DNA of 43,435 nt from a virus (taxonomy: Duplodnaviria; Caudoviricetes), in IMG/VR virus record IMGVR_UViG_3300033145_003435, positions 1 through 43,435 of that record; one strand, given 5' to 3'. Below, in pieces: positions 1-43,435 of this stretch. Below the pieces are notes generated by a model that had not been told where the DNA came from, did not search any database, and saw only the letters and a program-made list of their open reading frames with translations. Made by a program: the position numbers and the translations under genes. Within the stretch, counting starts at the first letter, position 1. Every line of letters starts with the position of its first letter.

Positions 1-318
1 ATGATCAAATTGCCCTCTTGCACCTCTAAATTGTTCAATCTCTATAATTTGCCAGCATTGCAGCTCCCACATATATTTAGAAAAAGTATCTTTGTTAAAA
101 TTCATCTCATAGCAGATCAAGTCCCGGCCAGGAAAAGCAGCATTTTCAGAGCCAGCGAAACTGGCCAGATAAGCATAAAGCGATTTTGCTGTGGCAGAAA
201 CATAAGGATGACGCATAATATTTTGGGAAATTATTCCGTACTTTTGTTTAGAACGGATAAAGTTTCCCGCTTTTTCTTGATATGAAGTGGATCGCTTACT
301 TATATGCTCTTCGCTCAT
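1..318 (-). CDS. HTH (HTH_36-like) replication-initiator-type protein, runs off the window edge
   Basis: Not in ORF track. GGGAGG RBS then ATG at 318; open to position 1: MSEEHISKR...YGIISQNIMRHPYVSATAKSLYAYLASFAGSENAAFPGRDLICYEMNFNKDTFSKYMWEL..., resembling phage replisome-organiser N-termini. Confidence 0.7.
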   Translation of the reverse strand, partial: MSEEHISKRSTSYQEKAGNFIRSKQKYGIISQNIMRHPYVSATAKSLYAYLASFAGSENAAFPGRDLICYEMNFNKDTFSKYMWELQCWQIIEIEQFRGARGQFDH

Positions 319-457
319 AAACTACCTCCCTGGACTAACTTACTTGGTGCATTTGCCATTAAAACTAGTTTCATGCTCTTATTGACCTCTAGCTTGCGTT
401 GAGAGCGGTCATGGACTATAATAAGTAGAATCGTAGTGTACTATAGTACAAGCGGGA

Positions 458-775
458 CTAAGGAAGTCGTGTGGGTCTGCAAACTTTAGCACGATTTCCT
501 TTCGCTATGTATTTATCAGTTTCACTATTTTGCATCCTTAATGAGACGCTATAGTCTTCTCTTTTTGCTGCTACTATGTTTTCCTCTTCCCTGGTTACCC
601 GCCTGGGCAGATGGAATATTTTTTCTGGCTCCTTGTTGTCCTCATACCGGGATATCAGTTTTACTTCATATCCATCTTTGGTTTCAATCTTGTTATTATG
701 AATAATAACTATAAGGTCGTTGTCCTTTTTATTAATAACCATGATTTGTTCAAGCCTCTCGTCACCTATTTCCAT
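458..775 (-). CDS. hypothetical protein
   Basis: 105-aa ORF with GGAGGTG RBS. Confidence 0.6.
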   Translation of the reverse strand: MEIGDERLEQIMVINKKDNDLIVIIHNNKIETKDGYEVKLISRYEDNKEPEKIFHLPRRVTREEENIVAAKREDYSVSLRMQNSETDKYIAKGNRAKVCRPTRLP

Positions 776-837
776 ATACTTCTCACCTCCTATTTTTTAG
801 AATCTTGGGATGATTTCCAATATAGCCGCCCTCCTTT

Positions 838-1050
838 CTATGCTTTGGTATCTTCAACATCAGCAGCTTTACTGGTTATCTTTTTAACCTGGGGTAATAT
901 ACCGGCTTCTATGATACCTGGTAAAATGACCTCGCAAATTGCATCATAATACCTCGGTGCATCCGGAATTTCTCCAACCACTTCTACATGATAGGGAATT
1001 GCCTCTATTGTATTTCCATTGCGCTTAAATTTTTTAGATATCAATAACAT
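838..1050 (-). CDS. hypothetical protein (70 aa)
   Basis: GGAGTG RBS before ATG at 1050; co-oriented downstream of the cro-like gene. Confidence 0.55.
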   Translation of the reverse strand: MLLISKKFKRNGNTIEAIPYHVEVVGEIPDAPRYYDAICEVILPGIIEAGILPQVKKITSKAADVEDTKA

Positions 1051-1160
1051 TCTCTCACTCCCCATCTTTCTATTAATCAAACTTTATTTGCACGATAATC
1101 ACTTGTTTTTTCGGAGATTTTCTCTATTTGAATAGCAGCGCAACTTTCGAACCTCATTTT

Positions 1161-1516
1161 TACTCTATTTTGGCGTACTGACAAACAAAAAAATATCTTG
1201 GAATAATTCCTCTACCGGTTTGTTATAGCATCTTGAAATCTTAGCCATAACGTTTGCGCTTGGGTTTCTTTCCCCTAATTCAAGCTTAGATAAATACCTT
1301 TGATCAATTTGAATCTCTTTTGACACCTCACTTTGAGTTCTATTTCCTCTCGCTAAAATTAGTGCATTTCTTACCATAATTTAACTCACCTCCATATTAA
1401 AAACTCCTTAATGGCGTATTATTATTTATAGCTTATACTCTATAATAGAGTAAGTCAATACTTCTTTTTGGCGTTTTACGCTTTTTAATACCTTTTATTT
1501 ACTCCATTAAGGGGTA
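1161..1516. promoter_or_regulatory. five 17-bp imperfect palindromic operators (consensus TACTC-N7-GVGTA) of the left element's switch
   Basis: 1161 TACTCTATTTTGGCGTA; 1402 AACTCCTTAATGGCGTA; 1436 TACTCTATAATAGAGTA; 1459 TACTTCTTTTTGGCGTT; 1500 TACTCCATTAAGGGGTA. Confidence 0.7.
1165..1377 (-). CDS. Cro-like XRE HTH regulator
   Basis: TQSEVSKEIQIDQRYLSKLELGERNPS HTH; GGAGGTG RBS; divergent from repressor. Confidence 0.85.
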   Translation of the reverse strand: MVRNALILARGNRTQSEVSKEIQIDQRYLSKLELGERNPSANVMAKISRCYNKPVEELFQDIFLFVSTPK

Positions 1517-1536
1517 GAATATACTTAAAAGGGGGG

Positions 1537-1872
1537 ATGCTAATGAAATGCCTATCTTACTTAAGAAAACAAAATAATCTCTCACAATGGGATTTAGCAG
1601 AGAAAATTGGGATTTCTCAGCAGACAATAAGTAAATATGAACGCGGTCTCCTTGAACCAGATTTTGAAACTCTAAATTTCTTAGCTGACTATTTTAATGT
1701 TTCTATCGATTATCTTTTAGGCAGAAACGAAACACAAAACGATGCGGAACAACTTGAGCCTGAGATTCTGTTAATCCAGCGGGCGGCAAAGAAGATGGAC
1801 CCTGCACAAAAAAATAAAATGGTTAAAATTCTTAAAGCTTCTTTTGAGGAATTATTTGAGGATAACAAATAA
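1537..1872 (+). CDS. ImmR-like XRE repressor
   Basis: LSQWDLAEKIGISQQTISKYERG...LADYFNVSIDYLLGR; precedes ImmA-like peptidase. Confidence 0.9.
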   Translation: MLMKCLSYLRKQNNLSQWDLAEKIGISQQTISKYERGLLEPDFETLNFLADYFNVSIDYLLGRNETQNDAEQLEPEILLIQRAAKKMDPAQKNKMVKILKASFEELFEDNK

Positions 1873-1873
1873 T

Positions 1874-2977
1874 TTGATTAAACCCAACTATGACAAGGCA
1901 TTTATTATTGCTTTTAAAGCGATAAAAATGTTCGGTATAAAAGAATTACCTATCAATTTATTAGAAATTATCAAAAAGATTCCAGTACTCAGAATATGTC
2001 CGTATTCAAAGCTATTAAATGATTATAATTGTTCTTTAGATGAGCTAATTGAGTTTCTTGAAAGTGATTTAGGAGCATACGCAATAGATAGGCCAAAACA
2101 TCAATATATGATTTATTATAATGATACAAAGGAAAACGTTGGTTTAGATAGGTTTACGGTCGCACATGAATTGGGCCATCACCTATTAGGACATGAGAAA
2201 TTAATAACTGATAATATTTTGTTAAGAAATGGTTTTTCTATAAAAGAATATAACGCTTTAGAAAAAGAAGCAAATGCGTTTGCAAGAAACCTTTTATCCC
2301 CTGCTCCAATAGTTAAAATTTTAGGTATTGAAAAACCCAAAGAAATAGCAGAAATATTCGGTTTGGGGATTACGGCTTCTAAAGCCAGGATAAGTTTTTT
2401 CCCTTGGGATGAATCAAAGATTACAGATAGTATTCTCGCTTTTTTTTCAGAAACATTCGAAAATACCATAAATGATTTAAAAAATAAAAGAGTGTGTTTA
2501 AATTGCAGTAATGTTCTTCTGGTGCCCAAAACACCTTATTGCCCTATATGTGGAAGTTCCCAACTTATCAGGCAATACCAATTACCAAAAGATTCTTGGG
2601 GGGAAACCAGAATTTACAATAAAAAATATCAGTTAGACGAGAACAGTAGATCTATTATTTGTCCAAGATGCCATAATGACCAGCTACATTACAAGGGTAA
2701 TTTCTGTCCCATTTGCGGTGCGTACTTAGTTAACAAGTGTACTGACCTTGTTCTTAAATATGATAAGTTTGGCAAACCAATTGAGGTTAAAAAAGGGTGT
2801 AACCAACTAGCAGAAGGTAACGCTAGATACTGTATATATTGTGGAAATCCTACTACTTTTAGTGAAAGTGGTTTTTTATCTCCTTGGGGAATAGCTAGAA
2901 AAGCTACAGGAACGTATGGAATACTGGATGTTTCACAAGAAGAAGCAGCTGCTACGCTTGAAAAAAACAACCAATAA
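1874..2977 (+). CDS. ImmA/IrrE-family (M78) metallopeptidase with C-terminal zinc ribbons
   Basis: RFTVAHELGH and EKEANAFARNLL motifs; CLNC, CPIC, CPRC, CPIC, CIYC pairs; start codon uncertain (TTG 1874 or 1844). Confidence 0.85.
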   Translation: MIKPNYDKAFIIAFKAIKMFGIKELPINLLEIIKKIPVLRICPYSKLLNDYNCSLDELIEFLESDLGAYAIDRPKHQYMIYYNDTKENVGLDRFTVAHELGHHLLGHEKLITDNILLRNGFSIKEYNALEKEANAFARNLLSPAPIVKILGIEKPKEIAEIFGLGITASKARISFFPWDESKITDSILAFFSETFENTINDLKNKRVCLNCSNVLLVPKTPYCPICGSSQLIRQYQLPKDSWGETRIYNKKYQLDENSRSIICPRCHNDQLHYKGNFCPICGAYLVNKCTDLVLKYDKFGKPIEVKKGCNQLAEGNARYCIYCGNPTTFSESGFLSPWGIARKATGTYGILDVSQEEAAATLEKNNQ

Positions 2978-3028
2978 AAAAGGCACCACTAATGATGAAA
3001 TATCCATTTAAAACGGAGGATAATCAAT

Positions 3029-4609
3029 TTGACAAAAGCCATTGCATATGCACGCTATTCTAGCGATAATCAAAGGGAAGAAAGCATTACAGCACAACTT
3101 AGGGCTATAAGAGCTTATGCCGAAAAGGAAAGCATTATTATTGTCGAAGAATATACCGATGAAGCCAAATCAGCTACTACCGATAATCGCCCGGCTTTTA
3201 TAAAAATGTTGCAGGACGTTTCTTCAGGAACAGTAGAAGCTGAATTTCTTTTAATTCATAAACTGGATCGGTTCGCTCGGAATCGGTACGATAGTGCGGT
3301 CCACAAGAGAGAATTGGCTATGAAGGGGATTCGAGTCGTATCCATAACAGAACCACTGGATGGCAGTCCGGAAAGCATCATGTTGGAGGCTTTATTAGAA
3401 GCAATGGCAGAATACTATTCTAAAAACTTAGGCCGAGAAGTAATTAAGGGTATGAAAGAAACAGCTTATCAAGCAAAACATACCGGCGGCAAACCTCCCC
3501 TGGGGTATGACGTAGATCCACAAACTAAACAATACATAATAAATGCACAAGAAGCTATAGCAGTAAAATTGATATTCTCCCTGGCTCTCTCAGGCAAGGG
3601 CTACGGTCAGATGATAGAGGCTCTTAATTCTCGTGGATTTCGTACTAAAAGCGGACGTTCCTTTGGAAAAAATTCACTCCATGACATCCTTCGCAATGAA
3701 AAATACTGCGGTACCTATATTTTTAACAAATCGGCAAAATCGCAGTTCGGAAAAAGAAATAGCCATGCTGCTAAACCAAAAGAGGAATGGATTATAATAC
3801 CTGATGCTATGCCAGCAATAGTTACACGGGAAGAGTGGGAGGAGGTTCAACAAATAATGGATGGTAGAAAGCAAACCTCTCCTCGATCCAGAGGAGATAA
3901 TTTGTATATATTAACAGGCAAATTAGTGTGTGGAGAATGCGGCGGCTCGTATGTAGGCTCCAATGCAATTGCCGGAAGGAATAAAACCAGATATTACTTT
4001 TATACTTGCACTACCCGCAAGAGAACCAAAGAATGCAGCAATAAGGATATCCGAAAGGAAATTCTGGAAAATGCTGTTCTGGATCAAATAGAGCAAATGT
4101 TTTTCCCTGAAAAAATTGATATCATCGCCGAAAAGCTTCTGGCTTTCTATAAGCAAAAAAACGAGGATATAATGGGAGAATTTGATTATATTAATAACAG
4201 ACTTAATGATATTAATTCACGTATAACAAAACTTTTAGATAGCATAGAAACCGGTACCATTCCATCCGAAATTGCCGGTCCCCGGTTAACCGAATTGAGT
4301 CAAGAAAAGAAAACATTAGACCGAAGATTTAGAGAAATACAAATCAGAAATGATGCTCCATTGGATATAGACAAAATAAGGACTTACCTGCAAAAGAACA
4401 GGCAAGTCGTAACAGATAGATCAAATTTATTTGCTTGTAAACGTGTAATTGATACCTACGTTGAACGAGTAATAATATATCCTGAAGAAATCGAAATTGT
4501 CTTTAAATTTCTCGATTTCGGATTAGCTGGTGGAGGCGGGGGGAATCGAACCCCTTTTAATTGTGAACCTTTCGGCGTTTGTTCACATTACTGTGTTGTT
4601 ACTGTGTAG
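3029..4609 (+). CDS. large serine recombinase (integrase of left element)
   Basis: YARYSS catalytic motif, KLDRFARN, recombinase domain, CGECG...YTC zinc ribbon, coiled coil. Confidence 0.95.
   Translation: MTKAIAYARYSSDNQREESITAQLRAIRAYAEKESIIIVEEYTDEAKSATTDNRPAFIKMLQDVSSGTVEAEFLLIHKLDRFARNRYDSAVHKRELAMKGIRVVSITEPLDGSPESIMLEALLEAMAEYYSKNLGREVIKGMKETAYQAKHTGGKPPLGYDVDPQTKQYIINAQEAIAVKLIFSLALSGKGYGQMIEALNSRGFRTKSGRSFGKNSLHDILRNEKYCGTYIFNKSAKSQFGKRNSHAAKPKEEWIIIPDAMPAIVTREEWEEVQQIMDGRKQTSPRSRGDNLYILTGKLVCGECGGSYVGSNAIAGRNKTRYYFYTCTTRKRTKECSNKDIRKEILENAVLDQIEQMFFPEKIDIIAEKLLAFYKQKNEDIMGEFDYINNRLNDINSRITKLLDSIETGTIPSEIAGPRLTELSQEKKTLDRRFREIQIRNDAPLDIDKIRTYLQKNRQVVTDRSNLFACKRVIDTYVERVIIYPEEIEIVFKFLDFGLAGGGGGNRTPFNCEPFGVCSHYCVVTV
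4528..4554 (-). other. ssrA: tmRNA (ssrA)-type 3'-end fragment, likely attachment site between the two elements
   Basis: Reverse complement GGGGTTCGATTCCCCCCGCCTCCACCA: T-loop plus Ala-type acceptor end with CCA; no upstream tRNA/tmRNA body. Confidence 0.75.
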
Positions 4610-4649
4610 CGTGTGCATTTACTGCCACCCACCAGATTGGAGTGATAAT

Positions 4650-4877
4650 ATGAAACTAGATATATTTACCCTGTACTACCAGGGCAAACTACTATCAGAA
4701 ATTAGTGAACTCTCAGCAGAGGAATTAAAACAGATATGTAAAACTCACGGCTTAGATCCATCCGGCAGCTATAAGCGTATGGATCAGGCGCAACTGGCTG
4801 ATTTTATTATGTACCGGGTGGACTGTATGATAAATAGGGGGGGAAGTATTTTAGGTAGGATAGTAAATACCCGATAA
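4650..4877 (+). CDS. hypothetical protein (75 aa)
   Basis: GGAGTG RBS then ATG 4650; followed by terminator. Confidence 0.6.
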   Translation: MKLDIFTLYYQGKLLSEISELSAEELKQICKTHGLDPSGSYKRMDQAQLADFIMYRVDCMINRGGSILGRIVNTR

Positions 4878-4919
4878 AAACCTGCAAGATATTCTCAAAG
4901 AGTTTGGATATTTCAAAAA

Positions 4920-4948
4920 GAAGTGCCCAAATAAAAATTGGGCACTTC
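4920..4948. terminator. hairpin between convergent genes, probably bidirectional terminator
   Basis: GAAGTGCCCAA...TTGGGCACTTC, 11-bp perfect stem. Confidence 0.75.
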
Positions 4949-4950
4949 CC

Positions 4951-6117
4951 TCACACTGTTCTTAATTTAATCCTCGATTGACCATCATCGTCATTCATCA
5001 TAAGAGTACCTTGTGGTAAATTACATAGTTTTTCTATTTCATCTACTGGTAGCTGCAGATAATCGCAGATGTCTACTGGAGATACTATATTATTGCTTAT
5101 TAGTAACTCTACTGCTTGATTTAAAAGGCTAGTTTCTTCCGGAACTATATCATCATCTAAAGGCTCTCGTAACCTCATTTTATAATGTGACATTTGCTTG
5201 CGAAGATAGAGTATTTGATTATCAGATAGGATCCCCAAATCTTCGCATCGATATATCATAGCAGCGATAGATACTTGCCATCGTCTTTTCAGAGAAACAA
5301 AATGATCTAATGATGTTCCCATAACCTCATTTCTAAATGTTTCAGCCGGCAATAAAAATGATGAAGCAAAATGATTAGCCTCCTTTTCTAATTCTTTCAG
5401 AACCTTGGAATCACGAAGTTGTTCTTCGGCTACTGTCCCTCCATGTAATAACAAATGCCCTAATTCGTGTACAGCATCGAATCTTGATCTCACTGCCGAT
5501 CCTTTATCTGAGCTTAGATAAATGAATGGCCTACGACCTCTCCATTGCGAGCAAGCATCAGTTTTTTCGCTATTTGTTTGGGCTCTTACGACTATCACAC
5601 CATTCTTCTCCAGTAAAAGTGTGATATTACTGATAGGTCCCAGTCCTAATCCCCAATGTTTTCTTGTTTTTATCGCAACTTTTTCTATCTCGTCAAAGCT
5701 CCAGAAATCGGCTGAATCGTTTTTCTCAAATTCAGGTAGATTAACAGTTGGAAAAGCAACATATATTTCCAAATAATCAATTATATTTTGAAGCCAATTT
5801 GTTCGAACAGTAAGCATATCTCTAGCCGATTGTAATGCACTTTTTAGGCTTCTAAAGTAAATCGTGCTGCAAGGCTTGTTGGGCTTATAATCTTTTGTAA
5901 AAAAAGCAGGCGGAAAATTCAAGAAATCTATAATCTGGGACATTATATTGCCACTCGGGCTACCATGCCCCAATTCATAACGTGAAATAGATTGCCTTGA
6001 AACACCCACTGCATCTGCCAGTTCCTGTATACTTATCCCCCTTGCAAGCCTAGCTTCCCTTAATCTCTCCGGATACGGAGACGCCAAATTACTGTTCGGG
6101 TTCCTCCTTTTTGTCAT
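4951..6117 (-). CDS. XRE-HTH fused to ImmA/IrrE M78 peptidase (RmrA/RlfA-like antitoxin)
   Basis: RLREARLARGISIQELADAVGVSRQSISRYE; RFDAVHELGH; EKEANHFASSFLLP. Confidence 0.85.
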   Translation of the reverse strand: MTKRRNPNSNLASPYPERLREARLARGISIQELADAVGVSRQSISRYELGHGSPSGNIMSQIIDFLNFPPAFFTKDYKPNKPCSTIYFRSLKSALQSARDMLTVRTNWLQNIIDYLEIYVAFPTVNLPEFEKNDSADFWSFDEIEKVAIKTRKHWGLGLGPISNITLLLEKNGVIVVRAQTNSEKTDACSQWRGRRPFIYLSSDKGSAVRSRFDAVHELGHLLLHGGTVAEEQLRDSKVLKELEKEANHFASSFLLPAETFRNEVMGTSLDHFVSLKRRWQVSIAAMIYRCEDLGILSDNQILYLRKQMSHYKMRLREPLDDDIVPEETSLLNQAVELLISNNIVSPVDICDYLQLPVDEIEKLCNLPQGTLMMNDDDGQSRIKLRTV

Positions 6118-6769
6118 TTTTCAACACATCCTCAATAAACTTATTAAATTCAACTAAGCTCCCCTCGCTACGAATAACTTCCGTCGGTATCGGATCTACG
6201 CGGCGTGGTTCTTTCAAGAGATTTATTGGTTCACTAGCCCACCTCCTTTGGTTCGGATCAGGAATTCCTAGAATTGCACTATATAAAAAATGCCCATTGG
6301 ACTTATGGCTTAATATCACATAAATAGGCTTACTTGAGTCATTAAACTCTGGATCATGGTCAAATAATCTACCCTGATCGCTAGGCAAAAGCATTTGCCG
6401 GTAAACTGCAGGTCGCGGTAAAGATTTTTTTGACTCTACCTGGTTAATGGTTGCTCTACAATTATCGGTAATTAATTCAACATGGCTTGCGTTATGGGAC
6501 ACATTGGGCAGTATATTATATTTTACAGGAAGCTGGTTCTCTTCAATAGCTTGCACAATAGCATATTCTGCAGCTATCTTTCGTAATATACCCAGAGCGT
6601 CATTGCCGAGAGCATTCTCTTTTTGGGGCCAGTTTAACCAGGCATTATCATTTTGGCAGGCATTAACTAAACCATATGCTTTCTGTAATGCTGGAACAAA
6701 ATATGACCGTACGGCTATGGGGAACTCTTTCTTGAGAAATGATTGCCCGTTCAATATGTAATCCTCCAA
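6089..6769 (-). CDS. putative toxin partner (RmrT-like)
   Basis: 226-aa ORF overlapping the start of the HTH-peptidase gene; called from gene context only. Confidence 0.5.
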   Translation of the reverse strand: MEDYILNGQSFLKKEFPIAVRSYFVPALQKAYGLVNACQNDNAWLNWPQKENALGNDALGILRKIAAEYAIVQAIEENQLPVKYNILPNVSHNASHVELITDNCRATINQVESKKSLPRPAVYRQMLLPSDQGRLFDHDPEFNDSSKPIYVILSHKSNGHFLYSAILGIPDPNQRRWASEPINLLKEPRRVDPIPTEVIRSEGSLVEFNKFIEDVLKNDKKEEPEQ

Positions 6770-6920
6770 TACCTATATTATTCATCATGCCTATAATTGC
6801 ATTTTACTTGTTACATGCATTTTCTGCAAGTCTTTTTTTATTTCACTTTAATATTCGCCAATATGACGCAATTTAAAAAGAACAAATGGGTTAGAATCCT
6901 TGCATACTCCCAGAAAACCC

Positions 6921-6946
6921 AAAAAGACCGGGCATTACACCCGGTC
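6921..6946 (-). terminator. rho-independent terminator after holin
   Basis: GACCGGG/CCCGGTC stem with T-run on the minus strand. Confidence 0.7.
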
Positions 6947-6988
6947 CGTTAATCAATCTAATATGTTTTATTCAGGCTTTCGCCCCGG

Positions 6989-7375
6989 TCAGCCAGCCTC
7001 CTCGTTATCGGCTTCATCTCCTACCGCATTCGCCCACTCTTCCCCGAATTTATCTTTAATCATTCTCAATATTGACTCAATCAGTCCCTTTACTTCATCG
7101 GGGGTTATCCTCAGTCCATACTCTTTAGTCCTGCCAGATAGCCATTCAGCGGCCTTATCGTACTTATCCTGCCCATGCAAATCTTTATAAGTTTGCTCTA
7201 CAAACTTTACGGCCAGCAGAGCCAGATCCTGTTTAGTTTGTAGTTCTTTTTGTACCTGCTGCATCTTCTCAACGCCCAGCTTCCTACGTATTAGTTCAAC
7301 TGCCAGTGCCATCAGAGCCGGTACCAGGATTGCCAGGACGTCATATGCTATTTTTAATAACAGATCTTCATTCAT
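6989..7375 (-). CDS. phage holin, LL-H-like
   Basis: N-terminal TM; AVKFVEQ...GQDKYDKAAEWL...LIES pattern. Confidence 0.8.
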   Translation of the reverse strand: MNEDLLLKIAYDVLAILVPALMALAVELIRRKLGVEKMQQVQKELQTKQDLALLAVKFVEQTYKDLHGQDKYDKAAEWLSGRTKEYGLRITPDEVKGLIESILRMIKDKFGEEWANAVGDEADNEEAG

Positions 7376-8124
7376 GCTTTATCTCCTCCTTTTATTCTCT
7401 CCTCAATCTCCGTAGCGAGTCTGCTCATCAGCGTAAAGGCTAACCAATTTGGCATAGTCTCGCCCAGTTTGTCTTCCCAGTCTCGTGGATTATTTAACAA
7501 GTCAAGTCCTACACCATCAGAAAGGTTTTTGATTGCATCCATACCTAAGTTCTTCTGCCATTCTGCAAGCTGTACATTTGCCATAGCATTAGCCACCTCC
7601 ATTTTAAATTCATTCCAATCGTAGATGCCTCTCACGAAGCCCCGATGACAGTCCTTCCACCCTACAACGTCGTAGTGCAACCATAAATGTTTAAACGGAT
7701 CAAATCCCCATTCGGTGAATAAGTCAGCAACACGGGTAATCAGGGTACTATATGTTTCCTGCGTCATTCTTCCTTCCCAGTCAATATGACAGCATTCAAT
7801 ACCGTAAAGGTGGTAATTGGGATACCCGCCAAGTTCCTGCAAACACCGATCAGTATATGTTTTGCTGCCAACATGGTAAGCTACTTCGTTTTCAGGGATA
7901 CAAAGAATAACATCACCATTAAGGTCAATGATCTCATGAGCTGATGCATAAACACCGTTCATGTTGTTAAAATAACTCCTGTTATTCATAGCCGAAGTAT
8001 TGGGGTTCCCAACCCAGTGAATAGCGGCTCCTATTAATTCCTGTATTGATTTACCGGAACGGGAATACTTGTTTTTATCAAGCCAGGCTTCTATAATCTT
8101 ATACTTTGCTTTCATAGTCCGCAT
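7372..8124 (-). CDS. endolysin, N-acetylmuramoyl-L-alanine amidase (Amidase_2)
   Basis: IHWVGNP, ASAH, AYHVG, GIECCH, HYDV..KDC motifs. Confidence 0.9.
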   Translation of the reverse strand: MRTMKAKYKIIEAWLDKNKYSRSGKSIQELIGAAIHWVGNPNTSAMNNRSYFNNMNGVYASAHEIIDLNGDVILCIPENEVAYHVGSKTYTDRCLQELGGYPNYHLYGIECCHIDWEGRMTQETYSTLITRVADLFTEWGFDPFKHLWLHYDVVGWKDCHRGFVRGIYDWNEFKMEVANAMANVQLAEWQKNLGMDAIKNLSDGVGLDLLNNPRDWEDKLGETMPNWLAFTLMSRLATEIEERIKGGDKA

Positions 8125-8392
8125 TCGACACCTCCTTATGATGTGCTGCGTCGCTCTGAGTCTGATATTTATCTGCCCACACAGTTACCATCTCCTGCCC
8201 AAAATAGCCACCCAGAATAATAGCTATCAGGTAGGCAATCGATTTGACCAGCTCAAGTGCCTGCGGTTCGGTAATAGCCCGATAGCAGACATAAAAAAAA
8301 CCTGCCGTAAATAAAATCGCCAACAGGTCTTTGAAACTGAATTGTCGCGGCCTACCATAAAAATCGTTCGGTGCCCTGGGCAATTTTGACAT
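8099..8392 (-). CDS. two-TM membrane protein, holin-like
   Basis: Two hydrophobic segments ending ILGGYFG; lysis cluster. Confidence 0.6.
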   Translation of the reverse strand: MSKLPRAPNDFYGRPRQFSFKDLLAILFTAGFFYVCYRAITEPQALELVKSIAYLIAIILGGYFGQEMVTVWADKYQTQSDAAHHKEVSNADYESKV

Positions 8393-8405
8393 GCTCTATC
8401 CCCCC

Positions 8406-8627
8406 CTATCTCGGCAAACTCTGTATATACCAAATAATAAACCCTCCTAAACCTGTCGCATAAGTGATTAAGAGGGCTTTTATCCAGCTTATTAAGTTAT
8501 CCATTTTCTTGCACAGCTCTTCGATAATAACTGTCTGCCTTGCATCGCTGTTTTCCAAGTACCTAATCCGTTTGGCATGGTCATTGAGCCGGTTTTCAGT
8601 TCTTTCCTGCTCATCCAAATATATCAC
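8406..8627 (-). CDS. XhlA-family hemolysin/lysis protein
   Basis: RLNDHAKRIRYLE coiled coil plus C-terminal TM. Confidence 0.8.
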   Translation of the reverse strand: MIYLDEQERTENRLNDHAKRIRYLENSDARQTVIIEELCKKMDNLISWIKALLITYATGLGGFIIWYIQSLPR

Positions 8628-8779
8628 TCCCTCCCGCCAGAAAGCACTGAAACATAATCCAGAACATTTTCGATAGCTTTACGGTGCCCGGCGCTATAAT
8701 CATAAGTACTCTGATTATAGCGATCCAGTGGCTCCTGTAATTTAGTTTTTAGCCAATTTATTAGCTGCTGCAGTTCTAT
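8624..8779 (-). CDS. 51-aa hypothetical protein with probable ATA start
   Basis: AAGGGGG RBS, then ATA-ELQQLINWLKTKLQEPLDRY...GGRE-TGA overlapping the xhlA-like start. Confidence 0.45.
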   Translation of the reverse strand: MELQQLINWLKTKLQEPLDRYNQSTYDYSAGHRKAIENVLDYVSVLSGGRE

Positions 8780-8802
8780 TAGATCGCCCCCTTTTCCCCA
8801 AT

Positions 8803-8823
8803 AAAAAAAGAGCCCTCCGGCTC
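8803..8823 (-). terminator. rho-independent terminator
   Basis: GAGCC/GGCTC stem followed by T7 on the minus strand. Confidence 0.65.
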
Positions 8824-8889
8824 AACATCAATTTTTTGTCCAAAATCCACTTATAATATTAGTGGCAAAAGTACATTATGCCATTAAAT

Positions 8890-8918
8890 ACAGGATTTGC
8901 CTCCTTATTGTTGAATTT
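8890..8918 (+). promoter_or_regulatory. sigma-H-like promoter of peptide 1
   Basis: ACAGGATTT-N11-GTTGAATTT fits B. subtilis sigma-H consensus AGGA...GAAT. Confidence 0.65.
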
Positions 8919-8961
8919 AGTAAATATCCGTCTGAATTTTTTCTGAGAGGAGGTGTAATCC

Positions 8962-9108
8962 ATGAATAAGGAAAAACCATCCAATGATAAATCTCAACCA
9001 AAAATAATTTCCCCGAAACCAAGGATAATACATGAGGAAAGAGGAGGAACACAACCCTCTATTGCTCCCAACAGAGGATCAGGCGTTACTCCCCCTTCTA
9101 AAAAATAG
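8962..9108 (+). CDS. Pro/Lys-rich peptide 1 (48 aa)
   Basis: AGGAGGTG RBS; MNKEKPSNDKSQPKIISPKPRIIHEERGGTQPSIAPNRGSGVTPPSKK. Confidence 0.8.
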   Translation: MNKEKPSNDKSQPKIISPKPRIIHEERGGTQPSIAPNRGSGVTPPSKK

Positions 9109-9110
9109 TT

Positions 9111-9797
9111 CTATAAACCCATTTCATCTAATTTAGCCAAATATTCAGACGTATCGTAAATTTTAATCAGCGTGTTACTATCTAAATGGTAGTACACGCT
9201 TTTTACTTTATCTAGATATTCATCCCAATTCTCTACTACGTCCAAGTGATCAAGGGTTAATTCTTTTGGTTCATCCCCCAAAGAAAAGTCCCTCAAAAAT
9301 CCTTTAACAGATGTACCATCGCTTTTTATTATTTCGATAACTGGTTGCTCTCTGTTATAAAAGCACTTATCCCATGGTGATATTGCTCCTAACATATCTG
9401 CTTTCCCTTGTGATTTTCTTAACCAGTTAAAAAACCGATAAAATATCGCCCCCTCTTTCCTTTGCCCCGCTATAATATATCCACTTGCTACTCCAATAAA
9501 TAAACTAATAATTACATAAAGAATAACAAATCTTAGTGACTGTAACTTAATTGCAATAAATACTAAAGAATTAAGGTCCCAAATACTGGTTAACTTTAAT
9601 AGAACTAATATTTTATTTATCCCCCACAAAGAAAACCAGGTAAATGTAAAAGTAGGAATATTAAATGCTAATGCCTTGAATATCCATTCATAACTGGAAT
9701 TATTTTTAGTAAACGATCCAGAAATATTTTTATCAACATACATAGCAACTAACCCAGGCATTAGCATTAATAAAATAACAATTGCTTCCTGCCCCAA
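9111..9797 (-). CDS. DUF6338-like membrane protein 1 (~3 TM plus C-terminal beta-rich domain)
   Basis: LMPGL N-terminal motif, SPWD, VIEIIKSDGTSVKG; TTG start 9797 chosen from RBS and paralogue length. Confidence 0.7.
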   Translation of the reverse strand: MGQEAIVILLMLMPGLVAMYVDKNISGSFTKNNSSYEWIFKALAFNIPTFTFTWFSLWGINKILVLLKLTSIWDLNSLVFIAIKLQSLRFVILYVIISLFIGVASGYIIAGQRKEGAIFYRFFNWLRKSQGKADMLGAISPWDKCFYNREQPVIEIIKSDGTSVKGFLRDFSLGDEPKELTLDHLDVVENWDEYLDKVKSVYYHLDSNTLIKIYDTSEYLAKLDEMGL

Positions 9798-9821
9798 AAC
9801 AAACACCTTCTTCCTGTATAT

Positions 9822-9850
9822 AATTTCACCAATAACAAAGTATTTCCTGC
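9822..9850 (-). promoter_or_regulatory. sigma-H-like promoter of membrane protein 1
   Basis: GCAGGAAAT-N11-GGTGAAATT. Confidence 0.5.
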
Positions 9851-9938
9851 CACTCCCCATAATAGTTAAGACCACGTTTAGAATCCCAATCGCTTGGTAA
9901 TTTCTGATTTTCACTTGACATATTGATGTTAAATTGTA

Positions 9939-9970
9939 AAAACGCTTGACCTAATCTAGTCAAGCGTTTT
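9939..9970. terminator. bidirectional terminator between the two cassettes
   Basis: AAAACGCTTGAC-N8-GTCAAGCGTTTT, 12-bp perfect inverted repeat. Confidence 0.8.
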
Positions 9971-10014
9971 ATATTTTAGCCGGAATTTTGTCAAGTATGC
10001 TTGCTGCGCATAAT

Positions 10015-10043
10015 ACAGGATTTACCTCCTTATTGTAGAATTT
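10015..10043 (+). promoter_or_regulatory. sigma-H-like promoter of peptides 2 and 3
   Basis: ACAGGATTT-N11-GTAGAATTT. Confidence 0.65.
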
Positions 10044-10088
10044 AGTAAATAGTTATATAAATTATTTTTCCGAGAGGAGGTGCAATCC

Positions 10089-10244
10089 ATGAATAAGGAA
10101 AAACCATCCAATGATAAATCTCAACCAAAAATAATTCCTCCTTCTCCTCCTTCAAAGGGCAGTGAAGGGCAAAAGTGGGAAATTTTTTCTCTCGATTCCC
10201 CATCATTTAAGGACAAATCCGAAACCCCTAAAGGGGGCGAATAG
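10089..10244 (+). CDS. Pro/Lys-rich peptide 2 (51 aa)
   Basis: AGGAGGTG RBS; MNKEKPSNDKSQPKIIPPSPPSKGSEGQKWEIFSLDSPSFKDKSETPKGGE. Confidence 0.8.
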   Translation: MNKEKPSNDKSQPKIIPPSPPSKGSEGQKWEIFSLDSPSFKDKSETPKGGE

Positions 10245-10273
10245 AGAATTAATCCAGAAAGGAGTGCGTTTTT

Positions 10274-10393
10274 ATGACAGACCAAAAACAACCAACAAGT
10301 AATACCGGGCAAACCGGAAGAAAAAATATTAATGATTCCGTTGATTCCCCTGGATTACGGAGAAAACCAGATAATCCACCGCCGAAGAAATGA
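10274..10393 (+). CDS. Pro/Lys-rich peptide 3 (39 aa)
   Basis: AAAGGAG RBS; MTDQKQPTSNTGQTGRKNINDSVDSPGLRRKPDNPPPKK. Confidence 0.75.
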   Translation: MTDQKQPTSNTGQTGRKNINDSVDSPGLRRKPDNPPPKK

Positions 10394-11089
10394 TTAACTT
10401 TCATTAAGCATACCTTCGGCGCTCATTGCTTCATTAACTTTGTCTGGATCAAACAGTCGTACCACAACTCCAGATCGTGTATCTGTGTATACTTTTATTA
10501 CTGGAACTTTGTAATTCTTAACTATCGTTGTACAATCTTCAATATCATCAAGAACCAAATTGCGTTCCGGTTCTGACGGCCGGGACGCTTTTCTTATACA
10601 TCCAATAATCTCTTTTTGAGGATCACCCAGTTTACTTATGCCAACTACCTTTACGCCATAAGGAACAATAAACTCAGCCCAAACTGTTGTCATTTTGGAA
10701 AACCTCGATAAATTTCGTTTTCCTCTCACCCCGTTCACTAATGCTAAAAACTTATCATAAATTTTCCCAGTCACAACATAGGCAATTAAAAAACTTGTGA
10801 TTGATGAAATTAGCAAGTACCCCACCAAAAAACGGATGTTATCTGTATAGTTTTGGATTTGACTTAAATCACTTATGTAAGTTAACTTGTATACCTTATG
10901 GTTTATAAACGCCACTAAGTTATAAAGAAACAAATTCAAAACAGTTACTGGTACCCACAATAAAACGCTTATTGCTGTCATCTCGTAAAAATTGTGTTTT
11001 TCTGATGGTTCAACCCCAAAAGCCTTCATCCAATAATAGGCTAGTAATCCGGGTAAAACAAAAACAAGTGTTGCTAAAAAGTTCTCCAC
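10394..11089 (-). CDS. DUF6338-like membrane protein 2, distant paralogue of 9111-9797
   Basis: VLPGL, YE, N..R, TVW, EP..L.LD, VY motifs shared in the same order; AAGGAG RBS. Confidence 0.75.
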   Translation of the reverse strand: MENFLATLVFVLPGLLAYYWMKAFGVEPSEKHNFYEMTAISVLLWVPVTVLNLFLYNLVAFINHKVYKLTYISDLSQIQNYTDNIRFLVGYLLISSITSFLIAYVVTGKIYDKFLALVNGVRGKRNLSRFSKMTTVWAEFIVPYGVKVVGISKLGDPQKEIIGCIRKASRPSEPERNLVLDDIEDCTTIVKNYKVPVIKVYTDTRSGVVVRLFDPDKVNEAMSAEGMLNES

Positions 11090-11109
11090 ATTCTCACTCC
11101 TTTATATAT

Positions 11110-11138
11110 AATTTCAATGTGCATCCTTTTTTCCCTGC
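11110..11138 (-). promoter_or_regulatory. sigma-H-like promoter of membrane protein 2
   Basis: GCAGGGAAA-N11-ATTGAAATT. Confidence 0.45.
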
Positions 11139-11181
11139 TGGTAATCATCAACTTAATTATACTTGACCAGGCAGAAAGTTT

Positions 11182-11209
11182 GCTGCGCATAATAGTCCTA
11201 CTGCGACAT
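11182..11209. repeat. dif-like 11-6-11 site
   Basis: GCTGCGCATAA-TAGTCC-TACTGCGACAT; TTGCTGCGCATAATA also occurs at 10001-10015. Confidence 0.6.
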
Positions 11210-11248
11210 TAATTTCTTGTTCAACTATCGCTATTTCCGTTAGTTAAA

Positions 11249-11473
11249 TTACGCAGAAATTTTTCCTTCGCTAACTAAATAGTCAAAAAACAATTTTAAC
11301 CCTTCGCTGTTAGTTGCATTTTTCATTTCCATCGCTGTGGAAAATTGTCCAAAATTTTCTTGAAGATAATTTACCGATATAGTGCCTTCCACCCATTCAT
11401 TATTAATTTTACCCGCATAAGGACAATAAGTTTCACTATTTGAGTATTCTAGTAATTCCTCAAAATTCGTCAT
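11249..11473 (-). CDS. hypothetical protein (tail-tip region)
   Basis: 74-aa ORF coupled to upstream gene. Confidence 0.65.
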   Translation of the reverse strand: MTNFEELLEYSNSETYCPYAGKINNEWVEGTISVNYLQENFGQFSTAMEMKNATNSEGLKLFFDYLVSEGKISA

Positions 11474-11474
11474 T

Positions 11475-11927
11475 TTAAAATGCTCCTTTCTTAATTAAAA
11501 TAACTTCATAAGTATGATCAACTGCGCCTTCATTTTTAAGGTAAAACATACATTCTTTGTTAACTACATCCTCCATTTTTGTGGCACTCCGAAAATTAAA
11601 CATAGTTGTAGTATCGTTTATTAATGCGATTTGTATATATAGAGCACTTATTCCCCCTAGGGGGTCACTGAAAGGAGAATAATACAATTTAATACCTTGC
11701 CCCCCTTCACCGTTTCCCGTATCTATTCTTCGAACCCGTAAAGCGATACTTTTACAATCTGAAATATCAGTTTTTGTATCTTTTATTAATGAAGTTGCTC
11801 CAGCTGTAATAGAAACCGTTGCTGCAATTTCAGTCTCCGTTATTACTGGCACATTACTTCCCGATAGTTCAGTACGAATTGCTTTTGTTCCACCTGATAA
11901 CAAATCACTTAAATTAAATAAAGACAT
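11475..11927 (-). CDS. hypothetical tail-associated protein
   Basis: 150 aa, beta-rich, AAGGAGG RBS. Confidence 0.65.
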   Translation of the reverse strand: MSLFNLSDLLSGGTKAIRTELSGSNVPVITETEIAATVSITAGATSLIKDTKTDISDCKSIALRVRRIDTGNGEGGQGIKLYYSPFSDPLGGISALYIQIALINDTTTMFNFRSATKMEDVVNKECMFYLKNEGAVDHTYEVILIKKGAF

Positions 11928-11939
11928 TTTATCCCTCCT

Positions 11940-12278
11940 TTAAAAAACATTATTTTCAGTTAAAGTACCTGCAATCGACGTTTTTTTATCACTTCCAATT
12001 CGCATTAACCCCAAACCATTATTCTGCGTTAACTGTGGAGTAATTAAGTTGCCATGTTCGTCAACTCGCAAATCAGTAACCGTTATACTGCTCTTAGTTA
12101 AATCAAATAAATAAGTAGTTAATAAATCAAATTCTCCCGCCTCATCAAATTGGTGTGTATCATCTAATTGGTATGTATCGTCTATTTGTTCCGCATCATC
12201 ATAAGATGGTTCTTGCGTATAAAGATTCCCTGCAATTTTAAGATTATGGCTACCATCTATTCTTGCCACTATGCTCAA
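11940..12278 (-). CDS. hypothetical tail-associated protein
   Basis: 112 aa with QIDDTY/QLDDTH/QFDE repeats. Confidence 0.65.
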   Translation of the reverse strand: MSIVARIDGSHNLKIAGNLYTQEPSYDDAEQIDDTYQLDDTHQFDEAGEFDLLTTYLFDLTKSSITVTDLRVDEHGNLITPQLTQNNGLGLMRIGSDKKTSIAGTLTENNVF

Positions 12279-12289
12279 AGCCTCACCCC

Positions 12290-12883
12290 CTATGCTGTAT
12301 AAGTAATATCTAAAGAGTTTTGACTTGAATTATATGCAAGTTTAAATTTACTCCCTAGACTTACACCGCTAGCGTTCGACATTGTTAAATCACCTGTCAT
12401 TGTCGCACCTACTAAATTCGCTTTTTTATCTAATTCAACTTTTAACCCTGCTGGGTGGACTGCTCTTGTGCCATCTGTACCAGTTGTAGTTTCTGCCGCG
12501 GTTGCTAATTCAACGTGACCTGCTTGTGCTTCTGACGCTTCATCAGCCTTATGCGACACAAGATCGTTTATCCAACGACCAGAACCAGTAGTGGGCTGCA
12601 CAATCGAATTATCGTCTGCTGCTAATATGCTGGTGCTGTCAAACCTGTAAAAACCAAGGCTTTTTACTATTATTGTGATATTGTCTGGCGTATTTGTTGT
12701 ATTTATAGCCTTTAATGCTGTAAGGTCCGCGACTGCACCGAGAGCTATTTTTTGGAGGTCACCAATTTCGGTATCAATAATATCCCAGTTATCGTTAAGC
12801 ATTGTATCAATATTAAAGGTATCATTCCCGTCAGCAGTAGGGTCCTTTTTATATAATGCTATATTAGGTGTATTGCTTGCCAA
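12290..12883 (-). CDS. short tail fibre protein
   Basis: MASNTPN..LYKKDP..DGNDTFNI..MLNDNWD N-terminus after the baseplate genes; GHVELATAAE...AVHPAGLK fibre repeat. Confidence 0.75.
   Translation of the reverse strand: MASNTPNIALYKKDPTADGNDTFNIDTMLNDNWDIIDTEIGDLQKIALGAVADLTALKAINTTNTPDNITIIVKSLGFYRFDSTSILAADDNSIVQPTTGSGRWINDLVSHKADEASEAQAGHVELATAAETTTGTDGTRAVHPAGLKVELDKKANLVGATMTGDLTMSNASGVSLGSKFKLAYNSSQNSLDITYTA
12532..12559. repeat. dif-like 11-6-11 site inside tail fibre gene
   Basis: CTGACGCTTCA-TCAGCC-TTATGCGACAC, encodes VSHKADEAS on the minus strand. Confidence 0.55.
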
Positions 12884-12894
12884 CTTAACCCCTC

Positions 12895-13452
12895 CTAAAG
12901 CACCGGTTCAAACGGTGCAAAGTCCGTCAACTGGTGCATTTCCATGTCATTTAGTGTTATGGTGTTGTGGATCTCATTAATTAATAGGTATTTATACTCG
13001 TATTGAACTGCCAGGTGAGCTGGTTTGATGTCCTCTATAGCATCCATCAAATCTTGTAGGTTTGGTGGTGCGCCTAAGGCATCTATAAACTTGACAATAA
13101 AACTATAGCTCGCTGTATCTTCGATAACCTCGACAGTGCCGTAAACATACGATTCAGCTACATTTTTTATTAAATTTACGGTTAAAGTACCAATACCTCT
13201 GATCTTGGATATAATCCTACTCCGCCGTTGACTCAAAGGTTTTCCAGCATACGAACTTAAACCTAACATTTGTTCCCATAAGGTCAGCCCTATCTCAGTG
13301 GCCGTCTCCACGTAGAACTGGTTTAAAATATCCCGAATACCGGCTCGGACATCATCAGATTCTTCCCCCTCAGCATTCAAAATAGATAAAATCACATTAC
13401 TATTTCGTAAAAATACCGGTATGTAAGTTTTCATTACATCATATCTACTCAC
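12895..13452 (-). CDS. YmfQ/XkdU-like baseplate protein
   Basis: QFYVETAT..GL.LWE...RRSRI...IKPAHL. Confidence 0.85.
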   Translation of the reverse strand: MSRYDVMKTYIPVFLRNSNVILSILNAEGEESDDVRAGIRDILNQFYVETATEIGLTLWEQMLGLSSYAGKPLSQRRSRIISKIRGIGTLTVNLIKNVAESYVYGTVEVIEDTASYSFIVKFIDALGAPPNLQDLMDAIEDIKPAHLAVQYEYKYLLINEIHNTITLNDMEMHQLTDFAPFEPVL

Positions 13453-14491
13453 CCAAGCTCACCGTCCCAACTATAGCCACCTCTGTATCATCTATAGTCA
13501 CATTTGCGGTACCTAAATTAAGGGTTAAGCCTGTATAATCCAGCACACCACTTGTATCCAACAGCAGGCTGCCAACCTGAGCATAGCTTACATAATCCTG
13601 TTCAAAAGCTATCCCCTGCAAATATGATTCCAGGGATACTTCAAAGGCGGTCTGTACATCGGCCAGGATAGCTTCAGTAGCAAGGGTCACCGTTGCACTC
13701 ACATCTATATCCAACCCGCTTGCACTCGCTACCGTTACCGTTGCACCTATAGGACGTACATCATCTATATAACCTGACACATCTGTAACAACTTCGCTGC
13801 TTGCTGGCTGTTTATCGGTATCGATTATTACCACTTTTACGGTTCCGGCACCATTCCATATAGGAAATACCTTTGCATCCCCTATACCTGATACCTCTTT
13901 GGCCCACTGTTTATAGTGAGCACTGTTACCGCTTGTGGCTGGTTCACGGACTGCTTCAAGTAGTCTCTCTAGGAGTGCTGCATCTGTTTCCTGATCTGTA
14001 CCTCCAGTAGTTGGAGCAGCATTTGTAACTGCAGTTACCCCAGCAATCGATACTGGAATATGAGTTATGGCTGCAGTTGGTACATTGCCGCTGGATCCAG
14101 TAGATACTGCCTCCACTATAGCATCTACTTGGCCAGTCTCATCAATAGATATCTCTACAGTCGTTTCAAACTGCACTCCTGCACCAGTAGAAAAGAGTGA
14201 ACCATCTGCTATAACAGCCCCTTCGCTACCTGTTATAGTTACCTGTCCAGTGGCTTTAGTAGCTACCTTCCGGGTCAATCCATGCTCACCGGCTCGATAA
14301 TCAAGGTACTGGCCATATGTAGTCTGCGCAAATCCATACTGCAATACTAGGTCCATCTGTATATATGCTTGAGCCAGTTCAAGAGCAGCAGGAGCAAGAG
14401 CGTCATAAAAAAAAGACCCCTCAGACTTGTCATATTCGTCAGGGATCTGCGACAGCATTCTTTGTAATATCTCTTCTTTTGTTTCAGCCAT
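13445..14491 (-). CDS. baseplate J/XkdT-like protein
   Basis: EGSFFYDAL, GQYLD, GGTDQETD, SGN..HY..WA. Confidence 0.9.
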   Translation of the reverse strand: MAETKEEILQRMLSQIPDEYDKSEGSFFYDALAPAALELAQAYIQMDLVLQYGFAQTTYGQYLDYRAGEHGLTRKVATKATGQVTITGSEGAVIADGSLFSTGAGVQFETTVEISIDETGQVDAIVEAVSTGSSGNVPTAAITHIPVSIAGVTAVTNAAPTTGGTDQETDAALLERLLEAVREPATSGNSAHYKQWAKEVSGIGDAKVFPIWNGAGTVKVVIIDTDKQPASSEVVTDVSGYIDDVRPIGATVTVASASGLDIDVSATVTLATEAILADVQTAFEVSLESYLQGIAFEQDYVSYAQVGSLLLDTSGVLDYTGLTLNLGTANVTIDDTEVAIVGTVSLGE

Positions 14492-14492
14492 T

Positions 14493-14945
14493 TTAGAATA
14501 TTACCTCCTGGTCAATAGTTCGGTTATCTTTTAATATGGTTGTGAAACATATCTTTGAAGTAGCAATTTCTTGGCTTGCTCTAAAGTTTTCGATTCTTGA
14601 TATTTCAGGATGCTTTAACATTGTTTCGGTTATTTCTCTTTTAAGCTCAGACTGAATAAAACCTACCGGGTATCTTTTCCCCATTATCAGTTTTTTTATA
14701 GTTACTCCATATTCATCTTCATTGGTATTGTCTTTTTCGTAAATTTTAAACTTGAATTTATCAGTTCGCAGTACCTTTTCAACCCATATTTTAACCGCCT
14801 CAACATCTCCGACCTTTACCATTTTTCCATCCTGTAAAACAAACTCATTTTTCTTAAAGTCAAACAGAAAACTTATACCTAATGTTTGTTTTTCTTCTTT
14901 CGTTATTTCAGAAGATACGGTATCTAAATCTAAGCTAGGAAACAT
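14493..14945 (-). CDS. XkdS-like baseplate wedge protein
   Basis: FDFK..EF...DG, AVKIWV.K.LRT, YG, SELKREI.E. Confidence 0.8.
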   Translation of the reverse strand: MFPSLDLDTVSSEITKEEKQTLGISFLFDFKKNEFVLQDGKMVKVGDVEAVKIWVEKVLRTDKFKFKIYEKDNTNEDEYGVTIKKLIMGKRYPVGFIQSELKREITETMLKHPEISRIENFRASQEIATSKICFTTILKDNRTIDQEVIF

Positions 14946-14956
14946 GCCATCACCCC

Positions 14957-15280
14957 TTAGAGCTTAGTTATTCTATCTATGATAAACCAGGTTTGCTCAT
15001 CTGCTGTATGAATTAATAAAACGTCATCCCCTGTTTTGAGGGTGTCTGTTAGTTCGATGGTTCCTGCTGCGACCTCGGTTGTGTACTGCCTGGTATAACC
15101 CGATACAACATGATCACAGCAGTACAGTTGCTCTTTGTACAGAAGTATGTTTCCGTCAATTATACTAACCTGCAGATCAGGGGCTGCGGATACGACTTTC
15201 CCTACCACACTCCCTATAAGGGCTTTGTTTTCTCTCTCCTTAAACAACTTGGCCAGTTCTGTATCCCATTTGCCTGGCAT
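14957..15280 (-). CDS. XkdR-like baseplate spike protein
   Basis: GKVVS..P.L, LKTGD.VLL, FIIDRI. Confidence 0.8.
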   Translation of the reverse strand: MPGKWDTELAKLFKERENKALIGSVVGKVVSAAPDLQVSIIDGNILLYKEQLYCCDHVVSGYTRQYTTEVAAGTIELTDTLKTGDDVLLIHTADEQTWFIIDRITKL

Positions 15281-16281
15281 TACACCACCTCCTCTACACC
15301 CAAGGACATTTTATGAATCGAATTGTTATAAGTGTGCGTGCATTCCTTAACTAAATAATTTCCGCTAAGCCCGAAGATACCATTGTTGATGGTTAATATC
15401 CGGGCGCTTCTTACTGCATCATCCCCTAATAACTCTATGCTGATATCCTGCTGCACTTTGTTAAGCTCAGCCAGCTTGTTATTTGCTATGTTACTGGCCT
15501 GCGAAAAATCCGCATCGTCGATGCTCTCCACATCTTGCAGCAATCCGTATTTTGCAATACTGGCCTCATCCGTAACTGCAGTTACTATCCTGGAGCTTTG
15601 TTCGTCGCCAGAAGTGATCTGTATGCTGTTACGCAGGGCCTGTATGCTCTCTTTTTTGTTTATGCTGCCTATGGCATCCGTAATATTAAAGGCAGCTAAG
15701 TTCGGGGCAGGCTGAAACGTAGCCGTTACAACCAAATCCACATAGCTCTCTATGTGCAACTTGCCAGCTCTCATTTCTAGCCTGTATTTTACGCCGAGTT
15801 CATTAGTGGCTTGATTTAACAAATCCTTGATAATTTCTGCAATGGTTTTATCCTTATATATTTTAGTAATCTGAGTTGTTATACTCGTTATATTTCCTAC
15901 GGGTACGTTGAACTTGTTACACAGCTGCTTGACTGCATCCGTAGCTGATACCTTACGGAATTGAATAATTGTTTTTGACTGATTAAGATAAAAAGCATAA
16001 TCAAATGCAGTTATGCTTTTTTTGTATCTCTCCGTCGATAGATCTGTAATGATACCCCTAAATACTTCTGTTGAATTATTGGTGAGTATCACCTTGTCTC
16101 CTAGCTCTATCAAGTCATAATCAGCCAGGTATTTGTCTTCTATATTCCTTGCAGCATCAAAGGTTAATTCCATTCCTAAACTTTCTAAGCTGTCCCTCCA
16201 GGTTAAATTGGCGCTTAAAGCAGTAATATTTAATTTCTGGCCGGTGTTCTTAATGAGAAAAAGGGTGTACTTATCAATCAT
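15280..16281 (-). CDS. XkdQ-like baseplate hub protein
   Basis: ITAFD..YL, SIAKYGLLQ, H.MSL; position. Confidence 0.85.
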   Translation of the reverse strand: MIDKYTLFLIKNTGQKLNITALSANLTWRDSLESLGMELTFDAARNIEDKYLADYDLIELGDKVILTNNSTEVFRGIITDLSTERYKKSITAFDYAFYLNQSKTIIQFRKVSATDAVKQLCNKFNVPVGNITSITTQITKIYKDKTIAEIIKDLLNQATNELGVKYRLEMRAGKLHIESYVDLVVTATFQPAPNLAAFNITDAIGSINKKESIQALRNSIQITSGDEQSSRIVTAVTDEASIAKYGLLQDVESIDDADFSQASNIANNKLAELNKVQQDISIELLGDDAVRSARILTINNGIFGLSGNYLVKECTHTYNNSIHKMSLGVEEVV

Positions 16282-16283
16282 AA

Positions 16284-16703
16284 CTACACCACCTTTACGA
16301 ATCTATATTCTTTTAGCACCAGGCTATATCTTATGTCCCCGTTTCGCATAAGGCCGTAAGTGAAAGTATCGATTAAGCAGGCCATGTTGAGCCATTCTAA
16401 GTCGTCTTTTAAGCTCATCACAATGCGTATGGGGACCTTCGCTGCACGCCATTTATTTAAGAATTCTACATACGCCCATCCGTCGCTGTCGCTGCCTGCT
16501 TTAAGCCAGGCATAATCGTGCGTAGGGAATAGTGAACTAATAGATAAAGTTCTGAGCCCCATGTCCCCTATAAGATTTAGAACCCCCGCATTAATCGTTT
16601 GAAATTCTTCGTTGTTTTGTGGGTTTGTTAGGTCCGTATCCGCGGGGGCAATAGGAAACACCAGCACTTCTTCATTGTTGTTTGCGCTTATAACTATATT
16701 CAA
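16284..16703 (-). CDS. XkdP-like tail tube initiator (no LysM)
   Basis: SISSLFP, GDI.YSL.LKEYR. Confidence 0.75.
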   Translation of the reverse strand: MNIVISANNNEEVLVFPIAPADTDLTNPQNNEEFQTINAGVLNLIGDMGLRTLSISSLFPTHDYAWLKAGSDSDGWAYVEFLNKWRAAKVPIRIVMSLKDDLEWLNMACLIDTFTYGLMRNGDIRYSLVLKEYRFVKVV

Positions 16704-16717
16704 AAATCCACCCCCTC

Positions 16718-18493
16718 CTATGTCATAGTAACATTCCCGAGCTGCTTTTTAGTTTTCAGCAATATTGCGTTACCGAGCTTATTTATTAAGTCGTCTTCCC
16801 CGTACACGTTTCCGTATATATTGACAACCAGCGGCGGGTTTTTGTCATCAGCCTTGTTGATCGGAGTATTATTGTCGCTCTTACTGCCTACAGCCGGCCG
16901 GTTTATGTCAGTAATCTTGTTGATTGTGTTAGTAATCTTGTTGATCGGAGTATTATTGTCGCTCTTATTGCCTACAAACCTGTTTGCTAGGTTTATTAAA
17001 CCTTGTGATCGCTTTGTGCGTTTCAAAGGAATAGCCATCTCCGGGCCTGCCTCGCCAAAAATAGAAGGCTTTGTTGCTATGCCTCCTCGCGCAAAGGTAG
17101 GTATTTCAGGTATATTTACACCAACTTCTTTTCCGCCTATAACGGGGATCCACTCGGGGACCTGAAAATCTAGTTTGTTAATGCCCCTAATAACTAAGTT
17201 GACACCTGTTATAAGGAAGTTTATAAAGCTCTTAAAACCCGAGGTAACATTATCCCAAATATCAGAAAAGTATTTCTTGATAGGTGCAAAGGCTAACTTT
17301 ATTCCCTCCCACAGCTCTGCTGCTTTCGCTTTGATTTTATCCCAGTTCTTATATAGCAAATACCCTGCCGCGACTAAGGCTACTACTGCTATAATGATCC
17401 ATCCAAGGGGGCTCAAAGCCAGTGTCCCATTTAAGATGAGCCAGACAGTGTTTAGCGCCATTAAAACTGTTTTAGCGATAGAAATAGCTTTTACAACGGT
17501 GTATATGGTACCCGCAATTACCAGAATGAACTTTATAACTTCCTTATGCTTTTTGACAAAATTATAAATTCCTTTTGCGGTTTTTATAATTTTATTCACT
17601 GTTTCTGTTACTTGTTTACCTATTTTTTCAAAAGTACCATCCTGCTGCCACTTTTGGAGCTGATCCGCAGCCTGTTTAATTTTGTCTTTTAGCTGCATAT
17701 GTAAACTGCCCTGCTTTATCGTGCCGTCCTCTTGCATACCCACGATTTTAGCAAGGCTAGATTTTGTCACACCGGTTATCGTACTCCATAACCCCTTTGC
17801 AGTTCCAGCCAGTTTATTTGCTCCGCCCTTAAACTTCTTTTGCATAGTAGCCTGAAGTATTTCTTCCATTTTGATCTGATCCACTACTTGTCCTTTTTTA
17901 TTGAATACAACATCAGCACCGTATTTCTCCTCCGCGGCTAACATTAAGTCATTTTTTTTAATTCCAAACTCTTTTAGTCTTTCCCATTCTCCCATAACAG
18001 CATCAGCCATTGCTTCGGTAGCTTGGTCAATGGATTTATTGGTACCACCAGCCATATCAGCTATATCAGCCAACCATCTTTTGCTACTAAGTCCGTACGC
18101 TTCCATTTTGGCAACTGATCCAACAACTTCACCTGTTTCAAATGGTGTCTTATTTGCGAATTTAACTGCATCTGCCATTAGAATGCCTGCTTTTTTAGTA
18201 TCCTTTACCGCGGTCTCAAGCTGCACCTTATAGCCTTCCATATCAAAAGCTTCTGAAAAGCCTGCCTTAATTGCTAATCCCCCGACTACTCCGACCATTG
18301 CGGTTGCAGCCTTTGCCGTATTTTTCACCATTTTGTCTACCGTTCGGGTGGTTGTTCTGCCCCATCTACGCACCTGGTTCTGTGCCCGTTGCATTCCCCT
18401 GCTGACATTTTGCACATTGTGACTAACACGAACAAGAGGATTTGAAATACGATCCCGTAAGGATAATATAGTTGCTATTTGTCTGCTTGCCAT
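16718..18493 (-). CDS. tape measure protein
   Basis: FANKTPFE tape-measure motif, TM segment, FARGG...GEAGPE. Confidence 0.9.
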   Translation of the reverse strand: MASRQIATILSLRDRISNPLVRVSHNVQNVSRGMQRAQNQVRRWGRTTTRTVDKMVKNTAKAATAMVGVVGGLAIKAGFSEAFDMEGYKVQLETAVKDTKKAGILMADAVKFANKTPFETGEVVGSVAKMEAYGLSSKRWLADIADMAGGTNKSIDQATEAMADAVMGEWERLKEFGIKKNDLMLAAEEKYGADVVFNKKGQVVDQIKMEEILQATMQKKFKGGANKLAGTAKGLWSTITGVTKSSLAKIVGMQEDGTIKQGSLHMQLKDKIKQAADQLQKWQQDGTFEKIGKQVTETVNKIIKTAKGIYNFVKKHKEVIKFILVIAGTIYTVVKAISIAKTVLMALNTVWLILNGTLALSPLGWIIIAVVALVAAGYLLYKNWDKIKAKAAELWEGIKLAFAPIKKYFSDIWDNVTSGFKSFINFLITGVNLVIRGINKLDFQVPEWIPVIGGKEVGVNIPEIPTFARGGIATKPSIFGEAGPEMAIPLKRTKRSQGLINLANRFVGNKSDNNTPINKITNTINKITDINRPAVGSKSDNNTPINKADDKNPPLVVNIYGNVYGEDDLINKLGNAILLKTKKQLGNVTMT

Positions 18494-18510
18494 AGGATCA
18501 CCCGCCTCTT

Positions 18511-18702
18511 CTAACTAGTTAGTGCTTTTAGTCTCATTTCATCATATTTAACTCTTTGCTCCTGCTGGAACATCATTGATTCAAGAAAAAATATTTTTTC
18601 AGACGCGCTTAAATTCAGGAGATAATCTATATTCATGCCCTTGTCGAGATAGTAAGAGATCCAGTACAGGTTGCCGCCTTCATTCCCACTACCTCTTATT
18701 AG
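18511..18702 (-). CDS. -1 frameshift extension of tail assembly chaperone
   Basis: After A-AAA-AAC (18708-18702) the -1 frame reads LIRGSGNEGGNLYWISYYLDKG...KALTS*. Confidence 0.8.
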   Translation of the reverse strand, partial: LIRGSGNEGGNLYWISYYLDKGMNIDYLLNLSASEKIFFLESMMFQQEQRVKYDEMRLKALTS

Positions 18703-19127
18703 TTTTTTATTTCTTGTTCCGCCTGCTCCTGTGCCTTTGCCCCTTCAAAAACATCCATGATTTTACACGCAATATTCATCGCCCCCTGAACTCCAAATAC
18801 TTTAGTAACAATATCTAAGGGGTCCTTAATTTCTAGTGCTTCGTGTAATTCTTTATCCTGCAAAAAATCACAATTCGGATATATCAATTCTTTAGCCGCT
18901 TCAAGCATCATGGTCATATCCTGTCCTGTTACATTCTCATTTTCATCTGTCGTAATAGCATTAGCTACTTTGTCCATGTATGTTAATATTTCATTTTCTG
19001 TTGGTCTTTTGAAGGTGATCTTTCCATAGCCTTCTACTTCAATATCTTTAAACATCAATTTGTTCTTATTTTTTTCTATCGCTTTTCTTCTAAAATCTTC
19101 GAGTGTTAGCTTTTTATTCATATCCAC
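18699..19127 (-). CDS. XkdN-like tail assembly chaperone
   Basis: Between tube and tape measure; ends EIKN on slippery heptamer. Confidence 0.85.
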   Translation of the reverse strand: MDMNKKLTLEDFRRKAIEKNKNKLMFKDIEVEGYGKITFKRPTENEILTYMDKVANAITTDENENVTGQDMTMMLEAAKELIYPNCDFLQDKELHEALEIKDPLDIVTKVFGVQGAMNIACKIMDVFEGAKAQEQAEQEIKN

Positions 19128-19201
19128 GCTCCTTTTTACTTTTTTACAAAATTTAGAAGCCCTAGAATCATACCTAAGGCTTCTAAAAAGTTCTTTTAAT
19201 A

Positions 19202-19615
19202 CTATTGCAACACCTCGTATGCACTTGCCTTTAGCGGCAGTTCTACTTCAGTTATAGCTCTTTTTTCAAATTGAGAAAGCGGAAATTCATCAACTGTAAC
19301 TCCTTCATATTTTACGCGCTCTATTTTTCCAGTAATAGGGTTTTCTTCCTTAATAATCATGCTGATGTCAAGTGTACCGTCCATATCCTCTTTAAGATCC
19401 TGCAATATCTCTTCATTTCCTGTTTTTCTCATGGTTACCGAACCAGCAATGCTAAAACCATTTGGCACCTGTATTATTCCGTTCCCCTCGGGGTCAGGAA
19501 TTTCTTCATAATTGTTAGTGCGTTTCATTTCCGCCTTATAGCAATCTGCATATCTCTTATCATTGATCCATATTTTGCCTTTGTTACCAGTCCAGTATTT
19601 ATTGCCTTTGGACAT
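19202..19615 (-). CDS. tail tube protein (XkdM-like)
   Basis: G..GKIWIN, E.V...GV..DE, E.ELP; follows sheath. Confidence 0.8.
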   Translation of the reverse strand: MSKGNKYWTGNKGKIWINDKRYADCYKAEMKRTNNYEEIPDPEGNGIIQVPNGFSIAGSVTMRKTGNEEILQDLKEDMDGTLDISMIIKEENPITGKIERVKYEGVTVDEFPLSQFEKRAITEVELPLKASAYEVLQ

Positions 19616-19633
19616 CTTCCTCACCCTCTCCTT

Positions 19634-20734
19634 TTACATGTAGATTACAAAGTCCAAATCTTCCATGGTGTTTAGGATTTTTATATTTGCCTTTAGATAA
19701 ACGCTTGTCCCGACAGTCATTTGCATTACTTTTTCATCCGTCCAGCTGTCCACAACTTCTTGGCCATACTTCGGATAATTAGCAATGCGCTGTTTCTCGA
19801 TATCCACCGTGTTCCTGTTTTCAAAGTTTGGATCAAGTAAATTGTCCATTGCCAGGCTTTTGAAATAACCATTTAAAGCGCTTATTAATAGCATTTGATT
19901 GTCTAGGCTATTTTTATATTTCCCTTTATAGAAATTCTTCCAGGTCGTGTATATATCGCTATAGATTAAGTCCATCACTTCTACAATTAGAATAAACTTC
20001 ATCTCATCCGTTACGCCTTCGCTCGTGGTTACTAAGCTATTTACCCCTCTAGCAACCCTTACTTCTCCCTCATCGTTATAAAGAGTAAACTCGCCTAAAT
20101 TAACAGCAGCCTCTATGTCAGCTGGTTCAATTACGTTTTCAAACTTACTAAGAATTTTAGCAATTGATGATATATCTAAGGATAATCCTGCCAGATACCC
20201 TAACAGGTAAGCAATTGCCTTATCCCCGGTTTGACTGTCTCTATCATCCTCGAATGTCACATTGGTATTGGTAAAGTTAACAATATGCATGCAGTCAGGG
20301 GTTGTTGCATCGAATACTAGTGCCTTATACCTCTTGTTGTCATTAGTGTTAGCTGATTTTACAAAACTAACAAGGCCATCATGGTCTGCTGTATCTCCTC
20401 CTGCTATTCCAATCCAGCAATTCATAGGCACTTTGCCCTTAATCTCTGCTAATAGATCCGTTAACACTCCGTCAGTTACACCCATCCTAGCAACAATAAG
20501 TTTTTCAGGAGTACCTTCCAGAGCATCTTTCAGATACTGCAGGTTATCGGCTGAATATTTAACTATTTCTTCACTCGTTAAATCCGCGATACTCGTATAT
20601 TCAGCAAAAGTAAATGTATTATCTGTATCATCTTTTATAATTAATACTGCTGTGCCTTTGCTACCCCGCTGGATAGCACTTACCCCAAGTCCTTCAAAAA
20701 CAATACTGATCTGAGGTAATCCTATATCTGCCAC
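19634..20734 (-). CDS. tail sheath protein
   Basis: GLP.I.I.F, RGVNSL.T, I.IVE.MDLI, MEDL.F. Confidence 0.9.
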   Translation of the reverse strand: MADIGLPQISIVFEGLGVSAIQRGSKGTAVLIIKDDTDNTFTFAEYTSIADLTSEEIVKYSADNLQYLKDALEGTPEKLIVARMGVTDGVLTDLLAEIKGKVPMNCWIGIAGGDTADHDGLVSFVKSANTNDNKRYKALVFDATTPDCMHIVNFTNTNVTFEDDRDSQTGDKAIAYLLGYLAGLSLDISSIAKILSKFENVIEPADIEAAVNLGEFTLYNDEGEVRVARGVNSLVTTSEGVTDEMKFILIVEVMDLIYSDIYTTWKNFYKGKYKNSLDNQMLLISALNGYFKSLAMDNLLDPNFENRNTVDIEKQRIANYPKYGQEVVDSWTDEKVMQMTVGTSVYLKANIKILNTMEDLDFVIYM

Positions 20735-20750
20735 AATACATCATCCTTTC

Positions 20751-21191
20751 TTATTGGTCGTAATCCAAGTTTTCCATTAAAGGCACATCGTCTGGTCTGT
20801 CGTAATCTTCCGACAACTTAATGTCAAAGTAATAATGTAGCACTTTATCGATTATGTCCGTCTCAGCTTCTTCGACCTCCACTTTTGTATTTGTGTCAAT
20901 TTCTATCATGTTTTCTTTCAAAAACAAATCATTGAGATCATCCTGTATATTCAACAGTTCAATCCTATTACGATTTTTATCCTCGCTAAAATAGTACAAT
21001 CTTACCGTTATTTTCCTATCTAATGCCTCTGCCATGAAATCCGCTGCGTTCAAATTATCGAAGGACACAAAAAAAGAAGGTCTTGTTATACCTTCTTCTA
21101 CATTTTCAGATATCACCTCAACTTTGGGGAAAGTGGTTTTCAACCGCATTACTATAGCTTTATGGATGTCCTTATATTTTACAATTTTCAT
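20751..21191 (-). CDS. tail terminator-like protein
   Basis: EGITRPSFFV, D.VLH; position. Confidence 0.75.
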   Translation of the reverse strand: MKIVKYKDIHKAIVMRLKTTFPKVEVISENVEEGITRPSFFVSFDNLNAADFMAEALDRKITVRLYYFSEDKNRNRIELLNIQDDLNDLFLKENMIEIDTNTKVEVEEAETDIIDKVLHYYFDIKLSEDYDRPDDVPLMENLDYDQ

Positions 21192-21203
21192 TTCCTCCTT
21201 TTA

Positions 21204-21629
21204 TCAAAGACCGTGATTGTTCAAAAGATCGTCTATAAAACTTCGGCAGTCCCCAACATACTCATCCTGAAAGGCTTCTTCCGCCTTTTCCATGAAGTGA
21301 GAACCCTCTTTGAAGCCAAACTCTTCTCCATTTTTATCTACAATTCTATGGCCCAAGTCTAACAGATGCGCATGGGGTGCACTATTATAGGCTCTTATAG
21401 CCATAGCAGAATCAAATTCATATGGCTTTCCACGCTTAAAACCTTTCAGGAAATTACCCGTCTTTTTGCCGATGCCAGCCCTTTTGGCTTGTTTTTTATT
21501 TTCCCTTTTCAACTTTGTCCCTTCCTTACGAAGGAACTTTTTTGCGTGTCGCCCATTTTCTAAATCTTTTGCTGCGGATAACAAATCTCTTTCAAAATCA
21601 TCCAAATCATTACGTGCCATATCACTCAA
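21204..21629 (-). CDS. HK97 gp10-like neck protein
   Basis: NSAPHAHLLDLGHR, G.HFMEKA. Confidence 0.8.
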   Translation of the reverse strand: MSDMARNDLDDFERDLLSAAKDLENGRHAKKFLRKEGTKLKRENKKQAKRAGIGKKTGNFLKGFKRGKPYEFDSAMAIRAYNSAPHAHLLDLGHRIVDKNGEEFGFKEGSHFMEKAEEAFQDEYVGDCRSFIDDLLNNHGL

Positions 21630-21951
21630 TCACCTCTTCGCAAAAAATTTCTAATGTTTCATTTTTAAAGTAAGGATTGAGAATATATTTAATATCAAAC
21701 CTATGTCCTTTAAACAGAATGTACATATCTTGCTTTATATCTTTCCCTGCACTATATCTAACAATTATTTTATGTGTAGTGTTAGATAGTATCGTATCGG
21801 CTGGCGCAGATTGTAATTTAGCTGTTTGAGGTATTATGGCTGCCCAGATCGTATTTATTTTAGTATTAATGTAATCTGTTTCGCCTAATTCGTTTTCTAC
21901 TTTTTTCCTACCCCAAATTTCAATTCTGTGTCTTAGCTCGCCCGGGTTCAC
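21622..21951 (-). CDS. head closure protein
   Basis: MNPGELRHRI, WAAI, FDIKYI. Confidence 0.9.
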   Translation of the reverse strand: MNPGELRHRIEIWGRKKVENELGETDYINTKINTIWAAIIPQTAKLQSAPADTILSNTTHKIIVRYSAGKDIKQDMYILFKGHRFDIKYILNPYFKNETLEIFCEEVIE

Positions 21952-22241
21952 TCTACCACCTCCGAATCAGGCTGATAACAATAATTTAGCTGGGCCAACA
22001 TACTTTCTACAATCGGCCTAACCTTGTCACTCGCTTTTCCCACATGTTCCCGGTTTTCATACCAATCAGTCACCAGAACCCAGCAAAAAAGTTTAGCTAA
22101 GTTATTAGTACTGTCAAAAGTATTACCCGTTGCGTTTTGCAAATAGGTTTCGGCAGCATTTATAAGCGATGTTATTAGCACTTCATCTTCGGTATCATCT
22201 ACTCTCAGATATTTTTTTATTTCTTCAAGCGTAATAATCAT
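21948..22241 (-). CDS. head-tail connector (gp6-like)
   Basis: LEEIKKYLRVD..ED.LI..LI.AAE, WYENRE. Confidence 0.9.
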   Translation of the reverse strand: MIITLEEIKKYLRVDDTEDEVLITSLINAAETYLQNATGNTFDSTNNLAKLFCWVLVTDWYENREHVGKASDKVRPIVESMLAQLNYCYQPDSEVVE

Positions 22242-22252
22242 ATACTACCACC

Positions 22253-22855
22253 CTAATAAACACTCCCCAGCGAAATTCTGCGCCAGTTTGTATCGGCCAC
22301 TGTGTTATCATCGATAGCAACGTAAAGATAATTTTCATCAAAGAACGCAGCACCTTTATTTGCCTCAGTTGCGTCAACTCCGCCCATCAAATTAGTTTTT
22401 GCCATCGCAGTAACAATTCCAGCACCGGTATTCTCTGCAGCATTCGCTACTGTTACCAAAGCAGCTGCATTTTCATTAGCTTCTATAGCTGTCTTAATAT
22501 CTGAAGCAGTTGAAGTAATAGCATTTTCGGCATATGCAAGAGTTAGTACAATATCGTTATCTGTTACACCTACAGCTATATCTCCTGCTTCGCCAGGATC
22601 AACGTAAATAATACTGATACTATTACCATCCACACTTTTTGTTTTGGCAGTAAATAAAAGGTCGTTATTGTCACCAGTCAATGCAGTAGTTAGGACTGCA
22701 GCAACTGCGTTTACCGGCGTTTTTTCTTCCAGGTTATCATCAATAATCCCGCCGGATTCAACTTTGATTCTACCGCCGGTCTTAACTAAAATTTCACCAC
22801 TAGAATCTACTACTAACTGGTCTGCCCCCTGGGGTTTATAGATTTTTGCATTCAT
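22253..22855 (-). CDS. putative head decoration/fibre protein
   Basis: 200 aa between capsid and connector; C-terminal YLYVA......WRRISL. Confidence 0.5.
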   Translation of the reverse strand: MNAKIYKPQGADQLVVDSSGEILVKTGGRIKVESGGIIDDNLEEKTPVNAVAAVLTTALTGDNNDLLFTAKTKSVDGNSISIIYVDPGEAGDIAVGVTDNDIVLTLAYAENAITSTASDIKTAIEANENAAALVTVANAAENTGAGIVTAMAKTNLMGGVDATEANKGAAFFDENYLYVAIDDNTVADTNWRRISLGSVY

Positions 22856-22883
22856 AAAATGACTCCTTTCGTCAAAGTAAAAG

Positions 22884-22908
22884 TAAGAGCGGGTTTCCCC
22901 CGCTCTTA
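22884..22908. terminator. hairpin after major capsid gene
   Basis: TAAGAGCGGG-TTTCC-CCCGCTCTTA. Confidence 0.7.
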
Positions 22909-24081
22909 TTAACTAATAGTCAACTGCCCATAAACAACAGCTTTATCATCCCACTTCTTACAATCATCACGAACAATAGTGCGAAGATCAGTAGTATCAC
23001 GCTTGAAAGCATCTCCGCCTTCTTTAGTTGATGCCAGCTCATATTTACCGCGGGTAAAAAGTACAATTAACTCCTTAAAATTCCCCATAATTATTGGAGC
23101 TTTTGCAGTAGGAGGCTCGGAACTTGGCAAGTAACGATTAGCAGACACCGCTACAGGTAAACCTTTGAACAATTTACGTCCAGGCTGGGTAATATCATCC
23201 TGCAGCAAAAAGCGTCCGTTTCCATCGACCTGTTCATCCAGCCAGTTATAACCATCTTGGTTGGTTAGCACAACACCGCCGGCAGTAACCAGAGCAGGAT
23301 CCAAGTCAACATTAATAACTTTTTTAACAGCTTTTAAATCACCCAGATCCTTCTTCTCCAAAGCATTTAGAATTGCAATAATTAACTGATTCTTAGTTAC
23401 TACGTGTTTCTTGCCAATCCATTTACTGATGTATGCCAGAACATTCTGGTCACTATCCCGTAAAAGCTCATTAGTAATCGGCAAAATACCCGCACGTTTT
23501 ACTAAGCTATAGGTAACAGGTACAAATTTAGGATTATCCATCTCACCTATAACTTCGTATTCATCCACAACTCCAAATGGAGTCATATCTTCATCTTTTT
23601 CAAGTACCCGTGATCCAGACAGAGTATTTACATGCTCAACCCGAACATATTTTGAAAGATCGTTCAAAGTTCTCATAATCTTATTGATTTGAGTCTGAAT
23701 ATCCTGCGGCACTATCAGAGTAGCATCACCATCAGGATCAGCTGTCACTCCACCTTCGTGTAGAGTAGCCCTAGTACGGTATTCATTTATAACGCTGTAA
23801 TCGTCAGCACTTACTCGCTGTCTGCGAACTCCCCGAAGAAATACCCGGGTATATTCGGCTTCCAACTCAGCATCTTCACGTTCACCGACAGGAGTACCCT
23901 CATCAAATTTGGGATCTTCTGCTGCTTCCAGTTCCATTTGCATATTCACTTTCTTTTGTAAAGCTCTGACTTCTTCCATAGCGTTTTCAGCATCTTCAAC
24001 TTTATCTTCAGCTAAGAACCCGCGTACTTTTGCTTTCTTCACCTCAAGTTCCTGCAAGAGTGCTCTTAATTCCTTACTCAA
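22909..24081 (-). CDS. HK97-type major capsid protein
   Basis: Coiled-coil delta domain, IVPQDIQTQI, TNELL.DS, TNQDG...L. Confidence 0.95.
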   Translation of the reverse strand: MSKELRALLQELEVKKAKVRGFLAEDKVEDAENAMEEVRALQKKVNMQMELEAAEDPKFDEGTPVGEREDAELEAEYTRVFLRGVRRQRVSADDYSVINEYRTRATLHEGGVTADPDGDATLIVPQDIQTQINKIMRTLNDLSKYVRVEHVNTLSGSRVLEKDEDMTPFGVVDEYEVIGEMDNPKFVPVTYSLVKRAGILPITNELLRDSDQNVLAYISKWIGKKHVVTKNQLIIAILNALEKKDLGDLKAVKKVINVDLDPALVTAGGVVLTNQDGYNWLDEQVDGNGRFLLQDDITQPGRKLFKGLPVAVSANRYLPSSEPPTAKAPIIMGNFKELIVLFTRGKYELASTKEGGDAFKRDTTDLRTIVRDDCKKWDDKAVVYGQLTIS

Positions 24082-24115
24082 TTTAATCGCCTTCCTTTCC
24101 AATAAAAAAGAGCTG

Positions 24116-24835
24116 TTATAGCTCTAACTCAAGCGCCAGGGTTCTTTTTTTCAGCTCTTGTTCTTTAGCTTCTACCTCCTCATCTGGACCCGGCTCCAGT
24201 TCACTTGGTTCCAGGAGTTCCTTCGGTGTGTTTTGGTACCGGGCCAGAATGGACTTATCAGCACAGGCTGCTACCTGTTTGGCTTCCTCAACTTCATCAC
24301 AGAAACCGTATTCCTTACACTCATCAGCAGACAGCCAGGTTTCAGCATTCAAGAGTTCTATCAACTTATCTCGTTCGATACTTGCCTTGCTCTCATAAGC
24401 CTCAACCATGGATCCACCTATTTTATCTAAATCATCAGCTAACTTTCTGAAATCCTTAGCATTCCCCACAGCAAAGGTCCAGGGATTATGGATCATCATC
24501 ATAGCATTCTTAGGCATAGTCACTATATCCCCGGCCATGGCAATAACACTGGCAATACTGGCTGCAACTCCATCTACGTATACCTGCACCTGTGCGTTAT
24601 GCCGCTTTAAAATGCTATGTATAGTCTGCCCGGCAAACACATCACCACCCGGACTGTTGATATAGACATTCAATATATCAATATCACCCAAGGCATCCAG
24701 GTCATCTTTAAACTGTTTTGGAGTAACCTCATCACCCCACCAGGATATATCTGAAATTTCACCGTAAAGCGTTAACTCTCCGGTTTTTTCGTCTTTCGCT
24801 TTAAAATTCCAGAACTTCTTAATCTTTAGCACCAT
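24116..24835 (-). CDS. ClpP-like head maturation protease
   Basis: INSPGGDVF, AASIASVIAMAGD, MMIHNP, ETWL.A. Confidence 0.95.
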   Translation of the reverse strand: MVLKIKKFWNFKAKDEKTGELTLYGEISDISWWGDEVTPKQFKDDLDALGDIDILNVYINSPGGDVFAGQTIHSILKRHNAQVQVYVDGVAASIASVIAMAGDIVTMPKNAMMMIHNPWTFAVGNAKDFRKLADDLDKIGGSMVEAYESKASIERDKLIELLNAETWLSADECKEYGFCDEVEEAKQVAACADKSILARYQNTPKELLEPSELEPGPDEEVEAKEQELKKRTLALELEL

Positions 24836-26099
24836 TATCACCGCCCTTCTTGTTATACTGCTTCCCGGCCATTTCAATGGGCATCATATTACCATTGACC
24901 AGGAGCCGATCACCACCGTCTTTTGCTTCTCTTTCTTCCAACTCTCGCGCTTCATTTGGGGTTAAGAAACCAGACTGAATACCCACCCTGTAACTTTCGT
25001 ACCGGGTTTTTTGATCAGCCCGTAAGATCGCATTAACATTGAAGCGAATATAATACCCTTCATCTAATTCTCGCTGAATAAAAAGCTTGTATGTCAGTTC
25101 TTGTTCGTATCCTGTTAGGTTATCCATCAAGGTATCAATATAAAATTCTTTTTGTTGCTCAGCTATGTTTGTATGTGTAGCCCTCTCCAGATCATTAATC
25201 TGGTGATTCTTTACACCAAAAGCTGCAGCAATCTGTTTAATGGTTAACTGAGTATTCTCCAAAAACTGCGCATCGGCCATCGTTAAGCTGACCGGCTGGA
25301 ACTGGTACCCAATAGGCAGAAGGCTCACCCGATTGGCATTTTTAAGTCCGCTGGACATCTCTTCAAACTTTTCCCGGAAATTATTTTTTGCTTTCTGGTC
25401 TAAATCACCTACATAATGGATTATCCCCTTCGTTTGAAGCCCAGTTTTAAAACTGTTATTGAGGTATTGGCCGGCACTCCCAGCGTTTTCTATGGTGCTC
25501 TTTAACTGCTCCAGTGGAGTCATTCCTACTATTCCGTCACAGGTTAAACCCTTAAAATGCAGTATCTCATCAGGTTTGATCTTGTATTCAGTGCCGTCAC
25601 GGCCTGTATACACGTACCATAAACCTCCATGACCTGGCAGCAAACCTGCATTGTCAACATAGATCTTCATCCGACTACTCTCCAAAGGGTAAAGCTCCTG
25701 CACCCGGCCAGCATTTCGCCCCGTAGCAGCCACATCTATCCAAGCGTAAGCATTACCATATAGATTGCGCTGTACTTCCAAAGCCTTAAAAAAATCTCTC
25801 GCACTCATCCAGGGATTGGGCCGTGTTTTCAGAATTGGTACTAAATAGTGCCCAGATGCACTCTGTTTACCTTCTTTATCCTGATACACTTTTACTGGCA
25901 GCTTTCCAACCGCATCAGCTAGTATCCGGATGCAAGCAAAAACAGTGGCTTCCTTAAGCGCGTTTTTACCCTTGTAATTTGTGGTGGTAGGATCAATTCC
26001 CAGCCACTCCAAAAGTGTAGGATCATTTAACGTTACTGGTACTGCTGTTTCAGCTCTTATCTGGTTAAACCACTTACTCCAAAATGCCAATATGTACAC
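24819..26099 (-). CDS. HK97-type portal protein
   Basis: VFACIRILA, RPNP.M, GNAY, ILHFK, TPNEAR. Confidence 0.95.
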   Translation of the reverse strand: MYILAFWSKWFNQIRAETAVPVTLNDPTLLEWLGIDPTTTNYKGKNALKEATVFACIRILADAVGKLPVKVYQDKEGKQSASGHYLVPILKTRPNPWMSARDFFKALEVQRNLYGNAYAWIDVAATGRNAGRVQELYPLESSRMKIYVDNAGLLPGHGGLWYVYTGRDGTEYKIKPDEILHFKGLTCDGIVGMTPLEQLKSTIENAGSAGQYLNNSFKTGLQTKGIIHYVGDLDQKAKNNFREKFEEMSSGLKNANRVSLLPIGYQFQPVSLTMADAQFLENTQLTIKQIAAAFGVKNHQINDLERATHTNIAEQQKEFYIDTLMDNLTGYEQELTYKLFIQRELDEGYYIRFNVNAILRADQKTRYESYRVGIQSGFLTPNEARELEEREAKDGGDRLLVNGNMMPIEMAGKQYNKKGGDNGAKD

Positions 26100-26102
26100 C
26101 TC

Positions 26103-27854
26103 CTAACCCCAGAGCTTATCCAGGAATTCTTCTTCCGCATATTCGGAAACATCGACAACTACCTTATTAGCCATGGCCAGTTTATGCGTGTCAATCACCG
26201 CATCAATCGGATCAATACGCTTTGTCTTGAGATCCTTATTAATTTTGATTTCCCCAAAGGAATTAGATACTGTAGACGCATTCGCCATTGACCAAGAAAG
26301 CAGCTTGTTGTCTTCGTCATAGATCACATTCCCAGCATAAACTTCCAAACGAAAATCTACAGTTGCATCATTCAGGTTACGGGCACTTTGTGTAATCTCC
26401 ACACAATCTACCCCAAAATCCTCCAGGTCAGATAAAAAGGCATCTGCATTATGTGGATCATAAGCGATGCCTTCAAGCTTAAGGTCATATTCTTTAATTA
26501 GTTTTTTATAATACGCCATAATGTATTTATAATCTGTCTTTATCCCACCCAGTGTTTCCGTTACAGTCAATAGCTCTGCCCGAATCCACATATCATAAGG
26601 CGCGTTATCGGTCTTGATATGTTCCTGGACCCGCATCTTTGGAATAAAGCTGTGGGAATGAATGTAATATTTTCTCTCTCCCTGAATATCCAGAGGAAAC
26701 TCAAGTGCGCCCGAAGTTAAATCTCCTCCGCTGGAAAGGTCAAACCCTAAGTAACATTCTTTGCCCCGCATATCTTCTAGATTAGTCTTGCTACCACATT
26801 TACTCCATTTCCCGATATCCATGTATTGGTCTTCCGTAAACTTAACCCAAATGTTCAGAGATTTTGTCATGAAGTTTCTTAACTCTTCACCCTGCATTTC
26901 CTTAGCTTTTATGGCATCTGCTCGTAAACTGACCAAAGTCTCAGGAGTCCACAATGGATTCGCTTTAGGCCATACTTTCTCGTCAAATATACCATCCTTT
27001 TTCTTAATATCTTTTTCGTCAAGCTCGCAGATAAAAACAAATTGCGTTTCATCATTAACCACACCATAAAGTATATTTTTGCAATATTTATATAACTCAT
27101 AGCATGGTCCGTTTAAATCAAATCCTGCCGTAGTGATAACGGAGATAAGACACTGTTTTAATTTTTTAGTCCCATCTACCAGAAGCTTATACATCTGACT
27201 ATTTTTGTGCAGGTGATACTCATCCACTGACCCAAAGTAAGGTCTAAAGCCATCTATTGATTTTGTATCACGTCCTAAAGCTTTTATCTCACCATAAGTT
27301 AAATTGCATAGAATAGTACTCACATAATCTTTTATTGTAAACAGGCCGGCGGTATATTTATCTCCTGCTAATTCTGGATCTGCATTTATAAATTTATAGC
27401 ATTCTTTTAAAACTATTTTTGCTTGAGCTTCCTTTGTTGCGGTTGCATATACCTGTGGATATTGGTACCCATCAAAATTACCATAGTAAAGAGATGGCAC
27501 TCCATTCCCTAGTGATTTTCCATTCTGCCTAGCTACTTGTTCATACGAGGTTCTAAATCTCCTGTACTCGGTATCTTTGATTACCCAACCATTCCATGAG
27601 CCAAATATAAAATCCTGAAAAGGATATAACCTGAGCGGTCGTGGATCGTCTCCTTCCGCCAAGGTAAGTGTTTCAGCAAAATCAATAATATCCTGTGCTT
27701 TTTCCTCGTTCCAGACGTACGGAAAATCAGGAGTACCCTGATGTTCGAGATCTTTTAAATGTCTTTTACAAGCTAGTATTTCAGTTTCCCCAACCGCCCG
27801 ATCTATTGTTCCACTGACAACATCCTCTGCAAACTTAGTAGGCCTATCAAGCAT
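26103..27854 (-). CDS. terminase large subunit
   Basis: VARQNGKS Walker A, VDEYH, ITTAG, DLSSGGDLT, RIDPIDA. Confidence 0.95.
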   Translation of the reverse strand: MLDRPTKFAEDVVSGTIDRAVGETEILACKRHLKDLEHQGTPDFPYVWNEEKAQDIIDFAETLTLAEGDDPRPLRLYPFQDFIFGSWNGWVIKDTEYRRFRTSYEQVARQNGKSLGNGVPSLYYGNFDGYQYPQVYATATKEAQAKIVLKECYKFINADPELAGDKYTAGLFTIKDYVSTILCNLTYGEIKALGRDTKSIDGFRPYFGSVDEYHLHKNSQMYKLLVDGTKKLKQCLISVITTAGFDLNGPCYELYKYCKNILYGVVNDETQFVFICELDEKDIKKKDGIFDEKVWPKANPLWTPETLVSLRADAIKAKEMQGEELRNFMTKSLNIWVKFTEDQYMDIGKWSKCGSKTNLEDMRGKECYLGFDLSSGGDLTSGALEFPLDIQGERKYYIHSHSFIPKMRVQEHIKTDNAPYDMWIRAELLTVTETLGGIKTDYKYIMAYYKKLIKEYDLKLEGIAYDPHNADAFLSDLEDFGVDCVEITQSARNLNDATVDFRLEVYAGNVIYDEDNKLLSWSMANASTVSNSFGEIKINKDLKTKRIDPIDAVIDTHKLAMANKVVVDVSEYAEEEFLDKLWG

Positions 27855-28437
27855 TCCTGCCAGCACCAAATTTAGCGAATTTACTTGTCGGTTTCTCATC
27901 CTTTTGCGGTTTCAGTACATTCTTTACTTTCGCCAGTGGATTAAGGAAAAGCCTATCCTGCATCTTAATCAACATATCCATTTTTTTATTGATCGCGGTC
28001 TCAATTCTTAGCAGCCCATCCACTGCAATCATCCCCCGAAGCTGCTGTTTTATTTTGTAGTTAAAGTCTTCAGCTTCTTCGATGTAGCTATCCAGGTCTA
28101 CGCTATCATACGCGATTTTATCGATTGTCTGGTATGAGTTGATTAATCGTTCATAATCAGCATAGGTTTTGCAATACATTGCCAGCACACCAACATCAGA
28201 ACTAGATAGTAAATCTGTCCCTTGGACTGCTGCCTCCTTGTATTCCTTAAGTAGCTTTTTCCAACACCCTAATGCCGCCAGGTCATTTTTTACAAATGCT
28301 GGCGGCTTCAACTTCTTCAAATCCTTAGTTCCAAGTTTTACCTCAGAATTTTTTCTTTCCTCAATTGCAGTTTTGGTGAGCCTATTCGGGTTGCCTTCAG
28401 CAACGTGTAGGCTCACTGGTTTTGCATTTCTGCCCAT
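27847..28437 (-). CDS. terminase small subunit (P27-like)
   Basis: MGRNAKP...GNP, LAMYC..Y, LFLNP..K. Confidence 0.8.
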   Translation of the reverse strand: MGRNAKPVSLHVAEGNPNRLTKTAIEERKNSEVKLGTKDLKKLKPPAFVKNDLAALGCWKKLLKEYKEAAVQGTDLLSSSDVGVLAMYCKTYADYERLINSYQTIDKIAYDSVDLDSYIEEAEDFNYKIKQQLRGMIAVDGLLRIETAINKKMDMLIKMQDRLFLNPLAKVKNVLKPQKDEKPTSKFAKFGAGRNA

Positions 28438-28459
28438 GGGCTCACCTCCTAAAACCTCA

Positions 28460-28533
28460 TAAAACGAATTTTCGCGGGAGAAAAGAGGGCATGCGGTCGC
28501 CGTGTATTAGATTCAAAAATTTTTATACCCGCC
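28460..28533. other. probable cos region
   Basis: Non-coding gap between HNH and terS with GC-rich core GCGACCGCATGCCCT; position typical of HNH-dependent cos phages. Confidence 0.45.
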
Positions 28534-28905
28534 CTACCCCTTTCCATGCCTGCGATTATGACATGCGCTGCATAAGCTCACTAGGTTAACAATATCTAGG
28601 CGCTTACTCCAGTCTTGACTTATTTCTACTTCATGATGAACTGTATCGGCCGGTGTTATCCTTTCCAACTTTAAACAGTCCTGGCATAGTCCATGGTCCC
28701 TGATTAGCGCCTGCTGCCTAACCCTTCTCCATGCCTGGCTTTTATAGAACCTAGCAGACTTCTTGTCCCTTCGCTGCCGGTCATATTGCTTGTGCCGTTC
28801 CTGCTTTTGTTCCCCCTCCAGATGCTTATGCTGTCCGCAATATCTTTCACCTAGATTACACAAATTCAGGCATCCTATCTTGTTACATTGTTTTTTAAGT
28901 GGCAA
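28534..28905 (-). CDS. HNH endonuclease (packaging cofactor, HK97 gp74-like)
   Basis: FYKS.AW, CQDC, VHH, NLVSLCSACHN..H. Confidence 0.9.
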   Translation of the reverse strand: MPLKKQCNKIGCLNLCNLGERYCGQHKHLEGEQKQERHKQYDRQRRDKKSARFYKSQAWRRVRQQALIRDHGLCQDCLKLERITPADTVHHEVEISQDWSKRLDIVNLVSLCSACHNRRHGKG

Positions 28906-29232
28906 TTGGCTCGCCTACTTTCTGCCACAAAAAAAGAGCCTAAAGGCCCTTTAACTTTTATTGCATAAATATTCACTTATAAAAAACGGTATCACACATC
29001 AATGAACCCTCACAACCGTGGCGTTTGTTCCATTTGATTTAATCAATATTTTTCATTAAAACTGAGCGATTTTAGTTAAAAATGTATAAATATCCAGTTA
29101 CCCTAAAAACATATTGTGTTGAACTCGTTAGTAGCCTCTCAAGCCGCTATGTTTCTGTATTTACTAGGATTAGTAAAAAGCAATTACACATAACTCTAAT
29201 ATGGGTAATACGAAGGAAAAGCAAAGAGAATT

Positions 29233-29781
29233 TTAGTAAATCTTAAATCCTTTAAAAGCATGGTCGATATCTTCCTGTTCAATACCAATATAACGAAGAG
29301 TAATCTCCGGATGACTGTGGTTAAATATCTTCTGCAAAGTAGCAATATCCTTGTACTGCTTATAAAAATGGTATCCAAACGTCTTTCTTAATGTATGGGT
29401 ACCCATGCTTTCTATCCTGAATTGTTTAGCTGCATCCTGGAGTATCTTATATGCCATACTCCTTCCTATTGGTTGGTTATATTTCTCCCTACTCTTAATT
29501 AGGTAGTCTTCCATATCTCGCCCCCGGCAATAGATAGCTAGTTCCCTTTTTAAGATCGGGTTAATCTCAAAAGTCTTTGCTTTGCCGGTCTTTTTTTCCC
29601 GAATTGCTATAGACTTTCGGTCTTTTACATTAGAGATTTTTAGCCGTAATATATCCGATATCCTCAAACCCGTGTAAATCCCTATAAGGTACATGATATA
29701 ATTACGATCACTTTTATCTTTAAAGTAGTTAGCAATATCCTCAACTAAAGCTGGATCTCTAATCGGCTCCACAAAGTTCAC
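29233..29781 (-). CDS. small catalytic-domain-only tyrosine recombinase
   Basis: GLRISD, HTLRKT, FNH, RYIG. Confidence 0.9.
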   Translation of the reverse strand: MNFVEPIRDPALVEDIANYFKDKSDRNYIMYLIGIYTGLRISDILRLKISNVKDRKSIAIREKKTGKAKTFEINPILKRELAIYCRGRDMEDYLIKSREKYNQPIGRSMAYKILQDAAKQFRIESMGTHTLRKTFGYHFYKQYKDIATLQKIFNHSHPEITLRYIGIEQEDIDHAFKGFKIY

Positions 29782-29960
29782 ATAACCACCCGCCTCCGTC
29801 TGGTTACCACTCTGAGCATGGTATCTTTAAAAAGAGGGTACTGGATAACACGGTAAAGATACGGGTCCACTTCCAGTTTACTAATTGAAATTTCACTTTC
29901 GTTTTCACCCTGCTTACAGATGATAGCCGCATCAAGAAATGCTTTTACCTTTTTATCCAT
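29778..29960 (-). CDS. hypothetical protein
   Basis: GGAGG RBS, overlaps next start codon. Confidence 0.6.
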   Translation of the reverse strand: MDKKVKAFLDAAIICKQGENESEISISKLEVDPYLYRVIQYPLFKDTMLRVVTRRRRVVM

Positions 29961-30031
29961 ACTTCCTCCAAATAAAAAAGAGCCCGAAGGCCCTATAATT
30001 TCATGTTATCTACTGCTTTTTATCTATATCA

Positions 30032-30220
30032 TTATTCATCAATTGGAAAAGCCTTTAAAAATGCCTTTGAATGAGTGTTGATAATCATTTCTTTACCAAA
30101 AAAATCAACCTTTAATAATCCAGAAACGCTATCCCATTCGATAACCTCTACAGGTGTTGTTTCAGTCATTCCGTCTTCATTTATATGTGTAATCCGATAT
30201 CGCTTATTTAAATTAAACAT
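30032..30220 (-). CDS. moron-like hypothetical protein
   Basis: Own RBS, sigma-H-like promoter (30250-30279) and downstream terminator (~29975-29994). Confidence 0.65.
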   Translation of the reverse strand: MFNLNKRYRITHINEDGMTETTPVEVIEWDSVSGLLKVDFFGKEMIINTHSKAFLKAFPIDE

Positions 30221-30398
30221 CTTAATACCCCCTTTCTGCTTTTCTATTAGTTTTCGCTAAAAAGGAAGTATTTCCCTGCAATATAAAAGCCGGTCGAGTC
30301 CACCTTGGGTACCCGCCGGCATATTGCCTTTAAATCATCGGGGCCCCAACCTGCAGATTAGGAACCCCTCCTCAAAAGTTTTCAAGTTTTTACATTTA

Positions 30399-30463
30399 TA
30401 TTATAACATCTTTTAAGTCCCTTTATGTCCGGGATTAGTCCGTAAAATGTCCGGATAATGTCC
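30399..30463 (-). promoter_or_regulatory. probable late promoter with phased activator sites
   Basis: GTCC at 30417, 30427, 30438, 30449, 30460 and extended -10 TGTTATAAT on the minus strand. Confidence 0.65.
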
Positions 30464-30474
30464 AGATATAAAAG

Positions 30475-31002
30475 CTACTGAAATAAACCGCCCTTCCATT
30501 CTTCCGGAATGTCTTCTTCCGGTACCTCAATCTGCATAAGCATAGCCGTTTTCAAAACTACTCTTTTCTGCAAATCAAAATACGAACTCCTAGACATCTG
30601 CAGTTTCATCCATACCTCTTTCTCCCCCTTTTCCAGTTCATAACGCAGCCTATATACCAGTTTTTCCTCTGGATCAAATGACTTCATCGCGTTCTCTAAC
30701 ATCTGGAGCTGTATTTCTTTGCGTTCAATTCTTTCTTCCAGAGATTCTTCTTTTATTACATAGGTTTCGCTGGGGGAAGACACGCTGGATGACTGAACTA
30801 CAACCTGTTTCAACTGAGCCGTAATGCTCGTACCAGCCAGTTGGTTCAGCCTCAGCTGCAAATGCATGTTTTTCAACTCAGATTCCATATACTTATACTG
30901 CCGGAGAAACCTTTCGGATCTGCGGTACCAGTCTGGTTTTTTAGTTTTTTTTTCAGATTCTTTAATATCTTTTACTTTGCCGCTGGGATAGTATATTCTC
31001 AC
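30475..31002 (-). CDS. ArpU/RinA-like late transcriptional activator
   Basis: E..L..Y, coiled coil, EK.V..LRY...SRSSYF C-terminal HTH; last early gene. Confidence 0.75.
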   Translation of the reverse strand: MRIYYPSGKVKDIKESEKKTKKPDWYRRSERFLRQYKYMESELKNMHLQLRLNQLAGTSITAQLKQVVVQSSSVSSPSETYVIKEESLEERIERKEIQLQMLENAMKSFDPEEKLVYRLRYELEKGEKEVWMKLQMSRSSYFDLQKRVVLKTAMLMQIEVPEEDIPEEWKGGLFQ

Positions 31003-31100
31003 CTGGCATCCTCCCCTCATTTGGTTTAAAATATTTACCTCTTCTTCCGTTGCTAAGAAAAAACGTCATGATAGCAACCTCTTTAGCTTCTCCCTTTTCT

Positions 31101-31128
31101 CTGTCGTTTAATCGTTGTACTGCGACGT
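31101..31128. repeat. dif-like 11-6-11 site
   Basis: CTGTCGTTTAA-TCGTTG-TACTGCGACGT, 2 bp past a stop codon. Confidence 0.55.
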
Positions 31129-31130
31129 AA

Positions 31131-31535
31131 TTAAATTGCATATTTCGGGATTTTCATCCATGCAATCTCATCGTCATCGCACCCGTAAAACCTTTCGTGC
31201 TTTTTATCACAGGAGGCTATTACTACCCTCTTAGAGCCGCATCGATTATAAACTGATACAAAATACTGTCCCGGTTTATCGGGATACTTTTCGGCGGTCT
31301 GAATCCAACCTGCCCGATTTTCAACGAAGTGTTTCGGCCACGGCATCCAGGCAATAACGTTATAGCCCAAAAAACCCTTCTCTAATGGGCTTTTTGGTGT
31401 TCTTTGCAATCCGGTTGTCGTATAAAATACCGGATATCTAACTACGTAAAGACTTCCGTCCTTACGCTTCGCTACTGCAAGGCATTTTGCCATATCGCTG
31501 TCTGGTTCTCTCTCCAACACATGAATCCACTTCAT
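31131..31535 (-). CDS. tandem DUF551-like domain protein
   Basis: Two WI....P ... IAWM.. units. Confidence 0.65.
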   Translation of the reverse strand: MKWIHVLEREPDSDMAKCLAVAKRKDGSLYVVRYPVFYTTTGLQRTPKSPLEKGFLGYNVIAWMPWPKHFVENRAGWIQTAEKYPDKPGQYFVSVYNRCGSKRVVIASCDKKHERFYGCDDDEIAWMKIPKYAI

Positions 31536-31596
31536 TTGCACTTTCCTCCCTTCTGACGCATCATTATTACCAAAAAAACACAAACAACACAAACAC

Positions 31597-32061
31597 CTAT
31601 CTTACTTGATAAATTCCTGTGCCAAAAATCCTGTCCATCCTGTTATCAAAGCTCTTCTTTATCTTATTGAACTTTATGTACCTCTTTTTGTACAAGCCGA
31701 ATGTTCTTTCTAGCTTTTTATCAATTTTTTCATAACAGTTAGATATTGACTTTAAACTATTTATAATGTCCCTTCTAAAGTCTTCTTTTTGATAGATGTA
31801 AACTCTAGTCAACTCGCTTATGAAAAACAAAAACTCACCAGAAGAAATAATCTCTTGTGTGTATTTCCTTTCGCACTTAACACCATATTTGGACAGAATC
31901 AACACCGTCCGGTTAAGCAACTCATCATCCATGCTTTCTATAATTTCATTAGCCTCATGTTCTTGTTGTGTGCCGTTTACATAATTCTTAATCGATTCAT
32001 TTACTTCCTTACCCATCAAACTTTCAAATTCAGCACACATTGAATTGTGCATGTAACTCAT
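31597..32061 (-). CDS. hypothetical protein
   Basis: 154 aa, AAAGGA RBS. Confidence 0.6.
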   Translation of the reverse strand: MSYMHNSMCAEFESLMGKEVNESIKNYVNGTQQEHEANEIIESMDDELLNRTVLILSKYGVKCERKYTQEIISSGEFLFFISELTRVYIYQKEDFRRDIINSLKSISNCYEKIDKKLERTFGLYKKRYIKFNKIKKSFDNRMDRIFGTGIYQVR

Positions 32062-32200
32062 AGCTGTATCCTTTCATTCACTGGTTGATGATGCTTTATT
32101 TCAACAATCGGTATCAATCCGTGAACAAAATGACAAAAACAATCACTTAGCGCGTGGGCTGCTACACGCCAATTTTTTTTTAAATGATTTATGTATTTTT

Positions 32201-32404
32201 TCATTTGCCATTACTCCTTTTTGCCATATTGATGAAATAATCGCACCAACAAGCAATACATTCCGATTCGCTACACATATCTCCACTACATTTTGTTGAT
32301 GGGGTATAGCCTAATTCTTCTACTGGACAAGAATTAGACAAGTTATAGCTACACGCCAATTCTAACGCTTTCTTTGCAACTTCTAATTCTTTAATATTTT
32401 TCAT
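32201..32404 (-). CDS. Cys-rich hypothetical protein
   Basis: GAGGAGG RBS; ALELAC...CP...C...C...C..CW. Confidence 0.7.
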   Translation of the reverse strand: MKNIKELEVAKKALELACSYNLSNSCPVEELGYTPSTKCSGDMCSESECIACWCDYFINMAKRSNGK

Positions 32405-32419
32405 CCTCCTCACTCCCTT

Positions 32420-32447
32420 CTGTCGCATAATAAACATACTCCGTATC
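32420..32447. repeat. dif-like 11-6-11 site
   Basis: CTGTCGCATAA-TAAACA-TACTCCGTATC between the ssb stop and the next RBS. Confidence 0.55.
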
Positions 32448-32832
32448 AAAGCGGCACTTCATCTCCACCATCAACAATCTCAATATCGTTCAGGTCAAAC
32501 TCTTGCCCTAAATCGCTCCATCCATTAAGCGTACTTTTGTGTTTATTCAGTACATACACCCGATTTGCAATAAAACTCCAATACCTTTTGTTTTGGTATT
32601 TATGACTTTGCATCTGCCCTGAGCATAGCACCAAGCTACCTTTGCGGATATCCTCTGCGGCAAATTCTGCTGTTTTATTAAAGCAAGTCACGTTAAACCA
32701 ATCAGTTTCTTTATCCTTACCACGACTCACAGCTACAGAGAATTTGCAAATTGCAACCCCTGCTTGGCTATATGTTAGTTCAGTGTCCCTTCCAGCGTGT
32801 CCCATGATTTTACAATCGTTCATGTACGGCAT
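32446..32832 (-). CDS. ssb: single-stranded DNA-binding protein
   Basis: FSVAVSR, TDWFNV, KGSLV..G, acidic tail DEVPL. Confidence 0.9.
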   Translation of the reverse strand: MPYMNDCKIMGHAGRDTELTYSQAGVAICKFSVAVSRGKDKETDWFNVTCFNKTAEFAAEDIRKGSLVLCSGQMQSHKYQNKRYWSFIANRVYVLNKHKSTLNGWSDLGQEFDLNDIEIVDGGDEVPL

Positions 32833-32836
32833 TTAT

Positions 32837-33604
32837 TTATCTCCTTTTCCGTTCCCCTATTTTGCTATAAATATCCGCTATGATAATTCCCGTCCTTGTT
32901 AGCTCAGCATCATTTTGGATTAGATTGTTTTGATTCAGTCTCGCCAGCTGCGCTCGGGAAACAAGAATAAGATTATCAATGCCAAAATTCAACTTATTCC
33001 CATCTCCAAAGATAATTACATGTCCCTTGGGCACAGGCCCATTAGCAGCCTCCCAGATCAGTATATGCTTGCCTTTCCACTTGTTCGGGTCCGCAATTTT
33101 GATATCCACATAACCATCGCCGTTTACTCTTTCAGTTCCTACTGGTCGGTAATTCCAGGGTTTATGGCCTTTTTTAAACTGGGTAGGTTCCCAGCCGCCA
33201 ACACCCTTTTTACCTTTGTTAGCAGGAACATGACCCTTTTGAAATCTACCGTCCTGACCGCTGTTAAGTTTATGATTCGCGTAATAACTTTTAAGCTGGC
33301 TGTGCGTATAATCCGTGCCGAATGTCTTATTCAGCAAATCTGTCATATCTTTAGGCCCGACATCTTTATAATTTGCCGCTATGAACTCCTTTATTTCCTT
33401 CGGATATTGCTTGGAAGGTAATCCTTTCGGCAATCCGCGCGACGTTCCGCTTTTTAGGTTATGGTTTTTCTTGTATGCTCGCATTTTCGATTCAGTAAAA
33501 TCCAAGCCAAATTCAGTATTAACCAATGCAACCAGGTCTTTTGTCGTTGTTCCCTGCACATACTGTTTTATAAAAGCCTTAACTTCCTTTGGATATCTTT
33601 TCAT
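32837..33604 (-). CDS. HNH endonuclease-domain protein
   Basis: Duplicated N-terminal repeat, FQKG..P.NKG, H.LIWE..NGPVPKG..IIF.DGNK.N...NL. Confidence 0.8.
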   Translation of the reverse strand: MKRYPKEVKAFIKQYVQGTTTKDLVALVNTEFGLDFTESKMRAYKKNHNLKSGTSRGLPKGLPSKQYPKEIKEFIAANYKDVGPKDMTDLLNKTFGTDYTHSQLKSYYANHKLNSGQDGRFQKGHVPANKGKKGVGGWEPTQFKKGHKPWNYRPVGTERVNGDGYVDIKIADPNKWKGKHILIWEAANGPVPKGHVIIFGDGNKLNFGIDNLILVSRAQLARLNQNNLIQNDAELTRTGIIIADIYSKIGERKRR

Positions 33605-33607
33605 GTG

Positions 33608-33862
33608 CTACTCCCTTAATAATGACGCTTTTAACATTGGAGGCATTTTTTTATCTTCCTCATCCCCGTTACCGTACTCGTGCAAAAATGTCTTCGCTTT
33701 CAATACCAATGAACCATTTGCAATAACTTGGGTAGCTATATCTGAAACCGCCTTCGCCCTATTTATTTCTTCAGTCAGTTTCTCACTAGATAAATCTTCA
33801 TCCCCTAAACGTTCAAGTTGTGCAAACAAATGGTTATTCAAATCACCTAATGTGTTTCTCAT
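33608..33862 (-). CDS. conserved phage protein
   Basis: MRNTLGDLNNHLFAQLERL...EEINRAKAV. Confidence 0.8.
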   Translation of the reverse strand: MRNTLGDLNNHLFAQLERLGDEDLSSEKLTEEINRAKAVSDIATQVIANGSLVLKAKTFLHEYGNGDEEDKKMPPMLKASLLRE

Positions 33863-33950
33863 CAATAAATCCTCCCTTCTACATAAACACTGCGTCACAT
33901 CTTAATTACTAGCAGCCATTACACCAGTGCATAATTCCGACCAATTTCCA

Positions 33951-34346
33951 CTAACTCTCTACCAACTTAACCCCAGCAGCGCTTTCTATCTTCTTCAAAA
34001 TGTCGTGTACTCGGCCATAATTATGATCATAATACTTGTCTTGTTCGAACCACTTTTTAACCTGATCCACTTTACCAGACTCGATGATTAACCCGATAAA
34101 ATCTTCTTCGTAGAGCCAACCAATTCCATGATGAGTAAAAATATCTACCGTTATTTTTCTTTCACCCGTGTTGGCTCTTTCTATCCACTGGGCCTCTTTG
34201 TTAATGTATTTACCATAGCCAATTTCAGGAAAACTCAGTTCTGGCCTACAACTTCTAATTTCGCTCCATACTAAAATTGTTTCGTATCCGCAGCTGTTAG
34301 CAAAGAATTCGCCCGGTTCATTTGTGAATAACACTTGTTCTTTCAC
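33951..34346 (-). CDS. hypothetical protein
   Basis: AGGAGG RBS, GTG start. Confidence 0.6.
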   Translation of the reverse strand: MKEQVLFTNEPGEFFANSCGYETILVWSEIRSCRPELSFPEIGYGKYINKEAQWIERANTGERKITVDIFTHHGIGWLYEEDFIGLIIESGKVDQVKKWFEQDKYYDHNYGRVHDILKKIESAAGVKLVES

Positions 34347-34373
34347 TATTCCACCCCTCCTAAACTCCCCCAA

Positions 34374-34853
34374 CTAACCTGCATCAGCTTCTCCTTCCCA
34401 TTCCGCTAGAGTTTCTTCTAATGTCAATAAAGCCTGCATTGTATATCCAGTAATAACACGGCACCCATTCCTAGTTTCTTTGTCTAAGTTTTCTGCTAAT
34501 CTATCGGCCGCATTAATAACCTTCTCAACTTTTGCTGTCCGCTCTGACACCACATACGGTATTTGCTCATCATCCTCAACAGTAAAATCTATATCAATAT
34601 ACCCCTTACGCTCTAATTTCTCCGTATGCTCCAACAGTAGCTGGTTAATCGGCATCTTACATTCATCCAACACCATACTAATTAGGGTTTTACATGTCTG
34701 CATAGTATCCAGTGCTTCCCTAATTGTGTTCACCGGGTCGGCCTGTACTACGGCCTCGGCTACCTCCCCGGCTTCTTCAAATATCTTTTTTAATTGCCCC
34801 GGTATGCTCCAGCCGTGGGCCTTCCAGTCTACTTCGGGTAAATCTATTTTCAT
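34374..34853 (-). CDS. MazG-like domain protein
   Basis: KIFEEAGEVAEA...EALD acidic helix pattern. Confidence 0.55.
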   Translation of the reverse strand: MKIDLPEVDWKAHGWSIPGQLKKIFEEAGEVAEAVVQADPVNTIREALDTMQTCKTLISMVLDECKMPINQLLLEHTEKLERKGYIDIDFTVEDDEQIPYVVSERTAKVEKVINAADRLAENLDKETRNGCRVITGYTMQALLTLEETLAEWEGEADAG

Positions 34854-34876
34854 TTCGCTTATACCTCCTCTGTTCA

Positions 34877-35878
34877 TTATTGGACTAGGTACCGCTTATA
34901 CTGGTCACGCTTACGTTCCGCGCTAACCTGGGCATATATTTGTGTTGTTGCTGGGTTCTCATGCCCTAGAATAGCCTGTACACTGCTTATATCTGCTCCA
35001 TTGTTGAGCGTCAAAGTCGCGAATGTGTGCCTCAATGTATGCGGATGGACATTCTTTTTTATTCCTGATCTCTTAGCAATCTTTTTAATCTCTCGCTGGA
35101 TGCTTCGGCTTGATAACCTTCGATAGGGCTTTCGTTCAGTAATAAATAGCGCTGGTTCATCATCGAGCCGGGTCATGAGGTATTTTTTCAAATGATATAT
35201 AGCTTTAAAGCTGAAAAATACTTCTCTTTGCTTGTTCCCCTTACCAATTACTAAGGCCGACATAGATTGATAGTTAATGTCCTCTTTATTCATCCCTTGT
35301 ATTTCGCTTAACCTACCAGCTGTGGCATAAAGCACCTCTAACAATGCCCTTTCCCGGTATGTATTACAGGACTCACGTAGCATTTCAAGTTCCTCTATCG
35401 TTAATGCCTTCGGTAATCGCTGCTCTTTCTTCGGGGGCTTTATCTTCCGGGTAGGATCTCGCTCTATTATTTCCTCAGCAGTCAGCCAGCCGAAAAAACT
35501 TTTTAGCACCGATAATTTTTTAGATATCGAACTTGTTTTTAATTTGGGAAATTCGGCCAAATAGCTACGAATATCTCCGGTTGAAATTTGTTCAACAGGC
35601 TTACTAACATTCCTGCCAAATATTTTTAGCTCTGACTTATAGTCATCCAGTGTTAATGGGCTGAGCCCTTCTAATTTTTTAGCTGACAAAAACTGTTTTA
35701 CTTTGTCTTGTATATCCTGATGCATTCCCTGTAGCTGGGACGGTCTTACATCGTACAGAGAAATTATCCCTGCTAATTTCATTTGGAGTTGTGCCTGGTC
35801 TACCTCAGGGCACATCTGCATTACTTCTGAAACCAATTGAACTACCATTTGCTTACTGCAATTTTCTGTAATAGGCAT
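34877..35878 (-). CDS. XerD-like tyrosine recombinase with core-binding domain
   Basis: GRLSE, GKGNKQR, HPHTLRHT, LGH, TTQIY; GLS..TL..Y SAM-like domain. Confidence 0.95.
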   Translation of the reverse strand: MPITENCSKQMVVQLVSEVMQMCPEVDQAQLQMKLAGIISLYDVRPSQLQGMHQDIQDKVKQFLSAKKLEGLSPLTLDDYKSELKIFGRNVSKPVEQISTGDIRSYLAEFPKLKTSSISKKLSVLKSFFGWLTAEEIIERDPTRKIKPPKKEQRLPKALTIEELEMLRESCNTYRERALLEVLYATAGRLSEIQGMNKEDINYQSMSALVIGKGNKQREVFFSFKAIYHLKKYLMTRLDDEPALFITERKPYRRLSSRSIQREIKKIAKRSGIKKNVHPHTLRHTFATLTLNNGADISSVQAILGHENPATTQIYAQVSAERKRDQYKRYLVQ

Positions 35879-35911
35879 AATACAAATACCTCCTTCCCTA
35901 GCTACAACTGC

Positions 35912-36916
35912 TCATTTATCTGTTTTTGGAGGAACATAAATCTCGCATTGACCAGCAAGAATACTTGCAGGAGACTGGCTTTCATTCATAACAGGTTTAT
36001 ATTTTGCTGTCTTTGGGCTGCCCCTCTTCGAGTTATTGTCATACTTACCCTCAAGTATCTTGATCATATTATTCTCGTTCATGATCCAGTCAAAATCAGC
36101 ACACCAGCACCGTTCATTGCTACCTTTCATGAAAGTACTGGTCTCAGCTTTTTTGAATACCTGAGTAAATACTTCGATTTTTCCTCGATGCTGATTCCAC
36201 CTTGCTTGAATATGCGTTTTTCGGTTCTCAGTTATTTTTATAACCCGCGGATAAGAAGGACACCTTTCATGAAAAAGATCAACTATTTTCTGATACGGTA
36301 CTTTGTCTTGATCAAGATCACTCTTCTTCTTCTTTCTTTTAATACTTTCTTTATCTTTCTTTAAGGGTCTGTCTATCCCGCTATTGTTGGGCATTTCGAG
36401 CGGTAAACTGTTAACTATCCGGTCAACTTCAAGTTGACTATCCGGTAAACTGTTTGTTGATTGTTCAGTAAACAGTTTACTATCCTGTGAATTGTTAATT
36501 GAACGGTAAATAGTTGTGTTTCTAAAGATTTTTTTATCCCATCGATCAACATAGACATTAAAGCAGTATGTATAAGGGGAAGTATTTTTATCTCGGATTA
36601 TAATGCCCCAGTTTACGAGCTCGTTAAGCTTTCTACTTATGAAGCTCTTGTCCATCCAAGTCTCATCTGTAAACACCTGATAGGGAATACGAGCATGTGT
36701 TCTACGCTTTTTAATTTTAGCTTCATGTTCACTATTCTCATCATGCCACGCATATGTTTCCAGCCATATAACATCTATAATTGCTCTATGGGAACCGGAT
36801 ATTTTTGTCTTTATTAAAGCTTTTAATGCGTCTTTAGCTAAAGGAAAACTCCCATTGTCCATATCTATTTTTGTAAGATACGTCAACATGATTTCCTCCT
36901 TTATTCTTAAATTCAA
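35912..36916 (-). CDS. phage replication initiator (O-like)
   Basis: N-terminal wHTH, C-terminal ADFDWIM...KILEGKY, internal iterons. Confidence 0.8.
   Translation of the reverse strand: MNLRIKEEIMLTYLTKIDMDNGSFPLAKDALKALIKTKISGSHRAIIDVIWLETYAWHDENSEHEAKIKKRRTHARIPYQVFTDETWMDKSFISRKLNELVNWGIIIRDKNTSPYTYCFNVYVDRWDKKIFRNTTIYRSINNSQDSKLFTEQSTNSLPDSQLEVDRIVNSLPLEMPNNSGIDRPLKKDKESIKRKKKKSDLDQDKVPYQKIVDLFHERCPSYPRVIKITENRKTHIQARWNQHRGKIEVFTQVFKKAETSTFMKGSNERCWCADFDWIMNENNMIKILEGKYDNNSKRGSPKTAKYKPVMNESQSPASILAGQCEIYVPPKTDK
36401..36515. repeat. putative replication origin iterons
   Basis: Repeated GTTNACTATCC and GTAAACTGTT-like units in the initiator linker. Confidence 0.65.
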
Positions 36917-37107
36917 TCATCCACTGCACGTCTTTCTAGTTTCTCCTGGGATGCTTGCTTCCAGCCCAGGCATCCTTTACCCTGGGCTGGATATGTATCC
37001 TTATTGCTTAACCGGCAGTATTCCTTCCGGACTCTATTTCTTATTTCGGCATAAGTCAGTGGCCTATCCGGAACAAAAAATGTGCAGGTTCCGCAGCATC
37101 GTTTCAT
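36913..37107 (-). CDS. Cys-rich hypothetical protein
   Basis: CGTC...C...C..W. Confidence 0.6.
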   Translation of the reverse strand: MKRCCGTCTFFVPDRPLTYAEIRNRVRKEYCRLSNKDTYPAQGKGCLGWKQASQEKLERRAVDD

Positions 37108-37124
37108 ATAAACACCCTCTTTAG

Positions 37125-37370
37125 CTATTGTTTAGGGCAATCTCTGTTGGGTCCGCCCGGCTTATCACCCCGTACTTCTTCGGGCATAATGCCTTTCCCA
37201 GTTATTTTTATTCTCCCTTCGTCAAACCATTGGGAATCCAAAATTTTACCTTCCTTTGCTAGTGGAGCTACACAATACTGATTACACCCATAAAGATAAG
37301 TAACTTTGCCTGTAATGATTCCTTCAAATCCGGTAATTTTGTCTTTTGCCTTTCGGCCTAATGTAGTCAT
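37125..37370 (-). CDS. conserved phage protein
   Basis: KDKITGFEG..TG...YL.GC, WFDEGR. Confidence 0.75.
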   Translation of the reverse strand: MTTLGRKAKDKITGFEGIITGKVTYLYGCNQYCVAPLAKEGKILDSQWFDEGRIKITGKGIMPEEVRGDKPGGPNRDCPKQ

Positions 37371-37386
37371 ATTTATTAGTCCTCCT

Positions 37387-37866
37387 CTATTTTTCTATTA
37401 ACCTAACTTCTACCGTCTTTCTCCCGAACTGGATCGCCTGGTCATATGCCTCTGGGCCTGAGCCCATGTAAATATCTATTCGATTACCTTTGATAGCCCC
37501 GCCGGTATCTTCGGCAACGTATCCGGGGACCCCATCTATGATTAGCTTTGAGCCATACGGTATTACCTCAGGGTCGACTGATACGGTCCGGTGCTCCCGG
37601 GGCCTTGTCATAGTAGCCGTAAACCCGTCTCCATTGCCGTCTTCTAGGGTGTAGGCGGTTGCTGCCATCTTATAGACTTGGTATGTAGGTTCTTGGTAGA
37701 TTTCCTCTGCTACATATTCAACTCCGGGGATCTCGGGAATCGGCTCCGGGATGGATACTGCTGTGCTGACAAATCCGTTCAAAAGACAGAGTACAAAAAG
37801 TGATACTATAATGATGCCTGTGTATGCCCAGTAGGGGACTCGCCGGTTTTGATATATTTTGGTCAT
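37387..37866 (-). CDS. membrane-anchored 3D-domain protein
   Basis: ATAYT, VDP.VIPYGS, AEDTGGAIKGNRIDIY. Confidence 0.9.
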   Translation of the reverse strand: MTKIYQNRRVPYWAYTGIIIVSLFVLCLLNGFVSTAVSIPEPIPEIPGVEYVAEEIYQEPTYQVYKMAATAYTLEDGNGDGFTATMTRPREHRTVSVDPEVIPYGSKLIIDGVPGYVAEDTGGAIKGNRIDIYMGSGPEAYDQAIQFGRKTVEVRLIEK

Positions 37867-38120
37867 ATCTCCATCCCGTGCTTCCGCAATTCGGTTTTCC
37901 AAAGTTCTTGGGTCTCCGGTGAGCAATGAGCCATCGCATCTAACCATGTTGGCCAGCACCCATGCTCGTTATAAAATTTGTACTGGTAGAACAAACTCTG
38001 TTTGTCATGTGGTTGTTCCGGATTATGCTTTATTGCGCATTCAGGGCATGTTCCGGGCGGTGTATTACCGATTAAACCAAAACTTCCTAAATGCTTTCCC
38101 TCAATTATTTTTACTTCCAT
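37863..38120 (-). CDS. hypothetical phage protein
   Basis: CPECA..H...PH, WPTW.DAMAHC. Confidence 0.7.
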   Translation of the reverse strand: MEVKIIEGKHLGSFGLIGNTPPGTCPECAIKHNPEQPHDKQSLFYQYKFYNEHGCWPTWLDAMAHCSPETQELWKTELRKHGMEI

Positions 38121-38292
38121 ATAGGATCACTCCTCTCGGTTGATTCGGTATCCATTCTGCCCAAGCCATCAGGCGGCCTGGACTGATATAATCTCTAATG
38201 GTATAATCAAGACGGTTAATTTTTGTTGTTCCGCCTCGGTACTTGTCCGGGCGGTTCTTTCTTTTTCTGCTTTTCCTGGACATGACTTTCAC
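38101..38292 (-). CDS. basic hypothetical protein
   Basis: GAGGTG RBS, probable ATG at 38283. Confidence 0.5.
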   Translation of the reverse strand: MKVMSRKSRKRKNRPDKYRGGTTKINRLDYTIRDYISPGRLMAWAEWIPNQPRGVILYGSKNN

Positions 38293-38308
38293 CTCGCTTT
38301 CTTCATTC

Positions 38309-38731
38309 CTAATACCAGGTCCACGGAGATTTCACATGCAGCCAGCATTTTCTACCCATCATCAAATAATCAAATCTCAGATACTTCCCGTTTCCCTTAT
38401 CCTTTTTCGCTGTTACCTTCTGAGGAACAAAACTTCTTCTGGATTCTGTCCCCTGAGCTGGAATAAAATTATTTAAAAAGCTCTTAAACATGCTGGCATC
38501 GGCATCATTAAGCTTCTCAAATCCCTTTACTTTTTCAGCATCTATTATCATCTTCAAATAGCAGCCGTTACCGGCAGAAATTCTCTCTTGTATGGTAGCT
38601 GTGCATCCTGTCCACCTGTCTTCTGCTTCCTGTGCCCACGCTTCAGCTTCCACACGAGTATTCCGGTTAGCACACTCGTAATCCTCAAATTCCGGAATCT
38701 GGATTTCGATATAAAACCTGTAAGGTGTCAT
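38309..38731 (-). CDS. hypothetical protein
   Basis: GAGGTG RBS, 140 aa. Confidence 0.65.
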   Translation of the reverse strand: MTPYRFYIEIQIPEFEDYECANRNTRVEAEAWAQEAEDRWTGCTATIQERISAGNGCYLKMIIDAEKVKGFEKLNDADASMFKSFLNNFIPAQGTESRRSFVPQKVTAKKDKGNGKYLRFDYLMMGRKCWLHVKSPWTWY

Positions 38732-38840
38732 ACTATTTCACCTCGCTTTCTTAATTGTCCATGCCTATTTACTCATCAACCGTTATCCCCAATTATGGTA
38801 ATATTTAATATAAGGGGCTGGGGCAAAAGGAGTTGTTTAC

Positions 38841-39005
38841 ATGTCTGATTATCAAAAACAAGACTTTGAAGTAATTGCTAAAGAAATTACTATTGCGCTA
38901 ATTCAAAAATGCGATTTGGTAAACCAAGATTTATCCGACTTTGCTTGTAATACTTTTGACCAGGTCTACAAGCAAATATATCAAACCGTTATCAAAGGGG
39001 AATGA
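38841..39005 (+). CDS. 54-aa counter-oriented protein flanked by inverted repeats
   Basis: AGGAG RBS; MSDYQKQDFEVIAKEITIALIQK...VIKGE; not in ORF track. Confidence 0.7.
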   Translation: MSDYQKQDFEVIAKEITIALIQKCDLVNQDLSDFACNTFDQVYKQIYQTVIKGE

Positions 39006-39023
39006 TTTAACTTTCCCAGCCCC

Positions 39024-39191
39024 TTATCTCAAACTCAAACGAACTATGGTATCTACTGTTTTATTGATTTGCTCCGATAACTGGACTGCCACTTCAGCCT
39101 TACTACTGACTGAGTAACTGCTATGCATATTAGTATCCGATAGTTTCTGTATCTCTCTAATTTGCTCTTCCAATACGGACTTGTAATTCAT
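39024..39191 (-). CDS. 55-aa hypothetical protein
   Basis: GAGGTGGAG RBS; MNYKSVLEEQIREIQK...LSLR; not in ORF track. Confidence 0.65.
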   Translation of the reverse strand: MNYKSVLEEQIREIQKLSDTNMHSSYSVSSKAEVAVQLSEQINKTVDTIVRLSLR

Positions 39192-39201
39192 TTACTCCAC
39201 C

Positions 39202-39699
39202 TCACTTTCTCATCTTCCATTCCCGCAGTCGCTTGTATAGTCTTTTTTCTCCGATTTGCACACCATTCTTGGATGCGACTTTTGCCAGCTCACATACAAG
39301 AATACTGTCTTTTGAAGTAGCACAGGTTTCCGCAAAAGCTACCAGCGGTTTCTGAACCTCCAGTTTGTCTGCCTGATCCGCAGCAAGCCGCAAAGCTTGT
39401 GCAAATGTTTGGGGCATTTGTTGCTGTTTTATTGTCTGTTCCATTTCTTCAAATTTCTTAGTATATGTAGCTGTAAAAGCGGTTCCCTTAACTCCAGTAA
39501 GCTTATTAGCTATTTAGTCACAACCAATTTTTGTGACTAAATAACAGGGCTGAGTTTTATTCTGGCTAGTTTTATAAGTGCTATCTATGAAGTAATCAGC
39601 AGGATTGATAGGAGCCTGCAACATTGCATGCTCTTTTGCTATCATTTCTGTTACTTCTCGGCTATCCACTGCAAATGTTCCTTTGTGGTTAATTACCAT
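39202..39699 (-). pseudogene. disrupted Rha/KilAC antirepressor
   Basis: DSREV..M, PCYLVTK.GCD*IANKLTG.KG..FTA.Y reads through an in-frame TAA at 39514-39516; KilAC part truncated. Confidence 0.85.
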
Positions 39700-39729
39700 T
39701 AAGTCGCTCGTTATTCCTCACCTCGCAAT

Positions 39730-39945
39730 TTAAATCGTCATCATCCATCTGGCTAGCCCGACTACCGGGATATAATATTTGCCTTTATTACAAATTCTTT
39801 TTGCCGGGAAAGTCTTGTCTGCAAGCAACGTCTGTCGATGGCAGCCAAACAGTGAGGTTACCTCTTGTATAGTTAAAACCTCCTTACCTGGGTACCGCTC
39901 AGCCAAATGTTCTAATTGTTCTCGGTATCCATCAGGTTCCCGCAT
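39730..39945 (-). CDS. excisionase-like HTH protein
   Basis: VLTIQEV..LFG..RQT, YYIP...LARW. Confidence 0.7.
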   Translation of the reverse strand: MREPDGYREQLEHLAERYPGKEVLTIQEVTSLFGCHRQTLLADKTFPAKRICNKGKYYIPVVGLARWMMTI

Positions 39946-39961
39946 CGATCAGTCCTCCTTT

Positions 39962-40642
39962 TTACATGGCATGTGTCAGAAATTTTTCTTTACTTGGTTC
40001 CAAGAAAGCTATTACCTGATAGTCAATAAGCCGCTGCTTACAGTCTTGATAAATTTGTTTATAGTGCTTGTCTTCTAAAATTCCTAGTTGGATGCAGTGT
40101 AGAATAATATTTTCAATGACATTCAGATTATTGAGCTGCATCACATTTGCGGTGTCACGGCTGGCGATTCCAGCCATTTTGTTGCCTAATTTTGAGTAGG
40201 TCATGTAAAACTTGTCTGCGTTCTGACTACCTTGTTCTTTGGCGTACTCTACGAGTTGCTTTATAACATCAGTTTCAGCTTTACGAGTCAGCTTGCCTTG
40301 GTAGCGTGTTTCCTGCCAAGTTTGGGTTTGCCGTTCTAAAAGCAATCGGCGCATAGCATAGAATTGACGCACGAGTTCTAATTTGAAAGCAACAACTACA
40401 TCCGTATTTTTAAGCAAGGTAATTAAAAAAGTAGCCTGCTCTTCATTTAGCTTGTAAATTTCTTCCGGTCTACCTCCAGTACTTTCTGTCTGATATGCGC
40501 CCAAAAGTCCAAAAGTTTTTAACTGTCGCTCGTGCTTCCGAATTGCGTCTTTTATTCTTCGATGAGCAATTCCGGTCCCCTCAGCAATAATCAAACTGGT
40601 AGTAAAAACATCGTTACCTTTAAGCGCCACTAAATTTGCCAT
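39962..40642 (-). CDS. Rha-family regulator/antirepressor
   Basis: TTSL.IAEG...H, GGRP..Y.LNEEQATFL..LL.N...V..FK..LV..F. Confidence 0.85.
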   Translation of the reverse strand: MANLVALKGNDVFTTSLIIAEGTGIAHRRIKDAIRKHERQLKTFGLLGAYQTESTGGRPEEIYKLNEEQATFLITLLKNTDVVVAFKLELVRQFYAMRRLLLERQTQTWQETRYQGKLTRKAETDVIKQLVEYAKEQGSQNADKFYMTYSKLGNKMAGIASRDTANVMQLNNLNVIENIILHCIQLGILEDKHYKQIYQDCKQRLIDYQVIAFLEPSKEKFLTHAM

Positions 40643-40888
40643 TGAGTATTCCTCCTTCCATTTGATTTTCAGCTTAGTTATATTTCTAAAAATTCTCAAA
40701 GTCGCTGAGCGGAGATTTGCTAATTTTCCCCTTTTTCTGGAAGTCCAAAATCAGCGTAAATACTGATAATTCTTAACAAATAAACACAAACAATGTAAAA
40801 TTTTCACAAGAGCTTTTCTATAAATATTCCATTTTGTTATTTTGCGTATCTTTGGTTTTCTCTGTTTTTCTCACCTAATCGCAATATT

Positions 40889-41122
40889 TCATTTTTTTAA
40901 ATATTTAACGTTAAACTTTGTCCCGTCAGGAAAAACCAATTGTTTTGGATATCCCTGAAGTGCAAGCCAGTTATCTATTTTATTAATGGTTTGTTTTGTA
41001 AACGATGGTGTTATTCCTAAATGTTTTAAAATAGCTGCTATTGCTCTCCCATGGAATGACCCTGATGATGTGTATATTTTTAATCTTTGAGCAATCCCGG
41101 TTAAATTAGATCGTGAATTCAT
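40889..41122 (-). CDS. hypothetical protein
   Basis: Strong RBS, 77 aa. Confidence 0.6.
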   Translation of the reverse strand: MNSRSNLTGIAQRLKIYTSSGSFHGRAIAAILKHLGITPSFTKQTINKIDNWLALQGYPKQLVFPDGTKFNVKYLKK

Positions 41123-41162
41123 CTCCTTATCTCACCTCCTTTCTTAACTGGCCATTATTTTT

Positions 41163-41527
41163 TCGCGTATTATGCGACATATTGACTAAAAAAAATAGAA
41201 TTAACCTCTTCAATATTAAGTTTTAAGGCCTTTGCGATTAAATCAGCTTCCTTAATTGTAAAAGTTTCGCCCTTAGTATTTATTTTACGATACAGTGTAC
41301 TTCTATCAATGCCGATTTTATCGGCTAGCTTCTCTATTGAGATGTCTTTTTCAACTATTTTTCCTTTTAATTTATTTACGTTTACCATAAGTTCTCTCCT
41401 TTCAAAATAATTTCGCATTTCATGCGACTAATTAAATATTACTACCGAGCATATTGTTTTGCAAGTTTTTTTTGCTTTTTATGCGAATATTTTTTATATT
41501 CAGTGGAATACTGTTGCATATATGCGA
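41163..41527. promoter_or_regulatory. CI/Cro operators TYGC...ATGCGA
   Basis: 41163 TCGCGTATTATGCGA; 41413 TCGCATTTCATGCGA; 41472 TTGCTTTTTATGCGA; 41514 TTGCATATATGCGA (14 bp). Confidence 0.7.
41170..41388 (-). CDS. Cro-like HTH regulator
   Basis: KLKGKIVE...EKLA..IGI.RSTLYRK; AAAGGAG RBS before ATG 41388. Confidence 0.9.
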   Translation of the reverse strand: MVNVNKLKGKIVEKDISIEKLADKIGIDRSTLYRKINTKGETFTIKEADLIAKALKLNIEEVNSIFFSQYVA

Positions 41528-41564
41528 TTTTAATATTATAATACAATTTATGGGAGGGATTTAC

Positions 41565-42362
41565 ATGAATATAGGCAATAGAATTAAAAACAGAAGATTA
41601 GAACTAGGTTTATCAGTAGAAGATGTTGCTGCAAGACTTAATAAAAACAGAGCAACTATATACAGATATGAAAGCAATGAAATTGAAAACTTACCAACTA
41701 CTGTATTAGAACCACTAGCTGAGATACTTCAAACTACCCCCGCTTTTTTAATGGGCTGGGAAGATGATCCTTTTGATTATGATAATTATGAAGGGTACAT
41801 TCATCCTATGTTTGACGGGGACGCTAAAAAACAAATAGCATTTGAAAAAGCAGTAGACGAGGGTGTGGAGCAAGAACAAATAGAAGTATATAAACATGCT
41901 CAGGAACATTTGAAAAAATATACTCGTCTTGATAAGCATGGCAAACAAATTGTAGATACGATTACAGATATCGAATATGAGCGCATAACCGGATTAAACG
42001 AGCAGGCAGCTACTTATGATTTCCCCTTATTAGGCAAAACAGCAGCCGGCATCCCCTTGGAATATAGTGATCCTAGCTTTAATACCGTAACCGTTCACGA
42101 CGTTCCTAAAGGTGCTAAATTTGCCCTGTGTGTTGCTGGTGATTCAATGGAACCCATTATACCAGATGGCTCTATTGTCTTCGTTAAACCACAACCAGTG
42201 GCTGAGAACGGTGAAATTGTTGTCGTGGAAATAGATGGGGCTGTTACTTGCAAGAAGATTCACAAAGAGGATGGTAAAATTGAATTTCGTTCAATAAATC
42301 CAAAATATAAACCAATTACAAAATTTGAAAATATCAGGATTATTGGAAAAGTAGTTTTGTAA
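41565..42362 (+). CDS. CI-like repressor (HTH plus S24 autopeptidase)
   Basis: HTH; AAG cleavage site; GDSMEP and TCKK catalytic Ser/Lys. Confidence 0.95.
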   Translation: MNIGNRIKNRRLELGLSVEDVAARLNKNRATIYRYESNEIENLPTTVLEPLAEILQTTPAFLMGWEDDPFDYDNYEGYIHPMFDGDAKKQIAFEKAVDEGVEQEQIEVYKHAQEHLKKYTRLDKHGKQIVDTITDIEYERITGLNEQAATYDFPLLGKTAAGIPLEYSDPSFNTVTVHDVPKGAKFALCVAGDSMEPIIPDGSIVFVKPQPVAENGEIVVVEIDGAVTCKKIHKEDGKIEFRSINPKYKPITKFENIRIIGKVVL

Positions 42363-42400
42363 ATCATGGTTATAGTATTTGAAAGGAAGTGGAAAAAATA

Positions 42401-43435
42401 ATGGCGAAGAAAAAACCCAAATACTATGTCAGGCCTGACGGTCTTCATGAGGCGATCCGGATTATCAATGGTAAGCGGGTTCCCTTCCGGGGGCGAACTG
42501 ACAGCGAAGTTGAACAAAAGATGATAGCATATAAAGAAAAAGAAGAACGCGGTCCGTTGTTTTCTGAAGTTGCTGAACAATGGAAGGCAGAACATTTTCC
42601 CACCTTGTCTCCCAGTACAGCGAAGGGCTATACGGCAAGCTATAACCGGGCTAAAGATCGTTTTAAAGAGATCCCTATAAAAGAATTAACCCCAGCTGAC
42701 ATCGATGCTATGTTGCAGAATATGGGCAGGCAGCAGTATGCACGTAAAACAGTGGCCACCCAACTACTGATATTAAATTTGATCTGTCGTTTTACCGTGT
42801 TGGAGGGCACAATAAAAATCAACCCATGTATTTCAGTGAAAGTCCCTAAGGGATTAAAATACACCCCCAGAGACTTACCCTCAGACGAAGAATTAAAGAT
42901 TGTAAAAGAAGGCTGGAATTTACCTGGTGGTTTACTGCCATACTTTATACTTTATACTGGATGCCGCCGTGGGGAGGCCATCGCTATTACCCACAAAGAT
43001 ATTGACCGTAAGCGGAAGATTATCACCATTAATAAATCTGTATGCTACAGTGATCTGGCACCCTTTATCAAGACGCCAAAGACTTCAGCAGGTACCAGAG
43101 AGATAATATTATTGGATAAATTACTGGAAGTACTTCCACTAGGAATTGGTGACGCCCTTCTATTTCCTGGTCCGGATGGGGGCATTATAAAAGAATCTAC
43201 GCTAAAAAATAGATGGAATAAATGGCGGAAATTAATGGATGTTACATTAACACCTCATCAACTCCGACATGGTTATGCAACTATGTTATATGAAGCAGGA
43301 ATCGAAGAACGAGACGCTATGGATTTACTCGGACACGCCGATATTAAAATGACTAAAGTCATTTATACCCACATTAGGAAAACCAGAAAAGACAAAACAG
43401 CCGCTATATTAAATCAAGCTGCCGAAACATTTTAA
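42401..43435 (+). CDS. prophage tyrosine integrase
   Basis: Arm-binding-like N-terminus, GCRRGE, PKT, HQLRH, LLGH, IYTH. Confidence 0.95.
   Translation: MAKKKPKYYVRPDGLHEAIRIINGKRVPFRGRTDSEVEQKMIAYKEKEERGPLFSEVAEQWKAEHFPTLSPSTAKGYTASYNRAKDRFKEIPIKELTPADIDAMLQNMGRQQYARKTVATQLLILNLICRFTVLEGTIKINPCISVKVPKGLKYTPRDLPSDEELKIVKEGWNLPGGLLPYFILYTGCRRGEAIAITHKDIDRKRKIITINKSVCYSDLAPFIKTPKTSAGTREIILLDKLLEVLPLGIGDALLFPGPDGGIIKESTLKNRWNKWRKLMDVTLTPHQLRHGYATMLYEAGIEERDAMDLLGHADIKMTKVIYTHIRKTRKDKTAAILNQAAETF

Follow-up and report, generated by a model that had tools for sequence, protein, structure and literature searches.

Ordered pairs of dif-like sites around tail-fibre and early genes of a Firmicutes prophage as candidate points of gene exchange between phages

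It has long been asked how temperate phages acquire mosaic genomes whose junctions fall exactly at gene edges, and the usual answer is random recombination followed by selection. The locus studied here, a Firmicutes prophage (record IMGVR_UViG_3300033145_003435; the whole 43,435-nt stretch is hereafter the window), carries short dif-like sites in two pairs, of which one flanks a tail-fibre tip and the other three early genes, and raises the question of what such sites do. An initial annotation had read them as Xer-type 11-6-11 sites at variable-gene junctions, where a phage-encoded XerD-like recombinase inserts and excises modules in the manner of an integron. Our analysis supports the sites themselves (inverted 11-bp arms around a 6-bp centre, with spacer 6 enriched) and leads to a different reading of their use.

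All eight sequences listed in that annotation are present where it placed them, and its full 11-6-11 sites, four in number, are confirmed as real. Written in gene direction (minus strand throughout), the tail pair consists of site b at 12532–12559 (GTGTCGCATAA GGCTGA TGAAGCGTCAG; 18.5 bits) and the intergenic site a at 11182–11209 (ATGTCGCAGTA GGACTA TTATGCGCAGC; 32.1 bits), and the early pair of site d at 32420–32447 (GATACGGAGTA TGTTTA TTATGCGACAG; 19.8 bits) and site c at 31101–31128 (ACGTCGCAGTA CAACGA TTAAACGACAG; 22.5 bits); we call the first three spacer bases (GGC, GGA, TGT and CAA, respectively) the address of a site. None of the four right arms, written here after the spacer, is of the XerD type TTATGT[AT]AA. 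For a model trained on 26 sites from the tail zones of other phages, in which spacer bases 1–5 went unscored, sites a–d are the window's four top matches (18.5–32.1 bits, against a threshold of 17.4 bits, the 95th percentile of the best match in 200 shuffles), although the 26 training sites were initially chosen with a window-seeded model and the test is not fully independent. All four score best on the gene strand, confirming the single shared orientation that had been proposed.

Independent support for the 11-6-11 geometry comes from early regions selected by an HNH gene, with the motif not used (41 non-redundant of 48 loci), which hold 6 gene-strand matches of at least 16 bits at spacer 6, none at seven other spacers and 0–1 in shuffles. 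The same preference is seen at stop-codon junctions (13 matches at spacer 6 vs 0–2 at spacers 4, 5, 7 and 8) and at junction sites of phages (46 at spacer 6 vs 12–16 at other spacers). Among other scans, a de novo search for enriched palindromes across entire flanks yielded codon-period noise only, a fully palindromic pattern returned 8 loci, mostly unrelated, the window's arm-plus-RBS pattern gave 0 matches, and alignment-based scans were too broad, returning mostly host Xer genes. As a site-bounded cassette in its own right, the HNH gene pair was rejected.

The tail pair encloses positions 11210–12531 (minus strand), which hold the 3' part of a tail-fibre gene (12290–12883, with PHROG tail-fibre matches) and three ORFs (11940–12278, 11475–11927 and 11249–11473) with no match in Pfam, PHROG or PADLOC. 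Site b, the inner end of this slot, lies in frame within the tail-fibre gene, which the initial annotation had overlooked, and encodes S-H-K-A-D-E-A-S. In 17 tail proteins with the in-frame motif, the third codon ends in G in 17/17 and Leu is TTG in 11/11 (background 17%), compared with a G-ending third codon in 2 of the 8 non-tail proteins listed with the same motif, indicating that the site is constrained at the DNA level in tail proteins. L274, L283 and phiOH2 have a counterpart of site a, the outer end, likewise placed behind their tail-tip genes.

The early pair encloses positions 31129–32419 (minus strand), with ORFs 32201–32404 (67 aa), 31597–32061 (154 aa) and 31131–31535 (134 aa). Site d, the upstream end, overlaps the stop codon of SSB, with an RBS after it; site c, the downstream end, lies 2 bp past the stop of 31131–31535 and ahead of an ArpU-like gene. 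These early-zone pairs, with the same arms as the tail sites, are a new element of the present analysis. We found no homologue of 32201–32404 besides its own sequence, and five of 31131–31535 (46–78% identity). Only two relatives of the latter with DNA were found, at 43–44% identity, and no metagenome relative of the ArpU-like gene, so that no close relative of the early zone was available for comparison. Pattern searches elsewhere gave no strict early-site pattern in the 401 genomes searched in the class of G046, a related pattern in 3 of 112 genomes in the class of G048, and, with the window-type model, 0 sites of at least 15 bits in the early regions of eight B. cereus-group phages.

In 42 held-out junction sites, with the spacer unscored, base 6 is A in 31/42 and the triplet at bases 1–3 is concentrated (match probability 0.106 vs 0.031, reached by 0/5000 column shuffles), while the triplet at bases 3–5 is not (p 0.33). 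Among 34 unique consecutive pairs, we counted GGC-to-GAC 12 times, GGC-to-GGA 2, TGT-to-CAA 6, TGA-to-CAA 2 and GAC-to-CGA 2, a fixed order (GGC-to-GAC/GGA, TG(T/A)-to-CAA, GAC-to-CGA) in 24/34 vs 2/34 reversed (GAC-to-GGC 1, CAA-to-TGT 1) and 8 others; related phages have sites in common by descent, and these pair and site counts are therefore not independent events. We counted 8 TG-to-CAA slots in 7 phages; tblastx shows no similarity among the cargos or flanks of such slots in different phages, and none between the window's early cargo and that of the seven other slots. G005 and G060 have 22 identical site bases in unrelated flanks, the TGT-to-CAA pair of G060 encloses one reverse-strand gene, single small genes stand in a stop-site-RBS layout in L345 and L350, and in G103 two GAC sites flank a gene for a 603-aa protein. 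Judged from sequence comparison, spacer bases 1–3 appear to act like an address across phages, and the site pairs, conserved in order around unrelated cargo, are likely to be address-coded swap points.

In the tail zone, homology breaks at sites of like address; for the early-zone sites, with 4 comparable flanks, no such break was seen. Alignment ends fall within 20 bp of a site in 23/1606 cases vs 7.0 expected, none of the 23 at an early site. In flank comparisons, 11 of 32 partners have a like-address site in register, beyond which identity drops to 7–19 of 40 bases; L026 and L032, for example, match at 91.8% over 293 bp and then at 8/40. At 7 of these 11 tail breakpoints the two spacers are unlike at base 4 or 5, to be set beside pdif-type exchange, which takes place between identical or near-identical spacers. 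For the early class, 34 candidates gave 4 with a homologous flank elsewhere, and all 4 are conserved on both sides. Spacer differences at bases 4–5 may postdate a swap. Homology often stops at gene edges regardless of sites, and mosaicism is seen in the Brevibacillus phages Davies, Abouo and Jimmer1 without sites of at least 10 bits or a XerA-like recombinase in the stretches compared.

The best candidate enzyme, whose link to the sites we infer, is a 333-aa XerA-like tyrosine recombinase (34877–35878, minus strand) with a core-binding domain, a catalytic domain and a conserved N-terminal extension of ~55 aa. Its catalytic residues R189, K213, H280, R283, H306 and Y315 are intact and invariant or nearly so across 19 aligned sequences. 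The protein scores in the XerA-like class (NF040815, 241.5 bits; cutoff 220) and below the cutoffs for XerC (TIGR02224, 232.5 vs 335) and XerD (TIGR02225, 223.3 vs 330); Pfam finds SAM_1 and integrase domains only, with no arm-binding domain. The best solved-structure match is 4A8E_A, a XerC-like recombinase (E 3e-37), and a quick tree, made for grouping only, places the protein with L001, L002 and L005. A GGC or GAC site lies within 3 kb in 19/39 relatives of at least 50% identity (leave-one-locus-out), in 5 of those 19 at 34–85 bp from the gene end, compared with 0/26 relatives below 46%; 15 of the 39 have no site within 3 kb, some of them on short contigs. The window's own gene is 2.4 kb from the nearest site, behind a replication gene and not beside the tail. 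Strict co-occurrence of sites and recombinase fails, since many site-bearing phages, complete ones among them, lack the gene: early sites without a recombinase match are found in G183 (100% complete) and G184 (92%), and phiOH2 has the tail pair and no XerA-like gene in its annotation. In 22 HNH-chosen records, a site is present in 2/5 with a distant XerA-like gene and in 3/17 without (one 41% relative, below the score cut, being counted among the latter). What remains of the recombinase link first proposed is an intact, best candidate enzyme; its integron-style use at neighbouring unequal sites is not supported.

A second tyrosine recombinase (29233–29781, minus strand; 182 aa, catalytic domain only, phrog_216) follows the ArpU-like gene (30475–31020) and has its own looser palindrome pair at about 29182–29209 and 29097–29124. 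It is an alternative candidate enzyme in phages that have the gene; as the sole enzyme it was rejected, being missing in the site-bearing G183, G188, G205 and G206.

Unequal spacers that form fixed ordered pairs kept across phages argue against excision and insertion between unequal neighbours and point to like-with-like recombination between two phage genomes; the circle 31112–32431 is thus predicted not to form. On balance, and with moderate confidence, we favour the view that the two ordered Xer-type pairs are recombination sites at which a XerA-like recombinase would swap blocks between matching slots of phage genomes, and our best reading of the process is double-crossover cassette exchange between phages, similar to that of pdif modules and not integron-style excision. 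A homotetramer would bind the near-symmetric arms and cut at either edge of the spacer, in the manner of archaeal XerA (PMC3646895). Strand exchange would need a match at spacer bases 1–3, with base 6 fixed as A and mismatch tolerated at bases 4–5, so that only like addresses would recombine. With two genomes in one cell (a prophage and an incoming phage, or a second phage), crossover at the upstream and then at the downstream address would exchange the slot, which would not be excised because its own ends have unlike addresses, and the in-frame GGC site would join the new tip to the constant fibre base. Phages without the recombinase gene would use the enzyme in trans, and half-sites and tandem units of the kind seen at 10003 would be left behind when a crossover goes off-address.

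Several known systems offer partial parallels. Single dif modules of Acinetobacter Rep_3 plasmids are replaced via two crossovers at pdif pairs with like spacers (PMC13141974), and the phage sites resemble these as 11-6-11 Xer-type sites between accessory genes, with a spacer that would set the partner and an A next to the TTATG arm. Unlike the pdif sites described there, they are all direct rather than alternating C/D and D/C, have near-mirror arms with no TTATGTTAA arm, lie in a tailed phage with one site in frame in a structural gene, seemingly require a match at bases 1–3 and 6 only, and have a phage-encoded single recombinase instead of host XerCD as the likely enzyme. Single-recombinase Xer/dif systems such as archaeal XerA (PMC5357621, PMC3646895) likewise have one enzyme and two inverted 11-bp arms around a 6-bp centre, and the window protein passes NF040815, has 4A8E as its nearest solved structure and has relatives whose site adjoins the gene; those systems serve dimer resolution at one chromosomal site, whereas the phages have many sites with unequal centres, probably used for gene exchange. 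The Rin shufflon of Bifidobacterium prophages (PMC6109161) also has a XerD-like recombinase without an arm domain beside a receptor-binding gene and a crossover site at the constant/variable junction, but works by inverting alternative tips, stored in the one genome, between rix repeats of 11 bp. Shufflons of the Rin/Min type keep several tips in inverted orientation between identical repeats, whereas the slot here has a single tip, all its ORFs run on the same strand, and its two sites are direct and unlike, so any new tip must be supplied by another genome; sites are present in the early region too. A precedent for a tyrosine recombinase needing homology only beside the first exchange is IntDOT of CTnDOT, which performs a homology-dependent first and a homology-independent second exchange (PMC2034462), although it is a conjugative-transposon integrase and not a cassette-exchange enzyme.

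The slot logic would be unchanged if host XerC/XerD acted on the sites instead of a phage enzyme, as with pdif modules and IMEX elements. Sites in complete phages without a XerA-like gene fit such a role, as do the A-TTATG junction that the phage sites have in common with host dif and pdif sites (PMC13141974) and the dif type of L367 (ATTTCGCATAA TCGATA TTATGTAAACT), which reaches 16.3 bits on the site model. The commonest dif in the bacterial class searched, however, is G[GA]GTCCTATAA TAGATA TTATGTAAAGT, mostly one per genome; three of the four difs scored reach only 5.5–8.8 bits (they come from other genomes and may not be the window host's), the TTATGTAAA arm occurs in no phage site, both arms there being near-mirror copies, and G103 has two phage-type sites (30–31 bits) unlike its own dif, with a clade recombinase on another of its contigs. 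Counting also the five loci with sites 34–85 bp from the phage recombinase gene, we consider host XerCD an unlikely agent. Integrons, whose attC sites are long hairpins, resemble the phage arrangement in small single genes framed by stop, site and RBS, in co-oriented sites and in a tyrosine recombinase, and in a scheme of the kind that the initial annotation proposed, single modules would be cut out as circles between unequal neighbours and inserted at any site, by one-strand exchange resolved by replication. That scheme draws on the L345 and L350 layouts, on base 6 as the only base common to all spacers, on tandem DUF6338 units whose duplicated arm resembles accretion, and on the 603-aa gene of G103, which could be excised from between its two GAC sites. 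Yet free excision and insertion would scramble a spacer order that is fixed in 24/34 pairs and reversed in 2, the phage sites are 28 bp long, and the window recombinase has neither an IntI score (TIGR02249, 107.6 bits; cutoff 265) nor a full-length alignment to IntI4 (2A3V; 65 residues only, 254–318), which makes integron-style use distinctly unlikely.

Less likely again is a regulatory role for the early-zone sites, bound by CI/Cro or by a recombinase-fold repressor like MrpR of SPbeta, with recombination at the tail sites only. MrpR, a repressor with the fold of a tyrosine recombinase, binds an element repeated in intergenic regions (PMC10516654), TCGCA is common to the site arms and the palindromes near cI/cro, and no early breakpoint was seen at the 4 comparable flanks; but MrpR lacks the catalytic residues, whereas the window recombinase keeps all six (R-K-H-R-H-Y), an operator would not need an ordered spacer code, and the TGT-to-CAA pair of G060 surrounds a single reverse-strand gene. 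CI operators were rejected as the identity of the sites, as the TCGCR-N5-YGCGA palindromes at 41163 and 41413 beside cI/cro have a TCGCA-to-TGCG gap of 5 bp vs 12 in the sites (N5, not N12), and no such palindromes were found at sites a–d. The least likely reading makes the sites passive linkers for homologous or RecT-type recombination, like the PeSL elements of T4, or relics of a system inactive here. It would suit the frequent half-sites and degenerate copies, the mosaicism of Davies, Abouo and Jimmer1 without sites, and the documented PeSL-mediated shuffling (PMC2839356); like-address sites, however, have few contiguous bases in common, and conservation on inverted arms exactly 6 bp apart, together with that at synonymous codon positions, is the signature of a site-specific recombinase.

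Extending address-coded exchange beyond the window, we regard it as possible, if somewhat short of probable, that temperate phages of Firmicutes have a common genome-wide exchange standard, in which one XerA-like recombinase, in cis or in trans, reads the 3-base spacer code of a 28-bp site (GGC, GAC, GGA, TGT/TGA, CAA, CGA) and receptor-binding tips and early accessory genes are traded slot for slot even between unrelated phages; the AAAA-N6-TTT arms of B. cereus-group phages would then represent parallel versions, and part of mosaicism would be programmed instead of arising by random illegitimate recombination. We found no published description of such a phage slot system in the literature. 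For one phage group, it offers a concrete and testable alternative to random recombination, in which the sites are specified, an enzyme is proposed and the choice of partner is predicted (bases 1–3 match, 4–5 free). If true, it would account for the abundance of spare 'XerD-like integrases' in annotations of Firmicutes prophages (973 proteins at E 1e-80 or better among 8000 candidates scored) and for the S/A-H/Q-L-A-D/E motif that recurs in the tail fibres of these prophages, and would provide a natural orthogonal site set for cassette exchange in Gram-positive hosts.

Single arms had also been reported at four positions, of which 33888 (8.2 bits, with ~30 equally good places in the window) and 11225 (3.3 bits) do not rise above chance; a full upstream site scoring above 9 bits is present in only 2/41 homologues of the gene behind 33888. 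The arm at 31553–31564 (minus strand; A TGATGCGTCAG), directly before the RBS of 31131–31535, is suggestive of a right-arm relic (10.0 bits, in the top 0.023% of gene-strand positions, with ~10 such places in the window). In L454, a 43% homologue of 31131–31535, the right arm upstream (5.4 bits) and the left arm past the stop (3.7 bits) are both weak, and another homologue, L453, has no site above threshold. Half-sites and degenerate copies are common across phages. The arm at 10003 is a real half-site: positions 10001–10015 (minus strand; half-site e) repeat without a mismatch the 15 bp at 11180–11194, which comprise the right arm and last two spacer bases of site a, and lie at the junction of two tandem DUF6338 units. 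Unit 2 (10014–11181, minus strand) encodes a DUF6338-like membrane protein (10394–11089; Atlas score 0.93 to clusters with DUF6338 in 27–35% of members), with convergent Pro-rich ORFs at 10089–10244 and 10274–10393 on the plus strand. Unit 1 (8887–10002, minus strand) is laid out alike, with a DUF6338 protein (9111–9914, start uncertain; PF19865, E 1.7e-11) that is 22% identical to that of unit 2 (E 3e-6) and a convergent Pro-rich ORF at 8962–9108 on the plus strand. A 125-bp, 90% repeat between the two units (10012–10136 and 8887–9009) stops at the duplicated arm e.

The window represents a temperate myovirus of Firmicutes. Its genes, which lie mostly on the minus strand, run in the order integrase (42389-43435), cI/cro, antirepressors, replication protein O, early accessory zone, ArpU-like regulator and small tyrosine recombinase, HNH, terminase, head, contractile tail, tail fibre, accessory zone and lysis genes. 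We found all the quoted sequences at the coordinates given by the initial annotation. The full dif-like sites each consist of two 11-bp arms around a 6-bp spacer; in gene direction, the tail zone holds site b (12532, GTGTCGCATAA GGCTGA TGAAGCGTCAG) and site a (11182, ATGTCGCAGTA GGACTA TTATGCGCAGC), and the early zone holds site d (32420, GATACGGAGTA TGTTTA TTATGCGACAG) and site c (31101, ACGTCGCAGTA CAACGA TTAAACGACAG). A model trained on this same window returns 4 sites at spacer 6, whereas other spacers and shuffled sequence yield 0-1; this result is circular. A second model was trained on 26 sites from the tail zones of other phages, themselves initially chosen via a window-seeded model, and leaves spacer bases 1-5 unscored; with it, the four full sites are the top matches in the window (32.1, 22.5, 19.8 and 18.5 bits; 95th percentile of the best match in 200 shuffles, 17.4 bits). 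For a cleaner test, we used 48 early-region loci obtained via the HNH gene: on the gene strand at 16 bits or more, the 41 left after dropping near-duplicates gave 6 matches at spacer 6 and none at the seven other spacers tried, against 0-1 in ten shuffles. At stop-codon junctions, 13 matches occurred at spacer 6 and 0-2 at four other spacers. The four full sites are thus confirmed, as is one of the proposed half-sites: 10003 reproduces 15 bp of a site a arm exactly, whereas 31553 is only suggestive, and 33888 and 11225 are at chance level. The initial annotation compares one of the arms with the XerC arm of E. coli.

Two kinds of site recur in the tail zone of relatives of the recombinase, the window's XerA-like tyrosine recombinase: one with spacer GGCNGA, in frame within the fibre gene like site b, and one with spacer GAC..A or GGA..A, intergenic past the tip genes like site a. 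The same GGC-to-GGA pair is found in the cultured Geobacillus phage phiOH2, whose annotation lists no such recombinase. A protein-level motif scan of 2247 ORFs gave 76 matches, 25 of which, from twelve motif classes, were inspected; the third codon of the in-frame motif ends in G in all 17 proteins read as tail proteins and in 2 of 8 non-tail proteins, and in the tail proteins the Leu codon is TTG every time (11 of 11; background, 17%). The constraint therefore acts on DNA. Alignment ends lie within 20 bp of a site in 23 of 1606 cases versus 7.0 expected, an excess inflated by redundant records. In 11 of 32 flank comparisons, a site with a like address (spacer bases 1-3) stands in register and identity beyond it falls to 7-19 of 40 bases, with spacers differing at base 4 or 5 in seven of the 11; the remaining comparisons showed either a loss of register or conservation to both sides of the site. 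Past site a, the window carries two tandem DUF6338 units whose ends have 125 bp in common at 90% identity, the match stopping where unit 2 runs on into the duplicated arm. We infer that the tandem may derive from a crossover of a full site with a pseudo-site, within the common TA-TT at the right edge of the spacer. Short Pro/Lys-rich plus-strand ORFs (8962-9108, 10089-10244 and 10274-10393), two of the three identical in their first 16 residues, are convergent with each DUF6338 gene, and gene and ORF may together make up a small bipartite unit for immunity or exclusion.

The same arms are placed between stop codon and RBS in early regions of unrelated phages, and in some (L344, L345, L350 and L029) at each of several successive small genes. 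Across loci chosen without any DNA pattern and with the spacer wholly unscored, we counted 46 junction sites at spacer 6 versus 12-16 at other spacers, counts raised by common descent. Among the 42 junction sites outside the training set, spacer base 6 is A in 31 and triplet 1-3 is concentrated to a degree reached by 0 of 5000 shuffles; triplet 3-5 of these sites shows no concentration (p 0.33). The 34 unique consecutive pairs, including the window's two, mostly run in a fixed order (GGC-to-GAC 12, GGC-to-GGA 2, TGT-to-CAA 6, TGA-to-CAA 2 and GAC-to-CGA 2); two orders were reversed once each, and 8 pairs were of other kinds. The window's d-to-c pair is a TGT-to-CAA slot, the gene block between an ordered site pair. 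In phage G005 this slot lies in the same place, ahead of the ArpU-like and mini-recombinase genes, and carries a reverse-strand 208-aa ORF and a 128-aa ORF; in G060 its cargo is a single reverse-strand 277-aa ORF, and the slot is also present in G001, G185, G186 and G027. The eight slot cargos, and likewise their flanks, show no similarity from phage to phage. Site-linked breakpoints were seen in the tail zone, the phages compared being too distant to reveal one in the early zone.

The sites, their fixed order, the cargo turnover, the tail-zone breakpoints and an intact enzyme are observed, and we consider address-coded exchange of gene blocks between phages a fairly probable account of them. 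Given the fixed-order address pairs, between-phage exchange replaces the integron-style excision first proposed, and the unequal spacers then called a problem are no obstacle, since the ends of one slot would not be mutual partners and each would recombine with a like address in another genome. The fixed A at spacer base 6 might reflect a protein contact and not a homology requirement, because pdif and host dif spacers end alike.

The recombinase (34877-35878, minus strand; 333 aa) scores above the NF040815 cutoff and below those of XerC, XerD and integron integrases, has 4A8E as its closest solved structure and retains R-K-H-R-H-Y. Its named homologues come from Syntrophomonadaceae, Peptococcaceae and similar Bacillota, and in most close relatives among the neighbourhoods listed the gene lies between tail-fibre and lysis genes. 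Among the 39 relatives with at least 50% identity, leave-one-locus-out models place a GGC or GAC site no more than 3 kb away in 19, the distance to the gene end being 34-85 bp in five; the others have early-class sites (3), other matches (2) or no site (15). Of 26 relatives below 46% identity, none has a GGC or GAC site. A quick tree clusters the window recombinase with those of G001 and G005, phages that each have a tail pair and an early pair. In the window (34877-36916), the gene directly follows that for replication protein O, the closest relatives being in the tail zone, and may itself have been relocated; no DnaC-type loader was detected among 66 window ORFs scanned.

Some complete phages have sites yet lack the recombinase gene, so either the recombinase acts in trans or another enzyme does the work. 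The mini-recombinase (29233-29781, minus strand; 182 aa) is absent from several site-bearing phages. Host Xer could act on the sites, as the phages without the gene would allow: host dif in the bacterial class searched is mostly G[GA]GTCCTATAA TAGATA TTATGTAAAGT, and one of four host difs scored on the site model reaches 16.3 bits, but the other three reach just 5.5-8.8 bits, making host Xer the less likely agent. Operators of CI (41454-42362) or Cro are an unlikely reading, the cI/cro-flanking palindromes being differently spaced and absent at sites a-d, and the score below the integrase cutoff argues against an integron. The proposed exchange between phage slots resembles pdif modules in working principle, although the phage sites differ from these in orientation and XerD arm. 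The slots are not of the Rin shufflon type (PMC6109161), and the conserved catalytic residues set the enzyme apart from the MrpR-type dead recombinase (PMC10516654). The literature searched, largely open-access main text, contained no account of sites like these from phages of Firmicutes.

A loose dif-like palindrome pair (29182-29209 and 29097-29124) lies 3' of the mini-recombinase, and such a pair also lies just past this gene in L385-L388 and L391; in B. thuringiensis phages, the first palindrome resembles the window site family, inverted, with spacer CGAAAT. In loci L385-L392 (B. cereus-group phages 11143, phIS3501, phiCM3, BtCS33, PfEFR-4, phBC6A52, BMBtp16 and MY192), which have the mini-recombinase, the zone separating the replication genes from ArpU contains several blocks with 94-99.9% identity, bounded by the intergenic motif A[AC][CT]AAAA-N6-TTT, with centres such as TCGTTA, TCTTTA, ACGCTA and TTCTTA. 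Slot logic is the same as in the window but the arms differ, and these blocks would supply early-zone breakpoints for a motif other than the window's. In Brevibacillus phages Davies, Abouo and Jimmer1 (L468-L470), several homology blocks stop at CA[AG]CAGA[TC]CA[TA]TT..GACAAAAATAGGAGG, RBS included, a possible third junction motif. Similar arms with tandem identical or near-identical spacers (TTCTTA twice; TTTATA and TTTATG) surround small accessory genes in L362 (G102:C71) and L278, possibly a related true-cassette variant. Two perfect sites with spacers GACTCA and GACCCA flank one 603-aa gene in L382 (G103:C254, 4852-6900); its product looks surface-exposed and its neighbours are metabolic and transporter genes, not phage genes, so this cassette apparently lies outside a prophage. 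At the left end of the window, a module with HTH, IrrE-type peptidase and plus-strand large serine recombinase genes (1537-4609) suggests a second element adjoining the prophage, and just beyond the lysis genes lies an RmrT/RmrA (RosmerTA-type) toxin-antitoxin defence pair (4951-6769; PADLOC E 3e-50 and 3e-155).
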